Shown: one piece after another, positions 1 to 64,000 of the stretch | Numbering within the stretch: position 1 is the stretch's first letter | Layout: each line of letters starts with the position of its first letter | NCBI GenBank assembly: GCA_963664115.2 | Contig: CAXWPJ010000009.1 | Location: forward strand, 1,088,001 to 1,152,000 | Direction of reading: 5' to 3' | Length of the DNA stretch: 64,000 bases | From: Terriglobia bacterium | Lineage (GTDB): Bacteria; Acidobacteriota; Terriglobia; 20CM-2-55-15 | Made by a program: the position numbers and the translations under genes | The notes under the pieces: generated by a model | What the model saw: only the letters and a program-made list of their open reading frames with translations | Told to the model about the DNA's origin: nothing | Database searches by the model: none

Positions 1-154
1 GCAACATCACTATTACCGCGACAGCAAAGATCAGGACAATGATTTGTTTGCGCATTGATCGTAGCTCCATAAGCTCAATAATTAGCGTGAGGTTTGAGTG
101 CGATCTCGCCCCTCACATGGGTTCGCGTGTCCAACGGGGTGTTGGGGGTCGAAA

Positions 155-571
155 CTAGGGAGCACGGACACCGCCGCGTCGTGCCGATAAATCCACCGAG
201 ACGCTGCCGTCCACAGTCTCGATCTTTATGACCAGGCCGTGGGGCGTCCCGCTCGCCGCGGGCAGAGTGGTCACCAGGACTTCATCACCGGGCTTGAAAG
301 CACTACGACTCATACCCTCGCTCATCATCGTTTGCGCGGAAGAAAACTCGCCCATCCACCGGACGACATCACCGCTGTCGCCGGTCACATCGTAAACGAC
401 AAAAACGTGTGGATTTCTCCACATCACCTCCGCGACGACGCCTTGAATCGTCACGATTGAGTCGTCCGAGCCATAGCCTGAGCGTCCATGGTGCGCCAGA
501 ACCGTGGTGCTCAACGATGAGCACACCACCAACGTACACGCCGTCAGTGCCAGTCTTCTAAGAGACTTCAT
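155..571 (-). CDS. DUF6152 family secreted protein
   Basis: Signal peptide, then AHH, GVVAEVMWRNPHV motif and W..E...GD.V.V pattern; paralog of five other copies in the window. Confidence 0.8.
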   Translation of the reverse strand: MKSLRRLALTACTLVVCSSLSTTVLAHHGRSGYGSDDSIVTIQGVVAEVMWRNPHVFVVYDVTGDSGDVVRWMGEFSSAQTMMSEGMSRSAFKPGDEVLVTTLPAASGTPHGLVIKIETVDGSVSVDLSARRGGVRAP

Positions 572-910
572 GCGTTACCTCCAAAATGTCTGTATCGAAC
601 CGCGCCGATTGCGGTTTCTCACTTAACTACTAAACTATTTATTCACTTATCGTTCGGCATGCTGTTAGCGAATCGAGGATCAGATAGCGCCACTATACCC
701 CACGGCAAGAGGCGATGTAAAAAGTTTTCACGACCCTTCAGGGGAGCGTTAAAGTGAATGATTTTCTAGACCTGATGCGCTCTTCACAGATTGGCAATCG
801 GCATTTAGGCGCTTCAATCCATGTAATTCCATGTGGAAGGCGGGCACGAGACGGACTCGATTGTTACACCACCGGGCACGAACGCTTTAATCGGCCCGAA
901 TAAGCCCAAA

Positions 911-947
911 GAAAAACCCCGATCGCGCCTGCAATCGGGGTTTCTCG
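911..947. terminator. Hairpin, probable intrinsic terminator of 968..1828
   Basis: GAAAAAACCCCGAT...ATCGGGGTTTCTC inverted repeat just past the stop codon. Confidence 0.6.
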
Positions 948-967
948 AGTGTCTTAACTTCCACGCG

Positions 968-1828
968 TTATTCGTTGACGATACCGCCGGCCGGGTCGCG
1001 GACATTTTCATTAAAATAGAGCTCATCCATTGGCGCGCAGAATATTTCTCGGAGTTCGTGTGCCTGCCGTTCCCAGACTTTCGTCGTACTGACCCATGGA
1101 CGCGTATACGAGGTGGGATCTTCGACACGGTAGACGGATTCGAGCGTATCCCGCCCCACACGCCGCCAGCGCTCCTCGAGGTGCATATCAGTGCTGTAAA
1201 CGTTGCCATACTGATCGAGCCAGGCCCTGTCATCGAAACCGGTCGTTTCGATCACGAGCGTGTCATCCTCCCAACGACCTACCGAATATCCGTTCCACCG
1301 GGGTTCGGGATTTATTGGAAGCGCCCTTCCGTCCATCCAGATGTTGCGTGTACTGCCCTGGCTTTGGAAAGTCATCAGCATCCGGTCGCCGGAGGCAGTG
1401 TGGATGAACTCAGAGGGGTTCGTGTACATGAAGAGGCGTAACAGTCCCTTCGGGTTGCACCCCATGATGGGATCGTTTCCGAACGCAGGTTCGACAGCCT
1501 CCTTACCGTCGTGCGGGCGGCCGGTCATTCGGCTGAGGTAGACTTCTTGAGCCCGGGGGGTCCTGGGAGGGATTTCCGACTCTACGGTCAAACTGCGGAA
1601 GCCGTTCGTGCCCCGGTGATTGGTCACCCAGACGCCGGAAAAGTCCTGTGCGTCAAACGGTTCGTTGGGATCGAGTGGCGGCAGTTCAGGCCGGGGACCC
1701 TCCGCCTGATAACCCCAATTCGAAATTTTTGCCCCTGATGGCTGCTCACCTTGAGCGAAGGTCATCGACGCGAACACCAGCAACGCCACCACAACAACTA
1801 CTGACTGAAAAATAGAACGATGTCGCAT
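968..1828 (-). CDS. Secreted hypothetical protein, DUF6152 partner family A
   Basis: Signal peptide; GYSVGRWEDDTLVIETTGF, HLEERWRR and EDP..YTRPW motifs; homologous to 28210..29319. Confidence 0.8.
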   Translation of the reverse strand: MRHRSIFQSVVVVVALLVFASMTFAQGEQPSGAKISNWGYQAEGPRPELPPLDPNEPFDAQDFSGVWVTNHRGTNGFRSLTVESEIPPRTPRAQEVYLSRMTGRPHDGKEAVEPAFGNDPIMGCNPKGLLRLFMYTNPSEFIHTASGDRMLMTFQSQGSTRNIWMDGRALPINPEPRWNGYSVGRWEDDTLVIETTGFDDRAWLDQYGNVYSTDMHLEERWRRVGRDTLESVYRVEDPTSYTRPWVSTTKVWERQAHELREIFCAPMDELYFNENVRDPAGGIVNE

Positions 1829-1935
1829 TTGAAAAACTCCTTAGTCTTCGCTTCCTTCCGTTGGGATTCTATTTGAAAATCCAGTGTCGTCAGCAAGCAG
1901 GGTGTTGGACAGAACCATCGTTGTGGGTGGTAAGT

Positions 1936-2349
1936 TTACCTCGTTCGATTCTCTCCGAATATTGCTTCGCCCTCTTCATTTACGATGCTCCGCAACAGCC
2001 CAACCGGCGTGCCGGCGCGGGAGGGGGACATCGTCACAGTAACTACGGTCCCTGGCATTAAGGCCTCCTCCGAGCGGCTCTTGTTCCAGCCTCTCAGGGC
2101 CAGGGTGTAGGGAGTTGGACCTGTTTCGAGTGTCCAATTCGTAACCTTACCCGACTCGCCCGTTACGTCAACAAAAATTGGAGGATGGGGATTGATATAC
2201 CTGAAACCCGTCACGACGCCCTCTACGGTAACCGTGACCGTCCTGTCGTAGGAAATATTGGTTCCGTGATGAGCCAGTGTTGGCACCGAGGCCACCACCA
2301 GACACACCATCAGCGAAACCAGCACCGACGCTTTCTTCCTGTCAAACAT
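1936..2349 (-). CDS. DUF6152 family secreted protein
   Basis: AHHG..SYD, VEGVVT, INPH, W.LE motifs. Confidence 0.8.
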   Translation of the reverse strand: MFDRKKASVLVSLMVCLVVASVPTLAHHGTNISYDRTVTVTVEGVVTGFRYINPHPPIFVDVTGESGKVTNWTLETGPTPYTLALRGWNKSRSEEALMPGTVVTVTMSPSRAGTPVGLLRSIVNEEGEAIFGENRTR

Positions 2350-2653
2350 TTCGATTAAAACTCAGTCTGAAGCGAACGACTTCTATAAATCTCAAGTAAC
2401 AGCTCTTGCCTCTTTCGCCTGTCACCACACTATGTCTGGCTCCGGAATCTGTCAAGGCTGAAGCCGGTTCCGGGTTGTGGGATTTCCACCACCGGCAGAA
2501 ATCAATACCCGGTTGGAGACAAACTGTTAAAGGCGCGTTCTTTCATGACTTGGGAATCGGACACGGCAGGTTGATCGATCCACGCGGTACTAGCACAGGT
2601 TCGACCTGTGGGCCTTCAGTTGACAGTACCTGCAAGATCCCTCTAAGCCAAAG

Positions 2654-3682
2654 TTAGCGAGCTGCCCTCCACGCCAACTGTGCATCCAGACATTCACCAA
2701 CAACAGTCAGGTAGCGGTCGATGGCATTCGTATTTACATAAGGATGAGGATCACCAGGCCTTCGCAGTCCCAATGCGCGGGCCTTCTCCGCTTCTTGATC
2801 GTACAGCGAACGGACCGACAAAAAGACATCCACATTGGCCTGCGCTCTAATGTCCCGCAAACGATTGACCGATCCTCTATAGGTTCTCAAGGCTTCCTCG
2901 TCACTTGAAAAATATACAACTCCCTGCTCCACGGAGTCCCAATCCCGACCCCCAATCAAGACGCCGACATGCTGCTGACTTCCTTCCCTGAGGGGAACCA
3001 GAGTGGAAAGCGTGCCTGGAGAGTTCCCCGGCGTTACATAGAGTGTCAGCGTCGTATCACCGAGCGTCAGTGTCTGACCATCCGTCACCACAAGGTCTTT
3101 CCTGGGTTTGAGCCGCTCGGGAACTTCTGGCGTCGCCTCCACAACATTCCAATCGGCTTCCGACAGCATGATTTGCGAACCGTAACGGTCCTGAAAAAAT
3201 TTGGCCGCCCCATAATGCCGCACATCTGGTGTGTGTATGATGATGTACTTGACGTTCGCCGGATCGAGACCCATTTTCTCCAGTCCTTCGACAACTGCTT
3301 CGGCAGCGTAGTCCCTTCCCGAATTGAGCAGAATGATTCCCTCAGACGTCGTGATCGCCCAGACATAAAAGCTGGTACCGACGTTGAACAGGTTGTCGAA
3401 GACCTTCACCGGCTCGACATACCATTCCGATCGCTCCGGTACCGGTTGGGCCACACTGTTGGCGGGCCTCGCCGCTCTCGGTGGCCCCGGCTCAGGCGGC
3501 TCCCACTCCTCACAAAGCAGTTCGAAGGTGGGTGTCAAATCGTAGAGTCCCGGTTCGGACGCCGCGGCTCTCGCTGCCTCCACATGGGCCTGAGCCTGAC
3601 TGTCTTGCCCAATCGCCTCAATTGCGATCCAGCCGGCCAATAGAGGAATGCAACAGAATAGGCAAATCAAATAGCGTCTCAT
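2654..3682 (-). CDS. Secreted MBL-fold protein (B3 beta-lactamase-like) with degenerate metal ligands
   Basis: EPVKVFDNLF.VG, ITTSEGIIL and DGQTLTLGDT..TPG motifs; HxHxDH reads HTPDVRH; start chosen at MRRYL behind GAGAGGG. Confidence 0.7.
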   Translation of the reverse strand: MRRYLICLFCCIPLLAGWIAIEAIGQDSQAQAHVEAARAAASEPGLYDLTPTFELLCEEWEPPEPGPPRAARPANSVAQPVPERSEWYVEPVKVFDNLFNVGTSFYVWAITTSEGIILLNSGRDYAAEAVVEGLEKMGLDPANVKYIIIHTPDVRHYGAAKFFQDRYGSQIMLSEADWNVVEATPEVPERLKPRKDLVVTDGQTLTLGDTTLTLYVTPGNSPGTLSTLVPLREGSQQHVGVLIGGRDWDSVEQGVVYFSSDEEALRTYRGSVNRLRDIRAQANVDVFLSVRSLYDQEAEKARALGLRRPGDPHPYVNTNAIDRYLTVVGECLDAQLAWRAAR

Positions 3683-4447
3683 ACCCTCTCTCCCTGGCCG
3701 GTCCGCCAGTCTGTTCGCGAATTGATCGAATGTCGTTTTCATTGTGTTCCCCTAACTGTCTCGATGTCCCAACGCAGGAAACGAGGAATTTCAGGCAACG
3801 CTGCGGTCCCCATGGGTGTCAGTGGCCTTGTAGATATCTCCCATACCACGGGCACCCCTATGGTCAGCGCCCTGGTTTGGGCCGCGGTTTGTGCTTTCCG
3901 GGAGCGCCAAAAGTGCACGGTCTGTTCTTACAGAAATACTCGGTAAAGAATATTAAAGGAATAAGTTAGAAGCTACAAAATATTAAGAGTCTGTAATTGT
4001 TCAATGATTATGTCACCCGCTAACTGTTCAGTAGGCGTGCAACCCTGCGGGGTTATGGAGACAGCGATCAGGCGGGGCGATCTGGCGTCGTGAGGAGATC
4101 CTGATAGAGATTTGATGACAGAGGAGGCGAATCAATCGGGACCGCCGAGCTCCTCGCGATATTTGAAATCACGATTCACCCAGCGACCCCGCGGCATGAG
4201 TGGTGCCGTCCACATACGTATATCACCGGGAAACCAAAGTGGCCATATTTTTCGGGCGGACAGGTGTCGATTAATTTCGGGAGAATGAGCTTTCGCCCTG
4301 TCCGCTTTGCCTTGTTCACCCTCAGATCCAGGAATATGATTCCGGTGGGCGCGCCTCCAACTTCTTCCGAAGATTGGCGCAGTCCGATGCCTGGCTGACC
4401 CTCTCGGTTTGTCCGGTTGGTTGGCCGGGCCTGTTCAGTGGCTTGGT

Positions 4448-4648
4448 TTACATGGCCCGGCGAAGCCCGGAGTGGTCACCGTCGGATTCTGACGGTTGGT
4501 TACGGCCAGGATAGTACTTGAGTATCAGTGCGTCCCGTCTTGCTTTGGATTCGGCAGAACCGCAGATCTCGAAGCTATAGCCGACCGGTTCGTCCGGCCA
4601 ATTGTACAGCCTGAAGACTTCCGCCTCCATCGGGACGTTCCTAAGCAA
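4448..4648 (-). CDS. Small hypothetical protein, possibly a degenerate GIY-YIG-like protein
   Basis: AGGAG before TTG start; VFRLYN...FE.C...R..LI..Y.P..N pattern. Confidence 0.3.
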   Translation of the reverse strand: MLRNVPMEAEVFRLYNWPDEPVGYSFEICGSAESKARRDALILKYYPGRNQPSESDGDHSGLRRAM

Positions 4649-4723
4649 TTTTCTCCTGAACCTGAAACCATGCGATGGGGACCGTCTTCAGGCAACGTTG
4701 ACGCAACCGGGCCGGGTGTCAGC

Positions 4724-4974
4724 GACCTCGATCATGCGATCGAGCAATGGGTTGAACACTACAACCACCATCGGTATCACGAATCTCTTAACAACGTGAC
4801 ACCGGCAGACGTGTTCTTTGGGAGGTATCAGCAGGTCCTTTCACGTCGTGACCAGATCAAACGAACGACGCTGGCTCAACGCAGGATCGAGAACCTTAGG
4901 ACTGGAGTGGTATAACTTGAAAACCGTCTCTGAGCAAAATGGCCCTTGTGTCCGAATTATTCTGACGACGTACA
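4724..4974 (+). mobile_element. IS3-family relic: C-terminus of orfB and right inverted repeat
   Basis: WVEHYNHHRYHESLNNVTPADVF integrase-core tail; ends ...TCTGACGACGTACA (CA terminus). Confidence 0.8.
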
Positions 4975-4981
4975 GTTGTTT

Positions 4982-5017
4982 AGCGGATTCTGTACGAAAT
5001 GCTCTGACGGGCTACAG
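4982..5017 (-). repeat. Isolated IS3-type terminal repeat, direct copy of 10564..10599
   Basis: AGCGGATTCTGTACGAAATGCTCTGACGGGCTACAG, 35/36 identical to 10564..10599. Confidence 0.85.
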
Positions 5018-5026
5018 AGGCAAACG

Positions 5027-6463
5027 ATGGGCAAGACGATGATGACAGTTGATACCACTGGAACTGGTTTGAAATCGAGAGCTGATGTCCTGGCCATCAT
5101 GGGGGCCTCGCTCCTGATGGCCGTCGTACTCCTGCTGCCGACACCGCAGGCGCTTCCCGCAGAAGGCCAGCGGATGGCCGCGCTTTTTGTGGCGGTCCTG
5201 GTTCTCTGGACCACTGAAGCCTTGCCAATCGCGGTGACGGCGATCCTTGCGCTTGTCCTTCAACCCGTCTTGGGTCTGAGCCCTTTGGGCGTGGCATTCG
5301 CGAACTTCGTCAGCCCGGTATTCTTTTTCGTGATCGCGATGTTCATAATCGCATTTGCGTGGACGAAGTCGGGATTGGCTCAACGATTCGCACTTTGGAT
5401 GATCTCGAGAGCGGGCACCGACGCAAATCGAGTAGTCTACGCCTTTCTCATCGCTACCGGCCTGGTGTCCATGGTCGTCTCCGATGTCCCTACCGCCGCA
5501 ATTTTCATGACGATTGCCTTGGGCATCTTCAAGAAGCTCAAGCTGCAGCCCGGACGCTCGCAATTCGCTAAAGCATTGATGATCGGTATTCCAATCGCCG
5601 CCTTGGTGGGGGGAGTGGGCACCCCTGCCGGAGCCTCGACCAATTTACTGGGCCTTTTCATGATCGAACAAAATGGCGGCCCTCGAATAACGTTTCTGCA
5701 ATGGATGGTGATCGGCATTCCGATGGTCATCATTTTGTTGCCTTTCACGGCATGGGTGTTAACGAAGTTTTTTCCTCCGGAGTTCAAGACGATTGGAGAC
5801 TTGGAAGACATTCACAAAGAGCGGAGACATTTGGGATTGATCAGTCCCGATGAATGGAAGGTGATCGGGATCATGGGGACCATGATTACCTTGTGGATAC
5901 TGAGCACCTGGATCCCAGCGTTTGACACGGTTCTTGTCGGCATGTGCGGAGCCTGCGCGATGTTTCTGCCGGGTATCAATCTCTTCACTTGGAACGAAGT
6001 TCAGAAAGCTACGGGTTGGGACACACTGCTGATGATCGGCGGGGTGACTTCATTGGGTGCCGCCTCCGCTCAAACTGGCCTGGCGCAATGGCTGGTGGAT
6101 TCCTCGCTCGGGGGCCTTCAGGATTGGAACACCGTTTGGATCATCGCCCTGATCAGCACATTCACCGTGGTCATACATCTGATGTTACCGATCAATCCGG
6201 TTATCAATGCCGTATTGATCCCTCCCATCATGGTACTGGCGTCAGTCGCAGGCCAGAACCCAGCGCTGTATGCACTACCCGTTGCTTTCATGGCTTCGTG
6301 TTCCTTCCTCTTGCCGCTGGATGCAGTCCCTTTGGTGACCTATGCGAAAGGCTATTTCAAGATGTTCGATATGTTTCGGCCGGGCGTTGTCATCAGTGTC
6401 GTGTGGGCCATCCTCATGACAGTTTCGGTGATGATCTTCGGGCCAATGCTGGGTCTGATATAA
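5027..6463 (+). CDS. SLC13/DASS family anion:sodium symporter
   Basis: Many TM segments; WTTEALPIAVT, GGVGTPAG.STN and SFLLP motifs; ATG at 5027 behind GAGG. Confidence 0.9.
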   Translation: MGKTMMTVDTTGTGLKSRADVLAIMGASLLMAVVLLLPTPQALPAEGQRMAALFVAVLVLWTTEALPIAVTAILALVLQPVLGLSPLGVAFANFVSPVFFFVIAMFIIAFAWTKSGLAQRFALWMISRAGTDANRVVYAFLIATGLVSMVVSDVPTAAIFMTIALGIFKKLKLQPGRSQFAKALMIGIPIAALVGGVGTPAGASTNLLGLFMIEQNGGPRITFLQWMVIGIPMVIILLPFTAWVLTKFFPPEFKTIGDLEDIHKERRHLGLISPDEWKVIGIMGTMITLWILSTWIPAFDTVLVGMCGACAMFLPGINLFTWNEVQKATGWDTLLMIGGVTSLGAASAQTGLAQWLVDSSLGGLQDWNTVWIIALISTFTVVIHLMLPINPVINAVLIPPIMVLASVAGQNPALYALPVAFMASCSFLLPLDAVPLVTYAKGYFKMFDMFRPGVVISVVWAILMTVSVMIFGPMLGLI

Positions 6464-6501
6464 GAAGTTACTGGAAGTTGAGGACTGAGGAGCTTTTGAC
6501 A

Positions 6502-6876
6502 ATGAGTAAACCGGAAGACTACAAGAAGCGATACGAAGAAATGATTGGCTTCGTTCCGCCGAAAATCGGCAAGCGTATCGAGGTGGCCTATGATATCGAT
6601 CCCGACACCCTTGAGCTGATAGAGAATTGGCGCATGAACGCATTGACGCCCGAGGCACTTGATGCAAAGACGGTTCAACTGATTTGTGTGGCTATCCTCC
6701 TGGTACAGAAATCCGCTGCGACAAAGAACCATGCGTTCGCAGCCAAAAAGGCCGGGGCGACGCGCGAGGAATTGCATTCAGTTGCAGCAATCGCCAACCT
6801 GTTCGGCGGAATTGCCGCCTACAATCACGCGGGCGAAGTAATTGAGGCTGTCTTTGATGAAACAGAGACACCATAG
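6502..6876 (+). CDS. Carboxymuconolactone decarboxylase/AhpD family protein
   Basis: ALDAKTVQLI...HA.AAKKAGATREEL; GAGGAG upstream. Confidence 0.85.
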   Translation: MSKPEDYKKRYEEMIGFVPPKIGKRIEVAYDIDPDTLELIENWRMNALTPEALDAKTVQLICVAILLVQKSAATKNHAFAAKKAGATREELHSVAAIANLFGGIAAYNHAGEVIEAVFDETETP

Positions 6877-7075
6877 GTGATCCGCTGTCCGGACGGCTGG
6901 GGGATGCGGAACTCAATACCAGTACAACGTCGATGTTATCCGACGATTACCCTGACATGGATATTGCGGATGCCGACAAATCCAGTGTGCAATAGGTGCG
7001 AGGAAGGAACAGAGCGGAGCCAGCTTAGTTTGCTTGATCTGTTCACGACGTGAAAGGATGCGTGTGTCAGCCCCA

Positions 7076-8602
7076 CTAACCCAGCGTCGGCATGTCTAAA
7101 TTGGGTGTCGGGGTTTCCGTGTCCGTCCACCGCGTGGTAACGACCTTGGTGCGGGTGTAGAAGTGGACGCCCTCCATTCCGTAGGTGTGCGTGTCGCCGA
7201 AGAATGAATTCTTCCAGCCACCGAAAGAATAAAATGCCATCGGCACGGGGATCGCGATGTTGACCCCGACCATGCCGACTTGGATCTCGTTTTCGAAACG
7301 CCTGGCCGCCCCGCCTGAACCGGTAAAAATCGCAGTCCCGTTGCCATACGGATTCGCGTTGACCAGTTCGATTGCCTCTTCCAATGTGTTGACACGCAGT
7401 ATGAGAAGGATAGGCCCAAAAATCTCGTCTTTGTAGATCGTCATTTCCGGCGTCACATGGTCAAACAACGTGGGGCCAAGATAAAAGCCGGACTCGAGGC
7501 CCGCCACCTCGTGACGACGTCCGTCCTTGACTAAAGTGGCACGTTCCTGCTCACCAATGTCAATATAGCCCTTCACCCTGTCGTGGTGTGCCTTTGTAAC
7601 CAGTGGTCCCATATCGATGCCCACCTCATCGCCCGGTCCGACCTTGATCCCGTCGGCCTTGGTTTTGAGCAAGGACACCAGAGGGTCGGCGGCCGCACCC
7701 ACCGCCACCACCGCCGAGATCGCCATGCAGCGCTCGCCCGCCGAGCCATAAGCGGCCCCTATCAGTGCGTTGGCTGTGAATTCCAAGTCGGCGTCGGGCA
7801 GCACTACGGCGTGGTTCTTAGCCCCGCCGAGTGCCTGCACCCGCTTACCGTTCTTGGCGGAAGTCTCATAGATGTGCTTGGCAATAGGCGTCGAGCCTAC
7901 GAAAGACACGGCGTCGACTCCGGGATGGTTTAGTATGGCGTCCACCGCCTCCTTGTCGCCGTGCACAACATTGAACACGCCGTCGGGAAGCCCCGCCTCC
8001 TTGAACAAGTCGGCAATCTTCATCGAAACCGAGGGGTCTTTCTCTGAAGGCTTCAGGATAAATGTGTTGCCGCAGGCAATCGCCATTGGGAACATCCATA
8101 AAGGAACCATCACCGGAAAATTGAATGGAGTGATGCCGGCACACACACCGACCGACTGGCGCAGAGTGTGACAATCCACACCGGTGCCAACCTTCTCGGA
8201 ATACTCGCCTTTCAGCAGATGTGGAATCCCACAGGCAAACTCCACTACTTCGATTCCGCGCGCCACGCTGCCCATGGCGTCGGGCAAGGTCTTTCCATGC
8301 TCTTCTGTTACCAGACCAGCCAGTTCCCCTTGATGGGCCTGCAGCAGTGAGAGGAAACGTTGCATGGTTCGCCCTCGTTTAAGCAGCGAGGTGTCCCGCC
8401 ATGCAGGAAACGCGGCTTGGGCGGCCTTGACGGCTGCATCCACGTCGGCGGCGTTGCTCATCGGAACGAGGCGAATCACTGTCCCGTTCGCCGGATTCGT
8501 GATTTCCCCCCTACGGGTGCTTTCCCCGGCCACCGGCTTGCCTGCAATCCACAACCGAATTGTCTCTGTCGTCACGTGTTTGTTGGTAAGCGCACTCGTC
8601 AT
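7076..8602 (-). CDS. mmsA: CoA-acylating methylmalonate-semialdehyde dehydrogenase
   Basis: GITPFNFP, LKPSEKDP, SFVGST, GAKNH, GERCMA, EIFGP, VGVNIAIPVP. Confidence 0.93.
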   Translation of the reverse strand: MTSALTNKHVTTETIRLWIAGKPVAGESTRRGEITNPANGTVIRLVPMSNAADVDAAVKAAQAAFPAWRDTSLLKRGRTMQRFLSLLQAHQGELAGLVTEEHGKTLPDAMGSVARGIEVVEFACGIPHLLKGEYSEKVGTGVDCHTLRQSVGVCAGITPFNFPVMVPLWMFPMAIACGNTFILKPSEKDPSVSMKIADLFKEAGLPDGVFNVVHGDKEAVDAILNHPGVDAVSFVGSTPIAKHIYETSAKNGKRVQALGGAKNHAVVLPDADLEFTANALIGAAYGSAGERCMAISAVVAVGAAADPLVSLLKTKADGIKVGPGDEVGIDMGPLVTKAHHDRVKGYIDIGEQERATLVKDGRRHEVAGLESGFYLGPTLFDHVTPEMTIYKDEIFGPILLILRVNTLEEAIELVNANPYGNGTAIFTGSGGAARRFENEIQVGMVGVNIAIPVPMAFYSFGGWKNSFFGDTHTYGMEGVHFYTRTKVVTTRWTDTETPTPNLDMPTLG

Positions 8603-8683
8603 GATTGCTCCTCACCTGTACGGACTGTGGTCGGCAAGGAAAGCGGCTCTTCCCTATCGATCACCACTCCCGAGGCAGTCGAA

Positions 8684-9451
8684 TCACAAAGCCTTGAACT
8701 TGGTAGCCAGATTCTGGGTCTCACGCGCCAGAATGGCGGTATCTAAGCCAACCGCGACAAACTGGCAGCCCAGCTCAAGCCAGTGCCTGGCATCGGCCTC
8801 GACCCCCGTCAGAATGCCGGACGCTTTCCCAGCCTTGCGGATGCGCCGGATCGCGTCGTCAATGACAGGCTTCACCTTGGGATTGGCAGTTTCGCCACGA
8901 TACCCCAAAGAGGCGTGCAAATCGGCCGGGCCGATGAATACCCCATCGACACCGTCCACGGCGGTAATTTCGTCCAGGTTGTCGATGCCGGACTGCGTCT
9001 CGATCTGCACCAGCACACAAAGCTCCTCATGGGCGCGCTTGTGGTAATCTTTGACGCGACCGAAACGGTTCGCACGCACCGACCCCGCGATACCCCGCAC
9101 CCCCTCAGGCGGATAGCGTGTAAAGGCCACCGCGTTCCGCGCCTCCTCCGCACTCTGCACATAGGGTATCAGCAAGCTCTGAGCACCGATATCCAGGAAG
9201 CGCTTGATCATGACCATGTCGTTCCAAGGAACGCGGACGACAGGATGGGTGGGGTAGGGCGCGATGGCCTGCAACTGCGTAAAGACCATGTCGAGTTCGT
9301 TGGGTGAGTGTTCGGTGTCGAACAGCAGCCAATCGAATCCCGAACCCGCCAACAATTCGACTGAATAGTGGCTGGCAAGACTGGACCACAGGCCGATTTG
9401 GCGTTCTCCTTCCTGGAGGGCGCGTTTGAACGTGTTGACGGGAAGATCCAC
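8684..9451 (-). CDS. hpcH: HpcH/HpaI class II aldolase
   Basis: GFDWLLFDTEHSPN, VQIET, DGVFIGPADL. Confidence 0.9.
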   Translation of the reverse strand: MDLPVNTFKRALQEGERQIGLWSSLASHYSVELLAGSGFDWLLFDTEHSPNELDMVFTQLQAIAPYPTHPVVRVPWNDMVMIKRFLDIGAQSLLIPYVQSAEEARNAVAFTRYPPEGVRGIAGSVRANRFGRVKDYHKRAHEELCVLVQIETQSGIDNLDEITAVDGVDGVFIGPADLHASLGYRGETANPKVKPVIDDAIRRIRKAGKASGILTGVEADARHWLELGCQFVAVGLDTAILARETQNLATKFKAL

Positions 9452-9510
9452 TATTTCTCGCTCCTTAGATAACGACTTCGTGCCCCACCGAAGGTGAGCT
9501 CGGGTAATTC

Positions 9511-10293
9511 TTACACGAACTGGACAGTGACACTGCCCATCGTGCCGAAATCGGCGTTCACGGTATCGCCTTTTTCCGCCCAGACGGGGCGTGTGAAGGA
9601 GCCGGAAAGCAAGATCTGGCCGGCCTCGAGGCCAACGCCGAACCGGCCGAACTTGTTGGCCAACCAGGCAACGCCCATGGCTGGGTGGCCAAGCACGCCT
9701 GCCGCGACGCCGGTTTCCTCAATCTCGGAGTTTAGATACAAAAGTCCACTCACCCAGCGCAAATCCACGTCCATCGGACCTACCGGGCGCCCGCCCAAAA
9801 CAATACCGGAGGCTGCCCCATTGTCTGAGATGGTGTCGAAGATCAGGCGCCGGTCCTGGATACGCGCGTCGATGATTTCGATGGCGGGAACAACATATTC
9901 AGTGGCACGCAAGACGTCCAACAGTCCGACTCCCGGCCCTTTCAGCGGTTTGCCCAACACGAAGGCGAGCTCAATTTCGGCACGCGGGACACAGTGTTTG
10001 TCCCGCTCTAATTTGGCCCCATCTTGGAGCATCATGGAGTCGAGAAGGTGGCCGTAGTCCGGCTCATCGATCTGCGAGGACCGCTGCATGGCCTTGGAGG
10101 TCAGGCCAATCTTGTAGCCGATGATCTTCGATCCGGCAGCGACCTTCTGCCCGATCCACTCGCTCTGAACGGCATACGCGTCTTCGATGGTCATGTCCGG
10201 CCACGTCTTCGTGAGTTGGGGGATCTGTTTGCACGCCTTTTCCGCGCCGCTCAGCAGTTCAACGGCCCTCTTGCGATCAGTTTCCGAAAGCAT
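9511..10293 (-). CDS. hpcG: 2-oxo-hept-4-ene-1,7-dioate hydratase
   Basis: GYKIGLTSKAMQ..SQIDEPDYG, DTISDN, EETGVAAGVLGHP, SGSFTRPV. Confidence 0.9.
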   Translation of the reverse strand: MLSETDRKRAVELLSGAEKACKQIPQLTKTWPDMTIEDAYAVQSEWIGQKVAAGSKIIGYKIGLTSKAMQRSSQIDEPDYGHLLDSMMLQDGAKLERDKHCVPRAEIELAFVLGKPLKGPGVGLLDVLRATEYVVPAIEIIDARIQDRRLIFDTISDNGAASGIVLGGRPVGPMDVDLRWVSGLLYLNSEIEETGVAAGVLGHPAMGVAWLANKFGRFGVGLEAGQILLSGSFTRPVWAEKGDTVNADFGTMGSVTVQFV

Positions 10294-10409
10294 TCCTGTT
10301 CCTTTCCTTATCGGACAACGACTCTACCCACAACGAGAGTGAAGTCAGAATTGACGATTGGTTGTTCTAAAGACAAAAGCGGTCTCAAATATTTCTGCCA
10401 ACACCTGAA

Positions 10410-10598
10410 CTTGCGACCTCGCAGCCCTTCCAACACGATCCGGACCTTCTTCTCGGACGAGTACTTCTTTCGAGTCTTTCGACGGATTTCTCACACTCGA
10501 TCTTCTGCAGACACTTTTTCCTTCACTCGATCCTCCGATCAGGAAAGTGTCTCTTAGTTTTTCAGCGGATTCTGTACGAAATGCTTTGACGGGCTACA
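10410..10598 (-). mobile_element. IS3-family relic: left inverted repeat and broken orfA start
   Basis: Begins TGTAGCCCGTCA on minus strand; translates ..EDRV*EIRRKTRKKYSSEKKVRIVLEGLRG. Confidence 0.8.
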
Positions 10599-10767
10599 GG
10601 CCATGGCTGCCGCAGCGGTCGATATGCACAACGTTGGAGCGTCGATGCCAGAAAGGAGCGTTGAAATGAAGCGGGACAAGGTCCCTCCGTTCGAGCGGCG
10701 GAGGTCCCAGTCGCGATTGCGCCTCGGACATTAGACTTTACGCCTTCCCTGAGCCCGGCCTCCGCTC

Positions 10768-11466
10768 TTAGTTGGTGCCCCCGCCGAAGGTAAACGTTTG
10801 GTCCGGGTCGACCTCGGGTGCGTTGAAGTAAAGGCCACCGTGGCCCGCTCGGCTTCCGTCCTCTTCAAAGAGAGAGATCGACTGGTGAAATATCGCGGGC
10901 GGCGGGCCGTTTTCCGGCGCCGTTTCTTCCAGTATGTAGAGCCAGTTGTGGTGCATGTAGATGTTAACGAAGATCCGGGCCTGGTCGGCGTTGTTGATCA
11001 GTTGCAACTGATGGACCTCGGGCCCTTGACCCAACCAGTTCCACATGTAGTCGGTCACCGTGACGTCGCTCTTCAGATACTGGGACGTCACGTAGATCAT
11101 CGCGCCCCGAATATCGGTCTTCCAGTACCCGGCACCATTGTTGTCTGAACGTCTGGCGGCGGTCGTTCCCTCGCACCCTGCCAGACCCGGTGGGCAGATT
11201 TTCCCTTTTTCGGTGAGTATCTCCACGATCGGGTTGTAATCCACCACGGTCGCCGCGTACTTGTTTGCACCCTGCTCTACGGTGTAGACACGCCCCGGCA
11301 GCATCGCCCCGTATTCGCTCTCCCAGAGGATCTCGGTGACTTCCGGCTCGCCGGGGTAATTAGCGGAGAAGCGGTCCTCCATGCTGGTGAACGTGCGCCA
11401 CTCCTGGGCGAAGGACGTCCCCAGCGACAGCGCAAAGACGACGACAAACGATACAATCTGTCTCAT
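10768..11466 (-). CDS. Secreted hypothetical protein, DUF6152 partner family B
   Basis: FAQEW..FTS.EDRFS..PGEP...LYILE...P.IFHQS; homologous to 44056 and 52131 genes. Confidence 0.8.
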   Translation of the reverse strand: MRQIVSFVVVFALSLGTSFAQEWRTFTSMEDRFSANYPGEPEVTEILWESEYGAMLPGRVYTVEQGANKYAATVVDYNPIVEILTEKGKICPPGLAGCEGTTAARRSDNNGAGYWKTDIRGAMIYVTSQYLKSDVTVTDYMWNWLGQGPEVHQLQLINNADQARIFVNIYMHHNWLYILEETAPENGPPPAIFHQSISLFEEDGSRAGHGGLYFNAPEVDPDQTFTFGGGTN

Positions 11467-11564
11467 GACGATTTTAACTCCCTGAAGCTATGGGGTTTCG
11501 CGTCCAGGTGCGAGCCCGGCTTGACGCGTACAAGAACTGATCTTGTAGATCCAGCGGCTTTCTT

Positions 11565-11945
11565 TCAGAGGTCCTGAGGCACCGGCCGATCCCCATCCCA
11601 GTCTACGACCGTTCCGTCTGGGGCCTTCAGAAATCCCAGTTGGCAGGCGCGGTTGCCGTCCCTCAACGGAAAGCATCGCACCTTGATCGTGTCACCCGGC
11701 TTGATATCTTGATCCCTCTGGGCGCCGCCCTCAAGCGCCCACACCTGCTTCTGGCTGTCGGGGCCGGTCACTTCGATATAGATCCAGGGATGCGGTCTGA
11801 TTTTATGCAACTCCGTGATCACGCCCTCCATATCGATGGGGTCTGGCGCGTAGTTTCCGTGCGCATGGTGCGACCATAGGGGCAGGGTCCCTGCCACCAG
11901 ACCGATCACAGCCAAACCGAGAACCGTTTTGAGACGCATATCCAA
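11565..11945 (-). CDS. DUF6152 family secreted protein
   Basis: SHHAHGNY, EGVITE, RPHPW, WALEGG, C..LRDG..C.LGF. Confidence 0.8.
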   Translation of the reverse strand: MDMRLKTVLGLAVIGLVAGTLPLWSHHAHGNYAPDPIDMEGVITELHKIRPHPWIYIEVTGPDSQKQVWALEGGAQRDQDIKPGDTIKVRCFPLRDGNRACQLGFLKAPDGTVVDWDGDRPVPQDL

Positions 11946-12165
11946 CCTCCGGGGTGATGTGGAAACTTTCTCGACCTTTTACGAAGTCAACGTAGTGTCA
12001 TGATGCCATGATCATGCTTGGATTACCTACTCTTTACCTACTCCTACCCTCGAATAGACCAGGGGGCCTCGGAGTATAGAGAACTAATAGCCCTCGGCCC
12101 GATAAGCAAGCCTATCTTCGAGATCGACTGAATTTTTTGCCTCCACTCTTCAGCGATTACTTTTC

Positions 12166-12420
12166 CTAAGAGAGTTCGCCAATGGATCGCGACCAACAAG
12201 CCGCGAAAGAGAGCGCGTCGCGAATCACGCGTCGCTCGCTTGGACTTTTTTCCTTGGTGAGTTGCGACTGTAAGACCGGTTGACTGCGAACGCCTACCGA
12301 CCCCACCAAGGCGTCGACTGCGGCTGCTCGGATTTGCTCATCCTTGTCGCGAAGCCGCCGCTTGAGGAAGCTTACAGTTCTTTTGTCGTCAACGCCCGAC
12401 AGCGCCTGAGAGATTGATTC
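12166..12420 (-). pseudogene. HEAT-repeat protein fragment
   Basis: L.DKDEQIRAAAVDAL HEAT-like repeat; no start of its own, truncated at the tRNA duplicate. Confidence 0.45.
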
Positions 12421-12426
12421 TAGAAG

Positions 12427-12489
12427 TGCCGGAGGGGGGACTTGAACCCCCACGAGACTAAGTCTCGGCAGATTTTGAGTCTGCTGCGT
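12427..12489 (-). repeat. att-like duplicate of the 3' 63 nt of tRNA-Leu
   Basis: Identical to 13607..13669. Confidence 0.95.
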
Positions 12490-12518
12490 ATGAACGTAAC
12501 TATATTATATTGAACTAG

Positions 12519-12905
12519 TTATAGCGACAACAGATGTGTATGTGTGAAGGAGCTGTGTAAGGGGCCATAGACTGAAGAACTGCAACCTTCTCCTAGGCGG
12601 ACCGTTTGACTAACGCGTGGTGTGGTTCGTATCGCTCGAACCTTGATCTTATCCTGACGCTGACGCGACTGCGCCAGATCGTAGGCGGCCTGCAGTCGTA
12701 TCCACTGATCGGCTGTCGACCACCCGAGCTTTTCCAGGCGGATAGCCATCTCGGGCGAAATGCCTGCCTTTTCATTGATTAAGTTGTTCAAGGTCTGGCG
12801 TGTCACACCTAGAAGTTTGGCGGCCCTGGTGACTGTCAACTCCAGAGCCTCGATACAATCCTGGCGGACAATACGGCCTGGGTGAGGCGGACTCTTCATC
12901 GGCAT
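12519..12905 (-). CDS. higA: HigA family antitoxin (HTH XRE)
   Basis: MPMKSPPHPG...VT.AAKLLGVTRQTL..LIN.KAGISPEMAIRL...W..LQAAYDL. Confidence 0.9.
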   Translation of the reverse strand: MPMKSPPHPGRIVRQDCIEALELTVTRAAKLLGVTRQTLNNLINEKAGISPEMAIRLEKLGWSTADQWIRLQAAYDLAQSRQRQDKIKVRAIRTTPRVSQTVRLGEGCSSSVYGPLHSSFTHTHLLSL

Positions 12906-12919
12906 CGCAGTATCCTCCT

Positions 12920-13040
12920 TTAATGGTAGTCGATCAATTCTAGATCGTGGGCATCACCTCGTTCGAACCTGAAGCTGATGCGCCAGTTTTCCTTGACCGT
13001 CAGCGACCAATAACCCCCGAGCTGTCCTCTGAGTGGGTTC
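12920..13040 (-). pseudogene. higB: HigB (RelE-like) toxin, C-terminal remnant
   Basis: PLRGQLGGYWSLTVKENWRISFRFE.GDA.D.ELIDYH directly upstream of higA; N-terminal half unrecognisable. Confidence 0.8.
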
Positions 13041-13184
13041 GGTTTGGTGGCTGTCTTATCAGTGCAGATTGCACGAAAAGGTGCGTGGTTTTGGAGTATG
13101 GCCGTCCGACTGCCGATTGGGCCCTTGGTGTCCTCCACAAGCATGTGCTTTGTGGATCCCATTTCGTGTGACACACTCCACGTA

Positions 13185-13391
13185 ATGAGACGAGAATTCG
13201 CAGCGACGGTGTGGCAGGAAGGTGACTGGTATGTGTCCCAATGCTTGGAAGTCGACGTTGCCAGTCAAGGTGAAACCGAAGACGAGGCTCTGAGAAATCT
13301 TCAGGAAGCGCTTGCTCTGCATTTCGAACCACCGCAGGCGACCCGTCCGCCGAAGGTACGGACTGTTGAGGTCGAGGTTGGGGCGCCTTAA
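13185..13391 (+). CDS. hicB: Short HicB family antitoxin
   Basis: VWQEGDWYVSQCLEVDVASQGETEDEAL.NL.EAL.L. Confidence 0.88.
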   Translation: MRREFAATVWQEGDWYVSQCLEVDVASQGETEDEALRNLQEALALHFEPPQATRPPKVRTVEVEVGAP

Positions 13392-13602
13392 ACCCCTTCC
13401 TTATCGGGAAGTGAGACGTCGTCTGGAATCTGCCGGTTTTCGCGAGGTCAGCCAGAAGGGCAGCCACGTCAAGTTTGCCCGGGTCGGCGGCGATACGACC
13501 GATACAGCAATTGTCCCCCGCAAGAGCGAAATTCCGGTGGGGACGCTGCGCAGTATTTTGCATCAGGCCCACATCGATACCGACGAATGGGACTCGTTTT
13601 GA
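13378..13602 (+). CDS. hicA: HicA family mRNA interferase toxin
   Basis: L..AGF.EVSQKGSHVKF...IVP...EIPVGTLRSIL.QA; TTG start overlapping hicB. Confidence 0.88.
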   Translation: MGRLKPLPYREVRRRLESAGFREVSQKGSHVKFARVGGDTTDTAIVPRKSEIPVGTLRSILHQAHIDTDEWDSF

Positions 13603-13606
13603 AAGA

Positions 13607-13690
13607 TGCCGGAGGGGGGACTTGAACCCCCACGAGACTAAGTCTCGGCAGATTTTGAGTCTGCTGCGTCTGCCATTCCGCCACTCCGGC
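13607..13690 (-). tRNA. tRNA-Leu (CAA)
   Basis: GCCGGAGTGGCGGAATGGCAGACGCA GCAGA-CTCAAAA-TCTGC, long variable arm, GGTTCAAGTCC, CTCCGGCA; CCA not encoded. Confidence 0.97.
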
Positions 13691-13954
13691 GAGAGTGCGA
13701 ACTCTCGGGCCCGTGTCGCAGGGTGAGCCCAGACGATTTTGTCACAGCCTCCTATCCGGAGTCCAACGGGCCTGGGGTTCACCCGACGGAGACGTTTCGT
13801 TTTTCTCAGACGATCGCGGTTTCGTCCTTCCCCGGACCTTCTGGCCGTCCGCTGATATCTGGCCGCCAGACGATTTGTAAGCGATAACCTGCTACTCTAT
13901 ATTGCTCTAGCTTTAGAACGAACCCGGCAGCGCATTATTAAATAGGAGTACACA

Positions 13955-14083
13955 ATGGGCGAATCGAAGTCGAAAAAACCCAAATGCACCCGCTGTGGCA
14001 ACGCACATGCCGTTTCAGCGATCAGTCATTGGAAAAAGGGTTGGTTTATGTGCAGGGTGTGTAATATCCGCTGGGAGGGATAA
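13955..14083 (+). CDS. 42-aa zinc-ribbon microprotein
   Basis: AGGAG RBS; MGESKSKKPKCTRCG...CRVCNIRWEG has two CxxC; below the ORF-track cutoff. Confidence 0.65.
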   Translation: MGESKSKKPKCTRCGNAHAVSAISHWKKGWFMCRVCNIRWEG

Positions 14084-14230
14084 TTAGCGAGATTGGTAAA
14101 TTGATTGATGGTTGAGAGCCACGAATCGACTGCCAAGAGCGGCTCGTGTCTCGGAGGCTTTCAACGGGTCACTATTAAACGGTGCTTCTCACGCGCCACT
14201 TCCGCATCTGGCACTGCCGCTTGAAACATT

Positions 14231-14926
14231 TCACTGTCGGGCCGACCGCGGCCCGATTAGTTTTCTTGCAAGCCCGAAGACTTCATCCAACATCTCTTCA
14301 GTCAGCCTGCCGGTGAAAGTGTTCTGTTGGCTCGGGTGATAGGACCCGATGAGGGCGATGGGGCCAGCCAGTTCGGTGGATTTGCAATGGCCGAATTTTG
14401 GCGCCGGTTTCGGGTTCTCCAGTCCCAGTTCTTTCCGGGCCTGCAGATACATGCGGAAACCCACCTGGCCCAGGCAGACCACGACTCTCAAACTTTTCAG
14501 GCGCTGCAATTCGTCCAGGAAATAGGGCCGGCACCGGGTCATTTCCTCCGGTGTCGGTTTGTTCCCCGGAGGAGCGCAGTGGGCTGCGGCGGTAATCAGG
14601 CAATCGGTGAGTCGGAGTCCGTCGTTGCGGTCGGTGGAGGTGGCCTGGTTGGCAAAGCCCGCCCGGTGCAGAGCACGGAAGAGCCAGTCCCCGGATCGAT
14701 CGCCAGTGAACATTCTTCCAGTCCGGTTCGAGCCGTGGGCTCCGGGCGCCAGACCGACCACCAGCAACCTGGCTTTGCGGTCTCCGAAGCTGGGCACGGG
14801 CCGGCCCCAGTAGTCCCATTCCTGGAAACGCCGGGTCTTCTTTTCGGCAACGTCCTCGCGGTGAGCCACCAGGCGGGGGCATCGCCGGCAGGACGTGATC
14901 TCAGCGAATGAGGGCCACGACGCCAT
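14231..14926 (-). CDS. Uracil-DNA glycosylase family 5 (UdgB-like)
   Basis: CRRCPRL, GLAPGAHGSNRTGRMFTGDRSG, CAPPGNKP, YHPSQQNT. Confidence 0.92.
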   Translation of the reverse strand: MASWPSFAEITSCRRCPRLVAHREDVAEKKTRRFQEWDYWGRPVPSFGDRKARLLVVGLAPGAHGSNRTGRMFTGDRSGDWLFRALHRAGFANQATSTDRNDGLRLTDCLITAAAHCAPPGNKPTPEEMTRCRPYFLDELQRLKSLRVVVCLGQVGFRMYLQARKELGLENPKPAPKFGHCKSTELAGPIALIGSYHPSQQNTFTGRLTEEMLDEVFGLARKLIGPRSARQ

Positions 14927-15659
14927 TCTCAATAATGATGGTGGTTCCACCGAAGATCATCGTTTCCGAATTTCTTTTGAGGATCGCTACCCTGGGTCTG
15001 CCAAAACGTGCGATCACTTCGTCTCGGGAGGTCCCAGCGACGATGTTGACGACGGGTTGGTTTCCGGAATGACGATTGCGTCCCCTGACGGCGATGGCCG
15101 GTCCGATTCCAGGCTGAAAAATTTGAACGCCCGGCTGAACGCCGATCGGAGTCCGCGGGCGGCGGTTGGTAAAGACCCTTCCCGTCCCGGGTGTGATTAC
15201 CGTTACGCCCGGTGCGACGACGGGATGGGTGGGTGTTCGAGGTTCATGTCTACGAGCATTGTTCGGTGCAATATTGATGGCCGGAGGACCGACGAAAACG
15301 ACCGCGCCTCTGGGTACAACCATTCCGCCTTGGGTAAAAGTCCCGCCGCGACGGGGAAAAGCCGTTCCGAGTTGGGGAAACCCTCTGCCGCGTTGAGGAA
15401 AGGTTCGTCCACCTTGAGGGAAGGCTGTCCCATGTTGGGGAAAGATTGATCCATGTTGGGGAAAGGCTGATCCACGGCGAGACTGGACGACACCGGCACC
15501 TCTGTGGGCAGGCGGCGTCCGGACGCGGCCATGCTGTCCAATTTGGGCATGTTGGGGTCTGGAACCGATGCCGACGATAAACCCCGCCTGCTGTGCTCGA
15601 ACTCCGGCAGGGAACGCAAGCAGAATAGCGAGTGTCGCAAAGATCGCTTTATTCTTCAT
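14901..15659 (-). CDS. Secreted protein with FPQxGxx heptad repeats and small C-terminal domain
   Basis: Signal peptide; 7 tandem heptads; GTSRDEVIARFGRP (SmpA/BamE-like) tail. Confidence 0.7.
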   Translation of the reverse strand: MKNKAIFATLAILLAFPAGVRAQQAGFIVGIGSRPQHAQIGQHGRVRTPPAHRGAGVVQSRRGSAFPQHGSIFPQHGTAFPQGGRTFPQRGRGFPQLGTAFPRRGGTFTQGGMVVPRGAVVFVGPPAINIAPNNARRHEPRTPTHPVVAPGVTVITPGTGRVFTNRRPRTPIGVQPGVQIFQPGIGPAIAVRGRNRHSGNQPVVNIVAGTSRDEVIARFGRPRVAILKRNSETMIFGGTTIIIENGVVALIR

Positions 15660-15773
15660 GACCGAGTCCTCCTGGGATTTCCTACCCTATTCAGACGGAT
15701 GGTTTTCCTGAAAGTCGTCCGATAGTTTCGATTATAACGCTTAGTCTGTCTGTGAAGGTGATCGTCTGGGGCC

Positions 15774-16502
15774 GTGATAGAATTGCCACATCCCGACGGC
15801 CTATTTCCGATGCAACGCGCACCCTCTAAACGGACACCTTTCCGGACACGTTTCGCACTGCCCATAGTTGTAGGCCTGATGGTCGTAGGCTCTGTATCCT
15901 CAAATGCCGCGCAGTTCGACAACGTAGGCGTTTTGCGCGATTTACTTGATTCAGACTTTGATACCGCGATCGAGCATCTCGCCGTCTGGAATCGAACGCT
16001 GATCCGGGACCTTCAGATAACGGCTCCGGACGATGCGATCGCATTCGAGGCCCGGCTGGAAGCACCCGAGGCGCTTCCGTCCACAAATATCCTTCCCTTG
16101 GGGGATTCCAATTTCGGGCGGGGGCTCGTGACCTTTCTGTTTGACGAAGATCTTTCGGTCGAACAGGTCAACCTCCTGTTTTGCGACGAACGCGTTGGCG
16201 CGATCCAGGTTCTCTTCGACGACGTCGAAACCTTCGGTGATACTGAACAGTTGCTGAGTCGCGTCCATGGCATGGGGCCTGCCGTCCCTTTCGGTTCCCA
16301 CGCGCCCGCCTTCCGCTACCCCTTGCCCGGCGTGGCCTACGATGAATCCGGGGATTGGAGCCTCGAGGTCGGAGCCTCGCCCGTCACGGTCTGGAACATG
16401 GGAACCCTCGAAGCGCTCTACCAACCCGTAGCCGGCCAACGGGTCATCACCGGCCAGTTCTGGTTGACCAGCAGGGAACTAGCCTCAAGTTGCTCCGGGT
16501 AA
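15774..16502 (+). CDS. Hypothetical exported protein
   Basis: 242-aa ORF with N-terminal hydrophobic segment; start uncertain. Confidence 0.6.
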   Translation: MIELPHPDGLFPMQRAPSKRTPFRTRFALPIVVGLMVVGSVSSNAAQFDNVGVLRDLLDSDFDTAIEHLAVWNRTLIRDLQITAPDDAIAFEARLEAPEALPSTNILPLGDSNFGRGLVTFLFDEDLSVEQVNLLFCDERVGAIQVLFDDVETFGDTEQLLSRVHGMGPAVPFGSHAPAFRYPLPGVAYDESGDWSLEVGASPVTVWNMGTLEALYQPVAGQRVITGQFWLTSRELASSCSG

Positions 16503-16581
16503 CAAAATGGGGTCAGAGCCCTATTTCCCCTATTTCTCAATCTGCATGTTTAAGGGTCTTCTCAGGGTAATCTGAGTACCC

Positions 16582-19500
16582 ATGACCTCTCCTGTTGCCA
16601 ATCTCATTGAGACGCTGTCTTCGACCCCGGGCCTGGAGGTCAAAGAGGCCGGCAGTACGATGCTGGCGGCGCTGTCTGGTGGGACTGTATCCATTGAGGC
16701 ATTTCAGGAAGATCCTCGTGTTCTGATGCGTTCGGAGCACGGTGTTTCCCGCTATCTGGCGCAGGTGGTTTGGCGTGCCATCGGGGGGGGTTACGAATCT
16801 CTCGATGAAATCGTGGCGGGTCTATACGGCGTTCTGGACCGCAATCCACCCGTTATCGAGGCCGCATCACCCGAGAAGGGAGCGGGCGATCCGCGTGTCG
16901 TAATCCCTGAGGCGCGCATACTGCGGGTCGGGCCACTGGTCCGGTCCGATACTGACGGGTGGGAGGCATCCTTCGAGGCTCAGGTGACCAGCGGGCAACT
17001 TCGGAATCAGGAAATAGCAATCCATGCACACGCGTCGGTAAACCCTTCCGCGTGCTTTATCGTTCCATATTTCTGGATCCACGCACGTGTGGCGGCATAC
17101 AACCTCGTTCCAGGCCAGGGCAAGCACTACTCTGCCGGTCCGGACACTTTCTTCGTACTCGAACCCTTGCGTCAGGTCAATGCCACGGCCGTAGCGCGGA
17201 GCCTGCATTGTCCCAAACCCCAAATCGATCAGATCCGGAAAGGGCGGGGAGATGTTACGGTGCACACGCTGAAAGGGATGGTCGTCCATTCGATGTTGGA
17301 CAGGATCATCGAAGGCGAGGATGATCTCGATGCCTGTTATGTGAGGGTGCTTCCCGACTTTCTGGTCCAGTTGGCGTCGATCGCGGATGAATCCTTCGAC
17401 GAAGATGCGTTTCGTGCGGATGTATTCCGGCATGCAAAGGCGCTCAAAGAGTTTGTCGCACTCAATCCGCACATGCGTCGGGATCCTCAAGTGGAGCTGC
17501 GGCGGTATTCAGCGACGATCGGTATTCAGGGCCGTATCGACGCCGTGTTCAAGAGCGAGAACAAGTTGGATATCGTCGAGCTGAAGACGGGCCGGCGCAT
17601 TCGTTCCGAGGATCACGCGCAGCTGTTCATATATCGACTGTTGCTCTCCGATCAGGTCCGTCGTGCGCGGACCCGAAAAGAAGATCCGATCACATTGACC
17701 GCGCGACTGCTCTCATCCCATGACGGCACGAGTACCCCGCTCGGAACCGATACGAATTTTCTCCAGGTCCTCCAGGCGCGAAACCGCATCGTGGCCCATG
17801 CGAACGATCTGGGCCGATCTGAGCCCCATGTGCGTTTGCCTTATGCCGGTTATGAGAGCGAAGTCTGTAATGCGTGTCCGTCCTGGACCCGATCCCGGTG
17901 TGGTGACGACTCCGTGATTTTCGGAGACATGCCGGACGCTGCTGAAGCGCGTGACCTGGCCTACTACCGGAAGTTTTCCCGCCTTGTTCAGCGCGAGGGT
18001 GAATACACGGCCCGGGATCTGGCCGATCTTCTCGACGACAGCCGCCTGGGGTATCGCGTCCGCAATTTCAGAACTTTATGTGGCGCCCGTTGTGTTGGAA
18101 TGGAGTCCGGGTCTTTTACCTTCGAGTTCGAAGAGAACACTTCGGATCTAAACGTCGGCGACCGTGTCGTAATTCATTCGGGAGCGATTTCGAGCACGCC
18201 GTCCTACCACGGTCATTTGAGGTCGATCGATGCACATGCGGTGAATATCCGTATCCCTCTGAACAACATCTCTCGCGACACCTTTGGAGGAGGTCTGTGG
18301 ACGATCGACCGTTTTCCCTCGGATCAAACCTCAACCGCCAGTCAGACCGCGTTGTTCGATTTTCTTCGTGCACCGTCCGGCCCTTTGAAACGTGTAGTTC
18401 TCGGGAACATGGAAAGCCAAATCGATCACGAAGTCGCTCGCGAGTCCCATGCTGTGATCGGCAGCGATGGTGCGGTCACAGATATAACTCCCTCCGGTTT
18501 TAAAACCGGACTCAATTCCCGCCAGGCGCAGGCCGTCGGCCGGGCGATCAGCTGCCCGACGTTTCATCTCATCTGGGGGCCGCCCGGAACGGGGAAGACA
18601 CGCGTCATCCCCGAGATCGTCGCGAATGTTTCAGGCGGCGTACTTCTGGGCGCTTTCACGAACACCGCGCTCGACAAAATGTTGCTGTCGGTATTGGAAG
18701 GACATCCGGAAATGGAGTTCATACGGATGGGCCGTTCCCAGGATTCTCCCGAGCTGGCCCGGCGACTGGGAGAGCGAACCTCAGATTACTTCAGCGAAGA
18801 CCTTGCGGCATCGATCCGGAGTCCGAAGCAACTGCGTCGTCGTTTGGACCAGGCCCCCCTGGTCGCTGCCACAGCGCACCGCGCGTCGAGCCATCCCTAT
18901 CTTCGGGGGCGGTCCTTCGAGATGACTGTTGTTGACGAAGCTGGCCAGTTGACCGAACCCCTCACTCTGGGTCTCATCATGCGTGCCCGGCGATTCGTGC
19001 TGATCGGGGACGATCTGCAGTTGCCCCCCGTGGTGCGCACGAAGGGATTGCAATCCTCTCTGTTCGAACGCTTGAAGGGCCTGGCTCTTCGAGACAAATC
19101 CGATACCCTGACACTTCTTGACGTGCAGTACCGGATGCATCCGGAGATCATGAATGTTTCGAATCGCCTGTACTACGAGGGCGCACTCAAGTCCGGTATC
19201 CAATCCGGCGACCGGCAGCCCCCGACGGGGCAAGCCCTCGTATTTGTTCCTGTCGATTCCGTGTCGGAGGGACGCACGAACCCCGGTGAAGCTTTGGTTG
19301 TTAACGATCTCGTCCGCTCCCTTGCTATCCACACTCCACCCGAAGATATCGGCGTGATTTCGCCCTTCCGGGCACAGGCTGTCTTGCTGAGACGCTTACT
19401 GGAAGGTACCGGTGTGACCGTGGACACGGTCGAGCGCTTCCAGGGTGGAGAGAGGGAGGTGATCGTCCTTTCGTTTGTCCGGTCGCACGGCAGCAATTTT

Positions 19501-19632
19501 GTCTTTGACGACCGCCGCTTCAATGTTGCCATGACCCGGGCCCGCAGAAAACTGGTGCTGGTGGCGCACCCCGATCTGTTTCGGAACACCAAGTACGAAT
19601 GGATATGTGAATTTCAGGAGAGTCAGGACTGA
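16582..19632 (+). CDS. Dna2-like PD-(D/E)XK nuclease fused to SF1 (UPF1-like) helicase
   Basis: HCPK...GRIDA..IVELKTG..Q...Y; C..C......C; WGPPGTGKT, VDEAGQ, GDDLQLPP, QYRMH, TVERFQGGE, NVAMTRAR. Confidence 0.88.
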   Translation: MTSPVANLIETLSSTPGLEVKEAGSTMLAALSGGTVSIEAFQEDPRVLMRSEHGVSRYLAQVVWRAIGGGYESLDEIVAGLYGVLDRNPPVIEAASPEKGAGDPRVVIPEARILRVGPLVRSDTDGWEASFEAQVTSGQLRNQEIAIHAHASVNPSACFIVPYFWIHARVAAYNLVPGQGKHYSAGPDTFFVLEPLRQVNATAVARSLHCPKPQIDQIRKGRGDVTVHTLKGMVVHSMLDRIIEGEDDLDACYVRVLPDFLVQLASIADESFDEDAFRADVFRHAKALKEFVALNPHMRRDPQVELRRYSATIGIQGRIDAVFKSENKLDIVELKTGRRIRSEDHAQLFIYRLLLSDQVRRARTRKEDPITLTARLLSSHDGTSTPLGTDTNFLQVLQARNRIVAHANDLGRSEPHVRLPYAGYESEVCNACPSWTRSRCGDDSVIFGDMPDAAEARDLAYYRKFSRLVQREGEYTARDLADLLDDSRLGYRVRNFRTLCGARCVGMESGSFTFEFEENTSDLNVGDRVVIHSGAISSTPSYHGHLRSIDAHAVNIRIPLNNISRDTFGGGLWTIDRFPSDQTSTASQTALFDFLRAPSGPLKRVVLGNMESQIDHEVARESHAVIGSDGAVTDITPSGFKTGLNSRQAQAVGRAISCPTFHLIWGPPGTGKTRVIPEIVANVSGGVLLGAFTNTALDKMLLSVLEGHPEMEFIRMGRSQDSPELARRLGERTSDYFSEDLAASIRSPKQLRRRLDQAPLVAATAHRASSHPYLRGRSFEMTVVDEAGQLTEPLTLGLIMRARRFVLIGDDLQLPPVVRTKGLQSSLFERLKGLALRDKSDTLTLLDVQYRMHPEIMNVSNRLYYEGALKSGIQSGDRQPPTGQALVFVPVDSVSEGRTNPGEALVVNDLVRSLAIHTPPEDIGVISPFRAQAVLLRRLLEGTGVTVDTVERFQGGEREVIVLSFVRSHGSNFVFDDRRFNVAMTRARRKLVLVAHPDLFRNTKYEWICEFQESQD

Positions 19633-19657
19633 TCTGTGCTGGCTCCGACCGTTTAGC

Positions 19658-20380
19658 TCATTCCATCCAACCCGTAAACCTTTCACGGCTGGGCGGGTCC
19701 GTCATCCAGGAGGTATCGGGAAGTGGCAGTTCCTGCGCATCACGCACCGTCAGCCAACCCTGTTCCAGAGGCATCTGGCGCCGTTGGCCACGCCGCGTGA
19801 TCCATGCCATCTTTTTGCGCTCCTCGCACAACTCGGCTAACTCGGCCGTCGCTACGGCATCCTGCTGTACGTAAGCGAGGACTTCCTTGTACCTGGCCGC
19901 CGCCCAGGCCGCAGGCGCTTCGGCTCCGCTCATGTCGGCGAGTTTGCCTGGGATTTCCATCCCTTCGGCAGCCTTCTGAAGGCTGACGGGATGACCCAGC
20001 ACGCAGACGGCATGAAACAACATGTCGACATGATTCACGGCCAGAGCGATACACTCGGCACGCTTCGCAGACTCCTCGGCCAGCACGTCGAAGTCGAAGC
20101 CCGTACCGTTCCACGTGACGAGCGTGTAACCGTCACGGACATAGGCCACCAGGTCGTCAACCATTGCTCCGGATTCGGCCCCCGACATCTGAGGTGCCGG
20201 CTCACCGTTCGATGTTCGGCCGTACCAGGTCACGGTCTTTTTCGAGTCACTCATGCAAGCGGCCGCACAGCTGATTCCCAGCGGCCTGTAGGCGAGAATC
20301 TCCGTTGCATCATCGGGTAAGATCTTCGCCGTTTCGATGTCGAAGGAAAGGTAGCGGGTTTGGAATAAGCTCCGTGTCAT
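19658..20380 (-). CDS. RNase H-like (DEDD) 3'-5' exonuclease domain protein
   Basis: SFDIET, TWNGTGFDF, HVDM, Y..QD motifs. Confidence 0.82.
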   Translation of the reverse strand: MTRSLFQTRYLSFDIETAKILPDDATEILAYRPLGISCAAACMSDSKKTVTWYGRTSNGEPAPQMSGAESGAMVDDLVAYVRDGYTLVTWNGTGFDFDVLAEESAKRAECIALAVNHVDMLFHAVCVLGHPVSLQKAAEGMEIPGKLADMSGAEAPAAWAAARYKEVLAYVQQDAVATAELAELCEERKKMAWITRRGQRRQMPLEQGWLTVRDAQELPLPDTSWMTDPPSRERFTGWME

Positions 20381-20798
20381 GTTCTGGAAAAAGTCCGATC
20401 AGCCTTGCTGACTACGTCGATGATTTCATGTGCGTCTTCTCTATTTATCATCTTCATCCGCGGTTCACATCAGGTCCCGGCCGACTGATCCGCGTGAGGG
20501 GTCTCGACCGGGTGGCGCTGGAACCGAACCCTGCGAAGTCATGCCGTCTTTTAAACCACACGCGTACACGGCTGGGCAGACTTTCCCGCGCGTGTTCTTC
20601 CGTTTATTGTTCTGACTCCATACAGTACAATTTGTCCGAAACTTTGCGTACCTCGAACTGCCTCGAACAGGCTCGGACAGGACTGTTGCAGTGTCTTCCG
20701 AGGATTAGAGCTTTGCTAGACTGGAGCATCCTCGGCGAGGCCGCAAGGCATCGATTCCCGGTCGGAGGCTTTATTCCGATTCAGCAATGGAGAGACTT

Positions 20799-21893
20799 AT
20801 GAAACGAATAATCGCGCTTGTTGCTCTCGGCGTTCTTGTGTTCACGACGCCAGGTTCTACTCTGGGTCAGAACGCGGAGCTTCGCAATCTGGAAATCTAC
20901 TGGGTGGACGTCGAAGGCGGGCAGGCGACGCTGTTCGTGTCGCCGACCGGAGAGTCGCTGCTCTATGACACCGGATATCCGGATGAAGACCGCGATGCGA
21001 TGCGGATATTTGCGGCGACCCAAGAGGCGGGTTTGACACGGATCGATCATGTCGTGACCAGCCATTGGCACGGAGACCATGTGGGTGGACTGGCCGCGCT
21101 CTCCGAGATGATCCCGATCGGCAGGTTCTACGATCATGGCGAGGGCGTCGAACCCTCAGACCAGGCAAGGCTGGACGCGTACAAGGTCGTAGCCGGCGAC
21201 AGTCGGACGATCGTCAACGCCGGAGACACCATTCCTTTCGATGGCGTGCAGATGAGAGTGGTTGTTTCCGAAGGGCCGGTGATCGCTCGGCCGATCAATG
21301 GGGGCGGTCCCAACCCACTCTGCGCCAATGCCGTGCAGATGGGGCCGGCCGGACCCGAGAACCAGCGCATGGTCGGGCTGGCGCTCAACTACGGCGATTT
21401 CAAGTTCGTCAGCCTCGGTGATCTCGACTGGCAAAGAGAAATGGAACTGGCATGTCCCGTCAACAAACTCGGCACCGTCACGCTCTTTACGGTGAGCCGC
21501 CATGGCAGCCTCGATAACTCCGGGCCGCCGGCGATGCTCGGCGCGATCAGACCGCAAGTCGTGGTTGTGAACAACGGACCGCGAAAAGGCCTGGGTGCGC
21601 GCGACGACCGCGTGGCGACGATCACAGTCCCTGGCGTTCAACCCGACCCCTTTGAGCAAAATGCATACCTGAGGTTGGCGGGGACACCGGGAGTGGAAGA
21701 CATCTGGCAGGGGCACTTGTCGCTGCTGGATAGCGATCCCAACCACAACACGTCTCCGGACATGATCGCGAATCTCGAAGAGGGTGCCCGAGACCAGGCG
21801 CATTGGATTCATGCCTCGGTCGGGGCTGACGGCAGGTTCACGCTGACGAACAGCCGGAACGGATTCAGCAAGACCTACATGTCGCGGAGGTAA
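20799..21893 (+). CDS. Secreted ComEC/Rec2-like MBL-fold hydrolase
   Basis: DVEGGQATL, DTG, SHWHGDHVGG, GDL, HGS. Confidence 0.85.
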   Translation: MKRIIALVALGVLVFTTPGSTLGQNAELRNLEIYWVDVEGGQATLFVSPTGESLLYDTGYPDEDRDAMRIFAATQEAGLTRIDHVVTSHWHGDHVGGLAALSEMIPIGRFYDHGEGVEPSDQARLDAYKVVAGDSRTIVNAGDTIPFDGVQMRVVVSEGPVIARPINGGGPNPLCANAVQMGPAGPENQRMVGLALNYGDFKFVSLGDLDWQREMELACPVNKLGTVTLFTVSRHGSLDNSGPPAMLGAIRPQVVVVNNGPRKGLGARDDRVATITVPGVQPDPFEQNAYLRLAGTPGVEDIWQGHLSLLDSDPNHNTSPDMIANLEEGARDQAHWIHASVGADGRFTLTNSRNGFSKTYMSRR

Positions 21894-22123
21894 TCCCAAT
21901 AGCCATAGCGGGGACCAGATGCCGCTATCGTCGTGCCGGGTTGAGGAAGCCCAGCACGGGGTATTACGTATTCACGCGTTCGCGGTAATCAATCAATATT
22001 CGGTTCAGGAATCTTCGGACAAAACTCAGCGACACACCTTCGAAAGTCGTTTTTCCCTTTCGTAAGGCCGAATTTTCGCTTTCGGTCCCCTGGACAGTAC
22101 CCACCGTTCCATAATTAGAAAGC

Positions 22124-23752
22124 ATGTTGCGATTAACCGAAGTCAAACTGCCACTCGACCATCCCGCAGGCAAAATCGAAGCGGCCATTCTAAAGCGGTT
22201 GGGCATTCGGGCCGACGATCTGGAGAAATACGTCATCTTCAAGCGAGGCGTGGATGCGCGCAAGCCGAACGCGATTCTGTTTGTCTATACGCTGGATGTG
22301 ACCGTGCGCGAGGAAGAGGCGATCCTGGTGCGGTTCAAAAAAGACAGGCGTGTCAGCCTCGCACCCGATACCCGTTACCACTTCGTTGCCCGGGCACCGC
22401 TCGATTTATCGTCGCGCCCCCTCGTCGTGGGCATGGGACCGGCGGGTTTGTTCGCCGGCTTGATACTTGCCCAGACAGGCTTTCGCCCGCTGATTCTGGA
22501 ACGTGGCAAGGTGGTGCGTGAGCGCACCAAGGATACCTTTGGGTTCTGGCGGAAGGGCGTGCTCCACCCCGAATCCAACGTACAGTTCGGCGAGGGTGGC
22601 GCCGGGACCTTCTCTGACGGCAAGTTGTACAGCCAAATCAAAGACCCCAAACATTACGGCAGAAAAGTGCTGGATGAATTCGTCAAGGCCGGCGCGCCGG
22701 AAGAAATTCTGTACGACAGCAAACCTCACATCGGGACCTTTCGTTTAGTCGCCATGGTGGAAAAGATGCGGGCCAGCATACAGGCCCTGGGCGGTGAGAT
22801 TCGCTTCGAGAGCCGTGTGGACGATATCGATATCGTTGACGATCACGTTCGCGGCGTCGTGCTTGCCAGTGGCGAACATATTGCCGCCGATCATCTTGTC
22901 CTGGCACTCGGACACAGCGCGCGCGACACTTTCGAGATGCTCCTCCGGCGTGGTGTGTATATCGAAGCCAAACCCTTCTCCATCGGCTTTCGCATCGAGC
23001 ATCCACAATCGCTGATCGACCACAATCGCTACGGAAGAAATGCGGGCAATCCCTTGCTCGGCGCAGCCGATTACAACCTGGTGCACCACGCCAGCAACGG
23101 GCGTTCGGTATACAGCTTCTGCATGTGCCCGGGCGGTACGGTGGTCGCCGCGGCGTCGGAACCGGGACGCGTGGTCACCAACGGCATGAGTCAGTATTCG
23201 CGCAAGGAGGCCAACGCCAACAGCGCCATCGTGGTGGGCATCTCGCCGGAAGACTACCGGGTCGCTTCGCCCGATCCGGACAGCCCGCTTGCCGGAGTGG
23301 AATTCCAGCGGCATTGGGAATCACGTGCTTATGAGCTGGGTGGCAGTAACTATCAGGCTCCCGGACAACTGCTCGGTGATTTCATGGCGGGCGAACCCTC
23401 ATCGAAATCCGGCACGGTGGGGCCGTCCTATACTCCAGGTGTGCATTTCTGCGATCTGAGCACAGCCCTTCCCGACTACGCCATCGCTGCGATACGTGAA
23501 GCCCTGCCCGTCTTCGCAACAAAAATTAAAGGATTTGATTTGTCCGATGCCGTCCTGACTGCGGTGGAAACGCGCACCTCTTCGCCGATACGTATCGCCC
23601 GCAACGACAACGATTTCCAAAGCATCAACATCCACGGTCTCTACCCGACCGGGGAGGGCGCCGGCTATGCGGGCGGCATCCTGTCTGCAGCCGTGGACGG
23701 CCTCAAGGTTGGGGAAGCTGTCGCTTTGAGTATGACGTCTGTAAAGAAGTGA
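22124..23752 (+). CDS. FAD/NAD(P)-dependent oxidoreductase (uncharacterised family)
   Basis: VVGMGPAGLFA, GEGGAGTFSDGKL, FCMCPGG, ETRTSSP, GEGAGYAGGI. Confidence 0.9.
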   Translation: MLRLTEVKLPLDHPAGKIEAAILKRLGIRADDLEKYVIFKRGVDARKPNAILFVYTLDVTVREEEAILVRFKKDRRVSLAPDTRYHFVARAPLDLSSRPLVVGMGPAGLFAGLILAQTGFRPLILERGKVVRERTKDTFGFWRKGVLHPESNVQFGEGGAGTFSDGKLYSQIKDPKHYGRKVLDEFVKAGAPEEILYDSKPHIGTFRLVAMVEKMRASIQALGGEIRFESRVDDIDIVDDHVRGVVLASGEHIAADHLVLALGHSARDTFEMLLRRGVYIEAKPFSIGFRIEHPQSLIDHNRYGRNAGNPLLGAADYNLVHHASNGRSVYSFCMCPGGTVVAAASEPGRVVTNGMSQYSRKEANANSAIVVGISPEDYRVASPDPDSPLAGVEFQRHWESRAYELGGSNYQAPGQLLGDFMAGEPSSKSGTVGPSYTPGVHFCDLSTALPDYAIAAIREALPVFATKIKGFDLSDAVLTAVETRTSSPIRIARNDNDFQSINIHGLYPTGEGAGYAGGILSAAVDGLKVGEAVALSMTSVKK

Positions 23753-23964
23753 GAAATCAGATAGACCTCCCTCCCTCCGCACAGCCGCCCACCGCTGAAC
23801 GATACCGAAGCTCTCAATGTTGGTAGACGCTTTGACAGGTGGTGCCGACCTGCACACCGCCTGATATCCGCTGTGCGAACCCTCATCGGGTCGTCATCTC
23901 TTCCAGTCCTGAGTGCAGATTGCTGAATCGGCAAACAAAAACCAAGATTCCTACTACATATTCC

Positions 23965-24116
23965 TAATGAAAGACTGAATTCCTGCCGATACCTTCAACA
24001 TAAGCACGCATTTGCCCAAGACTGGGCAGGGTCGGTGGAAAGCAGCCGACCGGATTTTACCCGTCCAGAGAAGACGGGATTCTTTGCCACTTAAGTGTTT
24101 GAGTGGCTTGAAGGAG
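23965..24116 (+). promoter_or_regulatory. Possible sigma28-type -10 box and four-hairpin 5' leader
   Basis: GCCGATA at 23985; hairpins at 24013-24028, 24030-24051, 24060-24078, 24086-24107; AAGGAG RBS; -35 match weak. Confidence 0.4.
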
Positions 24117-24123
24117 AATCAAA

Positions 24124-25623
24124 ATGGGGAACGGAATAAATGGCATTGGAAACGGGGCGCCAGCCTCGTTGGCCAATGATCTGCTTACTGATTCGACAAG
24201 CGCGAATTCGGGAAAAGGCAAGGCGAATTCGGTGAACGCAAACGCAAACACCGATTCGACAAACAAACCATTGTCACTAAGAGAGTCGCGGAAGCAGGCA
24301 AGACAGGAACGGCGAGCGGAGCGACATGCCCAAAGAGCTGCTGCCAAGAAAGCGGGGAACGCAGCCGCCGATTCTGCTCGGGTGGACGCGAAGCAAGCCC
24401 GAAAAGCTGCGAGGGTAGCGGCGCGGCAAGCCAGCAAGGGTCGTCGGTCGGCGAAAAGAGTCGCCATGAATCGGGACACCGTCAAGCTGAGTGTTAGAGG
24501 CACGTCGACCCGGAGTCAAGGCCTTCAGGCTGAGGCTTCGAAGCCAGACGTCGTCACGTCCAAGTCTGACCCGGCGCAGAACGACTACTCAAGTATGAAA
24601 ACCACGTTCAAGGCCAGTCTTTCGCCGAATTTCGTCGATTCGAACAACGCTTCCTTCGGTGTCACGAACCCGACGACAGCGCTACACACTCCCACGTCTG
24701 GTGTGAACTTTGCGCCAGCCGACAAAGGCTCCGCCAACGGTCCGGTACTCTCGGCACCGACCAGTGCGGCCGGAGCAGGAGACAATGGCTTTACAGGGTC
24801 GTTGAATCCTCCTGTCGATCCGTCGCGAAACAATTTAGGACAGCCCCAAAAGGGTCTGGGGGCCGCACCCAAGAACGGCAACGGTCTGGGTCAAGGCCTC
24901 GGTCAGGGTCCCGTTAAGGGTCCGGGCATCGGGAACAAGCCGAGTCCGGGTCTGGGAAACAAACCGGGTCAAGGCATCGGGAACGGACCGGGCCAGGGCA
25001 AGGGAAAAGGGAACATTAATTATTCGGGCGAAGATCCGACCGGCGGAGTCTTCAAGGGAACGATGGAGGCCTTTAAGGGGCAGCTCAATTCCTTCTACGA
25101 AAAAGGCCCTGAAAAATCCGAAGGTCCGAAGGGTCCGGGTAATAACGAAGGATCCGGTAAAGGTGAGGGTCCCGGTAAGGGTAAGGGTTACGGCAAGTGG
25201 CAGAGTTCGGGTGGAGGCTACGCGAACGCAAAGGCAGCTCAGCCGGCCAACAAGCCGTACAAGTTTGCCGAACGTGGGCCGAGCCCCGCTCAGCTCCTGA
25301 GGTACTCTGGGAATCTGACACAATCGGTCACCCGAGGTCCCGTCAATATGAATGCCCTGAAACTCAATGTTGAGGGTGCGGACACCGCCCCTGCTGCCTC
25401 AGCTTCCGGGCGAGTCAGCATCAAGCTGGATGACAACTATCTCGAGACGTTGTCCCGCATGAAGGCAGTTACAGGTGGCAATCAGGCGTCGTCTACAAAT
25501 GAAAAGCTGAGAATTCCCAGCGTTCAGGAGTCGATGGCACAATTGTCGAAGTTCCACCGGGACGCATTTGGAGGCCAGGACGCGATCTTTACGGATCGGC
25601 CCTCGTTCTCCATTTCCGGATAG
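24124..25623 (+). CDS. Low-complexity, probably disordered protein (K/R/A-rich and G/P/K repeat regions)
   Basis: 499-aa ORF with strong RBS and downstream terminator; GLGQGP/GIGNKP and EGPGKG repeats. Confidence 0.75.
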   Translation: MGNGINGIGNGAPASLANDLLTDSTSANSGKGKANSVNANANTDSTNKPLSLRESRKQARQERRAERHAQRAAAKKAGNAAADSARVDAKQARKAARVAARQASKGRRSAKRVAMNRDTVKLSVRGTSTRSQGLQAEASKPDVVTSKSDPAQNDYSSMKTTFKASLSPNFVDSNNASFGVTNPTTALHTPTSGVNFAPADKGSANGPVLSAPTSAAGAGDNGFTGSLNPPVDPSRNNLGQPQKGLGAAPKNGNGLGQGLGQGPVKGPGIGNKPSPGLGNKPGQGIGNGPGQGKGKGNINYSGEDPTGGVFKGTMEAFKGQLNSFYEKGPEKSEGPKGPGNNEGSGKGEGPGKGKGYGKWQSSGGGYANAKAAQPANKPYKFAERGPSPAQLLRYSGNLTQSVTRGPVNMNALKLNVEGADTAPAASASGRVSIKLDDNYLETLSRMKAVTGGNQASSTNEKLRIPSVQESMAQLSKFHRDAFGGQDAIFTDRPSFSISG

Positions 25624-25655
25624 TTCGGAATTCGGTTCTTTAGCAGCAAACGGTT

Positions 25656-25693
25656 GGACACCCCGGGTGACTACACTGGGGTGTCCTTTTTTT
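25656..25693 (+). terminator. Rho-independent terminator
   Basis: GGACACCCCGG...CTGGGGTGTCC followed by T7. Confidence 0.85.
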
Positions 25694-25765
25694 ATCGGGA
25701 ACGGGGGAGCTTTTCCATGACGCGTAAACCGCAGGCTCCCCACTGGCCAATTCTAAAATAGCCGG

Positions 25766-26440
25766 TTAAGTTTTCCATCCAGTGAATACCACGTGGTGCG
25801 TTCCGCCTGTTCCGTTGCGGGTCTTGTGGGCCGAGATGCGGTGATGGTCGGAACGAAACCCGTTCCGCCGCAAACGAACGGGGAATTGCGGCGCGTCATA
25901 CGCCGACCAGATCGAGACCCGGCCACCATCTCGAAGCGCCCGCCGGATGGCCTGCAGACCGCTGTCGGTGTAGAGCCATGCATTAGGTTCGGCGACTTGT
26001 GGCGAGGGACCGTTGTCGACATCGAGCATGATGGCATCGAACTCGTTGTTGGCCGCGCGAATTACCTTTGCCACATCGTCCTCGACCAGCTGAACGCGCG
26101 GATCGTCGAGCGGGTGATCTGCGAATGTTGCCAGCGGTCCGCGGTTCCACCGAACGACTTCAGGGACGAGCTCAACCTGCACGGCCGTGCCACCTTGAGG
26201 TAGCAGGTCGGGTGCCCCACGCAGTGTGTAGCCCATACCCAGGCCGCCAATCATGACTTTCGCACCCGCCCTGAGTTTCTCGCACACGACCCGGGCCAGC
26301 TCGACTTCGGAAAAGTGCATCCGTGTCCCCATCAAGGGCAGGTTGTCCGCTTTGATGACGAACTCGCCGTCATGTTCGACCAGTTCGAGGCGGGTGCCGT
26401 CGGGCGAGACGGTTTCTTCGATTGTGGTCCAGGGTTTCAT
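25766..26440 (-). CDS. Spermidine synthase-like SAM-dependent methyltransferase
   Basis: IGGLGMGYTL, VELVPEV, DAIMLDVDNGP, WSA. Confidence 0.85.
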   Translation of the reverse strand: MKPWTTIEETVSPDGTRLELVEHDGEFVIKADNLPLMGTRMHFSEVELARVVCEKLRAGAKVMIGGLGMGYTLRGAPDLLPQGGTAVQVELVPEVVRWNRGPLATFADHPLDDPRVQLVEDDVAKVIRAANNEFDAIMLDVDNGPSPQVAEPNAWLYTDSGLQAIRRALRDGGRVSIWSAYDAPQFPVRLRRNGFRSDHHRISAHKTRNGTGGTHHVVFTGWKT

Positions 26441-26821
26441 AAGGGACTTTAGTTATCGGTGTAAATCCGGGTCATTGTCAACTCGAGCTGACGCCGCTGG
26501 TCGTTTCCCTTCACGGTGACGTTCAGGATCTATTCCGATTTGGAAGAGGTAGGCTGAAACCGATTCCTCACCGACAGTTGCGGGCGTGTTCTTTCCCGAC
26601 GTGGAAATCGGTTGCCTAAGCGTGATCGATTGAACTCGGTAATCTTCAGTGAAGGTATGGTTTGCCGATACATCGGCTGAACAGATCGGGTTCCTCAAGG
26701 TTTAGGTTGGGTAGAAGTAGCTGAAGCGTTTCCTCTGCTACCGGGAAAGGTCGAGGGACGTTGCCCAAAGGAGCCCGCGCAGGAGCAGGTCATACGTCTC
26801 TGTCTACCGCTGAAATCGATA

Positions 26822-26860
26822 CTCAAGTCCTGCCAAAGCATCTTCGCGGACATTGAGAAT
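26822..26860 (+). repeat. Bulged palindrome, copy 1
   Basis: CTCAAGTCCTGCCAAAGCATCTTCGCGGACATTGAGAAT. Confidence 0.8.
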
Positions 26861-27178
26861 TTCACACTCTGGGCAGAACCAGCCGAGTCTGTCGAGTCAT
26901 CCCCTGAAACTAACAACTCAGAACTGAGGCGGTGGGGCGAGTCGCTGTCGAGGCGTCGTCGGAGTCCTTTCAACACCTGCGATATCGTGACTCCAGACGG
27001 CGTGGCTTACGATTTCGGGTGGGTAACGGTGCCTGATGTGGAGAGATCGATGGGTCTTCATCCCGGCAGTGTGGCACCTAGGGAATTAACCTGACAATGC
27101 CCGCAGATTTTACCTATACTCTGCAGGGTGACACGTAGTTCCCGTGATCGATCGAACCGGCTTGCACTGGAGGGCCTT

Positions 27179-27976
27179 GTGAAAATACGGTCGCTTGCTC
27201 GATGGGTTGTCAGGCTTGGCGCGGTCGTCCTGTTGGCGTCTGGCGCGGCTTCTGCCGAAGAAGTGCGCGTGATGATTTCTGCCGGTTTTTACGGAGTGTA
27301 TGCCGAGCTGGGCCCGGCGTTTGAGCGCGCGACCGGCCACCGCCTGATCACGACCCGCGGCCCGTCGATGGGCGACTCTCCCGAGGCCATTTCCACCCGC
27401 CTTGCGCGTGGCGAGACTGCGGACGTCGTGATCCTGGACGGAGGATCCGCCGACGAGCTTGCCGAACGAGGATTCGTGCGCGCAGGCAGCAAGATCGACC
27501 TCGCGAAGTCACAGATCGGCATGGTCGTGAGCGCTGGGGCCGCGACGCCGGATATCGGCAGCGTCGAGGCGTTCCGGCGAACGCTGCTCGCCGCTCAGTC
27601 CATCGGCTACTCGGACAGCGGCAGCGGCACCTATCTCTCGACGGTCCTGTTCGCGGAGCTGGGCGTTGCGGACCAGGTACTGGGCAAGGGTCGAAAGGTA
27701 CGCGGGCCGCCGTCCGGGGAACCTGTGGCAGCGGTGGTTGCACGTGGCGAGGTGGAGATCGGTTTTCAGCAGGTCAGTGAACTCATACACGTCCCCGGCG
27801 TGACCTTCGTCGGTGCGATTCCGGCCGAACTTCAGCCCGGATTCACTTTCGCCGGTGCTATCACGGGTTCAGCCCAACAGCCGGACGCGGCGCTTGCGCT
27901 GCTGCAGTTCCTCGCATCGCCCGAAGCGGCCCCGACGATCCTGGAGCACGGGCTGACGCCACCTGATCGACAGTAG
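27179..27976 (+). CDS. ModA-like periplasmic substrate-binding protein
   Basis: Signal peptide; FERATGH, GETADVVI, SGSGTYL, GEVEIGFQQVSEL; GTG start behind GGAGG. Confidence 0.85.
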   Translation: MKIRSLARWVVRLGAVVLLASGAASAEEVRVMISAGFYGVYAELGPAFERATGHRLITTRGPSMGDSPEAISTRLARGETADVVILDGGSADELAERGFVRAGSKIDLAKSQIGMVVSAGAATPDIGSVEAFRRTLLAAQSIGYSDSGSGTYLSTVLFAELGVADQVLGKGRKVRGPPSGEPVAAVVARGEVEIGFQQVSELIHVPGVTFVGAIPAELQPGFTFAGAITGSAQQPDAALALLQFLASPEAAPTILEHGLTPPDRQ

Positions 27977-28042
27977 CTGAAACGGGTGGTGGTTCCCACT
28001 CGAAACAAGTTGTGGACGACGCCTTGAACATGGAGAAACGAC

Positions 28043-28156
28043 CAGATCAACGTCGTCCTGAATTTCTTTGAAGGACCGAAGGAACGGGTTCCCGTCCCGT
28101 AAAACCTTGAAATCCGTTCTCGAGTCCTGATAAATCATCTTCTCGGACCTTGAGAA
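28043..28156 (+). repeat. Kinase 3' stub plus palindrome
   Basis: QINVVLNFFEGPKERVPVP* (28043-28102); palindrome 28117-28156. Confidence 0.85.
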
Positions 28157-28209
28157 TTGGACACGCTATCACCTGCTTGCGGCGGTCATAAGGTGGTACA
28201 AGCAAGGCC

Positions 28210-29319
28210 ATGAAAACCATCATTAGATTTTTCGCGGTGCTTTTGTTGGCGGTAATGCTGTGGGGGCCGGTACCGGTCACGGGCCAGGCCCCGCCGTCCG
28301 CGCTTGTCAACCAGGGGGCAGAGGAAACGGTGGAGGCGGCCCGAGCGGCTTCCCCGCGAACGTCGGAAGAGACGTTTGCGTACTTCGAGGATGAAGTCGA
28401 CGAGGCGCTCGCAAGAGCAATCCAACGTGTCTGGGATCCCACCCGGCCTCGAGGAAGCTCCCCACGTACCCCGTGGGGCGACCCGGACCTGCGGGGATAC
28501 TGGTCGAACATTGCCTATACGCCCTTGGAACGACCCGACGAGCTCGCAGAGAAGCCGCTGTACACGAAAGAAGAAGCGATCGAGGCGTTCCAGGGATACG
28601 TCACCAGGGATGCATCTGTCGATCCGGCAACGGTGCATTATGATTGGACGGAGTTCGGGATGGACATCTGGCAAAGCCCGGTTCGACCGAACCTCCGCAC
28701 GGCGCTGATCGTGGATCCGCCGGACGGGAAGCTTCCCGCTCTGACGCCGCAGGGGAGGAATCGCTTACAGGCACAGGCGAGGGTTGACACACTAGAATCC
28801 CGGAGCCTGTACGAGCGTTGCATTACCGGGAGCCAGGGACCGCCAAGGATTCCTGGCAGACAGCAAACCGGTGAGTCTCAGATCGTCCAGACGCCGGACC
28901 ACGTGGTACTCACCATGCAGTCGAATAGTGATGTGCGCATCATCCCCCTGGATGGACGCCCGCGCCCTCCAGACAGCATTCGAGCTTGGTTGGGCGATGC
29001 ACGCGGCCGCTGGGAGGGTGATACGCTCGTCGTTGAGACGACGAACTTCCATGAGGAGCGCAAGTGGAGAGGAGCTGCGGGCAACCTGCACCTCGAGGAA
29101 CGCTTCACACGAATCGACGAAGCCACACTTCTTTACGAAATCACGGTCACCGATCCGACGACGTGGGAAGCACCATGGACAGTGGAGGTTCCCTGGCCGA
29201 AATTGGAACCGCCGGGGCTGTTTGAGTTCGCGTGCCACGAGCAGAATTATGGCATCATTAACGTCATGCGAGGCGTACAGGCTCGGGCAGCCGAATACGA
29301 AGCGGAGTTGGCGAGGTGA
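28210..29319 (+). CDS. Secreted hypothetical protein, DUF6152 partner family A
   Basis: PRTPWGDPDLRGYW, LIVDPPDGKLP, GRWEGDTLVVETTNF, EFACHE.N. Confidence 0.85.
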   Translation: MKTIIRFFAVLLLAVMLWGPVPVTGQAPPSALVNQGAEETVEAARAASPRTSEETFAYFEDEVDEALARAIQRVWDPTRPRGSSPRTPWGDPDLRGYWSNIAYTPLERPDELAEKPLYTKEEAIEAFQGYVTRDASVDPATVHYDWTEFGMDIWQSPVRPNLRTALIVDPPDGKLPALTPQGRNRLQAQARVDTLESRSLYERCITGSQGPPRIPGRQQTGESQIVQTPDHVVLTMQSNSDVRIIPLDGRPRPPDSIRAWLGDARGRWEGDTLVVETTNFHEERKWRGAAGNLHLEERFTRIDEATLLYEITVTDPTTWEAPWTVEVPWPKLEPPGLFEFACHEQNYGIINVMRGVQARAAEYEAELAR

Positions 29320-29393
29320 TCCACAAGGAAACCTACAAATCTTTGAATGGCCCAGAGCCGAAGAGTCGGACTTTATGGGCAACGGGAGCCACC

Positions 29394-29822
29394 ATGCGGA
29401 ATGCAATCACGATAGTTTGCACGGTTGTCGCGGGTGCTGCGTTACTGTTCTCAGCGCCGGTTGCGGCACATCATTCGTTTGCAGCAGCGTACGACGAGAG
29501 TAAGCCGGTAAACCTGCAGGGAGTAGTCACTCAGGTGGAATTGGTCAACCCGCACTCCTGGATCTGGATGGATGTGACCCACGAAGACGGTACCGTGACC
29601 AACTGGGGGCTGGAAGGGGGTCCACCGATTAACCTCTTCAGGAACGGTGTGACGAAGAATACCTTGCCGGTAGGGTCCGAGATCACGGTCTTTGCGTATC
29701 AGGCCAAGAGTGGAGAAAGCAAAGGCGTCGCGGTGTTCTTCGAGTATCTGGATGGACGAAAGGTGTTCATGGGCGGTTCTGCCCCGGGCGCTGATGGTAA
29801 TCCAAGCCCTCGTACTCGGTAG
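29394..29822 (+). CDS. DUF6152 family secreted protein
   Basis: AHHSFAAAYD, LQGVVT, VNPHSW, W.LEGG. Confidence 0.88.
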   Translation: MRNAITIVCTVVAGAALLFSAPVAAHHSFAAAYDESKPVNLQGVVTQVELVNPHSWIWMDVTHEDGTVTNWGLEGGPPINLFRNGVTKNTLPVGSEITVFAYQAKSGESKGVAVFFEYLDGRKVFMGGSAPGADGNPSPRTR

Positions 29823-29944
29823 AGTTCAAGCCGGAAAAGGTCAACCCGTTTTGGGTCGGTGAGGGCAGTGTCAACTTGGGCCTTAACTGACAGGCTCGCC
29901 CCATGAAATCCACCAAATCTCGCTATAACGGTTGCTGAATTCCA

Positions 29945-30114
29945 TTCTCAACTCCTGACAAATGATCTTCTCGGACCTTGAGAACCCCTGTTTTTGCACC
30001 TTTGTCAACGTCCGACAAGGTTTAACAGGCGTTGAGAATTTGATAGCACCTAACTTCCTGCCTTAGAATCTTTTACCGACTTTTTCACGGTTCTTTCAGC
30101 GACAAACCAAAACG
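29945..30114 (+). repeat. Inverted palindrome doublet plus promoter block
   Basis: Palindromes 29945-29984 and 30002-30038; TTGATA-N18-TAGAAT. Confidence 0.85.
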
Positions 30115-30414
30115 ATGGAATCTGTCACACAACTTGGTCCCCTCGGTAAAGGGAGTATGGGAGAGGTCTACCGTGCCACCGACACCAGCCTAAATCGACA
30201 AGTCGCCATCAAGGTGCTCCCCACCGAATTCGCCCAGGACAGTGAACGTCTGGCCCGTTTCGAGCGCGAGGCGAAATCCCTGGCGACATTGCACCACCCG
30301 AACATCGCCCAGATATTCGGATTTGAGAAGTCCACGGGTGTCCATGCCCTCGTGATGGAGTTGGTGGAGGGACCGACGCTTGCCGACCGTATCACCCAGG
30401 GTGCCATCCCGGTT
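30115..30414 (+). pseudogene. Ser/Thr protein kinase, N-lobe only
   Basis: LGKGSMGEVY, VAIKVL, RFEREA, HPNIA, LVMELVEG; no HRD/DFG, downstream reading is unrelated. Confidence 0.9.
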
Positions 30415-30662
30415 CTAAACATCGCGCTCGGCATGCGCAAGCGTGAGGTGGCCCAACGACCAGCCTTTTGGTCGTCTGCATCGGGTTCGAACGAGCACCT
30501 TGAATTGTCGCGAGGACTAATGCGAAGGGATGATAGGATGCACTATGATCCCGATGGAGAGTATTTTCGAGCCGCTCACTGCCGACCAGCCAAGCAGCAG
30601 AATGATGACTGGGTTGGTAGTGCGCGGTTGTTATGTAACGTAAGATCACCACGGAGGAATGA

Positions 30663-31910
30663 GTGATGAAATTAATGCTCAAGAGTTCGAGGCTCCTCGC
30701 ACTCGGTGCCCTCGTTGGAGTCGTCTCGATTGCAGGGTGTGCCACGCAGGAGACCTCAGGAGAGGACGCCAGTACCGCGACCACCACGCAACAGGGCTTG
30801 GTCCATGACGGGCAGGAGCTATTCGGCCATTACTCCCAGCCCCAGCCGTTCCCGCAGGGTTTGCCCGACGACGACCATTCACACGACGGATGGACCTGGG
30901 GGTCCATGGCTGCGGTCTTCGCGGAGAGCTCGGACAGGATTTGGATCGCCATGAGGGGTGAGCTGCCCCTTTCGCCTGGCAACGAACCGTGGACTCCATA
31001 CGCTCTGATGGAGCCCTCTGTGGGGAATGCCTCGCCCAACGACGACAACGGGACGCGTGGATATGAGAGACGCTACCTGCATACCATGATCGCCGTGAAT
31101 TCCCAGGGAGAGCTGGTTGAGCACTGGCCACAACATGACCAGCTCTTCGACGTACGTGGAGGGCGCGGACCCCACAAGATCAAGATGAGTCCGTACGATC
31201 CCGCGAAGAACATCTGGGTCATCGACGACCTCCTACACCAGATCCACAAGTTCTCCTATGACGGCGAGCTGTTGCTCACGCACGGAGAGCAACTCGTACC
31301 CGGACGGGGGCCGAACAACTTCGCCCGCCCGACGGACATCGCGTGGCTGCCAGACGGAACCTACTTCATCAGTGATGGCTACGACGGAACCCGCGTCGCG
31401 AAGTTCGACGCCAACGACAACTTCATCATGGATTGGGGCCAAGCGCCCGTCGACCCCGCGAATCCGGGCCCCTACGAATTCGATACCGTCCATGCCATCA
31501 CAATCAGCCAAGAGAGGCTGCTCTACGTTTCGGACCGGGCGCACGCTCGAATCCAAGTATTCGACGAGAACGGGGAATTCCAGTTCATGTTCCCGACCGG
31601 CCCGCGGGGGCATTCCCTCCCCTACGCGATCGAGGTCCTGAGCGATCCCTCAGGAGAGGAATTCCTTTGGGTTGCGGATGGTGGGATTGGTCGAATGCTG
31701 AAATTCGATCTGCAGGGGAATTTCCTATACGCTTGGGGTATCCCGGGCGGAGAGGATGGCTACTTCAATGGGCCGCACTCAATCACGACCGACGAGAACG
31801 GCAACCTGTATATTGCCGAGGTATTCAACGGCCGGGTCCAGAAGTTCGAGCCCCTGCCGGGAGCCGACCCTGCGAAGATCTTGGGACAGCAACGGCGTGA
31901 GTTTAACTGA
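30663..31910 (+). CDS. NHL-repeat lipoprotein, peptidyl-alpha-hydroxyglycine lyase (PAL)-like
   Basis: Lipobox IAGC; F.RPTDIA, SDGY..RV.KF, VH.I, DR...RIQVFD, RVQKF. Confidence 0.85.
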   Translation: MMKLMLKSSRLLALGALVGVVSIAGCATQETSGEDASTATTTQQGLVHDGQELFGHYSQPQPFPQGLPDDDHSHDGWTWGSMAAVFAESSDRIWIAMRGELPLSPGNEPWTPYALMEPSVGNASPNDDNGTRGYERRYLHTMIAVNSQGELVEHWPQHDQLFDVRGGRGPHKIKMSPYDPAKNIWVIDDLLHQIHKFSYDGELLLTHGEQLVPGRGPNNFARPTDIAWLPDGTYFISDGYDGTRVAKFDANDNFIMDWGQAPVDPANPGPYEFDTVHAITISQERLLYVSDRAHARIQVFDENGEFQFMFPTGPRGHSLPYAIEVLSDPSGEEFLWVADGGIGRMLKFDLQGNFLYAWGIPGGEDGYFNGPHSITTDENGNLYIAEVFNGRVQKFEPLPGADPAKILGQQRREFN

Positions 31911-31925
31911 AGGCCGGATCAGCTA

Positions 31926-33076
31926 GTGTACCCCGCTCGAAGTAATGTAACTAAAATAGCTTTCCAACGTCCAATAGAGAATGAGGAAAGCACCGACCAT
32001 TGAATTGGATGACAAGCAGCGGATGGAGTTGGAGCGACTGAGTCGAAGCCGGAGTACATCGGTCCGGTTGGCGGAACGATCCCGAATTGTATTACTGGCC
32101 GCTGAAGGTCGGAACAATTATGAGATCGCCGCCCGCTTGGAGATCACGCGCCAGAAAGCGGGCCGCTGGCGCAATCGTTTTGTGGAACAGGGCTTGGCTG
32201 GGATCGAAAAGGATGCGCCGCGAAGCGGACGGATTCCCACGATCAGTCGCCGGAAGCGAGCCCGGATCGTCAAGAAGACACTGGAAGAGAAGCCCCCGAA
32301 CGCGACGCACTGGAGTCGGGCCTCGATGGCGAAGGCCGTTGGCGTGAGCGAGTCCACGGTCGGGAAAATCTGGCGGGTCCATGGACTGAAGCCTCATCTG
32401 TCACGAACCTTCAAACTATCCAACGACAAACGATTCGCCGAAAAGCTGGAGGATGTGGTCGGTCTGTATCTGAGCCCACCGGAAAACGCCATTGTCTTGT
32501 CCTGCGATGAGAAGAGCCAGATGCAGGCCCTGGACCGCACGCAACCCGGGTTACCTCTGAAGAAGGGGCGGTGTGGCACCATGACCCACGATTACAAACG
32601 TAACGGGACAACCACGCTTTTCGCCGCGCTCAACATCCTGGACGGTTCGGTCATCGGAACCTGCATGCCAAAGCATCGCCATCAGGAATGGATCCGGTTT
32701 CTGAATCAGATCAAACGCGCCATGCCGAAAGATAAGGAGATCCACATTATTTGCGACAACTATGCGACTCACAAACATCAGAAAGTCGTCAACTGGCTCA
32801 AGCGTAACAAGCGTTTTCATGTGCACTTCACGCCAACCAGTGCGTCGTGGCTCAACATGGTCGAGCGCTTTTTCCGGGATCTGTCCGAGCAACGACTCCG
32901 GCGTGGCGTTTTCCGCTCGGTCCCCGAGTTGATCCAGGCCGTGGAGGACTACCTCGCTCGTCACAATGAAGACCCGAAACCCTTCATCTGGACTGCAACG
33001 GCTTCCGACATCCTTGCTAAAGTCCAGCGCGGCCGGCGAAATCTTGATAAGTTACAGTCTGTTTAACGGGGACCAC
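31926..33076 (+). mobile_element. IS630-family element, apparently intact
   Basis: Flanked by CTAG (TA duplication); imperfect IRs GTGTACCCCGCT / AACGGGGACCAC. Confidence 0.9.
31981..33066 (+). CDS. IS630 transposase
   Basis: DEKSQMQAL, THDYKRNGT, ICDNYATH, SWLNMVERFF. Confidence 0.95.
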   Translation: MRKAPTIELDDKQRMELERLSRSRSTSVRLAERSRIVLLAAEGRNNYEIAARLEITRQKAGRWRNRFVEQGLAGIEKDAPRSGRIPTISRRKRARIVKKTLEEKPPNATHWSRASMAKAVGVSESTVGKIWRVHGLKPHLSRTFKLSNDKRFAEKLEDVVGLYLSPPENAIVLSCDEKSQMQALDRTQPGLPLKKGRCGTMTHDYKRNGTTTLFAALNILDGSVIGTCMPKHRHQEWIRFLNQIKRAMPKDKEIHIICDNYATHKHQKVVNWLKRNKRFHVHFTPTSASWLNMVERFFRDLSEQRLRRGVFRSVPELIQAVEDYLARHNEDPKPFIWTATASDILAKVQRGRRNLDKLQSV

Positions 33077-33082
33077 TAGGAG

Positions 33083-33124
33083 CAACGTGAGGGGTTCCGG
33101 ACAACCGGGGCTCCTCGCGTTGCA
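33083..33124. terminator. GC-rich hairpin after the NHL gene and IS630
   Basis: GCAACGTGAGGGGTTCCGG-ACAA-CCGGGGCTCCTCGCGTTGC. Confidence 0.5.
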
Positions 33125-33514
33125 TCATGGACCTATCTTCGGTCTTCGAAGGAATATGCAGTCCCCGATCGTTACCCGTCGCTCCTGCGACTGTAGCTGA
33201 AACAACGCCAGGGGCCTTCCCCCTCCGCGACCTGGCGCCTCACCATCTCAGTCTAGAATCCCATCGCACGTGCGAACGCTTTGCGAAGGCCTGTCGGGGA
33301 AAAGTGGCGTATTGTCAAGTTTAGGTGTTTGGTGGCGTTCTCGACACCCTTTGCCACCTCTGAGTCATCGATTCCTGGTCTCGGCCCCATCAGAATCCGT
33401 CCCCAAAACGGTTGGATTTGCTCAACCTGACACAGTACCGTTACGCCAGCCAATACCAGGGCGTTTGAATCGCCTACACTGCGGCTGGTGTGAGTCAGAA
33501 CCACCCGGCGGGCG

Positions 33515-33946
33515 TTAGTCTGTTTGGCCACGCTCTGCCAGCAATTTCTCATACCCCTCATCGTCGAGGTGAGTGACTGCGATCCAGGCATGGGACATTT
33601 CGTCGCCCGTGCGGCTACCGTCAAAAACCCACTGATCCGGGTCAGGATTGTTCGGGTTCTTGGCAGTATTGTCATACCACTGCTTGATCACCAGTACTGC
33701 ACCAGCGGGCAACAATGGAGACACAGCAGGATCGTAGATGTGGCTGTGGTGCCAAGTGGCGCTCCAGTTGGAAACCTGGCTGATCTGCTCAGTAAGGCCG
33801 GTCGACGGATAGAACACTTCCAGAGACGCCGCGTTCATACGCAGGTGACCGTGAGGCTGAAAGCTATCGATACGAACTGGATGGTCGAAAGAGTGGAGTC
33901 CTTGGGTCATGACATGGCCATGGGGAGGGATGACCAACTCACCATT
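33515..33946 (-). pseudogene. C-terminal remnant of a copper type II monooxygenase (PHM)-like protein
   Basis: FQPHGHLR, W...W...Y, YDNT.KNPNNPDP, GDEM motifs; fused in frame behind an IS110 fragment. Confidence 0.7.
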
Positions 33947-34472
33947 ATTGATCCGTGCGGTTCGGGTTCGCATCCACGTCGAACGGATTCGATGCAATGA
34001 GGTCAGTTGCTGTTGGGCCAGCGTCTTGATCGGGACCGGATGAATATCGCTGTCACGATAGGCTTCCAACAACCCCTTCACATCCGTACGGTCGGTCTTG
34101 TTGCGCCTGACGTAGGGCGTCACATACTGCGGCGAGATCAGAACGACCGTGTGTCCCAGTTCCCGTATTTGCCGACCCCAGTAATGGGCGGATCCGCAGG
34201 CTTCCATCACCACGGTCGCCAGCTCCTGGTTCGCAAAGAACCCCAGAAACTTTGCCCGACTTAAACGATAGGTTTTCTCTACATGACCGGGGCGATCTGA
34301 AACACCAATTTGGAAAACATTCTTTGCCAGATCCACTGCAATCGTCTTATCCTTCATCTCGGACTCCTTTTTGTTCACACGTACGCGTGTTTCGCCCGCT
34401 TTATTGCGAGGCCCAAAATGACTGTGGCACTTCGATGCCGATTCAGTCATCAAAGAGGAGTCCATACCATCA
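33947..34472 (-). mobile_element. Truncated IS110/IS1111-family element (left end and 137 aa of transposase)
   Basis: IAVDLAKNVFQ, VMEACGSAHYWGR, NKTDRTD; subterminal ATGGACTCCTC 7 nt from the end. Confidence 0.88.
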
Positions 34473-34774
34473 ATAAATCATCTTGTCGGACATTAGAGAA
34501 CCCTCGTATTTAGGCCTTTTCTCACTGTCCGACAATGTCGGTTCTCAGGACTTGAGAATTTGATAGCGCCCAACTGACTCCTCTAGTATCTTTTACCGAG
34601 TTTTTTACGGTTCTTTCGGCTACACACTTTAAACATAGAATCCGGCACGACGCTCGCCCACTAGGAGATCCTGTCGGTTCTCGGCAAAGGACGATGGGAG
34701 AAATGTGGCGTACGCAGATTAAGATGTTCGAGCGTGAGGTCGCGATCAAGACCCTACCTCGAGAGGTCGCCCGG
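34473..34774 (+). repeat. Half palindrome, inverted palindrome, promoter and decayed kinase 5' stub
   Basis: 34473-34500, 34519-34558; TTGATA-N18-TAGTAT; IESGTTLAH*EILSVLGKG/MGEMWR..REVAIKTLP from 34635. Confidence 0.85.
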
Positions 34775-34879
34775 GTTGTTGCCAATCGGGGCTGGATTTC
34801 AGGAGACGACGACGCGACAATGCTTATTCATTGGAAGGAGTCGGCGACAACGAAGACAGCCCCGTTTTGCCGCAACCGT

Positions 34880-35041
34880 TTGGGCGCAGGGGGGGGGCGC
34901 AGGATTTGTCCCTCGTCGGTCGCGATGCAAAGACAGCGCCAGCGGCCTCGGTTTCAGGCCTCGGTGCCCGCTCCTCACTTCGCGCCTGCAACCCGAAGGC
35001 CCCTGCGCGCGGTCCTCGAGACTTCTGCTACGGGCTGCTAG
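34880..35041. mobile_element. Possible MITE or IS-end relic
   Basis: Non-coding GC-rich stretch ending GACTTCTGCTACGGGCTGCTAG, resembling CTAG-targeting IS ends from recall only; partner end not seen. Confidence 0.3.
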
Positions 35042-35086
35042 GGTCCGAAATGCTCGAATGGTGAATTAGCCGGGAGGTAGCAGTTC

Positions 35087-36912
35087 ATGGGAAAGAAGCG
35101 AAAAGAGTCTATCGGCCGACGCAGTTTCCTGAAAGGTGCAGCGGGAGGCGGAGCGGCGCTTGTTGCGACTGCCCCCTAGCTGGCGCGCAGTCTGGGCCCG
35201 GCCCCACGTCGGCGGAGCCGCGTGAAGGGGACGCGACGGCAGGCGGCCGGCCGGGGTCCGACTTCATGATGGACGTCATAAAACCCCTCGGGTTTGAGTA
35301 CATGTCGATCAATCCCCATTCCAGCTCCCGTGGTCTACAGGAATCCATCATCAACTACAGTGGAAACCGCGATCCGGAACTGATCACCTGCCTCCACGAA
35401 GAGGCGGCCGTCGCCATGGCGCATGGATATTTCAAAATTGAAGGCAAACCGATGGCTGCGCTGATATACGGATCAGTCGGTTTGCAGCATGCCTCAATGG
35501 CGGTCTACAGCGCGTTTTGCGACCGCGTGCCGATTTACCTGATGATGGGCAACGAATTGGAGAATCCCAATTCAAGAAGCGTGCAGGATCCTGCGGCGAT
35601 GGTGCGCGACTTTACCAAATGGGACGATGCACCTGTCTCGCTCGATCAATTTGCCAATTCTGCGGTGCGCGCCTATGCCATCGCAATGACCCCGCCGACA
35701 ATGCCTGTTGTATTGTCGGTAGACGAGCGTTTGCAGGAAAATCGGATTCCCAGAGGCACCCGTTTGCGCGTCCCGAAGCTCACTCTGAATGCTCCGGCCC
35801 AGGGCGATGCCACCGCTGTGGCCGAGGTTGCGCGCCTGCTGGTCAACGCTGAGTTTCCGGTCTTGGCCGTCGAGCGCGCTGCGCGAACCGAAGCCGGTCT
35901 CAGCTATATCGTCGAATTGGCGGAACTCCTGCAGGCCGGGGTCGTGGACACGATCCAGCGCATGAATTTCCCCTCGCGCCATCCCCTCAGCCAGGACAGC
36001 GGTGTGTTTGGCAGTGCGGACGTCGTCCTGGCGCTTGAGCACCCGCGACTTTCGCGGTCGAGCCTGATGCAGGATGCAACGCTGCTCAGCATCAGCTCAC
36101 ATGACCTTTTCACGCGGAGCAACTACTGGGATTTCGGAAGCTACCAGGAAGCGGATGTGGCGATCGCAGCCGATGCGGAGGCCACGCTTCCACTCCTGAT
36201 CGAAGAGGTCAAGCGCCGGGTTACCGGCGATCGACAACGCGTGTTCGAAGCGCGTCGCGCGACGCTGGAGGATCGGTTCCAGCGTGCCCTCGAGCGAAAC
36301 CGGCGGCTCGCGGCCTCGGGCTGGAACGGCAGTCCGATCAGCACCGCCCGTGTCGCGGCCGAACTCTGGGCCCAGATCAAGAACAAGGACTGGTCCCTGG
36401 TTTCCCGAAGTGATGGAATGAACGAGTGGGCATGGAAGCTCTGGGATTTCCAGAAGTATCATCACCACATCGGTCAGTCCGGCTCGGTCGGCGTAGGCTA
36501 CAGCAACCCGGCTTCGGTGGGCGCCGCACTGGCAAACCGTAAGCACGGACGTCTGAGCATCAACCTGCAAAACGACGGCGACCTTATGTTTCTCCCCGGG
36601 ACCTTATGGACCGCTGCGCATCACAAGATTCCGATGTTGACCGTCATGCACAACAACCGGGCGTACAACCGGGAAGTGATGTGGGTCGCGCGCACGGCCG
36701 CCGAGCGGGAGCGCGACGTCACCCGATCCGACATCGGCAACTCCATTGACAATCCCAACATTGACTATGCCAAACTCGCCGAAAGCATGGGATGGTACGC
36801 CGAGGGTCCGATAGAAAATCCCGCGGACCTGGGACCGGCCATTCGCCGGGCCCTTGCGGTTGTCGAGCGGGGCGAGCCTGCGTTGCTGGACACGATCACG
36901 CAACCCATCTAG
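35087..36912 (+). CDS. ThDP-dependent enzyme with Tat signal, frameshifted after the signal peptide
   Basis: GRRSFLKG at start; 1 nt missing at C-run 35172-35176; CLHEEAAVAMAHGY, NDGD...HNN ThDP motif. Confidence 0.85.
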
Positions 36913-36921
36913 GAGGTTCCT

Positions 36922-37344
36922 GTGAGTCGTTTACTTATGGATCGCTGGTCGGTCAAACCGCCTTCCTGGGCCCTGGGCGTGGCGGTGCTGCTGCTTGTCG
37001 TCCCGGTGGGGTGGGTCGAGGCCGAGCAGTCGCCGGCCGCGGTTGACGCCGCGCCCGGAGGAAACGTCGAAGACGGAAAGCGGAGCCTGACGACCTATAC
37101 CTGCTCCTCCTGCCACGGTTATTCAGGCCACGGCGGGGTCGACGTAGGCGCTCCCCGCATCGCCACGACTTCAATGTCCCTTGCCGACTTTACGCAATAC
37201 GTGCGGCAGGCCAGCGGTTCTTCAATGCCTCGGTTTAGGGCCGAAATCTTACCCGACACGGTGCTGGCGGATATTTACGCTTTTCTGAAATCCATCCCAC
37301 CGCCACCCGATTCCAGGAGCATTCCTCTGCTGAATGATCTGTAA
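36922..37344 (+). CDS. Monoheme cytochrome c
   Basis: Signal peptide; CSSCHG; distal MP; AGGAGG RBS. Confidence 0.9.
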   Translation: MSRLLMDRWSVKPPSWALGVAVLLLVVPVGWVEAEQSPAAVDAAPGGNVEDGKRSLTTYTCSSCHGYSGHGGVDVGAPRIATTSMSLADFTQYVRQASGSSMPRFRAEILPDTVLADIYAFLKSIPPPPDSRSIPLLNDL

Positions 37345-37363
37345 CGAGGGCCTCAACTTTCCC

Positions 37364-37441
37364 GGGTCAAGTCCTCGCAAATCATCTTCTCGGACATTGA
37401 AACCCCATTTTCAGGGCCTTTTCTCAGTGTCCGACAATGTC
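37364..37441 (+). repeat. Palindrome doublet, second copy cut by IS30
   Basis: 37364-37402 full; 37421-37441 half. Confidence 0.85.
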
Positions 37442-37448
37442 ATTCGGA

Positions 37449-37925
37449 TCAACCGGTCGATGCAACACAAGCATTAAATGTTTCTGCCGGAGTTGCGAAC
37501 TCCAAGGTCTTGCGTGGCCGCTCGTTGAGCTGCCGTGCAACCGCGTCCAGATGCTCCTGTGAGTGTACTGAGAGATTCGTCCTTTTTGGGAAGTAGTATC
37601 GCAGCAGACCATTCGTGTTTTCATTCGATCCGCCTTGCCATGGACTCCGCGGGTCGCAAAAGTACACGGTAATGTCGGTGGCCAGAGTGAACCGTTTGTG
37701 CTCGGCCATCTCCGGACCGCGGTCCCGGGTCAGCGACCTGTAGAGTTCGGTTGGCAGCTTCTTCGCCTGTCGGATCAGTGCCGAAACGACTGTCTCTGTA
37801 ACGGACAGCTTCACCAACATGAGGTAAGACAAATGACGTTCGACCAGCGTTGCGATGTGGGTGTTCCTCGCCGATAGCAGATCCCCTTCCCAGTGTCCCG
37901 GTAGGGCCCGGCGATCGCGACCTAC
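37449..37925 (-). mobile_element. IS30-family transposase, C-terminal remnant
   Basis: PGHWEGDL, TLVER, DRG.EMA, PWQ.GSNENTNGLLR, LNERPRKTL, CVASTG*. Confidence 0.9.
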
Positions 37926-37942
37926 TTGGTCCCGAGATCGAA

Positions 37943-39469
37943 TCAGATGTATTGAGGCCGCGGCTGCTTGACCGGCGGGACCTGAAGCTCGGGCATCGGC
38001 TTTGCGGCAAAGATCCAACGGCACGGTTTCGCAATCAACTTCGCCCATCGGCGCCCGCGGCTGCGAGCGCTGTCGGTGGCGAGCCCCGTATTCGCGTACA
38101 TCTGGGGGAACAGTAAGGAGATCAGAATGTAGGCCAGTCGATCGCGCAGCTTGTTCGTGACCCGCGAGCGCTTCCACACGTTCGACAGGTTATAGAACTC
38201 TTTCCAAACCGCCTGCGTTTTCGTCCGGATCTCATACGGCGTCATCGTTGGATGCGGAATGTAGAGCTTGGGACGTTTGTTCGGTGGGATAAGCCAGAAC
38301 CGGTTCAGCGGGATCCCGTCCACCGTCTCTTTGGCCTGATCGATCTCGCTCTCCCACTTATTGAAATCGACTGTACCGGGAAACGGCGTCAGGGTAACGA
38401 ACTGAGCGAAATCGATCCCTGCCTTGGCAGCGAGATCGGCGGTCGCGTCGAACGTGTCGTCGCGATCCGTCGAAAGCCCAAAAATGAACGAGCCGAGGAT
38501 GTGGACGTCGTGGTCGACAAACTTGCGGAGCCGCTTGACGAGATCGTCTCCCGCGACGTTGAAATCCTTGAATACGGCCTTCAGACCTTCTTCCGTCACC
38601 GACTCGACGCCGACGAGAGCGCCTTTCACGTTCGCGCGTTTCATCGCATCGAGATACTCGTCATCGTCCGCGGCTTCCATCGTGATCTGCGTCAAAAAGA
38701 CCATGTCCTGCGGAAGCTCAGCGAGGCGATCCAAGAGCTCAAAACGCTCCGCACGGATAGCTTTTAACTCTTCCACGCGAGCGCCGGAACGACGCTCCTC
38801 GAGCTCGATGTCTTGCTGCGTGACCGGGTAAAAGTTGTCGTCGGCGAGAAGTATGAAACGAAATCCTTTCCGTCGCAGCTCGACGACCTCCTGGACAACG
38901 GCGTCCGAGGCGTGCTGTCGAGGCCTTTGGCCGTCGGTGCGCCAGACCGAGCAGAAGGAGCAATGTTTCGGGCAACCGCGCACGGTCTGCACCGAGGCGA
39001 TCATGTAGCTCTCTGACGGCATCAAATCCCACCGCGCAGGAAGGAAGGAGTCCCCTTCGATGCGGCCGCCGTCGTAGATCCGTTCCGGCTCGCCCTTTTC
39101 AATATCTTTGAGAACCTGACTCCAGATGTTGTCGCCGTCGCCCTTCACGACCGCGGTCGCGCCGCCATTCTCGAACGCTTCTTCCGGATAGAGCGTCACA
39201 TGCGAACCGCCGAAGACGACATGCGCACCACGCTCGCGCGCCTTTTGCCCGACCTCGTAGCCTCGCAGCGCGTTCAACGTGTGGATACCGATGCCCACGA
39301 CGTCGCCCGGCTGGATCTTGGAATAGTCCATCGGATCGAGCGTCTCATCTACGATAATCGGCGTTCCGAAACGAGCCGGTGTCGCGCACGCGATCACGTA
39401 GAGCCAGCGAGGAACGATGATACCGATACCGAAGGAGGTGTCGCTTGGGTTTATCAAATGTACGCTCAT
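37943..39469 (-). CDS. B12-binding domain radical SAM protein
   Basis: VVFGGSH.T, RGCPKHCSFC, DDNF, GVES, TPFPGT; start at MSVHLINP behind GGAG. Confidence 0.9.
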   Translation of the reverse strand: MSVHLINPSDTSFGIGIIVPRWLYVIACATPARFGTPIIVDETLDPMDYSKIQPGDVVGIGIHTLNALRGYEVGQKARERGAHVVFGGSHVTLYPEEAFENGGATAVVKGDGDNIWSQVLKDIEKGEPERIYDGGRIEGDSFLPARWDLMPSESYMIASVQTVRGCPKHCSFCSVWRTDGQRPRQHASDAVVQEVVELRRKGFRFILLADDNFYPVTQQDIELEERRSGARVEELKAIRAERFELLDRLAELPQDMVFLTQITMEAADDDEYLDAMKRANVKGALVGVESVTEEGLKAVFKDFNVAGDDLVKRLRKFVDHDVHILGSFIFGLSTDRDDTFDATADLAAKAGIDFAQFVTLTPFPGTVDFNKWESEIDQAKETVDGIPLNRFWLIPPNKRPKLYIPHPTMTPYEIRTKTQAVWKEFYNLSNVWKRSRVTNKLRDRLAYILISLLFPQMYANTGLATDSARSRGRRWAKLIAKPCRWIFAAKPMPELQVPPVKQPRPQYI

Positions 39470-39776
39470 GCCGTCTCCATAATGTAGCTTGAAAACCGGA
39501 CTGGGATCCAGCCAAGCAAAGCGGAGAATATAGGAGCACCGCTCCACTGTCAACGTCATGTGAGAGGGCAGGATCGGGCTCGATGAAAGACGAATAACAG
39601 ATCTAAGCCCCTCTCGCGCTGGACGAAGTTGATCCCATTCCACCCACGTCTCTTCCCAATGTCCCGATAGCACTTCGGGCACCCAACCTACAATCCAGTA
39701 GACTCATCATAATGTCCCTCTCCATCCATGTCGATGCTTACTCAGGCTATCGGGCTGTAGATGACCGTGAAAAATA

Positions 39777-39966
39777 TTCTCAAGTCCTGACAAATCATCT
39801 TCGCGGACATTGAAAATCGGCCTAAATACGAGCGTTGACCTTCTGATTGCTTACAACTCCCTCCCTTAGTATTCTTTACGGAGTTTCTCGCAGTTATTTC
39901 AGCGACACACTCTAAACATGGAATCCGGCACCAAACTGGGTCACTACGAAGTCCTCAGCCTCCTTA
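39777..39966 (+). repeat. Palindrome, promoter and kinase 5' stub
   Basis: Palindrome 39777-39816; MESGTKLGHYEVLSLL from 39918. Confidence 0.85.
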
Positions 39967-40103
39967 GGTTTGACCCTGCGGTTAGGAGTTGCGAACTGGC
40001 CTCCGGAGATAATCGTGCGCTGGAAAGGCTCAGCCGGAGGCAGATGGATCTATACTCACGAGCCGGAAGGGAGAAAACTAAATCCGGCTGAAAGGAAAGC
40101 ACC

Positions 40104-41063
40104 ATGACATTGCGCATGCCCATGCTGAGTACGGTCCTGCTGGCGCTGCTGCTGGGAATCGCCGTCAGCGGCGAGTGGTCTGCGATGAAGGCGCAGAGCG
40201 CCTTCTCGCTCACACCGGTCGGCCCCGACCTCTACTTCTACTACACGGGTGGAGCTTCCAACTCCACCGTGCTGATCACCGAGGAAGGGGTACTGATCGT
40301 CGACTCCCAGGGAAATCGGCGCGCCGCCGAAGCGCTGCTGGCGGAGATCCGCAAGAAAACGGCCGACCCTATCAAATGGGTCGTCAACGGGCAAGACCAC
40401 GGCGACCACTATCTCGGCAACGCTGTTTTTAAGCGCGAAGGCGCGGCCATCGTGGCGGAGGCCGAGACGGCTCGCATCATCGCGAGGAATTACGAGTACG
40501 AACTCGAGTGGCGCGGTCTGGATCCGCTCGAGGCCGGAGAACATGTGATCCCCGAGGTCACGTTCGAGGAACGAATGGTCATCCGCTTGGGCGGGCGCGA
40601 GGTCATCCTCCTTCACATCGGTGCGGGGCAGAATCCCGGCGATACGGTCGTGTTGTTTCCCCACGCGCGCGCCGCCTACTCCTCGGGTGCGTTCGCGCCG
40701 AAGTCGTGGTCCAGCACCGCCTACGCCTCGTCCGTGGAGAGCTGGATTGACGTGCTGGAGAAGATCAAAGCGCTAGACGTGGACACCTACCTGCCGGGTC
40801 ACGCCCACAGGGTCACCGACCGGGCCGAGATCGACGAGGAGATTGTGTTGCTGCGCGAGATCCAGGCCGCCGTGGAAGACGCCATTGCGCAGGGTCTGAC
40901 CGCAGAAGAGACCGCCCAGGCGCTGACTTTCGAGCGGTACGCAAACTGGAGGGGTGCCGCGCGGCGCGAACGGAACCTCCGGAACCTCCATTACCTGCTC
41001 TCGACCGGCCGGCCGATCTACTTCGACTACCTGGACGGCCGCACGACCATCAAGCCGTATTAG
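40104..41063 (+). CDS. Secreted MBL-fold hydrolase (cyclase-like)
   Basis: SNS.VL...EGVLIVDS, NGQDHGDHYLGN, PGH; first His and GHT His replaced by Gln. Confidence 0.85.
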   Translation: MTLRMPMLSTVLLALLLGIAVSGEWSAMKAQSAFSLTPVGPDLYFYYTGGASNSTVLITEEGVLIVDSQGNRRAAEALLAEIRKKTADPIKWVVNGQDHGDHYLGNAVFKREGAAIVAEAETARIIARNYEYELEWRGLDPLEAGEHVIPEVTFEERMVIRLGGREVILLHIGAGQNPGDTVVLFPHARAAYSSGAFAPKSWSSTAYASSVESWIDVLEKIKALDVDTYLPGHAHRVTDRAEIDEEIVLLREIQAAVEDAIAQGLTAEETAQALTFERYANWRGAARRERNLRNLHYLLSTGRPIYFDYLDGRTTIKPY

Positions 41064-41145
41064 AGTTTGATCTTGCGTGCGGATAAGCGGTGTAAGCAGG
41101 GGCTGACGACTATGGCAGCGCTGACAGTGTCGTAGTACGATCGGC

Positions 41146-41233
41146 CAGAACTGGTTTGAAGAACTGAAGCTACGGGTGCCGGTTCCTTGATTCTCGGGGT
41201 CAAGTCCTGATAAATCTTCTCGGACGTTGAGAA
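41146..41233 (+). repeat. Kinase 3' stub plus palindrome
   Basis: QNWFEELKLRVPVP* ending 41190; palindrome 41197-41233. Confidence 0.88.
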
Positions 41234-41241
41234 ACCTTTCT

Positions 41242-41688
41242 TCAACCGGTCGGTTTCGGAGTTGCACGTTGACGAGCTTCGCAAAAAGCCTTCAGGCCTG
41301 CGTTCTCTTCTTCAAGGGAGCGTCTCACGGGGGACCTGAGGAGCGGTCCGAGCAGGGTCGCAACAAGACCCAACATTTCGATCCGAAGCACGCTCTGCAC
41401 GCTGCTGCCGGAGGGGTTCACTGCGTGCGTCGCCACTATATGAATACCCCATAGGCGGCCTTCCCACGTAAACATCTTGCCTGGATTGAAGGCAGTGACC
41501 CGCCACCGGATTCGAGGAAGTCCGCGCTGCTTGATCGAGGCTGTACTCCCGTGTCCAAAGGGGCCCTTGTCGAGCTGACTGATCGACTCCACGAAAGGGG
41601 ACCATTCGCCTCATCTTTCAATATCTTCAGTGGCGGTCCAGACGACTTCTGGGGAGGCATCGATGTAAATGACGTTTTCAAGCCTCAT
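41242..41688 (-). pseudogene. SRPBCC/polyketide cyclase family gene with in-frame TGA
   Basis: MRLENVIYIDASPEVVW..TEDIER*GEWSP; TGA at 41611-41613 where Trp is expected; GLKAFCE tail. Confidence 0.8.
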
Positions 41689-41842
41689 TCTTGTGCTGAG
41701 CAGTTTGCCACAGATTTGTCGTGGAGGCCGGAAACGTGAACGAGCTTCTGCGATTGATCTCAGCGTCTCTAAATCCTGCTCGCGACGGACGCTTTCTCGC
41801 GCTGGAATCTACCGAGACAGAGACGACGGCGAAAGGCTCCAC

Positions 41843-42000
41843 TTTATCGCTGTGCTAACCTGGTTTGAAGAACTCAAGGAGCGGGTGCCGGTTCCCTGAT
41901 TTTCCGGGTCAAGTCCTGAGAAATCATCTTGTCGGACGTTGAGAATCGGCAAATTACTGAGGTTTTTCAACGTCCGTATGTCGTTTCTCAGAACTTGAGA
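41843..42000 (+). repeat. Kinase 3' stub plus inverted palindrome doublet
   Basis: FIAVLTWFEELKERVPVP* ending 41899; palindromes 41906-41945 and 41964-42000. Confidence 0.9.
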
Positions 42001-42143
42001 CTTTTCTTGCGCAAAAATTCAGACTTGAGCGAGGCATTCGGGCAGCCTCACTAGCAAAATATTTAAGCAATCAAGAAGACTTTACCGCGGGTGAAATGGC
42101 CCGTGCTCTGTTGGACTTCATACTCAAGGAGACGTAGACGCCA

Positions 42144-42665
42144 ATGTCGAGATTCACAGAACGCATGATTCGCGCTGCGAAGTTAGATGTGAACCTTTAT
42201 GAAGAGGTGGAAGCCGATAAGACGACCATGGGCCAGGCGATGGGCGTGGTGGTGTTGTCTTCTCTTGCCGCCGGCATCGGCAGTATATCCACGGGTGGCA
42301 GAAATTTAATTCTCGTGACCATTGCCGCTTTAGTGGGATGGTATATCTGGGCTTATCTCACTTATTTTATCGGCACCAAATTTCTGCCCGAAACGCAAAC
42401 AAAGGCCGATTACGGAGAACTGTTAAGAACGATCGGATTTTCTAGCTCGCCGGGGCTGATACGGATTTTGGGAATCATTCCAGGGTTCACCAATTTAGTC
42501 TTCTCGGTGGCCGGAATATGGATGCTCATTGCGATGGTCATTGCGGTGCGTCAGGCATTGGACTATACAAGCACCCTGCGAGCGGTGGGTGTGTGCTTGA
42601 TCGGCTGGATCATTCAGAGCATCTTTGTAGGGCTCTTATTGTTGTTTGCGCAGGGTGGCGCTTGA
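42144..42665 (+). CDS. YIP1 family membrane protein
   Basis: YEEVEAD...QA, LLRTIGFS.SPG, AVRQALDY; 5 TM segments. Confidence 0.85.
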   Translation: MSRFTERMIRAAKLDVNLYEEVEADKTTMGQAMGVVVLSSLAAGIGSISTGGRNLILVTIAALVGWYIWAYLTYFIGTKFLPETQTKADYGELLRTIGFSSSPGLIRILGIIPGFTNLVFSVAGIWMLIAMVIAVRQALDYTSTLRAVGVCLIGWIIQSIFVGLLLLFAQGGA

Positions 42666-42812
42666 AAAACCCGCTGATACCTCCGTCTACGCTTCGAGCG
42701 CAACCTCACGATGCCGCCCGCAAGACTCGACGAGGCCAGAATGGATTCGCTACATCCTTTTCTGTACGGCACTTTCATCCCCTACAACATGCCGGTTTAT
42801 CCCGGCGCTTTC

Positions 42813-42843
42813 CCTGATAAATTATCTTCTCGGCGGTTGAGAA
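42813..42843 (+). repeat. Degenerate partial palindrome
   Basis: CCTGATAAATTATCTTCTCGGCGGTTGAGAA. Confidence 0.7.
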
Positions 42844-42905
42844 ATCCACCAGGGGGTTAAGTGGCCCCCCTCAGGAATCTCACCCAAGGAGACGACCTAG
42901 TCGAG

Positions 42906-43067
42906 GTGAAAGCGAAGAAAGAGACGACCCCGGACGTTCGCGTCTGGTGTCAACACTGTCGCGTTCGAATCTCACCCAATGAAGACCAGGTTGCTGCCGG
43001 TAACAAGGTCTACCATAGGCAGTGCTTTCCCAAGCGGCCCTCCGTCAAGAGAGCTAAGAAGAAGTAG
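42906..43067 (+). CDS. Small basic protein with a single LIM-like zinc finger
   Basis: CQHC...YHRQC with a Lys-rich tail; start uncertain. Confidence 0.55.
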   Translation: MKAKKETTPDVRVWCQHCRVRISPNEDQVAAGNKVYHRQCFPKRPSVKRAKKK

Positions 43068-43142
43068 CCGCTATTTCTGAATGAGTGCCCACCGCAAGTG
43101 AGCCACCATCCATCAGGTCACCGAATCTGGAACGAAAAGCGA

Positions 43143-43355
43143 GGTCAAGTCCCGAGAAATCAATCTTCTCGGACGTTGAGAATCGGGCCTAGTTCGTATC
43201 GTTGCTTCCAACCCATTCGTTCTATAGACTTTCTCCCAGTTGTTCCACGTTTCATTAACAGAGAATCTTAGGAATGGAATCCGGCAGCAAACTCGGTTAC
43301 TAGGAGACCCTGTCTGCCCTCGGTAGGGGTGGGATGGGAGAAATGTGGAAGGCCA
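43143..43355 (+). repeat. Palindrome, promoter and kinase 5' stub
   Basis: Palindrome 43143-43182; TTGCTT-N17-TAGACT; MESGSKLGY*ETLSALGRGGMGEMWKA from 43274. Confidence 0.85.
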
Positions 43356-43505
43356 CTGAACTTCGGCAAGTGAGTCATCCTGGAACTGAGAATCGACAGA
43401 GATGAAACGACTCCTTCCACCCTTAAATCCATCGGGATCAACCACCAATGATGCAATAATCTCTCTATGCAGCTGGTCAAGAAATCCAGCAGGGCAAATC
43501 CTGGT

Positions 43506-43567
43506 GACGCAATTACGCTGCAGTCGTGATAAAGCCGACGCAATTACGCTGCAGTCGTGATAAAGCC
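43506..43567 (+). repeat. Perfect 31-bp tandem duplication
   Basis: GACGCAATTACGCTGCAGTCGTGATAAAGCC x2. Confidence 0.95.
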
Positions 43568-43633
43568 GGACCGCTTCACCCTCCGGCGATCCAAGAGGTT
43601 TGTAGTGAAACAATGCTTTCTCGGGAGGAAAAG

Positions 43634-44011
43634 ATGAATCTGAAGTCTCTGAGCCTTGCCGTCGCGACATTTGTCGCTCTAGGCGCGTCGGCGTGGGCGC
43701 ATCATTCACATGCGAATTACAACACCGACGAGTTCACAAACCTGTCCGGCACCGTTACCCAGGTGGCCTGGGGGAACCCGCATGTCTGGCTGTATATGGA
43801 GATCGCCGACGAGCAGGGCCGTCCGCAGGCGTGGACAATGGAGGGCGGCAGCCTCCAGGCGTTGATGCGCGGCGGCTGGCAACGCGACAGCCTGAAGCCA
43901 GGCGACAGGATCAGCGTGCGCTGCAATCGAGTGAGAGATGGGTCCTCAGGGTGCCTGATGGGTTTCGTGACGAACATCAACGGTACGGCCATGGACAAGG
44001 AGTTCGACTGA
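43634..44011 (+). CDS. DUF6152 family secreted protein
   Basis: AHHSHANY, GTVT.VAWGNPHVW, W.MEGG, C...RDG..GC.MGF. Confidence 0.88.
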   Translation: MNLKSLSLAVATFVALGASAWAHHSHANYNTDEFTNLSGTVTQVAWGNPHVWLYMEIADEQGRPQAWTMEGGSLQALMRGGWQRDSLKPGDRISVRCNRVRDGSSGCLMGFVTNINGTAMDKEFD

Positions 44012-44055
44012 GCCTGTCGCTTAGGCATTACACGACAAAATCGGAGGAGGATCAG

Positions 44056-45075
44056 ATGCGTTATCTCGGACTTGTTTCGGCGGCCTTGGTCGTGCTGAGC
44101 ACAAGCGCCTCCTTTGCGCAGGGCTGGCGTGAATATGTCAGCCGTGATGAGTTCTTCATGGTCAGTATGCCGGCGGAGCCGCAAATTACGGAGACCACGT
44201 ACCGTGCGGCGTCAGGCGCGATCCTGCCGGCGAAGACGTTCGTCGCGACCGAAGGCCAGAGTGGTGCTTCCGTCACCGTCGTCCACTACATGAACGCGAG
44301 CGCGGCAGACGTTGAGGGCGCCGTTGAACATGCGGTGGGGGGCTTCCGCAGCCGTTCCGGGGAGATTACCTATGATAGCCCGCAAAGGATGGAGGGCCTT
44401 CCGGGACATATGATCTACCACTTGAATCCGGACCAGAGCCGCACCGCTGCAGGAATATTTTTGCACGCGGGGCCGTCCGAACATGGCGGCCCGGGGCGCC
44501 TATATATCCTCGAGGGCATTGCGGCGGCGGGCGCGCCGTCGCCCATACAGTTCCCGCAATCGTTCTTTTTGCTCGACGACGCAGGCACCCGCCTGGACTA
44601 TGAAACCGATGCGAACGGGCAGAGAGTCCGGGCTTTTCGCGGCCAACCGGTTAGCGTCGGCCCGGCCTACAGCGCGCGAGAGCCGGTGTCCTGTGAGTCG
44701 CGCGCCGAGCCCACCCAAGGCCGGCCGACCCCCGCGCAGGTGGTGGGTCACCTCAAGTGCGCGGCCGAAGGCGTCGCCGACGGCAGTCTGTATCTCCTTG
44801 AAGACGTCGAAGTGAGCGAGATCGGCGAAGGCGAGTCTGTTGACGCGAGTTACTTCCCTGACATCGACGTCGCCCACCCGGTGTTTCCGATTCGGGGGAA
44901 TCTGGTGCGCTACGAGTGCCGACGCGAGAATGGCTCCAATGACGGAGCCAACTGCGTTTCCCATGTTGAGGCGAACGCATCCGGCCGTTGCTACAAGGCC
45001 ACCTCAGGCGACTGGAACTGCAGCATGTCGGACCTTGTGCAACGGACGACAGCGGGCGTAGCGGCGCCGGAGTAG
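44056..45075 (+). CDS. Secreted protein, partner family B with extra Cys-rich C-terminal domain
   Basis: GGAGGAGG RBS; AQGWREYVSR..F.V.MPAEP, RLYILE; six Cys in the C-terminal ~125 aa. Confidence 0.8.
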   Translation: MRYLGLVSAALVVLSTSASFAQGWREYVSRDEFFMVSMPAEPQITETTYRAASGAILPAKTFVATEGQSGASVTVVHYMNASAADVEGAVEHAVGGFRSRSGEITYDSPQRMEGLPGHMIYHLNPDQSRTAAGIFLHAGPSEHGGPGRLYILEGIAAAGAPSPIQFPQSFFLLDDAGTRLDYETDANGQRVRAFRGQPVSVGPAYSAREPVSCESRAEPTQGRPTPAQVVGHLKCAAEGVADGSLYLLEDVEVSEIGEGESVDASYFPDIDVAHPVFPIRGNLVRYECRRENGSNDGANCVSHVEANASGRCYKATSGDWNCSMSDLVQRTTAGVAAPE

Positions 45076-45122
45076 GAAGGACGAATTTGCACACGTGGCA
45101 CCGCGGAGACGGCGGTGCTTTC

Positions 45123-45149
45123 ATAAATCATCTTGTCGGAAGATGAGCA
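45123..45149 (+). repeat. Right half of palindrome
   Basis: ATAAATCATCTTGTCGGAAGATGAGCA; same left breakpoint as 34473. Confidence 0.65.
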
Positions 45150-45225
45150 TTGATCCCACCACTTTCCGATGAACGGACAGCACGGCCAAGTGGAATTCGA
45201 AATTGTCGATTTTCGACAGCATGCG

Positions 45226-45687
45226 CTAGTGCGGTAGCCGCCCTCGGAGAGCGCCGTACACCCAGGTGCCGGCCACGGCGCTTAGCAGCGCGACCGCCAT
45301 CACCGGAATGCCGTTGCCGATGAGGGCAAACAAGGGACCGGGGCACGCTCCGGCCAGCGCCCAACCCAGTCCGAATATCGTCCCCCCGATCCAGTAGCGA
45401 TGCTTTTCGTTCATCGCTTTGGGCGGGATGTCGATGTCATAGCCTCGCACGGTCTTGACGTTGAACGTTTTGATCAGAGCGACAGCCACCGCTGCCACCA
45501 CGACCGCTGTGCCGATGATGCCGTACATGTGAAAGGCCTGAAAGCGGAACATCTCTTGAATGCGGAACCAGGAAATCGCCTCGCTTTTCGTCAGGACGAT
45601 GCCGAAGAGGATACCCAGCAGCAGGTACCCACCCAAGCCTTCGGCCTTCGGCGTCGTTGTCCCTTGTTCTGGAATCGTATGACTCAT
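45226..45687 (-). CDS. YeeE/YedE family sulfur-compound transporter subunit
   Basis: SWFRIQEMFRF, FGLGWALAGACPGP. Confidence 0.88.
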   Translation of the reverse strand: MSHTIPEQGTTTPKAEGLGGYLLLGILFGIVLTKSEAISWFRIQEMFRFQAFHMYGIIGTAVVVAAVAVALIKTFNVKTVRGYDIDIPPKAMNEKHRYWIGGTIFGLGWALAGACPGPLFALIGNGIPVMAVALLSAVAGTWVYGALRGRLPH

Positions 45688-45831
45688 GGCTCTCTGTGAA
45701 AGTGGAACGACATAACGGCTGTAGTCGCGTCCACCGAGAGGCGCGTCGTGAATTCGTAGTTCAGCATCTTGCTTCCTCAGTCACACTGCTTCGTCGTAGC
45801 AAGGCGATGAGCATCGAAAAAATTCCTCAGG

Positions 45832-46392
45832 TCAAAAGATAAGTGGAAGCAGAAAGTGGGTGGTCATTAACCCTCCGGCGAAGAAGCCGAGCACAGCGAT
45901 CAGCGAGGGTAGTTGCAAATCCGCCAGTCCCATGATCGCGTGCCCGGAAGTGCAGCCACCCGCATACCGTGCTCCGAAGCCCACCAGGAACCCTCCCACG
46001 ACGATGAGCGACAGACCCTTGAAGGTCAGCAGGCCAGACCAGCTAAAGATTTCGCCCGGCACGAGGCCTGAAAAGTCCTGAACACCGAGAGCCACCAGGT
46101 CGGCGTGGGTGGCCTCGGAGATCAGGACCGGGTCGGGGTGTTGCAGCACTGTCCCGGCAATCAATCCGCCAACAACGACGCCTCCGATAAAGGTCAGATT
46201 CCACAACCCACTTTTCTTCCAATCATATTTGAATAACTCGAGATCGCAGGGAATGATGGCGGCGCAAATGTGGCGCAAGTTAGCTGAGACCCCAAATTGC
46301 TTGCCACCCAAGAGCAGCAAGGCTGGCACTAGCAGTCCGATCAGCGGCCCGGCGACGTACCACGGCCACGGCTGCGAAAAAAATTCAATCAT
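45832..46392 (-). CDS. YeeE/YedE family sulfur-compound transporter subunit
   Basis: PWPWYVAGPLIG, GFGARYAGGCTSGHAI.GL. Confidence 0.9.
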   Translation of the reverse strand: MIEFFSQPWPWYVAGPLIGLLVPALLLLGGKQFGVSANLRHICAAIIPCDLELFKYDWKKSGLWNLTFIGGVVVGGLIAGTVLQHPDPVLISEATHADLVALGVQDFSGLVPGEIFSWSGLLTFKGLSLIVVGGFLVGFGARYAGGCTSGHAIMGLADLQLPSLIAVLGFFAGGLMTTHFLLPLIF

Positions 46393-46706
46393 GGTCGCTC
46401 CGGCCCGGCGACGCTCCCTCCGAGCTTGGGAGCGGCGCAGTCCGCAACTCGCCCGCCCCACCCCTGCCGATGGCTGAAACGACTTCGTAGTGTGCGAGCA
46501 ACGTAAGAAGACTCACTGTTTCAATAGCTTGTCCGAATTGAGTGGTAATCGGCCAGCGACTCGGACAGGGACTCCGACAGCGTTGCCGCTATCGGCAATC
46601 ATGGAAACTCTGAAAACCTCAGGCTCTGGAGATTTGGTCGAAACCGAAAGGCCGCGAATCGGCGAATCCTGTTCGATCTCCGCTCCGCGGCCGCCGAGCC
46701 TGCCCG

Positions 46707-47621
46707 CTACTTTTTCACGATTTTTTTGACCCGTCCTCCCAGCGCGCCCGTGTCGGCCAGATACAGATCACCCGTTTCCCTGTCCAGGGTGATGTTGTGC
46801 GGTCGGGCTTCGATACCCTCGATCCTGTCGACGACCTCGCCGTCCCGCACGGCAACGATCTGCTCGCCGTCCGAGTCTCCGATGTAAACGGTGTTGTTTC
46901 GGTCCACCGCCAGACCGGAGCCTCTCTGCATCCCCAGATCCCGCCACTCGTCCAGCAATTTACCCTCCTGACTGAAGAGCTGTATACGCGGGTTTTCAAG
47001 GTGACCGTCCAGGACCACCAGACGGCCTCTGGAGTCAACCTGGACGCCGTGCACTCCATCCAGTTGCCCCGTACCCGTGCCCGCGAGGCCACCGATGATG
47101 TTGATGAACGTCCCGTCTTTTGAAAAATGGACGATGCGGTGATTGACGTATCCGTCCGCAACGAAGATGTCCCCGTTCGGGGCAACAGTGACGTGGGCCG
47201 CTCGATTAAACGAAGTTCTGGAACTGTCGTCTCCGCTGACACCCTTCGTTCCCAGCGTCATAAGCCGCTCTCCGTCCCGGGTGTACTTGTAAATCACGTG
47301 GTTGCTTCGGTCTCCAATCCAGAGGAAACCCTGACGGTCGACATAGATGTTATGCGAATCGTCGAACAGCCCGTCACCCCAGGAATTCTGAAGTTCGCCT
47401 TCTCGATCGAAGATGAGCACCTGCGGGGTGGATCGCTTCAGTACAAAGATCGAATCTGTGCTATCGGCGGCAACCGACCGCGTATCGGATCTCTCTCCCC
47501 CCGGCGTGTTGACATGGGGAGAACCAAACGTCGTGACCTCATAGTCGGGGTTCGTAGTCTGGGCCCAGGCCATCGAACCCAAGGCCAAAACGGCCAACGT
47601 CATACATATGAATCTTTTCAT
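46707..47621 (-). CDS. Secreted NHL-repeat PAL-like protein
   Basis: H.IYVD..G.LWI.D, FVADGY.NHRIVHFS, VHG. Confidence 0.82.
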   Translation of the reverse strand: MKRFICMTLAVLALGSMAWAQTTNPDYEVTTFGSPHVNTPGGERSDTRSVAADSTDSIFVLKRSTPQVLIFDREGELQNSWGDGLFDDSHNIYVDRQGFLWIGDRSNHVIYKYTRDGERLMTLGTKGVSGDDSSRTSFNRAAHVTVAPNGDIFVADGYVNHRIVHFSKDGTFINIIGGLAGTGTGQLDGVHGVQVDSRGRLVVLDGHLENPRIQLFSQEGKLLDEWRDLGMQRGSGLAVDRNNTVYIGDSDGEQIVAVRDGEVVDRIEGIEARPHNITLDRETGDLYLADTGALGGRVKKIVKK

Positions 47622-48016
47622 GGGAACCTCCTGCAGCTGCTTAATCGATGAGGGTCGTTCGGATCGTATTCTGTCCCGCCGGGTTCCCCTTGTCAATAAA
47701 CCCGGTACCACGATCAGATAGAAGCGCGAAGACAGGAGGCTGGTTCCATAACGGACGTGTTTCTTTTCGGGAAGGGGGCAGAGGGTGTCGTCAACTTAAG
47801 GTCCGATTGACGAGTGGGCGATTGGCGTGTGAAGGTGAGTTTCGACAGTCCGGGCGAATCCGCGGAGATCAAATTTTCAACAGCGGCGCACGATCGTTCA
47901 GTTCGGTTCAGAATCTTTGAAAACTTCGGCCACCAGTCAGCTTTGAAACCTTCTCAGGTGAGCCGGTTGCAATTCTCTCCGCTCTCTCATCACGAACAAC
48001 GCATTCATGAATCGCG

Positions 48017-49300
48017 TCAGACGGTGGCGGGTTCCATACCTTTCTTGGCCCTGAGTGCTTCTGCGGCGGCCTCTTCGAAGTTCTGATCGCCCGACAGCAG
48101 CAGTGCAGCCGAGCGGACGTGTTGGTCTTCAGGCTTACGGCCGGGCGGCATCTCCCCTTCCTTCATCGCTTCGAGGGCTCTGAATATCATGCGACGCGCC
48201 ATGATGATGCCCTTGTCGCTCGACACCAGGTGTTCATCGGTCCGGTCGACGATTGCGCCCATGCTTTCCTGTAGCGAGGCATCCTGCATCCCGATACCTT
48301 CGACGCCGCTGGCGATCGCGCCGGATTTCTGCTTCTCGCGATCGATCAGATAGTCGTTTTCCTTGGTCGCAACCGGCAGATAGGTTCCGGGCTTGCACTT
48401 GACGTGGATCCCCCGGCCCTCCTTCATCGCCTCACGTTCTTCCGGTTTGATCTTGCGGGTCGGATGATAGTCATAGCTCCATGCCCAGCAGTGCGTATCA
48501 TCGATCGGGACCCAGAAGTGTCCGTGCAGGGTGTAATCACCGCGCGGGGGGATCATCGTGAACGATGGCACGACGTACTGTGTGATGCGCCAGTAATAGT
48601 TGCCTTCCTCTGCCTTGCGCCGCGCGCCGACATAGAGGCCGCCCGGGCTCTCGATCACGTCGAAAACCGGCGCTTTGTCCTTGAGGTTGTACTCGCCGCC
48701 CTTAGTATTTTTGAACAAGGGGTCGTGGTGCAAGGCATCGCCGTGGAGCCAGGAAACGTGAGAACTATCGATGCCGCCTTCCATGGCCTGCAGCCAGTTG
48801 GTCCCTTGCAGGCGCTTGCTCGCAAAGGTCTGTTCGGGCTCGACCATGATGAATTCCCACTCCGGATACGGCGGCTGCTGGTCCGGCGGGCCCATATAGG
48901 TCCACAGAATACCCCCGCGCTCGATCAGCGGGTATGACTTGAGTTTGATGCGATCAGCAAATCCCGTATCCTTCGGTTCCGACGGAATCTCGACACACTG
49001 GCCGGTGTGATCGTACTTCCAGCCATGGTAGGGACACCGGAGACCACAGTGCTCATTGCGGCCGAACCAAAGCGATACTCCACGATGGGCGCAGAACTCG
49101 TTGAGGAGGCCATAATTGCCTTCACTGTCGCGGAACGCGATAAGGTGTTCGGAGAGAATCTGCACGCGGACGGGGGGACAATCATTCTCGGGCAGTTCTT
49201 CGCCCAGCAGCGCAGGGAGCCAGTAGCTTCGGAACATGTCACCCATCGGGGTTCCAGGTTCCGTCTGCGTCAACAAGGCGTTTTGCTCTTTCGTCAACAT
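48017..49300 (-). CDS. Rieske non-heme iron oxygenase alpha subunit (LigXa/phthalate 4,5-dioxygenase-like)
   Basis: CAHRG...CPYHGW; EGGIDSSHVSWLH; QD.SLQESMG.I.DRT.EHL..SD. Confidence 0.92.
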   Translation of the reverse strand: MLTKEQNALLTQTEPGTPMGDMFRSYWLPALLGEELPENDCPPVRVQILSEHLIAFRDSEGNYGLLNEFCAHRGVSLWFGRNEHCGLRCPYHGWKYDHTGQCVEIPSEPKDTGFADRIKLKSYPLIERGGILWTYMGPPDQQPPYPEWEFIMVEPEQTFASKRLQGTNWLQAMEGGIDSSHVSWLHGDALHHDPLFKNTKGGEYNLKDKAPVFDVIESPGGLYVGARRKAEEGNYYWRITQYVVPSFTMIPPRGDYTLHGHFWVPIDDTHCWAWSYDYHPTRKIKPEEREAMKEGRGIHVKCKPGTYLPVATKENDYLIDREKQKSGAIASGVEGIGMQDASLQESMGAIVDRTDEHLVSSDKGIIMARRMIFRALEAMKEGEMPPGRKPEDQHVRSAALLLSGDQNFEEAAAEALRAKKGMEPATV

Positions 49301-49355
49301 TAACTCTGCTCCCTACCCGCTATTGGGGAAATCGACTTGTGACACTTCCCAGGTT

Positions 49356-51230
49356 CTAGCCTCGAGCTCCGGCTACAGAATATTCGGGGTACGAGGTCGA
49401 ATCGGCGAGCAAGCCGGTTCGAGCAACCTCGACGTCGAGTATGTAGGGTCTCCCTTCCCGAGCCGTTCGAATCGCCCGAGCGATGGCCGGTTCCAGTTGA
49501 TCCGGGTTCAGGATGCGCTCTCCTCGGATTCCGTAAGCCTGACCAATGTGTGTAAAGTCTATGTCGGGACTCCCCAGATAACAGATCATGTCTCTGTTTT
49601 CCTGGGCTGCACGTCCACCCCGGGCCTGCATCTGGTTGCGGGGCTCGTCATAGCTGTGGTTGTTGCCAATGACGGTAATAACGGGGACATCGTACCGCGA
49701 CATGGACCACAGAGCATCGGATTGCCCGAAAAGGAACCCTCCGTCGCCCTGTAGAGAGATCACTTGCCGGTTGGGGTTCGCTAACTGGACACCGATCGAG
49801 GCCCCGACACCCCAACCCAATGACCGTCCCGCCGTGCGTCCGATTCTGGTTTTTTTGCCATCGGCGAAAGGGAAGGCTCTGAGCACCCAGTCTTCGGTGC
49901 CCACCTCGGTGACAACAAAAGCATCCTCATCGATCATCTGGTTGAGCGTGAGCAACAGGCGCGGCCAGCTCACGGGAACCTGATCCCAAACCCCGTCTGC
50001 CCCCGCTGTCAGCGCCGTTCTCCGTCCTGCGGCTGCCTGAAGGAGTGCCGGTCCTCTGTCGTTGCGGATCCGGGCCAGCCTTTCGGGCGTTGCGACGGCT
50101 TTCACGGCATCAATCAACGCCCTCGTCGTTTCTCCTACGTCGGCCACAATAGAAAGGTCTGTCGGAGAATAGCCACCGATAAAACGGGTGTCCATGCTCC
50201 CATGAATGATTTTGGCTCCACTCGGAGTATCCGGCATGTGGGCACCCAGATTGAGAAACAGATCGATGTTGGGCGGATGGCGCATGGGCTCATAGTACTG
50301 TCCCAGAAAGTGGGGATGGTCCGTGGGAAAGTCAGCGCCCCAGCTGCGCGCCTGCGTGGCGGGAATCGCCAGCAACTCAGACAGCTCCACCACGTCGGCA
50401 CGGGCCCCGGTGGTCCACACTTCATTGGACAGGTAGAGAATCGGGCTGCTCGATTCGACAAGCAACTCCGCAGCCTGCTCGATCACCTGGGGGTTTGGTG
50501 CAACGTTGATTGGAACATTGATGCTCTGCTTCGGAAAAATTCCCGTTTCGATGTCTGTTCTGTAAAGAAGATTTCTGGGAACCCGGATCATCGTCGGGCC
50601 GCCTGGTGCAACCGTGGAGACCTTGAAGCTCTTTGCCAGCCATTCCGGAATCCGTGAGGGCTCGGAGACCAGCCAGCGCCATTTTGTATACTGCGCGAAA
50701 GGCGTCAGCCAATCCTCCAGGTCCTCGTGAACATCACGTCCCTGAGATCTGGTATCCGCGTGATCGGTAAAGATGACGACAGGCGTCCGGTCCTTCATCG
50801 CGTTGTACATATTGGCGCTGGCCAGGGGCGCACCCACGCGACTGAAGGTGGCGAAGGCCACCTCGCCACTGGCCTTGGCATAACCGTCCGCAATGGCCAT
50901 GGTCTGATGTTCTGAGACAGCCTGAATGAACTGCATTTCCGGACGGTCGACCAAGGCATCGGCCAGCGGGCCCATTCCTGAACTATTACAAACGAATATG
51001 AAACGGGTGCCAAACTCCTTGAGCTGTTCGGCCAACAAAGCCCCGCCGTCCCCTTGAAAAGGAAGCAACTGAGCGGGAGCTGGCGCCGCAGAACCGGGAT
51101 TCACTATCGGTTCCAGAGAACCCAGGGCGGAGCGGGCCGCTGCCAGGCTGATTCCGGCCGCTGTCACGCTCCGCACAAAATCGCGGCGGGAAATTTCTCC
51201 AGCAAGGTAATCTCTTACGTTTTCGCGCAT
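49356..51230 (-). CDS. ThDP-dependent enzyme with Tat signal
   Basis: ISRRDFVR; E...AIADGYAK; LGWGVGASIG, GDGG...NNHSY. Confidence 0.88.
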   Translation of the reverse strand: MRENVRDYLAGEISRRDFVRSVTAAGISLAAARSALGSLEPIVNPGSAAPAPAQLLPFQGDGGALLAEQLKEFGTRFIFVCNSSGMGPLADALVDRPEMQFIQAVSEHQTMAIADGYAKASGEVAFATFSRVGAPLASANMYNAMKDRTPVVIFTDHADTRSQGRDVHEDLEDWLTPFAQYTKWRWLVSEPSRIPEWLAKSFKVSTVAPGGPTMIRVPRNLLYRTDIETGIFPKQSINVPINVAPNPQVIEQAAELLVESSSPILYLSNEVWTTGARADVVELSELLAIPATQARSWGADFPTDHPHFLGQYYEPMRHPPNIDLFLNLGAHMPDTPSGAKIIHGSMDTRFIGGYSPTDLSIVADVGETTRALIDAVKAVATPERLARIRNDRGPALLQAAAGRRTALTAGADGVWDQVPVSWPRLLLTLNQMIDEDAFVVTEVGTEDWVLRAFPFADGKKTRIGRTAGRSLGWGVGASIGVQLANPNRQVISLQGDGGFLFGQSDALWSMSRYDVPVITVIGNNHSYDEPRNQMQARGGRAAQENRDMICYLGSPDIDFTHIGQAYGIRGERILNPDQLEPAIARAIRTAREGRPYILDVEVARTGLLADSTSYPEYSVAGARG

Positions 51231-51289
51231 GATGCTTTCCTAGTAGGGTGATTGTTTCTGGACAGGGAAGTTGTTCCCGACCGTAACTC

Positions 51290-51880
51290 CTAAGGTGCGA
51301 CCGACGTCGTCAAGTAGTCGATCACGGTTTCGGGCTCACTCCCGCTCAATGGGCTGCCCAGACGGACCATTTCCTCAACAATGCGTCGCCAATCGGCACC
51401 ATTCTGACGTGCCGCAAAGATCGGACTGAGATCGTGGCACCCCGCACATGCCTCGGCGACCAGAGTTTTTCCGGGTCCCTCAGGCAGCGCGGCAATTTCG
51501 TTGACTGAAGTGGCCGCAGACGACGGTGTCAGGTTCCGGCCAAAATCCGAGACCAGGTATTCCTGAATGATTTCTGCTTCGCCCGGGAGCAAGGGAGCAC
51601 CTCGCCACATCATCAGGACAATGCTTTCCCGCCAGGATTCTGCCGTCTTCTGCTGCCTGAAAATCAACTCCAGGCCATGGCATTGCACACAGGCTTCTTC
51701 GAGGACGCGGAGTCCGTCGGGCCTCGATTCCTGTGCAGGATTGGTCCCGCGCAGGAAAGGGGGTTTCTTTGCCGAGGAGACAGACTCGGAGACAGACTCA
51801 TAGAAATGGCCGCTCGCGGCCAGAACCAGTCCCACGGACAGGCACGTTTTGATCATCCGCGTCCAGTTCTGCATTTTCAT
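51290..51880 (-). CDS. Diheme cytochrome c
   Basis: CVQCH and CAGCH, each followed by W..iv..M..G; start uncertain. Confidence 0.85.
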   Translation of the reverse strand: MKMQNWTRMIKTCLSVGLVLAASGHFYESVSESVSSAKKPPFLRGTNPAQESRPDGLRVLEEACVQCHGLELIFRQQKTAESWRESIVLMMWRGAPLLPGEAEIIQEYLVSDFGRNLTPSSAATSVNEIAALPEGPGKTLVAEACAGCHDLSPIFAARQNGADWRRIVEEMVRLGSPLSGSEPETVIDYLTTSVAP

Positions 51881-52130
51881 TTCAACGACCTGAGGCTCCC
51901 CGCCCGCGTTTTCACCGTTACGGTTCTCGAGGGCGACATGCGGACTCGGTAAGCACCAAGAGCGCACCCGCCGCGCTGCCTATGCAGACGTGTCAGACAC
52001 AGGTTGAGTGAGGTTTGTGTCACAGCAAATGAATTCTACTGGATCAATCAATCCCAGGGAAGGGAAAGTGGCCGCCAGTGCGTTGACATCGGTTGGCGTC
52101 GTATGGTTCTCTAACGCGGTAGAGGCAACG

Positions 52131-52715
52131 ATGGTAACAACAGCGCGCTTTATCAGACTGGCTCCGGCCGTGTGGATTCTGTGTGTGTCGGGGCTTGGCT
52201 TCTCACAAGGCTGGAGATCGTATGTCGATCGGGCAGAACGGTTCAGCGTCAATATCCCCGCCGAACCCAGGGTAGAGGACATTTCCTACATGGGGGAGCG
52301 CGGCGGCACTTACCCGGCGCGTGTCTATACCACCGATCAAGGTCCAAACCGCTACTCGGTCACCGTGGTCCACTATGTCGACGCCCCGCCAACGGTTGTG
52401 CGGGGATCGATCGCCCACGCGGCGTGGAATGTGCGACAGAGGGGCGGTGAGGTCACATACGACGCCTACGCTCAAGTCGACCGCATTGAAGGACACCAGC
52501 TGCAGATCACGAACGAGGATGCGAGCCGCACCTACGTTGCAATCCATCTGCACGAGGGCCGTCTTTACATACTGGAAGCGAGAGTACCTCCAGCTTCGCC
52601 GCCGCCGGTGCAGTTCCAGCAATCACTGGTCATCCTCGACGCAGAGGGAGACAGAATCCGATATGCTGTCGACGAATTTGGGAACAGAACCGTCCGCGTC
52701 CCTCCCGACGACTAG
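52131..52715 (+). CDS. Secreted hypothetical protein, DUF6152 partner family B
   Basis: SQGWRSYV.R.ERFSVN.PAEP, RLYILE, P.QFQQS. Confidence 0.82.
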   Translation: MVTTARFIRLAPAVWILCVSGLGFSQGWRSYVDRAERFSVNIPAEPRVEDISYMGERGGTYPARVYTTDQGPNRYSVTVVHYVDAPPTVVRGSIAHAAWNVRQRGGEVTYDAYAQVDRIEGHQLQITNEDASRTYVAIHLHEGRLYILEARVPPASPPPVQFQQSLVILDAEGDRIRYAVDEFGNRTVRVPPDD

Positions 52716-52760
52716 ACACGCGGGTGGCGGTATTCTTTATTCGATCTTTAGGAGAGTGAG

Positions 52761-53138
52761 ATGAGGTCAAAAACCTTCTGTTTTGCCGCCACGATCGCGG
52801 CTGCCCTGGTCATGTCCGGGCCTGCCTGGGGCCACCATTCGCACTCCAACTATGACCAGACCAAGTTCCTCAACATGGACGGAACCGTGACGGATGTCTC
52901 CTGGATCAATCCACACGTCTGGGTTTACATGGAAGTAATCGATGCCCAAGGTCAGCCGAAAATGTGGGTTCTTGAAGGCGGCGGTATCCGTCCGCTGATC
53001 CAGAAGGGCTGGACACGCGACAGCCTCAAAGCGGGTGACGAAATTTCCGTGCGATGTCATCAACTGAGAGATGGCTCCGAAGGCTGTCTTCTGGGGTTTG
53101 TGAAAACTGCGGACGGAGTTGAAAAGGAGTTCGACTAG
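52761..53138 (+). CDS. DUF6152 family secreted protein
   Basis: GHHSHSNYD, WINPHVW, WVLEGG, C..LRDG..GCLLGF, KEFD. Confidence 0.88.
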   Translation: MRSKTFCFAATIAAALVMSGPAWGHHSHSNYDQTKFLNMDGTVTDVSWINPHVWVYMEVIDAQGQPKMWVLEGGGIRPLIQKGWTRDSLKAGDEISVRCHQLRDGSEGCLLGFVKTADGVEKEFD

Positions 53139-53364
53139 GCGATCCCAATTTTGGGGTTCGAACACTCTTGGTACCGGACAAGCGTTGCTTGTCCTCGAAA
53201 CGGCAATCTTGCCCGGGGCGTGATCCGGCTTGGGCGGGCATCCTTCCTTCCCACCGCGTGCGCGCGGGTCCTCCATTGATCGTTAGAACGCGCTCCAAAT
53301 AGCCGTAAAATAACCTTCCATGATGAGCACATCGCTATCATCAACGCGGGCGCCGGCCCTGCCA

Positions 53365-53378
53365 TTCAAGTCCTGAGA
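53365..53378 (+). repeat. Left half of palindrome
   Basis: TTCAAGTCCTGAGA, 8 bp before the EutA-like start. Confidence 0.5.
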
Positions 53379-53386
53379 CAGAGAGA

Positions 53387-54988
53387 GTGCACTTCGATCA
53401 TCACCATCCCGACCTGGACCACGTTCCCGAAGACCAGCACCTCGGCCCTGAATACGACGGCCCGATCGAGGATCACCCTTTGTGGCAGCGGGAAAACGTA
53501 TCCCTCACAAGCGTCGGTGTTGATATCGGTTCAGCGGGCACGCAGATTCTGTTCTCACGCATGCACCTGCGCCGCCAGGCGGTCGATCTCTCGAGCCGTT
53601 ACCTGGTGGTTTCGCGTGAGACCTGGTACGAGTCTCCGGTTCGACTGACGCCCTACAGGAGTGAAACGCTAATCGACGCTCGAGCCCTTGGGGCCATCGT
53701 CGATGCCGCGTATCAGGCAGCACGAGTGCATCCCGACGATATCGACACAGGCGTTGTCATTCTGACCGGGGAAGCCCTCAGGCGCGAGAACTCGGAGCGC
53801 ATTGCCGGCATTCTCTCAGAAAAGTGTGGGGAACTGGTCTGTGCGACCGCCGGCCATCATATGGAAGCGATGCTCGCTGCGCATGGCTCAGGCGCGGTTC
53901 AGGCTTCGTATGATCGCAACGAGTGTGTGCTCAACATCGACATCGGAGGCGGCACAACGAAGCTCAGCGTGATCGATAAAGGCCGGGTCGTGGCCACTGC
54001 CGCGATCCACATCGGCGGACGCTTACTGGTGCGCGGGGGCGACGGGCGGCTCGCCCGCCTGGACCCTGCCGGGAAAACTCACGCCGCACGTGCGGGATTT
54101 TCCTGGCGCGTTGGCGATGGGGTGAGCGACGGACAGCTCGACGCGGTCGCGGAATTCATGGCTGATGCTCTCGTCGCGGCACTGACTGCGCCGACGCTGC
54201 CCCCCGATGTAGGGGACCTTTACCTGACCGACCCGATTACAGGTTTGGAGAATGTTGCCACCGTCGTCTTCTCAGGTGGTGTCGCCGAGTTCATATATCA
54301 GCGCGAGGACCGCGATTTCGACGACCTCGGGAAACGTCTGGGCGAGGCGCTCCGCGCCCGCGTCGATTCCGGTGAGCTGCCCTGGTATTTCTTACCCGAC
54401 AGTCACGGCATCCGCTCGACCGCCCTCGGTGCCTCGGAGTTCACGGCTCAATTGAGCGGCAATACGGGTTATATCAGTGATCCGGGTAGCCTTCTGCCTC
54501 GACGCAACATACAGGTCGTGCGGCCCGATTTCGATTTTGCGGGGGAATTCGATTCAGGCAGTCTTGCCGAAGCGATTCGCCTGCACATGAAGCGATTCGA
54601 CGTCGACGACTCCGAGGCCGACGTTGTCCTGGCCTTCCATTGGCAGGGCGTCCCCGAGTTCCGTCGTATCGCAGCGCTTGCGGCGGGCATTTGCGGTGGC
54701 ATGGCCGAGCGCATCGCCGGAGGGAAGCCCATCTATGTAGTTCTCGATGCCGATATAGCGATGAATCTCGGTGCCATCCTCCGGGAGGACCTTGCGATCG
54801 ACAATGAGGTCTGCGTCATCGATGGTATCGCGCTCTGGGATTTCGACTATATCGACCTGGGCAGGATGCGACTGCCCTCGGGTACCGTACCCGTTGCGAT
54901 AAAATCGCTGGTGTTCCATGACGTCGTCGGGGGACCGCACCCCCACCAGAGGGTTCACCACAAACCACAACACACATCGGAGAGCTGA
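53387..54988 (+). CDS. EutA-like reactivating factor (ASKHA ATPase fold)
   Basis: SVGVDIGS..TQ..FS, DTG.VILTGE, ATAG..MEA.LAA.GSGA, NIDIGGGTT, DYIDLG, VP.AIKSL. Confidence 0.88.
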   Translation: MHFDHHHPDLDHVPEDQHLGPEYDGPIEDHPLWQRENVSLTSVGVDIGSAGTQILFSRMHLRRQAVDLSSRYLVVSRETWYESPVRLTPYRSETLIDARALGAIVDAAYQAARVHPDDIDTGVVILTGEALRRENSERIAGILSEKCGELVCATAGHHMEAMLAAHGSGAVQASYDRNECVLNIDIGGGTTKLSVIDKGRVVATAAIHIGGRLLVRGGDGRLARLDPAGKTHAARAGFSWRVGDGVSDGQLDAVAEFMADALVAALTAPTLPPDVGDLYLTDPITGLENVATVVFSGGVAEFIYQREDRDFDDLGKRLGEALRARVDSGELPWYFLPDSHGIRSTALGASEFTAQLSGNTGYISDPGSLLPRRNIQVVRPDFDFAGEFDSGSLAEAIRLHMKRFDVDDSEADVVLAFHWQGVPEFRRIAALAAGICGGMAERIAGGKPIYVVLDADIAMNLGAILREDLAIDNEVCVIDGIALWDFDYIDLGRMRLPSGTVPVAIKSLVFHDVVGGPHPHQRVHHKPQHTSES

Positions 54989-54989
54989 G

Positions 54990-55934
54990 ATGTTTGCACC
55001 GGTGCTCAAGACTGTAACCCGCACGCAGGGAAATAACGCCGCCCTGAAAGATGGCACGGTCACGCCGAAGGGCTGCGTTCTGGATTTCGAGGAAGTGCCC
55101 GTGCTGGTTCATGCATTTCGCCGCATGGTGCGTGGACTGGAATTTGACGTCTGTGAAATGGCCCTGACCACCTATCTTTGTGCTCGCGAGCACGGCGTTC
55201 GTTTTACCGCATTGCCGATCTTTCTGGTTCGAGCGTTTCACCACGGCGCGATCCTTCACAACTTGAGTTTCCCTGTAGGCGATCCCCGGGAGCTGGAGGG
55301 AAGGCGAGTCGGAATAAACCGGGGGTATACGGTGACCACCGGCGTCTGGGCTCGGGCGGTCCTCGAGGAAGAGTACGGCGTCGATCTAAGCAAGGTGAGC
55401 TGGGTTGTGTCAGGTGACGAACATGTCACAGCCTATGTGCCGCCCGGGAACGTAGTCCCTATGGAACCCGGCCAGACGCTTGAGGCAATGCTCGCCACGG
55501 GGGAACTGGCCGCAGCGATCGGCCTGAAGACCGATCTTGCCCAGATTCAGCCACTGATCCCGAACGCACTGGACGCGGGCATCGCCGCGTTTGAACGCGC
55601 GGGGCACTATCCGATCAACCACCTTGTGGTTGTTCGGGATGATGTGCTTGAGTCGTATCCGGAGGTCGCCGTGGCGTTGTTAAACGCTTTTGCCGAGGCA
55701 AAGAGCGTCTATCTGGAGCGGCTCAAGCAAGGAAGAATCGAAAACCCCACAGAGATGGACGCATTTCACGCCCGGATGATGGAAATCGCAGGTGACCCGC
55801 TGCCCTACGGAATCGCAGCGAACCGTGGTGTGCTGGAGAGCCTGATCAGCCACGCATCGGCGCAGAAGATTCTGAAGAAGCCGGTGGAGCTTGAAGAGCT
55901 ATTTGCAGAAGAGACACGTGGATTGAGTGCGTGA
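54990..55934 (+). CDS. 4,5-dihydroxyphthalate decarboxylase-like / SBP-fold protein
   Basis: FRRMVR.LEFDVCEM, LPIF..R.FHH, Y.VT.GVW.R, YPINHLVV, PYG..ANR. Confidence 0.8.
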   Translation: MFAPVLKTVTRTQGNNAALKDGTVTPKGCVLDFEEVPVLVHAFRRMVRGLEFDVCEMALTTYLCAREHGVRFTALPIFLVRAFHHGAILHNLSFPVGDPRELEGRRVGINRGYTVTTGVWARAVLEEEYGVDLSKVSWVVSGDEHVTAYVPPGNVVPMEPGQTLEAMLATGELAAAIGLKTDLAQIQPLIPNALDAGIAAFERAGHYPINHLVVVRDDVLESYPEVAVALLNAFAEAKSVYLERLKQGRIENPTEMDAFHARMMEIAGDPLPYGIAANRGVLESLISHASAQKILKKPVELEELFAEETRGLSA

Positions 55935-56061
55935 TTTCAGCATCCTCCCCATCTTGAACGTTTTTCGAACTCTGCAAATCGGTTTTCACCTCTCGCTATA
56001 TTGCGAGACTGCAGTTTTTACGCCTAAGTTACTGATTTTAATTTCTATTCTAGGAACTGAA

Positions 56062-56294
56062 TTCTCAACGTCCGACAATGTTTCTCAGGACTTGAGAATT
56101 TAATAGCGCCTAACCCACTCCTCTAGTATCTTTTACGGAGTTTTTCACGGTTCAATCAGCAACACACTTTAGACATGGAATCCGGCACCCAACTCGGGCA
56201 CTACGAAATCCTCTCAGCCATCGGCAAAGGCGGCATAGAGTGAGGTGTGGGTCTTGATGGCAATTTTCCGGCTGGGCTTGGTGTCCCGCGCACG
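56062..56294 (+). repeat. Inverted palindrome, promoter and kinase 5' stub with internal 45-bp inversion
   Basis: Palindrome 56062-56098; MESGTQLGHYEILSAIGKGG from 56175; 56250-56294 reads RARDTKPSRKIAIKT on minus strand. Confidence 0.88.
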
Positions 56295-56404
56295 GTGTGC
56301 ATCAGAGGAGGGCGAATAATACGCGGAGCCGGCCCGGATAGGCTTACTTCCGAACTGGCGTACGGCTAGCGATCCCGACACCATTCATAGGGCACAGAGA
56401 CGGT

Positions 56405-56848
56405 TTACTCGACGTCTTCGAAAAAACCGCTCGCAGTGAGCTTCACCACGATGTCCCTGTCGCTGCGGTTGTTGAGGTACCAGCCATGTATTCCGTCAAA
56501 CGGCGCCTTCAGCGTGCCGCTTTCGCGGCCTTCGTTGTGCACCTTGTAGAACATCAGGTCGCCCTGGCCGTCAACGGGTTCGGTATGACCGTGGAATTCC
56601 ACGTCCAGCAGAGCCGGGTCCGTCACGTCGGACGTCCAGGAATACATCATGAAATCGCCGGCCTTCATGCTCAGTTTGAACTCCAGGCCTACGCCCGTCG
56701 GGATCAGGATTTCATAATCGCTCTGCTTGTAGGGAGTGGTGGCATCAGAAAAGGTGCCGGGGCTTAGGGGCATGTCGTTCCATTGAACCTGGGCCACGCC
56801 TGTAACTGAAAAGATGCAAATTACGAGGGGAACAATCAGTTTTCTCAT
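56405..56848 (-). CDS. Secreted hypothetical protein with FHGH and HGWY motifs (possible metal binding)
   Basis: Signal peptide; AAGGAG RBS; LEFKL.M, EFHGH, APFDGIHGWYLNN. Confidence 0.75.
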   Translation of the reverse strand: MRKLIVPLVICIFSVTGVAQVQWNDMPLSPGTFSDATTPYKQSDYEILIPTGVGLEFKLSMKAGDFMMYSWTSDVTDPALLDVEFHGHTEPVDGQGDLMFYKVHNEGRESGTLKAPFDGIHGWYLNNRSDRDIVVKLTASGFFEDVE

Positions 56849-57117
56849 ACCGGACTCCTTACATGTTGCCTGTTGACGAGTGCGCCATATTACCAACGAT
56901 GCGTCGTAGCCGGGAAGGAATTTCGTCACGGCAGCGTCGTCAGACCCTGCTCATTCCGCTTATCCGCGCGCGCGTCCGCATTACCCCAGAATCCAGACAT
57001 TGGCGCCGCACTGCAATATCTCTAGCTTGTTCCAATTACGGATGAGATACGCTCAAACGTTTGCCGGCCTTGTGATACATTCGGTGTCAGCCCTTCTCGA
57101 ATTGAGGAATAACGAAA

Positions 57118-57880
57118 ATGTCGATTGAGAGACTTCGGCGATTTTGCCGTCTTAGAACGCTCATGGCGTATTCGATCCTATGGTTGTTGCCGGTCGCCTT
57201 AGCGGCGCAGGATGCTAGCGATCCCTCCACTCTTTCTCCGGGATTTCATCGTCTGACTTTGCCGCGTGCGGATGGGCCCGTAATCAACTACGCGATCCTC
57301 GTTCCGGATAGCTATTCTCCCTCGACGCCCGTCCCTCTCATTCTTGCATTGCACTTCGGAGGAAACCCGACAGGCGCGGGTGCGAGCGTACTGCAAATTC
57401 TGATTGGTCCGGCGCTTAGCGAACTCGGCGCCATTATCGTCGCGCCGGATTCGGTGGGAGGCAATTGGACCACCCCCGACCACCCCCGAAAACGAGGTCG
57501 CTGTGAACGCGTTGCTCGACACGGTCTTGGACCATTATGCAATCGACGAGGAAAAGATTGCAGTTACCGGCTTCAGCATGGGCGGCGCAGGCTCCTGGCA
57601 TTTTGCGCAGAGTTTCCCGGAACGCTTCAGCGCGGCAATTCCTATCGCCGGCAGACCGCCGGCATCAGCCGCCGGGTGGCAGCTTCCGGTATTGGCTATT
57701 CATTCCCACGACGACCAAGTTGCACCTTTTGAGCCAACTGAGGCACGAATCGCGGAACTTCAGAACGCCGGTGCGGACGCGACGCTGATCGCGCTTTCCG
57801 GCATCACGCATTACGAAACCCACCGCTTCCAAGATGCATTGCAGCAGGCGGTCCCGTGGTTACGTGAGATTTGGGAGTAA
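57118..57880 (+). pseudogene. Secreted alpha/beta hydrolase, frameshifted by a 10-bp duplication
   Basis: PLILALH; GACCACCCCC x2 at 57468-57487; GFSMGG, D.V.P and H in the second frame. Confidence 0.85.
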
Positions 57881-57972
57881 AGCCTTTAGCAGGATGGCGG
57901 ATAGGCGTTTTAAGCAGGGCCCGACGACTGTGGCAGCAATGAAAACGTCAGAGTAGGGGCGTTATGTAAACC

Positions 57973-58057
57973 TGGCTGTTTGAAGAACTGAAGGAACGGG
58001 TGCCCGTGCCCTGATTTCCGAGTTCAAGTCCTGATAAATCATCTTCTCGGACGTTGA
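57973..58057 (+). repeat. Kinase 3' stub plus palindrome
   Basis: WLFEELKERVPVP* ending 58014; palindrome 58022-58057. Confidence 0.88.
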
Positions 58058-58126
58058 CATGTGGATGTGCCGGGTTCTAATGCGATCCAAGAGAAGTAAA
58101 CTTCGCGTTAAATTGTAATCTAGGGA

Positions 58127-58474
58127 ATGGCCTTCAGTGAATTTGAATCGAAGAAGTATGAGATGGTGGCGCGTCGGTTTGTCGAACGTCTCCGGCCACA
58201 GGCCCAACATCGCAATAAGATCGATCTCAGCAGTAGGGTGAGCGGACAGAGCGTTGAAATATTCGAGATCCATCCTTCGCCGAATGAGCCCGGAAGTAAA
58301 ATCGAGGCGGGCGTCGCAAAGGCTACCTATGTCAAGGCCAATGGCGTGTGGAAGATATATTGGCAGAGAGCCGATCTCCGGTGGCACCGCTATGAACCTG
58401 TCCCGGAAGTTGACAGCCTAGAGGAAGTTCTACAAATTGTTGGTACTGATGAGTACGCGTGTTTCTTCGGTTAG
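58127..58474 (+). CDS. DUF3024 domain protein
   Basis: QSVEIFEI.P, VAKATY, WKIYWQRADLRWHRYEP, D..ACFFG. Confidence 0.85.
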   Translation: MAFSEFESKKYEMVARRFVERLRPQAQHRNKIDLSSRVSGQSVEIFEIHPSPNEPGSKIEAGVAKATYVKANGVWKIYWQRADLRWHRYEPVPEVDSLEEVLQIVGTDEYACFFG

Positions 58475-58548
58475 GAGAACCTGTCAAGCGTGTTTAACGT
58501 CGAAGAGTTTCACTAAGACAGACGTCGTCGTGCTCCCACCCAAAATGA

Positions 58549-58588
58549 TTCTCAGGTCCTGAGAAATCATCTTGTCGGAAGTAGAGAA
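58549..58588 (+). repeat. Bulged palindrome copy
   Basis: TTCTCAGGTCCTGAGAAATCATCTTGTCGGAAGTAGAGAA. Confidence 0.85.
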
Positions 58589-58618
58589 TTTCAGCAAGCG
58601 GAAGCTAGAATTGCGCAA

Positions 58619-59380
58619 ATGAATATTTTTTCTCTTACTCAACGGTCATGGGTGCTCTTTCTAGCGTTCTTGTTTGCTCTTGCAGCGTCCTGCGGTCCAG
58701 CCCCGGTGGACGCGGTTTCACCGCCGGTGTCACCACGCCAGACCATAGATTTTAGGCAGGCACGCAACCGGATGGTCGAACAGCAGATCGAAGCTCGGGG
58801 AATTCGTGACCCTCGGGTTCTTGAAGCCGTGGCACGGGTTCCCCGACACGAGTTCGTTCCCGCCGATTATAGAGCCTTGGCCTACAACGACGTGCCCCTA
58901 CCCATTGGATTGGATCAGACTATCTCGCAGCCCTACATTGTTGCCCTGATGACTGAACTCGTTCAGACGGAACCGGACGACCGTCTTCTCGAGGTCGGAA
59001 CGGGATCGGGATACCAGGCCGCCGTCGCCGCCGAGCTGGTGGCCGAAGTCTACAGCATCGAGATCATTCCGGAGCTGGCCCGCTCCGCGGCCGAGCGACT
59101 CGAGCGGCTCGGGATTTTGAACGTCTCGGTACGTGAAGGTGATGGGTATCTGGGATGGCCCGAGTTCAGTCCCTTCGATGGAATCCTCGTCACGGCCGGA
59201 GCCGAGGAAATTCCTCAGCCTCTGATTGCCCAGCTCAAGCCGGGAGCTCGGATGGTCATTCCCGTCGGTGAACCGGCCTCCATCCAGATCCTGAAGGTGA
59301 TTGAAAAGTTGCCCGGAGGTGCGGTCGATATTCGTGACGTCACTCCGGTCCGATTCGTCCCACTGCGCCGCAGTCAGTAG
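58619..59380 (+). CDS. pcm: Protein-L-isoaspartate O-methyltransferase with lipoprotein-like N-terminus
   Basis: VPRHEFVP, QTISQPY, LEVGTGSGYQAA, GDGY.GW, VRFVPL. Confidence 0.92.
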   Translation: MNIFSLTQRSWVLFLAFLFALAASCGPAPVDAVSPPVSPRQTIDFRQARNRMVEQQIEARGIRDPRVLEAVARVPRHEFVPADYRALAYNDVPLPIGLDQTISQPYIVALMTELVQTEPDDRLLEVGTGSGYQAAVAAELVAEVYSIEIIPELARSAAERLERLGILNVSVREGDGYLGWPEFSPFDGILVTAGAEEIPQPLIAQLKPGARMVIPVGEPASIQILKVIEKLPGGAVDIRDVTPVRFVPLRRSQ

Positions 59381-59804
59381 TCTGCTCGGTTCCAGATTCG
59401 GGAAGTGCCACGGACGTTGAGATTTCACATTTTCGGACAGAAACAAACTAACCCGTCGATTCATCCCATTAAACCAACAACTTAGAGTGGAGAAAGCAAA
59501 ACTCGACGGGAAGGTTTCGAACTAAGATTTCGCTCGGTCGTGCATACGGCTGACCATCTCTGTTGCGTCAAGCGCGCTGGGTCGATCGACCGGCGACCCT
59601 CTCCATCATCCTTGAGGGAGAGGCTCATTGGGGAATAAGAAAAAAGGTTGATGTAGTTCCTATGAAGATCCGCACCGGTCGCCCGGTGCGGATGGACGGC
59701 CTTCATAGTAAAGGGGCGGTTGCCGAGGCGTCTGAGAAATAAGACAATCGGATGCTACTGAGACAAACCTGCAAACCCCCGCGCTTCAAATAGCGGATAC
59801 ATCG

Positions 59805-60665
59805 TTAACCGCCAGCCGAAACCCTGTCCAAAAACTCAATCACTCTCGCCGGTGCTGTCTCCTCCGTCTGCTCTTCAGGCGGCACGTCCCAATACTCGGC
59901 TCCCGACAGGCAACCCTGTAGATAACGTGCAGCCGAAGTCGCGTGCGATTCGTCATCGCCCGGAACGATCAATGTCGGAATGTTCAGGTGCATCAAGTCT
60001 TCGGGTTTCGGACCCGGGGCGGTATCGCGGTCGAGAAGGGTGTGCGACATGCCGGCGACAATCTGCTTGTAGTGTTCCAGGTCAAAACCGGCATAGTGCA
60101 GTGCAAACTCCGGGTCGGTCCGGATTACCGCAACCCAGGGACCCAGGCGAGGATCTTTGCCAAAACCCACATCCGTGCTTTTGGCCAGTTCCACAACCGC
60201 GGCGAGACTTTCTTGTTCCACGAACTTCAGGTGCTCCTCAAAACGGCCGTGCCCCTTGAGACGAAAGGCGGCGCCGCCCACAGGCCAGTAAAGAACCATG
60301 CTGAGCGTCGCTTCAGGATGCTTGACGGCAAATGCCATCGCCGGGGGGCATCCCATGCAGCCACCAAGCACGTGTGCCGCCTGAATGCGGAGATGCTCGA
60401 GCAGGTCCTTGCCTTGTACGACGTAGTCATTCCAGGTGATGGGCTCGATCCGCCCACCCGATTGTCCGGTTTCACGACGGTCGAATATTATGCAACGGTA
60501 TTTAGACGCCAGGTGATCGAGTAGTTTGATACGGGCATAGATGCCCAGCGTCGACCATTTGTCGAGCGAGGCGTCGAAGCCGCCCGGAGAAAACATCAGC
60601 AGCGGCGGACCATCGCCGACGACTTCGTAGTGTGTCCTGATGCCGTCGAGGGTCGCTGTTCCCAT
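59805..60665 (-). CDS. Alpha/beta hydrolase with GGCMG (Cys) nucleophile elbow
   Basis: G.GPPLL, FDRR..GQS, LGGCMG, G.D.SH. Confidence 0.85.
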   Translation of the reverse strand: MGTATLDGIRTHYEVVGDGPPLLMFSPGGFDASLDKWSTLGIYARIKLLDHLASKYRCIIFDRRETGQSGGRIEPITWNDYVVQGKDLLEHLRIQAAHVLGGCMGCPPAMAFAVKHPEATLSMVLYWPVGGAAFRLKGHGRFEEHLKFVEQESLAAVVELAKSTDVGFGKDPRLGPWVAVIRTDPEFALHYAGFDLEHYKQIVAGMSHTLLDRDTAPGPKPEDLMHLNIPTLIVPGDDESHATSAARYLQGCLSGAEYWDVPPEEQTEETAPARVIEFLDRVSAGG

Positions 60666-60674
60666 AGCGCTTTG

Positions 60675-61502
60675 CTAACTCTTGACTGGCGGGGCGCCCT
60701 TGATCTGGCGGCCAGCCCTCACGTCATTGCTAAACGCAGTGATGGCATCCAGTATCAGCGGCGCGACGTTTGCGTAAGTGTCCACGGGTTCATCCAGATA
60801 CTTGGCGCCGTATCCGATAGCGGCATGACCGAGGCGTACCCGCCCGTCGAGCCAGGGACCGCCGCCGAATCCGCCGATCACCGGGATCGAGACAGCAGCC
60901 GCTACAGCCGGTCCCACAACAGGCCCCGAATTCGTGAAATCGAGTAGGGTCGCACCCGCATCTTCCAGCATCTTCGCCTCGCCGACCAGCCTGTCCTTCA
61001 TGTCCGCCGATACAGCGACACCCCCCCGCGACATGGCGGAATATTCGATGCCGTATTGCAGTGCCGTCTGCGGGGTTATTCCGAACTGCGCCCAGACGGG
61101 AATGCCGGCACTCGCCATCGCGGTGACCGTCTGGGGGTAGTCCGCTGCCCCGTCGAGTTTGATCATGTCGACGCCGGCTTCTTTGACCATGCGGATACCG
61201 GCCCGGACGGCAGCGTCGGAGCCTTCCTGCAATGGGCCATAGGGAAAATCACAGCTGAGCAAAGCCCTTTTCGTGCCCCGGCGCACGGCTTGTGTGACGG
61301 TCACCATCTGGTCCATCGTCACCTCGAGCGGGTTCGGTTGTCCCCAGAGATTGATCCCCACCGTATCCCCGACGGACATGATCTCGACACCGGCGCGATC
61401 GACGATCTGAGCCATCTGGTAGTCCCAGACGACCACGCCCACGATTTTCTGCCCTTCGCGTTTCATCCGGTGAAGTTGGGGTATGTTGACCTTGTCGACC
61501 AT
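60675..61502 (-). CDS. PanB-like (ketopantoate hydroxymethyltransferase family) protein, divergent
   Basis: SVGDTVG, AVRRG, DFPYG, IKLDG, GITPQ, EDAGA, IPVIG; canonical TAYD, KLEG and HxG motifs altered. Confidence 0.8.
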   Translation of the reverse strand: MVDKVNIPQLHRMKREGQKIVGVVVWDYQMAQIVDRAGVEIMSVGDTVGINLWGQPNPLEVTMDQMVTVTQAVRRGTKRALLSCDFPYGPLQEGSDAAVRAGIRMVKEAGVDMIKLDGAADYPQTVTAMASAGIPVWAQFGITPQTALQYGIEYSAMSRGGVAVSADMKDRLVGEAKMLEDAGATLLDFTNSGPVVGPAVAAAVSIPVIGGFGGGPWLDGRVRLGHAAIGYGAKYLDEPVDTYANVAPLILDAITAFSNDVRAGRQIKGAPPVKS

Positions 61503-61766
61503 AGCGCGTGTCCGTTCCTGTAATTGTTAAGCCAGGCAACCGTAGATTTTGGTGAGCGTCAGATAATAACAAAGATCAGACTTTGATAGTGGTTGACAGC
61601 AATACAGGCCAGCGGGGTTATTTCCGCACTGACACCCCGATTCGATGACGGCCGCGGTTTGAGCTATCATGTTGTTTCGTGGGATATGGCGAGCCTACTG
61701 CTGATTACCGGAAGAGCCGCAGGTCTTCATTTCGCGCCCCGATCCAACCTTTCCAAGGACGTACGC

Positions 61767-62882
61767 ATGACTAAAGACGCACTCGTGCCCGAGGACACCG
61801 CGAAGAAATTCGCTAAGGAGAAGGAAACTCCCTACACGCGCTGGGTTAAGAAACAGGGCCTCGACATCATCGACGGAACCTACGTTCCGGATCTGAGGAC
61901 GCTCGAACTGAAACCCTGGGCGCGGCGGAACGGGCGTGGCGTCTACATAAATCACGATGCGTCCAGGACATCCAACGACTGCTATGTCTGCGAAATCGAG
62001 CCGGGCGGCGAACTGACGCCGCAACGACAATTGTGCGAAGAGATGATCATGATACTGGACGGTCGCGGGTCGACGCGGGTCTGGAATGATGCCGGAGGGA
62101 CAGTATCGTTCGAGTGGCAGGCGGGTGCGCTGTTCTCGGTCCCGCTAAACACCTGGCACCAGCATTTTAATGGCTCCGGTAAGGACACTGTGCGTTTTGT
62201 CGCGGTCACCAATTTGCCGCCGATCATGAACGTGTTCGAAGAATCCGAATTCATTTTCAACACGTCGTACGACTTCAATTCCCGCTTTTCCGGTGAACCC
62301 GACTATTTCGCTCCGAAGGAGGAAGCGAGCGGCTTTTTGCTCGAGACCAATTTCGTCGCGGACGCAGTCAGCCTGCCGCTGATCGAGGCGAAGGAACGCG
62401 GAGCGGGGGGCGGACACATCCGTTTCAACCTGGCGAAGAGTTCGATGAACAGCCATATCTCTTCGTTCCCGGTTGGCAAGTACAAGAAAGCCCATGCGCA
62501 TGGCCCCGGTGCGCACGTCATCACCCTTGTCGGTGAAGGCTATACTTTGATGTGGCCGGAAGGCGAAGAGCCCAAGCGATACGACTGGAAGCCGGGCACG
62601 ATGATCACGCCACCGATCATGTGGTACCACCAGCATTTCAATACCGGCACGGAGCCGGCCCGCTATCTGGCTTTTAAGTATGAAGGCGTCGCGATCCGTA
62701 ATTCCCAGGGCGTTCCCAAGGCATGGGTGAGCCGCCGTATCGGTGGGCACCAGATAGACTATGCCGACGAGAAACCTGAAGTTCGCACGATGTTCGCGGA
62801 TGCGCTGGCCGAAAAGGGCCAAGAGTCGCAGATGCAGGATTCCTACGAAACGGAGAAGGAGACTCTGCCCCCGATCTCCTGA
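61767..62882 (+). CDS. Bicupin protein (gentisate dioxygenase-like fold)
   Basis: Two cupin domains: EE...G.G...P.N.WHQHFN and AHAHGPG...WYHQHFN. Confidence 0.85.
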   Translation: MTKDALVPEDTAKKFAKEKETPYTRWVKKQGLDIIDGTYVPDLRTLELKPWARRNGRGVYINHDASRTSNDCYVCEIEPGGELTPQRQLCEEMIMILDGRGSTRVWNDAGGTVSFEWQAGALFSVPLNTWHQHFNGSGKDTVRFVAVTNLPPIMNVFEESEFIFNTSYDFNSRFSGEPDYFAPKEEASGFLLETNFVADAVSLPLIEAKERGAGGGHIRFNLAKSSMNSHISSFPVGKYKKAHAHGPGAHVITLVGEGYTLMWPEGEEPKRYDWKPGTMITPPIMWYHQHFNTGTEPARYLAFKYEGVAIRNSQGVPKAWVSRRIGGHQIDYADEKPEVRTMFADALAEKGQESQMQDSYETEKETLPPIS

Positions 62883-62966
62883 TGTCCCGGCGCCGGCTCG
62901 CGGCCCATGTGGAGCACCTCGTCGGGATCGGGATGCTCTCGATAGAATCTGACTGAGGCAACTCGT

Positions 62967-64000
62967 ATGACAGAACAAGTTCTAGCAGCGGTTCGCATCG
63001 GCGCTCACGAAACTGAGTTTCGGGAGTTCCCGATGCCCGAGGTGCCCGAGGACGGCGCTTTGCTGAAGATGGAGGTCGCGGGCATCTGTGGTACGGATGT
63101 GAAGTTTTACGCCAAACCTCCGATCGACTCGCCGGTCATCATGGGCCATGAGAATATCGGCTATATCGCGAAAGCTGGTCGTCAGTTCTTGGATCGAAAG
63201 GGCGTCAAGGAAGGCGACCTGGTATTCGTGGAACATTACGTTCCGTGTTTCAAATGCGAATGGTGTCACAAGGGTGAATACCGCCTGTGCGCCGCTACCG
63301 ATTGGCGCAAAGGCCCCGATGCCGTGCGTTACGGCTATAGCTCAATTGAACGTGAGCCACATTTGTGGGGCGGGTTCGCGCAGTACATGTTTCTGCCGTG
63401 GAACGCCGTAGTGCACAAAGTGCCCGACGGCGTGTCGGCCGAACTTGCGGGTGTGGTGACACCCATGGCGAACGGCATCCAGTGGGCCCTGTTTGACTGC
63501 GGTGTCGGTTACAACTCGCGGGTACTCATACAGGGGCCCGGCCAGCAAGGGCTTTCCCAGACAGTGGCGTGCAAGCAGGCGGGTGCTTCATTGATCATCG
63601 TCACCGGTACAACCAAGGACAGAGCCCGGCTTGCGGTGGCCTTAAAGTTTGGTGCCGATCACGTGATCAATGTCGAGGAAGAGGACCCCATCGAGCGCAT
63701 CCGGGAAATTACCCACAATGAAGGGTTGGATGTGGCTCTCGACTGCACCGCCGGAGCCGGGACCGCACCCGATCGGATCAGCATAGAGACGCTCAAGCGC
63801 AAGGGCGGTACGATGCTGATGCAGGGTGAGATTGGTCAATACCCGGACTTTCCGGTCGGGAAGGTGACGAACAAATACATCACGATCAAAAGCGCGCGCG
63901 GACACAACTTCCGTTCCTGCGAGCTTGCCTTGCGGCAGCTGGCCTCGGACAGATTTCCGCTGGACCTGATGACCACCCACCGTTTCGGGTTGAAGGATAC
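62967..64000 (+). CDS. Zinc-binding dehydrogenase (MDR family), runs off the window end
   Basis: GICGTD, MGHE, CFKCEWC...C, QGPGQQG; absent from the ORF track because there is no stop in the window. Confidence 0.9.
   Translation, partial: MTEQVLAAVRIGAHETEFREFPMPEVPEDGALLKMEVAGICGTDVKFYAKPPIDSPVIMGHENIGYIAKAGRQFLDRKGVKEGDLVFVEHYVPCFKCEWCHKGEYRLCAATDWRKGPDAVRYGYSSIEREPHLWGGFAQYMFLPWNAVVHKVPDGVSAELAGVVTPMANGIQWALFDCGVGYNSRVLIQGPGQQGLSQTVACKQAGASLIIVTGTTKDRARLAVALKFGADHVINVEEEDPIERIREITHNEGLDVALDCTAGAGTAPDRISIETLKRKGGTMLMQGEIGQYPDFPVGKVTNKYITIKSARGHNFRSCELALRQLASDRFPLDLMTTHRFGLKD

Follow-up and report, generated by a model that had tools for sequence, protein, structure and literature searches.

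A probable dispersed, integron-like cassette system with a new family of 40-base sites in an Acidobacteriota genome

The window analyzed here, 64 kb of a Terriglobia genome, carries gene cassettes bounded by a 40-base symmetric site, a 17 + 6 + 17 dyad with two arms flanking a 6-bp spacer. The sites belong to a dispersed cassette system that resembles dif modules and integrons and uses a new site family. We consider the dyad probably to be the joining point of the cassettes, acted on in trans by a tyrosine-type site-specific recombinase with strand exchange at the spacer; if a site-specific recombinase does stand behind it, this would be an undescribed integron-like gene-shuffling system. An initial annotation had proposed that the repeats serve recombination in a cassette platform, with the enzyme encoded elsewhere; the behavior of the sites fits this proposal, and the window encodes no such enzyme.

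A search profile built from 14 window copies detected 245 copies in 52 clusters across the genome under study (G000; other G numbers denote related genomes used in comparisons) and returned 0 matches at E ≤ 1 in a reversed-genome control, so that the repeat is genome-wide and not the single array first envisaged. Its copies are neither scattered nor randomly oriented: 70% of site gaps are <5 kb, compared with 22% expected, and clusters of at least three sites cover 465 kb, about a tenth of the genome. Two types occur, namely A (185 copies) and the inverted B (42 copies), which has a different spacer; one spacer sequence accounts for 125/160 full copies and a second for 19/160. Neighboring A sites point the same way in 129 of 138 cases (93%), with a median A-to-A spacing of 2.1 kb (range 0.45 to 7.2 kb, n = 116). 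The inverted arrangement is confined to 23 convergent A-linker-B doublets, with core linkers of 17 to 19 bp, and to kinase units. Judged against a crude gene call made for this analysis, 242 of the 245 copies lie outside predicted genes and three overlap a gene by >20 bp. The cassettes have their own leaders, and 36% of the genes adjacent to sites are antisense. A second site family, C/D, with other spacers and inner arms in the same kinase context, is present in G001, G002, G004, G013, G047, and G048; a strict C/D pattern, too strict to show absence, matched 5/301 genomes class-wide (four in the family and one outside).

Within the window, a profile check reproduced the coordinates and orientations given for the listed copies, with 17 of 19 positions at E ≤ 0.1 and position 37421 at E = 0.26. 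The supposed half copy at 53365 is a 13 to 14 bp match at chance level (E = 14) inside core DNA. No profile match precedes 26822, as claimed for the first 26 kb. The inverted partner copies are present and inverted, and proved to be the second type, B. The longer stretch reported at 45.1 to 53.4 kb is not array: about 48.0 to 55.9 kb is syntenic core DNA, and the window therefore holds two islands (Table 1). Pfam matches confirm the cargo names solute-binding protein, DUF6152, NHL, ThDP enzyme, cytochrome c, radical SAM, metallo-beta-lactamase, Yip1, DUF3024, and PCMT; the SRPBCC label was not confirmed because its ORF (41312–41614) has no Pfam match.

Table 1. Sites, kinase stubs, cargo, and mobile elements in the 64-kb window
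Feature	Position	Strand	Evidence
A site at left edge of island 1; AGCATC as spacer variant	26820–26859	+	profile
Cargo: ModA-like solute-binding protein	27128–27976	+	PF13531
Kinase 3' stub, conserved C-terminal motif and stop codon	28044–28102	+	
A site	28117–28156	+	profile
Cargo pair: 369-aa protein and DUF6152	28210–29822	+	Pfam
Doublet: A site and, after 17-bp linker, inverted B site with shortened spacer	29945–30038	.	long hairpin, z −3.6
Kinase 5' stub (truncated Pkinase) with promoter region	30040–30413	+	Pfam
Cargo: NHL-repeat protein	30663–31910	+	93–96% to G001, G002, G004, other loci
DDE_3 transposase, multicopy IS, passenger	31981–33066	+	Pfam
IS110-family element, end abuts spacer side of A site at 34473	33515–34472	-	
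Doublet: half A site (IS110 in place of left arm), linker, inverted B	34473–34559	.	
Kinase promoter region and 5' stub	34560–34778	+	
Cargo: ThDP enzyme and cytochrome c	35266–37344	+	Pfam
Doublet: A site, linker, B site halved by IS30-like end	37364–37445	.	
Cargo: B12-binding radical SAM protein	37943–39682	-	96% to G004
A site	39777–39816	+	profile
Kinase promoter/5' stub	39847–39955	+	
Cargo: metallo-beta-lactamase-fold protein	40104–41063	+	Pfam
Kinase 3' stub and A site, spacer shortened by 3 bp	41140–41233	+	
Kinase 3' stub and doublet: A 41906–41945, linker, inverted B 41964–42001	41846–42001	.	hairpin z −4.4/−5.2
Cargo: Yip1-domain protein	42144–42665	+	Pfam
Group II intron domain I–IV fragment, adjoins truncated site at 42813	42631–42775	-	
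A site without outer left arm	42813–42843	+	profile
A site, spacer +1 bp; then kinase 5' stub at 43274–43348	43143–43182	+	
Half A site	45122–45146	+	profile, E = 0.044
Core DNA outside array, syntenic in G001, G002, G004	47978–55938	.	78–87% identity
Island 2; missing at same place in G002 (65-bp gap), G004 (100-bp gap)	55940–59520	.	
B site, spacer-shortened; then kinase promoter and 5' stub 56100–56250	56062–56098	-	
Kinase 3' stub and A site	57978–58060	+	
Cargo: DUF3024	58127–58474	+	Pfam
A site	58549–58588	+	profile
Cargo: protein-L-isoaspartate O-methyltransferase	58619–59380	+	Pfam
Right-arm remnant of site, near right edge of island 2	59410–59422	+	weak alone, E = 25

The sites are tied to a Ser/Thr kinase gene family. 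Type A lies 9 to 14 bp after the stop codon, and inverted B just upstream of the kinase promoter, before the kinase start. Only about five kinases are whole, and inverted B...A pairs frame whole ones at C5:155743 and C12:20624; most are stubs framing unrelated cargo, of variable length (43 to 676 bp from the site). The initial annotation had passed over both the stubs and the right-arm remnant at 59410–59422. The same geometry could arise if A and B were operators for a regulator of the kinase genes, or if they formed the inverted termini of a pack-type transposon that is non-autonomous and carries a kinase. We regard this as highly improbable, given the excess of A over B, a unit without an associated transposase, and arms that exchange across the spacer, unlike element ends or operators.

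Evidence for that exchange comes from comparison of related genomes. Matches between the congeners G002 and G000 that touch sites have a median identity of 94.5% (42/50 at ≥90%), compared with 83.9% (10/51) for matches far from sites. The unit at 28120–30084 recurs site-to-site in G002 at 94% identity with different neighbors; the ThDP enzyme and cytochrome c unit (34475–37400) recurs site-to-site in G002, also at 94%, and its G004 copy ends mid-spacer. The A-to-A DUF3024 unit was found again in G002 (93%) and G003 (92%) beside different neighbors, and the O-methyltransferase unit in both (92 to 93%), beginning at a site. Cargo order is scrambled between relatives, with the joints inside the site. 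Neither of the two findings that the initial annotation had named as grounds for rejection was therefore obtained. Among related, non-independent pairs drawn from 265 A sites in four genomes, of which G001 to G003 were sampled only around known sites, 19 share the upstream flank only, 23 the downstream flank only, and two both, these last being within-genome duplicates; across genomes, 12 + 15 = 27 pairs share one flank and none shares both. Two or more upstream families occur with 18 of 21 downstream families, and these unrelated flanks meet only at the 40-mer.

A break is visible inside the site. Positions 1 to 3 track the upstream flank and positions 38 to 40 the downstream flank. Linkage at p < 0.01 was seen for 6/10 left-arm pairs and 4/15 right-arm pairs (including positions 26–32 and 26–33) and for 0/30 cross-spacer pairs, whose mean V was 0.077 against a null of 0.081; a first within-genome linkage test was blurred by the kinase-tail family and gave way to the flank-pair and arm-pair comparisons. 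Linkage thus holds over 6 to 12 bp within arms, is gone over 11 to 13 bp across the spacer, and breaks at the spacer, which is the pattern of exchange at the spacer. In flank-sharing pairs, positions 14 and 15 on the upstream side match at 0.26 to 0.33 (background 0.35), and position 26 follows neither flank. Strict spacer exchange does not predict this scrambling, so extra conversion or branch migration is needed.

That scrambling is one reason to consider a process with no dedicated enzyme at present, in which the site and kinase stubs (70 to 200 bp, 80 to 90% homology) anchor RecA-type recombination with incoming DNA and the cassettes are reordered in this way. The variable stub lengths, the absence of sites at island edges, and the failure to find an enzyme are all compatible with it. 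We nonetheless judge it unlikely, since homologous recombination sits poorly with linkage that persists within arms and is lost across the spacer, or with unrelated flank families meeting at the 40-mer alone, and it leaves the origin of 245 copies and of parallel spacer types unexplained.

The proposal of a bulged hairpin fared less well than that of a recombination site. In a sample of 60 sites, the arms can pair in 55 (median z −1.7), and doublets fold as hairpins at z −3.6 to −5.2, but recognition as a hairpin is not borne out: compensatory covariation is absent (pair 15/26 is Watson-Crick at 0.40 versus 0.43 expected, Fisher p = 0.31), and exchange maps to the spacer. The attC core boxes are R'' (RYYYAAC) and R' (GTTRRRY), which occur in 0/265 and 13/265 A sites, respectively. 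These observations, and the fact that most A sites have no partner, weigh against a single-stranded substrate, in which an A-linker-B doublet or lone site would fold like attC or CTX attP, an integron-clade recombinase or XerC would make one strand exchange, and replication would resolve the product. A true IntI is present (TIGR02249, 439.6 bits), but its locus has no site across 18 kb and no IntI is among the 12 tyrosine-recombinase matches of G003. We hold this mechanism quite unlikely even though the 23 doublets echo the two inverted sites of CTX attP described in PMC4246890, and elements at the spacer edge carry IS91-linked recombinases that 10.1101/542381 presents as close relatives of IntI.

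No cognate enzyme was found among the recombinase candidates examined. Of the 12 matches in G003, only XerC and XerD are close (79 to 85%) and full-length to those of G000; one P4-like integrase matches at 67%. IntI, unlinked to sites, was set aside as the driver. In neither G002 nor G003 did a lone recombinase between two B sites (C5:52189-53154) have a match at E ≤ 1e-40, and its eight homologous loci are without sites; it is therefore cargo. IS91-linked recombinases were rejected as the sole driver, as the IS91 transposase was not found in G003 (35 sites) and G017 has 50 copies with one A site; the seven G001 IS91 copies examined are all at short GTT targets and not in sites. They were kept as candidates in view of the additional C/D sites. 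In G000, none of the three small serine recombinase genes has flanking sites (nearest about 6 kb). GC skew gave no position for the terminus. The host's XerC/D appears about as likely as the integron-clade recombinase that IS91-like elements carry; the enzyme may also have been lost or missed.

Locus searches bore out neither a link to an integron integrase nor one to a RAYT. RAYT-like genes do exist in G000 to G004 and G007, one of them 340 bp from a degenerate site in G000. Together with extragenic sites in hundreds of copies, doublets, and short shared flanks, they could point to REP/REPIN-like selfish repeats that a RAYT-type HUH transposase spreads while dragging short variable flanks, shuffling being a by-product. 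This we find very unlikely: 0/19 Y1 loci of relatives have a site within 1.5 kb, the RAYT-like protein of G000 reaches 56 bits where the cut-off is 80, A sites are overwhelmingly co-oriented, and it is reshuffled islands that hold the sites, not the gaps between syntenic genes. RAYT-like genes were accordingly set aside as the driver.

Returning to a trans-acting tyrosine-type recombinase, we infer the following route. The ancestral unit was likely a Ser/Thr kinase gene with inverted B ahead of its promoter and A just past its stop. Where two A sites share an orientation, exchange between them would cut out and insert A-to-A cassettes, presumably through circular intermediates, giving tandem arrays and reordering within and between species, which would entail travel of DNA between cells. 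Cargo may first have entered when deletions or illegitimate joins swapped most kinase bodies for it, leaving promoter and tail stubs beside the sites. No site is present at the empty places of island 2 in G002 and G004, and in this one filled/empty comparison its edges are not at sites, so new islands would be seeded some other way. Five assembled sequencing runs, consisting of short unitigs only, supported no circle or excision joint; run joints at sites either had sides of <31 bases or could be accounted for by other copies in the genome, and the bridged sites at 26822 and 41197 show the window's order. The runs are evidence neither for nor against live shuffling.

From one species to another, cassettes resemble each other far more closely than the chromosomes do. 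This suggests that modular gene exchange has a third route, next to attC integrons and the dif modules of Acinetobacter. It is possible, and we offer it tentatively, that this is a gene-capture platform new in class: genome-wide and multi-locus, grown from a Ser/Thr kinase family, with several site types that are coded by their spacers and mutually incompatible, like natural lox variants, and a recombinase in trans not tied to any cassette system (e.g., integron-clade IS91-like), moving metabolic genes among co-occurring Acidobacteriota species and lending them a kinase promoter. Were the enzyme XerC/D, Xer would tolerate sites far from dif; were it an IS91-linked recombinase, this IntI-related clade would gain a function and a possible model for integron origin. 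Spacer-coded site types could serve as orthogonal recombination sites, and since the candidate enzymes and sites form a short list, the system can be tested directly in E. coli.

Searches of literature outside subscription journals found no description of the site, and no comparable system in the Acidobacteriota turned up in the searches made. The repeat matches no Rfam family, and its spacing is not the short, constant one of CRISPR. REP sequences have a 5' tetranucleotide foot. Like REP/REPIN, the sites are abundant extragenic palindromes with some inverted doublets and are targeted by IS110-type elements; unlike them, they do not cluster round a RAYT, lie in reshuffled islands, and exchange arms. 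Five kinds of mobile element insert into the site, including IS110, IS30-like, and IS91-like elements and a group II intron, much as PMC11187229 describes for IS1111-type elements, whose targets are attC and REP sites. Among serine invertase sites, gix and bix (tabulated in PMC3241671) have 7 bp in their left arm that agree in register with the left arms of C-type sites; the AAAC core consensus does not align in that register, and no serine recombinase gene is linked. As in CTX-phage attP/IMEX (PMC4246890), two inverted sites with different spacers can fold together and build up in tandem. Unlike those elements, the sites are not at dif (C2:108120, no profile match within 5 kb), lack Xer arms and phage genes, and have 0 matches in viral contigs and phage records.

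With integrons and CALINs the system shares co-oriented sites, one per cassette, tandem arrays without an adjacent integrase, and horizontal cassette exchange; it differs in lacking the attC core boxes (GTT is at positions 33 to 35 in 152/265 sites) and hairpin covariation, in exchanging at the central spacer and not at a terminal G|TT, and in its leaders and antisense genes. Compared with Acinetobacter pdif sites, the arms do not resemble host dif, which occurs once in G000 and in 12/40 relatives with canonical arms: TTATG is found in 0/265 sites, and mean matches are 5.1 to 7.0 of 11 (best, 7.0, to the XerC arm). The sites are also 93% direct where pdif sites alternate in orientation (C and D modules), number about 250 on the chromosome, are built on kinase-gene ends, and have no match in 72,556 plasmids. 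Acinetobacter dif modules are described as 0.5 to 7 kb units of unrelated genes bounded by sites, with chromosomal module islands reported (PMC13141974, PMC12907356). The system described here shares with these XerC/D modules an asymmetric dyad, a 6-bp spacer at which exchange occurs, spacer classes, and IS-targeted, site-bounded sets of unrelated genes shuffled between relatives.

The repeat is a 17+6+17 dyad with a conserved core of 34 bp. Scanned with a profile built from 14 window copies (threshold E ≤ 0.1), the copies listed in the initial annotation proved to be present as described: 17 of 19 positions passed. Of the other two, 37421 (E = 0.26) is a half site, whereas the score of 53365 is at chance level (E = 14). 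There was no profile match ahead of 26822. The same profile found 245 copies across the 4.89-Mb source genome (G000), and none in a reversed-genome control at E ≤ 1. The array is therefore not the single locus first proposed, although its clustering holds: the copies fall into 52 clusters, 215 of them in clusters of at least three sites that together span 465 kb, and 70% of inter-copy gaps are shorter than 5 kb versus 22% expected. The copies are nearly all intergenic, with 3 of 245 overlapping a gene in the crude gene call made for this analysis.

Among 160 full copies the spacer is ATCATC in 125, which defines type A, starts with ACGA in 19 (type B) and is a variant in 16. Of 138 neighbouring A-site pairs (≤10 kb apart), 129 have the same orientation, which bears out the strand bias, and A-to-A spacing has a median of 2.1 kb. 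B sites are inverted in most cases; 23 convergent doublets (A site, linker, inverted B site) have a core linker of 17 to 19 bp. The arms of the proposed hairpin can fold, modestly in single sites and with z of −3.6 to −5.2 in doublets, but no compensatory covariation was seen at paired variable positions.

Within the window, ~48.0 to 55.9 kb is core DNA syntenic in the related genomes G001, G002 and G004, so that the window contains two islands rather than one array. Island 2 (~55.94–59.52 kb) is absent from G002 and G004. The corresponding empty places in both contain no site and the island edges lie 100 to 120 bp beyond the outermost sites, which suggests that an island is first established by some different process. 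A family of imperfect palindromes at the ends of cargo (the unrelated genes between sites) resembles attC sites, some intact and some cut, so that part of the cargo may come from ordinary integron cassettes. Elsewhere in the window, a duplicate of the 3′ part of a tRNA-Leu gene is likely the remnant of an integrated element.

Cargo is reordered between relatives, as a cassette system would have it: window cassettes recur at scattered places in G001 to G004, several exactly site to site, with 92 to 97% identity versus 78 to 88% for core DNA, and G002 arrays are mosaics whose component pieces lie far apart in G000. In the 37 regions fetched from G002, single-copy matches that reach a G000 site show a median identity of 94.5% (≥90% in 42 of 50), versus 83.9% (≥90% in 10 of 51) for those more than 10 kb from a site. 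Flanks were compared for 265 A sites (137 from G000, 83 from G002, 37 from G003 and 8 from G001, the relatives being sampled in fetched regions only); with pair counts that overstate independence because the sites are related, the upstream flank alone was common to 19 pairs, the downstream flank alone to 23 and both to 2, the cross-genome pairs numbering 12, 15 and 0, respectively. Within G000, 18 of 21 downstream flank families are joined to more than one upstream family. Some near-identical duplications in G000 also have a site at one of their ends; the longer ones located where contigs end may reflect overlaps in the assembly. Five assembled public runs, drawn from four studies and compared over two stretches, supported no circle or excision joint; such contigs lose rare variants.

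Tyrosine recombinases exchange DNA at a 6-bp spacer. In a pair test, site positions 1 to 3 go with the upstream flank and 38 to 40 with the downstream flank. At p < 0.01, variants within the left arm are linked in 6 of 10 pairs (mean V 0.30) and those within the right arm in 4 of 15 (mean V 0.18), versus 0 of 30 across the spacer (mean V 0.077, null 0.081), the relatedness of the 265 sites again overstating independence. Linkage within arms and none across the spacer is the pattern predicted by exchange at the 6-bp spacer. However, positions 14–15 and 26 do not track their own flank, which counts against a clean spacer-exchange model and would require extra conversion or junction migration.

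Pieces of a kinase gene beside the sites had been missed in the initial annotation. The gene encodes a Ser/Thr kinase that carries a WD40/TolB-like propeller; A sites lie 3′ of its stop codon, and B sites lie ahead of its promoter on the opposite strand. Kinase-homologous segments total 235. Roughly five kinase genes are almost complete, and an internal stop interrupts one of these. A site lies within 100 bp of 89 of the 142 3′ pieces and of 60 of the 84 5′ pieces. By protein profile, a kinase tail is found at 66 of the 152 A sites having a left arm, reaching 43 to 676 bp from the site, and these tails derive from diverse paralogues. The gene after a kinase 5′ stub (a leftover piece) is on the same strand in 47 of 66 cases; in one instance the kinase start runs in frame into a cargo gene. 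The kinase family is expanded throughout the bacterial family; tandem whole genes, site-free or split by another palindrome, indicate that it also amplifies by other routes.

With up to two mismatches, the A pattern occurs in G000 (122), G002 (84), G003 (35), G001 (10), G007 (1) and G017 (1), whereas the remaining 35 of the 41 genomes lack it; it is also on 11 metagenome contigs, several with the kinase tail beside it. A second, C/D family has spacers GTC[GC]CC and ACC[CG]C[CA] and inner arms TAT/ATA replacing AGA/TCT, and has the CCTG...CGGA frame and kinase context in common with A/B; it matches in G001 (19), G004 (19), G002 (6) and, a few times, G013, G047 and G048. A site search of viral contigs, phages and plasmids gave no match, and no description of the site family was found in the literature searched.

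Mobile elements insert at the sites. IS110 family 1 ends inside A spacers (left 8 of 8, right 7 of 7), the right ends of family 2 are at sites in 7 of 8, and an IS30-like element, so assigned from HTH_38+rve, ends at sites in 11 of 11 and 7 of 7. IS1111-type elements target attC and REP sites, according to the available text of PMC11187229. A group II intron lies inside three A sites between positions 27 and 28, in the right arm; five reverse-transcriptase genes are elsewhere in G000, apart from its copies. For intact recombinase+IS91 elements, 7 of 8 have a profile match no more than 300 bp from the recombinase frame, and by eye all eight start at a site spacer, the site being of type A, B or D-like; such elements likewise start at site spacers in G002 (2 of 2), G013 (3 of 3) and G047 (5 of 7 loci), but at 0 of 7 loci in G001. 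In identical copies, one end has a different base beside the shared GTT from the other end, like a coupling sequence.

Coordinates of features in the window, the source genome and its relatives
Feature	Location	Strand	Remarks
Integron integrase IntI	G000 C9:714590-715549	(-)	above TIGR02249 cut-off; a few small genes nearby; none of these sites
dif, single canonical	G000 C2:108120-108141	(-)	conserved in 12/40 relatives
XerC and XerD	G000 C9:863291-864193, C2:150455-151351		candidate enzymes
IS91-linked recombinases	G000 C1:92926-93846, C12:569262-570167, C3:2939-3868		candidate enzymes
RAYT-like protein	G000 C10:492649-493158
A-to-A cassette with DUF3024	window 58022-58588		527 bp
Group II intron copies	G000 C12:563806-564490, C12:~19480-20170, C12:~16355-17035	(-)	680 nt, without ORF
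Tyrosine recombinase + IS91 transposase element	G000 C1:92884-95360 and 7 other copies; G013, G047, G017, G021 loci		spacer-edge insertion
Duplications, 3-8 kb	G000 C6:19099-27165 / C11:55471-63536; C6:38179-45072 / C11:2636-9528; C10:212430-215262 / C12:548706-551538
~70-bp palindromes	window 41075-41140, 56936-56971, 57897-57968		separate from the site; one copy ends in GTT box
tRNA-Leu and 3′ duplicate	window 12427-12492, 13607-13690		duplicate 66 bp, 1.2 kb away
Kinase promoter + 5′ stub	window 3815-3981	(-)	outside arrays; no adjoining site match (inverted repeats I4, I7, I15, I16)
Chimeric N-termini	G000 C2:764776-766452; loci L011, L272	(-) for C2	cargo in frame with first 15-20 kinase codons
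Kinase tandem, no site	G017 C1:4718000-4738000 (L173)		stop-to-start
Kinase tandems, other long palindrome	G013 L171, G021 L169
Toxin-antitoxin-like island	G000 C10:484000-498000		small genes; two RAYT-like copies; tRNA remnant
~1.86-kb insertion sequence	G000, dozens of places (e.g. C9:783527-785405)		very high copy; not tied to sites

The enzyme was initially placed elsewhere, and none is tied to the window array; the links suggested by the integron-like and REPIN-like readings were not supported: IntI is unlinked to sites, and the RAYT-like genes at 19 loci in relatives have no flanking sites. Small serine recombinases are likewise not flanked by sites, and a lone recombinase between two B sites was not found in G002 or G003. 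G000 has 27 PF00589 matches; among the 12 tyrosine-recombinase matches of G003, XerC and XerD alone are close to those of G000 over their full length. The IS91-linked recombinase, an IntI relative according to the accessible part of 10.1101/542381, occurs in the other site-rich genomes, with 30 loci covered for G001, G004, G013 and G047. True dif is a separate site, from which the arms of the repeat differ; Xer nevertheless stays a candidate, since TLC-phage attP accommodates a degenerate XerD arm, as described in the text available from PMC4246890. Extra dif-like sites in G002 (two) and G017 (one) are possibly remnants of Xer-exploiting elements.

The sites make up a new family and belong to a real system of dispersed, shuffled cassettes, which is probably served by a tyrosine recombinase acting in trans at the spacer; that it forms a new class we put forward only tentatively. 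The site system lacks defining features of REP/RAYT. It works like integrase-less attC arrays (PMC8618304) and Acinetobacter dif modules (PMC13141974, PMC12907356), as far as the available portions of these sources describe them, yet lacks features that define each of them.

Follow-up and report, generated by a model that had tools for sequence, protein, structure and literature searches.

The question that this locus raises is how genes of unrelated function came to lie between fragments of a protein kinase gene. A sequence-only reading of the window, a 64,000-nucleotide stretch of DNA from a Terriglobia bacterium (GCA_963664115.2 CAXWPJ010000009.1:1088001-1152000), described hollowed-out Ser/Thr kinase shells whose conserved junctions, each with a palindrome, act as landing pads or homology arms for gene swapping. 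Our analysis suggested that the arrays are likely built of cassettes exchanged at a 34-base site repeated about 280 times, many of them retaining stubs of a kinase that was likely replaced.

Kinase stubs and site arrays

The five 5' stubs (30115, 34635, 39918, 43274 and 56175) and four 3' stubs (stops at 28102, 41190, 41899 and 58014) described in the window were present and translated as claimed, several window stubs carrying stops or frameshifts. All lie among 17 elements detected at E<=0.05, which fall into two classes, F (+) and R (inverted, -), around a 34-bp core (Table 1). Each of these 5' stubs begins 55-130 nt past an element, behind a promoter-like stretch read by eye. Each of these 3' stubs has an element behind it, the 34-bp core starting after 9 nt for three stubs and after about 18 nt for that ending at 28102. 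A single MBL gene at 39918-41190 and two genes at 56175-58014 were found between stubs as described, and no intact kinase was found in the window. The stubs are not assembly chimeras, as the junctions were bridged by contigs from four runs of four studies, one run possibly being the source of the assembly. Contig pieces 39920-41122 (0 differences) and 39908-41122 (1 difference) ran from the 39918 stub into the MBL gene; 41100-41914 (stub-site-cassette-stub) was spanned in X1, X3 and X6, and 41118-41914 in X4.

Table 1. Features of the array portion of the window (positions from its first letter)
Feature	Position	Strand	Remarks
Site, class F (34-bp core)	26823..26856	+
Cargo: solute-binding protein	27128..27976	+	PF13531
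Kinase 3' stub, degenerate	28043..28102	+
Site F	28120..28153	+	Left edge of cassette; 95% copy in G002 with different upstream neighbour
Cargo: 369-aa ORF without Pfam match, DUF6152 gene	28210..29822	+
Site F	29948..29981	+
Inverted site, R position	29998..30041	-	Spacer shortened; directly upstream of promoter-like stretch
Kinase 5' stub, ~342 nt	30115..30456	+	Pkinase 7-95
Cargo: NHL-repeat protein	30663..31910	+
IS110-family remnant	33515..34465	-	Inserted at spacer of F site at 34473
Interrupted F site, right half	34473..34497	+
Site, class R (inverted)	34515..34561	-
Kinase 5' stub, ~140 nt	34635..34774	+	Mutated start codon
Cargo: TPP enzyme, cytochrome c	35266..37344	+
Site F	37367..37400	+
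Half R site	37415..37441	-	Broken at spacer by IS30-like remnant (rve, 37449-38177)
Site F	39780..39813	+
Kinase 5' stub, ~64 nt	39918..39981	+
Cargo: metallo-beta-lactamase-fold (MBL) protein	40104..41063	+	PF00753; between stubs
Kinase 3' stub	41146..41190	+
Site F	41200..41230	+	3-nt spacer deletion
Kinase 3' stub	41843..41899	+
Site F	41909..41942	+
Site R (inverted)	41960..42004	-	Paired with preceding F site
Cargo: Yip1-domain protein	42144..42665	+
Short cassette	42801..43186	+	Between F sites 42801-42847 (degenerate) and 43139-43186
Kinase 5' stub, ~102 nt	43274..43375	+
Cargo: DUF6152 gene, then ORF without Pfam match	43526..45075	+
Partial F site	45123..45153	+
Kinase 5' stub, sixth	46445..46516	-	Overlooked by the sequence-only reading
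Site R (inverted)	56058..56101	-	In metagenome contig L190, joined via F site to cassette of C2:258420
Kinase 5' stub, ~75 nt	56175..56249	+
Cargo: two ORFs	56405..57880		Minus-strand ORF 56405-56929; frameshifted plus-strand ORF 57118-57880
Kinase 3' stub	57961..58014	+
Site F	58024..58057	+
Cargo: DUF3024	58127..58474	+	Single-gene cassette, F site either side
Site F	58552..58585	+	Then PCMT methyltransferase gene 58619-59380

Both kinds of stub come from one gene family, as had been supposed: both ends occur on three intact kinases of 883-902 aa in this genome (G000; C2, C5, C6, C10 and C12 are its contigs), which begin MESGT, end ..VP.P and abut a site. The parent is a Hanks-type Ser/Thr kinase with a C-terminal beta-propeller (C5:8574-11282; PF00069, E=9e-50; PF07676 (PD40), E=3e-25), and the catalytic motifs VAIK, HRD and DFG are present in the intact kinase. 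The tandem kinase array postulated as ancestor is intact in G017, G021 and G235, and the founding unit consists of an inverted R site, a promoter, the kinase/beta-propeller gene and an F site.

Genome-wide, 284 site copies, 157 3' stubs and 78 5' stubs were found, against 0 each in the reversed genome. The arrays are polarised and total about 0.68 Mb, approximately 14% of the genome; neighbouring sites were co-oriented in 182 of 201 cases and comprised 119 F>F pairs (direct repeats with the same spacer) versus 32 R>F units. The median site-to-site segment was 2.4 kb, with one to three genes per cassette; just 65% of the cargo was co-oriented (166 vs 91), promoter-like kinase stretches lie inside units, and cassettes often have their own promoter. 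Stub coverage along the kinase was U-shaped (61, 34, 24, 17, 15, 16...54, 87), with its minimum in the well-conserved kinase core; 115 of the 157 3' stubs keep no more than 150 nt, and the 5' stubs measure 22-861 nt, plus seven full-length. The arrays do not resemble a diversity-generating retroelement, which has a variable C-terminal repeat with adenine mutagenesis and a linked RT: the kinase 3' ends are conserved and not hypervariable. The genome has five RT matches. The site family reaches a second Terriglobia family (f6), where the two classes, again with F-R pairs spaced by about 25 nt, are also present and the arrays are mostly without kinase remnants. G003 has 48 sites.

The 34-bp site and its candidate recombinase

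In both f1 and f6 the site is composed of two 14-bp arms around a 6-bp spacer. Among 132 cores of this genome the spacer was 0.97-1.00 conserved, and arm positions 12, 23, 24, 29 and 30 only 0.50-0.83. Hairpin covariation was absent across 233 sites, in which linkage formed two blocks breaking at the spacer (z=0 for 12x23; within blocks z=11 for 11x12, 10 for 5x12, 7 for 23x24 and 6 for 30x38) and decayed within the arms too. The mean folding energy was only -3.9 kcal/mol in this genome and -2.2 in relatives. The spacer varies by genome, with its first three bases constant per class: ATC-atc (G000, G002, G003), ATC-cgg (G004, G001), GTC-nnn (f6) and ACG-nnn (R). Given the lack of covariation, the invariant spacer, the linkage break and the two classes in opposite orientation, a recombinase site is a better reading of the supposed palindrome than a hairpin. 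Judged from sequence, this site, and not the stubs, is likely the landing pad. Neither an attC box structure nor a covarying ssDNA hairpin was found in the site, which at 34-40 bp is shorter than attC, and among the segments that could be parsed, 59 of 219, there was no circular-form pairing signal (1.32 for own and 1.28 for shuffled pairings, p=0.37).

The site is likely cut by a tyrosine recombinase, for which sequence comparison points to host XerC as the likeliest candidate. Among the tyrosine recombinases compared from G000, G002, G003, G004 and f6, only XerC and XerD were shared; the comparison covered the loci of 25 of the 27 recombinases in G000 and no more than 30 loci at a time elsewhere. 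The F right arm matched the XerC arm of the host dif at a mean of 7.0/11 (8/11 occurs at 0.09% of positions) and the left arm at 5.2/11, while neither arm matched the XerD arm (5.1-5.3/11). The dif XerC arms of other families end CCGATAA or CTGATAA, like the site arms. An ATAA-spacer-TTAT core, named in the available part of one report as determining Xer binding and cutting (PMC11705084), is frequent in f6 sites; the right arm of G000 F sites is without TTAT, and this, together with the XerD-arm mismatch, departs from canonical XerCD chemistry. The host dif (C2:108145) is intact and separate from the arrays, and IntI, which has attC-like repeats of its own, is separated from the closest site by about 190 kb.

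Cassette movement and the origin of the stubs

Site-bounded segments have been transferred among arrays and genomes, the breaks falling inside the site; they recur beside different neighbours with 84-99.8% identity, including in one other species and in a metagenome contig. C2:264295-265630 equals C6:43761-45096 (99.8%) and C10:212434-217822 equals C12:548709-552698 (99.7/97.4%), flanks differing on both sides in each case; window positions 28114-29988 match G002 L051 at 95%; the cassette at 42801..43186 has an 89% copy with other neighbours at C12:548419-548743; and contig L190 carries a C2 cassette directly linked to the unit at 56062 of the window. The 44 duplicated array segments have 88 ends, of which 41 were at ISs, 28 elsewhere and 19 inside the site in both copies, or 12 once 7 IS-derived ends were removed, sites making up 1.5% of array bases. 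In three of four cassette pairs at least 99% identical, the arm expected to travel differed at 2-3 positions, so that one fixed spacer crossover cannot explain them without extra gene conversion. Some exchanges mapped elsewhere: one cassette pair crossed over within a 3' stub, and a kinase pair did so at its ATG. No excised cassette circle was seen. Gene swapping at the junctions is borne out, but mainly at the 34-bp site and not in the kinase stubs, which act as homology arms in some cases and not in general.

Several IS families parasitise the site. In G235, which belongs to the second Terriglobia family, an IS91 element with a tyrosine recombinase is present in 11 copies, 9 of them inserted exactly at a spacer edge without duplication, at five different spacers and in both orientations, with only TT shared. 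Related elements showed exact spacer-edge integration at R/F in G000, G002 and G004. Such insertions suggest that this element family integrates by a route not yet described. IS110- and IS30-like elements were inserted at the site centre; such elements strike REP loops likewise.

The reading that we prefer, at a probability of about 0.62, is that segments are exchanged at the 34-bp site, likely by a tyrosine recombinase and most likely host XerC, and that the stubs are likely scars of kinase-cassette replacement or erosion from either site inward. Exchange at the edges of the spacer would pair F only with F and R only with R, so that two crossovers could swap a unit bounded by R and F, a scheme already put forward for pdif modules. 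The two ends of a new cassette would form separately, through illegitimate joining at a variable, mostly short distance from a site, and the remnant of kinase end, linker or promoter left at each would range from 0 to several hundred nt; a minority of the joins would come from IS-adjacent deletion. We infer both the enzyme and the capture step. Neither stub was present in 70 of 145 site-to-site segments, which share only about 40 bp, and both stubs together in 16 versus 13 expected by chance; stubs are likely scars of one-sided replacement or deletion beside the site, co-occurring only as by chance. Because of these counts and the scarcity of kinase remnants in f6, the data do not support a hollowed shell exchanged whole between two homology arms as the general rule. 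We established no donor locus in which a join could be mapped and microhomology shown, and the stubs may record either capture by hollowing or erosion fusing neighbours.

It is unlikely, in our estimate, that the whole junction (3' stub, site, promoter and 5' stub; 250-500 bp) serves as a RecA substrate or an anchor for homology-facilitated illegitimate recombination, the 34-bp element being a passenger or operator. The crossovers inside a 3' stub and at the ATG would fit, as would arm alleles scrambled even in pairs of at least 99% identity, third codon positions better kept at the termini (0.81 and 0.70 vs 0.59 in the core; just 9 columns at the 3' end, codon type uncorrected), stubs in genomes with few detected sites (G007, G021, G030), the presence of DprA, and a similar mechanism proposed, in the part available, for Vibrio T6SS effector arrays (PMC5361080). 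However, the stubless segments, the linkage break at the spacer, the invariant spacer beside variable arms, the f6 arrays and the spacer-edge integration of elements all speak against it; ComEC was not found in this 97%-complete genome, and the same source gives such recombination as orders of magnitude rarer than homologous recombination. Still less probable is shuffling in trans by the IS91-linked tyrosine recombinase, whose rolling-circle transposase could make variable-length captures. All eight complete copies in this genome are inserted in a site or no more than about 30 nt from one, relatives occur in 12 of 41 genomes (11 in f1), and the spacer-edge integrations agree with it; yet the element was not found in G003 with the query used and is absent from the recombinases listed for G299, all five G001 copies examined use ordinary CGTT targets, and cassette ends are without the long hairpin of the element's ends. 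Ordinary decay, in which tandem kinase genes separated by a REP-like hairpin multiplied, decayed by IS-driven deletion and caught other genes between their remnants, is very improbable and largely refuted by the movement, linkage and spacer-edge data. The IS-rich genome (379 kb masked), the IS481-like ends adjoining a cluster of eight 3' stubs, the central IS110- and IS30-like hits, a RAYT-like gene 197 nt from one site and genuine REP-like hairpins between kinases in G013 and G021 are set against absent covariation, weak folding, co-oriented sites, cassettes moving with site boundaries, a RAYT-like gene beside just 1 of 256 sites, and a pattern of spared ends and stripped core that random loss would not produce.

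Comparison with known cassette systems

Our literature search found no description of such arrays, the closest being Acinetobacter pdif modules and integrons. The pdif/xrs modules are bounded by an arm, a 6-bp central region and an arm, and are acted on by XerCD (PMC11705084, PMC12907356, bioRxiv 2022.12.17.520857). As far as the available parts of these sources describe them, they resemble our arrays as short accessory modules in multi-module arrays, chromosomal too, that lack a recombinase gene of their own and whose sites are the targets of particular IS families. Neighbouring pdif sites are often in inverted orientation and differ in their central regions, an arrangement that the 32 R>F units fit. 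In contrast, our sites are without an XerD-type arm, their conserved arms are 14-bp and not 11-bp, their spacers receive IS110-, IS30- and IS91-like elements where IS1202-type elements insert 5 bp outside pdif, and neighbours are mostly same-spacer direct repeats. The roughly 280 sites spread over 14% of the chromosome, and the derivation of unit ends from one kinase gene, further set these arrays apart from pdif.

Sedentary integrons and CALIN have IntI with attI next to the array, attC with R and L boxes, and cassette genes that are nearly all co-oriented and promoterless. They share with our arrays a polarised chromosomal order of 1-3 gene cassettes shuffled as site-bounded units at a repeated site that IS110-family elements target, but here the site has no attC boxes or covariation, cargo is less co-oriented and often has its own promoter, and IntI is not beside the arrays. 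CTX phage and its kin exploit Xer for integration by single-strand exchange at a single dif; similarly, only three spacer bases beside one arm are fixed per class here, and ssDNA-type IS91 elements join at the spacer edge with only TT shared, whereas our sites form host arrays separate from dif. REP/REPIN-RAYT systems likewise comprise a lineage-specific imperfect palindrome in hundreds of copies, with inverted pairs, that is an IS target; their hairpin is conserved in structure and has a tetranucleotide foot, and copies flank the cognate RAYT. Our site differs in being confined to polarised arrays, bounding mobile cassettes and having an invariant centre with weak folding, and was not identified with them, as covariation is lacking and a RAYT-like ORF lies beside one site only. 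Leftover gene ends also occur in arrays of Rhs/CDI orphan modules and Vibrio T6SS effector-immunity genes, for the latter of which the available part of one report explains them by anchored illegitimate recombination (PMC5361080). Unlike in those arrays, both conserved termini of a receptor-like kinase survive here with unrelated cargo, and a dedicated site marks the boundaries.

Neither for integrons nor for pdif modules is it settled how gene cassettes are first put together. The approximately 230 stubs per genome record intermediate states, making cassette genesis mappable break point by break point, and stub-bearing cassettes would show how new ones are made. The system organises about one-seventh of this genome's DNA and occurs in at least two Terriglobia families; its sites match neither attC nor dif, so that current finders likely miss them, and their two spacer classes suggest a natural cassette-exchange design. 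Tentatively, the arrays may represent a third cassette platform besides integrons and pdif modules: chromosomal arrays in which host XerC would act on symmetric, XerD-less sites by one strand exchange with 3 bp of homology, cassettes would be born by hollowing a receptor-kinase cassette through a graded series of stubs, and IS91-integrase elements would dock.

Kinase stubs and sites across the genome

Every 5′ stub, 3′ stub and palindrome listed in the sequence-only reading was present in the window, whose host genome comprises 4.89 Mb and is 97% complete. Profile searches of this genome detected 284 copies of the palindromic element, here called the site (243 at E<0.01), together with 157 3′ and 78 5′ stubs, and gave 0 matches with each of the three profiles in the reversed genome. 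Sites and stubs grouped at gaps of <12 kb formed stretches summing to 683 kb. Three intact proteins of 883–902 aa, containing Pkinase and a PD40 propeller, start with MESGT and end in WFEELK.RVP.P, followed by the site. Because these proteins carry both termini, both stub types come from one gene family, as had been proposed, and the anticipated MESGT start, conserved VP.P-type end and adjoining site held for all three. An assembly chimera, which would have made artefacts of the stubs, was ruled out by contigs from 4 runs of 4 studies that bridged the stub-cargo and stub-site-cassette joins with 0–2 differences, and by independent copies in a comparison genome (G002) and a metagenome contig (L190); contig joints with sides of 20–35 nt (mostly <30) inside repeats were left out of the evidence. 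The observation is real and genome-wide.

The site and the movement of cassettes

The site has a 34-bp core, TCAAGTCCTGAnAA followed by a 6-bp centre and TTsTCGGAmnTTGA, and two classes were typed by regular expression at E<=0.05, with a few shortened-centre copies mistyped. Class F (206/256 typed copies) has the centre ATCATC and lies on the kinase strand, directly 3′ of a 3′ stub in 84 cases; class R (50/256) has the centre ACGAC[A/C] and is inverted, with 27 copies directly 5′ of a 5′ stub. Along the arrays, 182/201 neighbouring sites shared an orientation, and the successions included F>F (119), R>F (32) and close F>R pairs (23). A profile for a third, "S", site built from 3 seeds found 8 matches only, and a weak replichore bias was seen against a noisy skew (67 vs 48). 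The centre was nearly invariant, five arm positions varied freely, and linkage among 233 cores with flanks formed two chains meeting with z=0 across the centre. The would-be hairpin pairs showed no covariation and folding was weak, so the site is not selected as a hairpin. No signal of attC-style circular pairing was observed for site-to-site segments, and an Rfam search of three loci returned one tRNA.

Cassette movement at the site was evident from segments that recurred from site to site with different neighbours, at 99.8% (C2:264295/C6:43761), at 99.7 and 97.4% (C10:212434/C12:548709), and in further pairs at 97%, 90.5% and 83.6%. The window segment 28114–29988 recurred at 95% in G002, also with different neighbours, and L190 connects, via F and R, a cassette located on C2 in this genome with the 56062 unit of the window (96%). 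For 44 duplicated array segments, counted with long block duplicates (C6/C11, C2 ends, C5/C9 overlap) excluded as possible assembly or haplotype duplicates, 19 of the 88 ends lay in the site in both copies (12 without IS-derived ones), 41 at ISs and 28 in other positions; the share of array DNA taken up by sites is 1.5%. A single fixed crossover was contradicted by the pairs of >=99% identity, as the arm expected to travel with the cassette differed by 2–3 bases in 3/4 of them; also against a clean crossover, one pair switched inside the 3′ stub and one at the kinase ATG. A rival drawn from PMC5361080 holds that the junction of stub and site serves anchored recombination as a homology arm.

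The site is also a target of insertion. At-site copies numbered 6/6, 6/6 and 5/5 for three IS families (an IS30-like and two IS110-like, with ORFs judged by inspection), whereas the commonest ISs had 1/69, 5/53, 0/24 and 1/15; 0.9% of the genome lies within 60 nt of a site. The edge between centre and arm is where a tyrosine recombinase cuts, and 9/11 copies of IS91 elements with a tyrosine recombinase in genome G235 split the site exactly there, without duplication, across five centre variants and in either orientation, with only TT shared. The same edge was used in G002 (2/2), G004 and the host genome. This behavior is not universal, because the G001 copies (5/5) lie at ordinary targets. The elements that integrate at the edge possibly use an undescribed integration route.

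Origin of the stubs and the candidate enzyme

The stubs had been read as hollowed-out kinase shells. Their derivation from the ends of one kinase family stood, whereas segments with both a 5′ and a 3′ stub numbered 16 against 13 expected by chance, indicating that the two ends were shaped independently. Coverage along the kinase was U-shaped. Its minimum coincides with the region of strongest conservation, so on the 5′ side the shape is not explained by detection. The 5′ stubs were graded in length (22–861 nt, plus 7 full-length), 115/157 3′ stubs were <=150 nt, and many F sites without a stub retained, by eye, just the post-stop linker. Half of the 5′ stubs (39/78) faced a 3′ stub with no intervening site; 3 of these were full-length, about 4 were empty, and the rest held 1–6 kb of other DNA. 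Mismatch by codon position in 109/115 short 3′ stubs was 0.12/0.10/0.23, as expected of decayed pieces from many diverged kinase genes. Cargo-side flanks (n=205) were mostly unique, 8 being IS481-like ends. Stubs beside intact tandem kinases were also found in G001, G002, G003, G004, G007, G021 and G030, in regions picked for 3′-end matches or sites. A kinase cassette would likely have been amplified in tandem and then served as a template, its interior being replaced or deleted inward from either site. We infer the cassette-making step, as we do the enzyme, and the data fit both capture and erosion.

Of 12 genome-wide matches to an attC-like motif, 4 lay in the flanks (24 kb in all), one duplicated cassette accounting for 3 of these, and the data suggest that some cargo was taken from integron cassettes. 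RNA sequencing contigs (runs X15 and X16), which carry no information on strand or promoter use, lay over some cargo genes. Cargo common to these arrays and those of relatives included many proteins that look secreted, for example from DUF6152-like genes and their partner ORFs; the Pfam scan of cargo was confined to window ORFs.

The genome has a single dif, at a skew switch on C2. Compared with the two arms of this dif, the F right arm was similar to that of XerC, scoring 7.0/11 on average, and neither arm of the site was similar to that of XerD. XerC was the likeliest enzyme overall by elimination, at a probability of about 0.45, because the other candidates were missing from some genomes or separate and only the XerC and XerD orthologues, among the recombinases compared, were common to the genomes. 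The IS91-linked recombinases, not found in G003, would be the next likeliest, also by elimination. The 321-aa recombinase on C5 was not found in G002, G003 or G004 and was taken as cargo; the integron IntI has its own attC-like array at a separate, distant locus. Serine resolvases, surveyed at the level of matches, were present in 5/5 genomes, with none tied to arrays, and a search for remote tyrosine recombinases yielded nothing new save three fragments 21–36 kb from sites.

Features and side observations (C, contigs of the host genome G000 unless another genome is named; other G, comparison genomes; L, fetched loci)
Feature	Location	Observation
321-aa tyrosine recombinase	C5:52189-53154 (locus C5:52056-53273)	Flanked by two R sites facing outward and by a divergent pair of 5′ stubs
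Classical integron IntI, long attC-like repeats downstream	C9:713.7-715.9k (L063)	Unrelated to arrays
IS91 elements, tyrosine recombinase upstream	C1:92.9-95.4k, C12:568-570k, C3:2.9-5.4k; G235 L277-L286; G002 L287-L288	Conservative integration at spacer edge; far end seemingly able to form a long attC-like hairpin that would pair with the element's first bases (by eye)
~120-bp MITE-like insert	C6:31711-31832, C2:764.6k, C12:577991; variants G001/G004/G017	One fixed position in kinase 3′ stub
RAYT-like Y1 transposase ORF	C10:489979-490818	197 nt from site, by tRNA-like remnant; broken second copy at 492.7k
Three dif-like sequences beyond main dif	G002 C1:478201, C2:3627229, C2:3801334	
Same cassettes, two arrangements	C6:19-48k vs C11:1-9.5k and 54.8-63.5k	Could be inversion polymorphism or assembly duplicate
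Recombinant of two inverted C6 F sites	C11:55478	Crossover mapped to model positions 2–28
attC-like left halves	C6:39771, C11:55478, C2:771623, C9:992643	Just 5′ of some F sites
~60-bp repeat at cargo ends	Window 41075-41110, 56936-56971, 57895-57950	By 3′ stubs/sites (6 flanks)
Perfect 31-nt tandem duplication	Window 43506-43567	Behind 43274 stub
66-nt direct repeat of tRNA-Leu end	Window 12427-12492, 13607-13672	As at integrated island
Intact tandem kinases	G013 L138, G021 L142	REP-like hairpin pairs between, in place of site
Four tandem kinases	G017 L153	Each stop almost overlaps the following start; no site between genes

Relatives and known systems

The strict site pattern matched 6/41 genomes and the relaxed one 15/301, including 4/4 others of genus g1, 4/5 of g4 and 5/52 of the Terriglobia family f6; an f6-type pattern matched 11/301, with 48 copies in G235. 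A diverged site scored above the 99th percentile of shuffles in 51/174 stub flanks (G001/G004/G007/G021), again with two centre classes. The f6 arrays are bounded by sites, mostly without kinase remnants (kinase-like matches at 3/12 fetched f6 loci, L237, L238 and L248); inverted site pairs at 25 nt are retained there, and sites are present between intact tandem kinases as well. Across lineages, each class kept its own centre bases 1–3, and bases 4–6 varied. Viral contigs gave 0 exact matches.

We found no account of this system in a search of open-access text, and within that scope the system is undescribed. That it forms a distinct third kind of cassette system seems rather unlikely. Identity of the site with REP was rejected, and an integron was dismissed, as the site has no attC features, IntI lies elsewhere and 65% of cargo is co-oriented. 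For Acidobacteria, the available part of PMC3025954 reports only ordinary dif. Most similar in working are the xrs/pdif modules of Acinetobacter, although the site here, having no XerD arm, falls outside that class. In those modules, cointegration and resolution act in the exchange of inverted sites whose central regions differ (PMC11705084), module islands exist on chromosomes (PMC12907356), and specific ISs target the xrs/pdif sites (bioRxiv 2022.12.17.520857).

What the first reader, a model, noticed from the sequence alone, without database searches (positions are those of the whole stretch)
34501..39836. Spacer between paired palindromes occurs in both orientations
Seen: the spacer at 34501 (CCCTCGTATTTAGGCC) is the reverse complement of the sequence after the palindrome at 39817 (TCGGCCTAAATACGAG), a 14-nt exact match, while the flanking palindrome and promoter keep the same orientation. 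Spacers at 29985 and 37403 begin CCCC like 34501; those at 41946 and 43183 begin TCGG like 39817. Inference: the ~18-bp spacer flips through recombination or template switching between the inner arms, which suggests the sites are recombinogenic. It lies just upstream of the promoter and could act as a switch.
Basis: partly seen in the sequence, partly recalled or inferred. Interest (0 to 1): 0.7.

Follow-up and report, generated by a model that had tools for sequence, protein, structure and literature searches.

The report
Palindrome-bounded gene cassettes in Acidobacteria
In a small group of Acidobacteria, some 240 copies of a 40-base palindrome mark the joints of gene units that turn up reshuffled within a genome and shared between species, likely through a recombination enzyme not yet identified; the flipped 18-base spacer is real but is likely a rare inherited scar of that shuffling rather than an on/off switch.

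Summary
The 14-nt reverse-complement match is real and unique in the genome. It belongs to a larger system: 243 copies of a ~40-bp two-armed site with a 6-bp core. Type A ends gene units in co-oriented arrays; type B lies inverted before a likely Ser/Thr-kinase promoter. The same A-to-A units recur with different neighbours, junctions inside the sites, within G000 and across species, some at 94-98% identity against 78-90% for core loci.

Spacers between A and B occur both ways (30 and 13); 38 of 38 B-less junctions, like 39817, are reversed. Orientation is mostly inherited: 84 of 92 spacers have a same-orientation nearest neighbour, and 39817's family exists in another species. Flips happened more than once but look rare. 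39817 lacks a second arm, and the predicted promoter lies outside the spacer. Within-locus flipping could not be tested properly (contigs only).

The sites fail tests for attC, dif/pdif and GTAG-REP. No enzyme is established. The scan had no note on this sequence; it noted an analogous array elsewhere.

The parts
26816..26861 (+). A-type site (unit end)
28067..28092 (+). remnant of the Ser/Thr kinase 3' end, just before an A site
   Evidence: (D6)
28112..28158 (+). A-type site
28210..29822 (+). cargo of a unit (369-aa ORF and DUF6152 ORF) found at 94.5% in G002 behind a different upstream neighbour
29940..29984 (+). A-type site of doublet
29985..30001 (.). spacer, forward (CCCC-first) class; same orientation in G002
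30002..30040 (-). B-type site (3-nt deletion)
30037..30140 (+). conserved promoter-like leader and kinase start (kinase truncated)
   Evidence: promoter function inferred
33515..34465 (-). IS110-family transposase whose end sits in the A site at 34473
34473..34500 (+). right half of an A site (left arm displaced by IS110)
34501..34518 (.). the finding's spacer, forward class
34519..34560 (-). B-type site
34557..34663 (+). promoter-like leader (sigma70-like match 34560-34589) and decayed kinase start
   Evidence: function inferred
35266..37344 (+). cargo: TPP-dependent enzyme and cytochrome c
37359..37402 (+). A-type site of doublet
37403..37420 (.). spacer, forward class; same orientation in one spanning contig from each of two runs
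   Evidence: table 8
37421..37444 (-). B-type half site, interrupted by an rve-type (IS30-like, recalled) element from 37447
39776..39816 (+). A-type site
39817..39834 (.). the finding's second spacer, reversed class, with no B site behind it
39835..39947 (+). likely last bases of a deleted B site, then promoter-like leader and kinase start
   Evidence: deletion inferred
40104..41063 (+). cargo: metallo-beta-lactamase-fold hydrolase
41193..41234 (+). A-type site preceded by kinase 3' remnant (41155-41180)
41901..41945 (+). A-type site of doublet, preceded by kinase 3' remnant (41864-41889)
41946..41963 (.). spacer, reversed class, between A and B
41964..42001 (-). B-type site (2-nt deletion)
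42631..42775 (-). group II intron domain fragment next to a half site at 42813-42844
43140..43182 (+). A-type site followed by a shortened reversed-class start and promoter remnant (43202-43302), no B
45123..45150 (+). right half of an A site
56060..56102 (-). B-type site without an A partner, before promoter-like leader (56097-56204)
58016..58058 (+). A-type site after kinase 3' remnant (57979-58004)
58546..58590 (+). A-type site

Best explanation
The palindromes are the junction sites of gene-cassette arrays, and units between same-strand A sites are likely cut out and re-inserted by exchange at the 6-bp core, probably started by a tyrosine-type recombinase that is not yet identified. Shown: co-oriented arrays, units recurring with new neighbours and junctions inside the sites, arm alleles linked within each arm but not across the core. 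Inferred: the founding cassette was a ~880-aa Ser/Thr kinase gene, whose promoter-plus-start and last codons survive around unrelated cargo; B plus promoter acts as a head that drives the units behind it. Where an A site faces a B site, the 17-19-nt spacer is the loop of a stable inverted repeat. It has likely been inverted a few times in evolution by template switching or A-by-B arm exchange, and the two orientations were then spread by cassette shuffling. 39817 is likely a reversed junction whose B hairpin was later deleted. The spacer is a by-product, not a phase switch.
For: 243 sites in G000; 99 of 101 neighbouring A pairs under 7 kb share a strand. 10 of 15 unit pairs have a new neighbour on at least one side, e.g. 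C2:264297-265623 = C6:43763-45089 at 99.3%. Units shared with G002 reach 93% or more in 11 of 25 cases against 84-90% at xerC/xerD loci; with G001 in 3 of 4 against 78-83%. Cramer's V is 0.22-0.40 for the significant within-arm pairs and 0.05 between positions 21 and 32 (n=234). Hybrid sites with two right arms or two left arms exist. 4 of 5 full-length kinases checked end in a whole or partly deleted A site; 77 of 186 units end in a kinase tail. G001 has one B-promoter head followed by seven A-ended units. Doublets fold at -15 to -20 kcal/mol, z -3.6 to -4.6. Spacer tallies and nearest neighbours. Template switching between inverted arms is a documented cause of spacer inversion (PMC8604942, passages).
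Against: No enzyme co-occurs cleanly with the sites. The C5 recombinase flanked by two B sites was not found in G002, G003, G102 or G143, and 0 of 80 homolog loci carry a site. Inner alleles are poorly tied to either flank (position 21 differs in 15 of 30 right-linked and 15 of 24 left-linked pairs), which a single fixed crossover does not predict. No excised circle was observed. Promoter function is untested, the consensus scan found no plus-strand match at 39842, and the longest ORF lies opposite to the site in 59 of 161 units. Relatives were sampled in part only.
Confidence: 0.55

Rival explanations
1. BIME/REP-like system: A and B are two REP types in inverted doublets with short (18-nt) and long (108-nt) linkers, cut and rejoined on single strands by the RAYT-like Y1 protein at C10:489979. 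Cassette movement and spacer flips are side products.
For: Same anatomy as BIMEs (PMC3333891, passages): 20-40 nt, two types, inverted, short or long linkers, IS targets. Two one-base bulges in the predicted stem. The Y1 gene lies 200 bp from an A site in G000. Orthologs are present in G001, G002, G003 (64-82%) and broken in G004, which has no intact site.
Against: No conserved GTAG-like tetranucleotide at either foot. No compensatory changes in the stem. Two intact single A sites fold no better than shuffles. No site within about 1.5 kb of the G001-G003 orthologs. A 54% ortholog is in G022, which has no site. The linkage break is at the core, not outside the hairpin.
Confidence: 0.2
2. No dedicated enzyme: the sites are selfish or relic repeats, and units move by RecA-type or slippage recombination in 34-300 bp of shared sequence (site plus kinase ends), with gene conversion mixing the alleles.
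For: Breakpoints fall at different positions in the site. Kinase remnants end at very variable points. No recombinase tracks the sites.
Against: Several units share only the ~34-bp site with their new neighbours. Two core types stay distinct across four species. Arrays are strictly co-oriented. At least five kinds of mobile element insert in or beside the core.
Confidence: 0.15
3. One reading: the spacer is an actively flipping element that switches the downstream promoter.
For: Both orientations in G000 (13 forward, 11 reversed with B present). On a promoter tree the reversed-with-B junctions are scattered (10 changes for 10 rows). Inner arms pair at up to 16 of 17.
Against: The reversed-with-B spacers form their own sequence family rather than fresh inversions, so the scatter fits reshuffling. 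The spacer lies outside the predicted -35/-10. 39817 has no second arm. The 108-nt linker has one orientation in 6 of 6. No strand-change joint among the 6 joints at an intact doublet (contigs only, weak). Cores about 55-60 bp apart are likely too close for a recombinase synapse (recalled knowledge).
Confidence: 0.07
4. Known enzymes in an unusual guise: host XerCD on degenerate dif-like sites, or the orphan IntI on minimal attC-like sites.
For: Two arms around a 6-bp core, as in dif/pdif (PMC13141974, passages). One arm matches the host dif XerC arm at up to 8 of 11 positions. IntI is present in G000, G001 and G002.
Against: Mean match to the host dif candidate is 10.5-12.1 of 22, and TTAT occurs in 0 of 275 right arms. 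G004 has XerCD but no intact site. IntI was not found in G003 (49 sites; 95% complete) and no site lies in the 36 kb around it in G000. attC geometry and the circle-complementarity test are not met.
Confidence: 0.08

Closest known systems
Integrons and integrase-less cassette arrays (attC/attI/Pc)
   Same: Co-oriented arrays of mostly one- or two-gene units each ending in a palindromic site; a promoter-bearing head; units shared between species; sites targeted by IS110-family elements and a group II intron.
   Different: The site is ~40 bp with bulges on opposite arms and no unpaired central spacer; AAC box not kept; linkage breaks at the central core; many heads per genome; ends derived from a kinase gene; IntI not beside arrays.
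E. coli BIME / REP-RAYT (TnpA-REP) systems
   Same: Hundreds of 30-40-nt imperfect palindromes of two types in inverted doublets with short or long conserved linkers; IS targets; a Y1 HUH gene in the genus.
   Different: No GTAG-type foot; most sites are single and bound mobile gene units; the Y1 orthologs are not flanked by the sites.
Acinetobacter dif modules (pdif, XerCD)
   Same: Two arms around a 6-bp spacer; modules shuffled by exchange at the sites; inversions between opposed sites.
   Different: Chromosomal, mostly direct repeats rather than alternating C/D modules; arms lack the ATAA/TTAT inner motifs.
Spacer inversion by template switching between inverted-repeat arms
   Same: A short loop between arms of 10 bp or more found in both orientations.
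   Different: Here the arms are repeated sites in hundreds of copies, so orientations can also spread by reshuffling; the yeast spacers described were 2-5 bp.
Phase-variable invertons (fim, hin, Bacteroides promoters; recalled)
   Same: DNA between inverted repeats next to a promoter.
   Different: The inverted piece is 18 bp, does not contain the predicted promoter, and shows inherited rather than mixed states.

Membership tests
Integron attC array | R boxes with AAC ... GTT | tested here: not met
   Left box ends AAG in 251 of 275 sites and AAC in 17; GTT start in 169 of 275. Consensus from PMC2727003 passages and recall.
Integron attC array | Unpaired central spacer, and extrahelical bases on the R''-L'' arm | tested here: not met
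   Single bulges on opposite arms, no central bubble (definition).
Integron attC array | Unit end complementary to unit start, as expected from circular cassettes | tested here: not met
   1.18 pairs against 1.11 +/- 0.11 random, 133 adjacent pairs.
Integron attC array | IntI next to the array | tested here: not met
   IntI at C9:714590-715873 (439 bits) has no site in the 36 kb scanned; none in 20 kb around the G001 and G002 copies.
Integron attC array | Co-oriented mobile cassettes (works like) | tested here: met
REP/BIME-RAYT | Conserved GTAG-type tetranucleotide at the hairpin foot | tested here: not met
   Commonest feet ATTC 78 of 275 (top) and ATTC 142 of 275 (bottom); definition PMC8266576 passages.
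REP/BIME-RAYT | Two inverted palindromes with conserved short or long linkers, high copy number, IS targets | tested here: met
   definition
REP/BIME-RAYT | Y1 transposase gene flanked by the repeats | tested here: inconclusive
   One A site 200 bp upstream in G000; none near the orthologs in G001-G003.
REP/BIME-RAYT | Single-strand cleavage by the Y1 protein | not testable with these tools
   needs an in vitro assay
dif/pdif XerCD sites | 11-bp arms with ATAA and TTAT around a 6-bp core | tested here: not met
   6-bp core present, but TTAT in 0 of 275 and ATAA in 51 of 275; 10.5-12.1 of 22 matches to the host dif candidate.
Tn3-family or large serine recombinase elements | Cognate transposase or recombinase in the genome | tested here: not met
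   PF01526 not found in G000; PF07508 not found in G000-G003.
Phase-variable inverton | Inverted segment contains the promoter | tested here: not met
   The only sigma70-like match in 34400-34700 is at 34560-34589, outside the spacer.
Phase-variable inverton | Both orientations at one locus in one population | tested here: inconclusive
   Only Logan contigs, swamped by paralogs.

The most novel reading that the evidence does not exclude
A previously undescribed gene-capture system: a Ser/Thr-kinase gene became the chassis of a mobile cassette, its promoter and tail now frame captured cargo, and an unknown recombinase acting on a 40-bp two-type site (A for cassette ends, B for promoter heads) builds and reshuffles about 100 cassettes per genome and trades them between species, independently of integrons, XerCD and REP transposases.
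Probability: 0.3. Interest if true: 0.8.

Novelty: new variant of a known kind. Interest (0 to 1): 0.6.

Why it matters
Few systems are known that stockpile and reorder genes at short repeated sites. This one has integron-like output but fails the sequence tests for attC, dif and REP, so tools that look for those would likely miss it. It gives a short, testable substrate (A-by-A excision) and four named candidate enzymes. It also offers one route by which multi-copy Ser/Thr kinase genes in Acidobacteria could spread and decay. The spacer flip itself matters mainly as a marker that opposed sites exchange strands.

Tried and rejected
Within-locus flipping: laid contigs of runs X1, X3, X4, X9 on window 28000-46000 (15 of 116 joints were shown, so strand-change joints cannot be excluded) and X1, X3, X4, X8 on an intact doublet (6 of 6 joints shown, none changes strand; one contig replaces the 19-nt spacer with unknown letters and may be a paralog). 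Inconclusive. Joints that skip whole units have sides under 30 nt and were not used.

C5 tyrosine recombinase as cognate enzyme: attractive layout but not found in four site-bearing genomes and 0 of 80 homolog loci have sites; kept only as a candidate. IS91-linked integrases: judged to be elements that insert at or near the sites. Tn3-type terminal repeats: GGGG abuts only one of the two sites and no transposase was found. Target-site duplication: adjacent sites are no more alike than random. Hairpin conservation: no covariation. Replication-strand bias: 79 leading, 40 lagging, 37 unclear, on noisy skew; not used. A search for a conserved enzyme near sites showed kinases, transposases and cargo in the rows shared by two or more relatives. 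The doublet pattern found nothing in genome contigs, where close relatives may be left out. The promoter-left split used too loose a motif, and only the B-core counts were read from it. Five literature searches returned nothing.
Full report
OBSERVATION. Window 34503-34516 is the exact reverse complement of 39819-39832, and the 14-mer occurs once each way in the genome. The inverted match runs 61 nt and covers a whole palindrome plus the spacer (I1). The window is G000:C9:1088001-1152000. Relatives carrying the site are titled Terriglobia bacterium.

THE SITE. The consensus is TCAAGTCCTGAnAA, a 6-bp core, TTnTCGGACnTTGA, usually extended by TTC and GAA. A profile finds 243 copies in G000: 165 with core ATCATC (my label A), 31 with core ACGACA or ACGACC (B), 47 partial or untyped. 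99 of 101 neighbouring A pairs under 7 kb share a strand. B lies reversed in front of a conserved ~100-bp leader that ends in the start of a Ser/Thr kinase gene. That the leader is a promoter is inferred: a sigma70-like match lies at 34560-34589, but none was found on the plus strand at 39842. A 34-letter pattern with up to 3 mismatches hit 8 of 401 genomes of the class, in 2 of 147 genera: 138, 88, 49 and 8 copies in G000, G002, G003 and G001, none in G004, and 1-3 in four genomes of a sister genus. Decayed B sites with the leader exist in G004.

THE UNITS MOVE. Self-comparison shows duplications that start and stop inside sites, e.g. C2:264297-265623 against C6:43763-45089 at 99.3%. Among 186 A-to-A units (median 2.1 kb; G000 whole, relatives in part), 15 pairs matched end to end. 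Five lie inside longer duplications; ten have a new neighbour on at least one side, three copies of one unit lying in G000 (twice) and G001. Units shared with G002 are 93% or more identical in 11 of 25 cases, against 84-90% for the long alignments at xerC/xerD loci; with G001 in 3 of 4, against 78-83%. This suggests transfer between species. Four of five full-length kinases checked end in a whole or partly deleted A site; 77 of 186 units end in a kinase tail and 40 carry a kinase 5' remnant of variable length. G001 holds a compact case: one B-plus-leader head, then seven A-ended units whose ORFs all face the same way. Overall the longest ORF follows the site strand in 102 units and opposes it in 59, with 25 lacking one.

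WHERE EXCHANGE HAPPENS. Among 234 A-core sites, alleles are linked within the left arm (V 0.22-0.40) and within the right arm (0.27-0.32) but not across the core (positions 21 and 32: 0.05). Facing positions do not covary, and two intact single A sites fold no better than shuffles, although one B site with a deletion does. This fits a two-armed protein-binding site with exchange at the core. Against a simple picture, inner alleles are only weakly tied to either flank: position 39 differs in 13 of 30 right-linked pairs and position 21 in 15 of 24 left-linked pairs. A junction made at the core that migrates to the end of an arm and is resolved by host functions would give this pattern; that step is inference. 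Hybrid sites with two right arms (C2:253787, C9:991802) or two left arms (C4:106317) point to A-by-B exchange or collapse. Two IS110 types, an rve-type element, IS91-like elements and a group II intron have inserted in or beside the core.

THE SPACER. 31 convergent pairs lie within 140 nt in G000; six have a 108-nt linker, all in one orientation. For short spacers I took 85 junctions, dropped 7 irregular and 4 duplicate rows and added 7 by coordinate. Of these 81, junctions with B are 30 forward and 13 reversed, and junctions without B are 38 of 38 reversed. Forward spacers align to reversed ones only after reverse-complementing (19.3, against 11.1 direct and 13.0 +/- 0.9 shuffled), so the two classes are one sequence inverted. 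In an extended set of 92 (a few duplicates included; one B-less forward candidate fell just under the cut-off), 84 spacers have a same-orientation nearest neighbour. Eight do not, among them 34501 (nearest: 39817) and C5:214552, a forward-family sequence reversed with a decayed B behind it. One ancient inversion therefore does not explain all copies, but most of the tally is inheritance. On a tree of 74 leaders (111 columns, rough support), reversed-with-B rows need 10 changes for 10 rows, while B-less rows cluster (7 changes against 24.9 shuffled). Since reversed-with-B spacers are one sequence family, this scatter fits reshuffling at B better than fresh flips. The 39817 family has several copies in G002. 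The unit before 29985 is followed by a forward doublet in G002 too. Other pairs sharing one flank differ in junction type, as shuffling predicts. B-less junctions keep the leader in register after TTGA, and several end in the four-base variants that end B, so I infer deletion across the B hairpin; the opposite order (B made by inverted duplication) is not excluded. Doublets fold strongly through their inner arms. Template switching is a documented route to spacer inversion between arms longer than 9 bp in yeast (PMC8604942, passages).

IS IT A SWITCH? Unlikely. The spacer lies upstream of B and of the predicted -35; 39817 has no partner arm; the cores of a doublet are about 55-60 bp apart. Public runs hold the organism only as contigs. 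One contig in each of two runs spans 37403 with one difference from the window. At an intact doublet none of 6 joints changes strand. Contigs drop rare variants, so this is weak.

THE ENZYME. (1) A 321-aa tyrosine recombinase ORF sits between two opposed B heads at C5:52054-53275 and a homolog neighbours kinase leaders in G007, but it was not found in G002, G003, G102 or G143 and 0 of 80 homolog loci have a site. (2) IntI is in G000, G001 and G002, not found in G003, and never beside sites in the stretches scanned. (3) A Y1 HUH protein lies 200 bp from an A site; orthologs are in G001-G003 and broken in G004, but are not flanked by sites, and one is in site-free G022. By its motifs it resembles class 2 of PMC6006769 (passages). 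(4) The host dif candidate at C2:108140 resembles one arm at up to 8 of 11 positions, but TTAT is absent from all 275 right arms. No Tn3 transposase or large serine recombinase was found. I favour a tyrosine-type enzyme because of the two-arm, 6-bp-core layout and the linkage break at the core, at modest odds.

COMPARISON. It works like an integron array and is laid out like a BIME (PMC3333891 and PMC8266576, passages) or a dif module (PMC13141974, passages), but fails a defining sequence test for each (attC features from PMC2727003, passages, and recall). For all six papers I saw only search listings and keyword passages, no supplements. Searches returned no paper; they cover open-access text only, so they do not prove the system is undescribed. 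Rfam found only the intron fragment in 26000-60000. The scan's own notes had nothing for this sequence and one analogous array in other bacteria.

VERDICT. Observation real; switch unlikely; the sites are the junctions of a lineage-restricted, integron-like cassette system with an unidentified enzyme. Novelty: new variant of a known kind, with a 30% chance of a distinct system. Interest 0.6.

Noticed in passing
G000:C5:52054-53275 (L019): A tyrosine recombinase gene between two opposed, nearly identical B-plus-leader heads, with A sites pointing away on both sides.
   Followed up: yes
window 42631-42775 and G000:C5:37621-39670 (L428): Group II intron fragment beside a half site in the window; a full intron with a 454-aa RT frame splits an A site on C5.
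   Followed up: partly
G000:C9:714590-715873 (L012): Integron integrase (TIGR02249, 439 bits) with no attC-like hairpin passing my filter in 36 kb.
   Followed up: partly
window 12427-12492 and 13607-13690: tRNA-Leu with a 66-nt direct repeat 1.2 kb away, likely the attachment ends of a small island.
   Followed up: no
window 43506-43567: Perfect 31-bp tandem duplication; contigs of four runs skip one copy.
   Followed up: no
G000:C2:776399-777349; L452:9906-10856: Kinase genes that appear to have lost the catalytic domain in frame, joining the first codons to the C-terminal part.
   Followed up: no
L198, L359-L387 (sister genus) and G004: The same leader and kinase ends recur with different upstream motifs, suggesting parallel junction families.
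   Followed up: partly
G000, six loci, e.g. C1:92926-95360: Identical IS91-like elements (integrase plus Y2 transposase) inserted mostly 20-30 bp from a site; two other IS91-like elements sit at the core.
   Followed up: partly
G000:C2:108140 (minus strand): Typical dif-like site at a GC-skew sign change.
   Followed up: partly
G000:C6 and C11; C2:463-5365 and C2:161968-166869: Multi-unit duplications of about 5-8 kb at about 99.9% identity; recent duplications or assembly artefacts.
   Followed up: no
G000 genome-wide: A highly repeated element (16-mers counted up to 79 times) dominates the repeat content.
   Followed up: no
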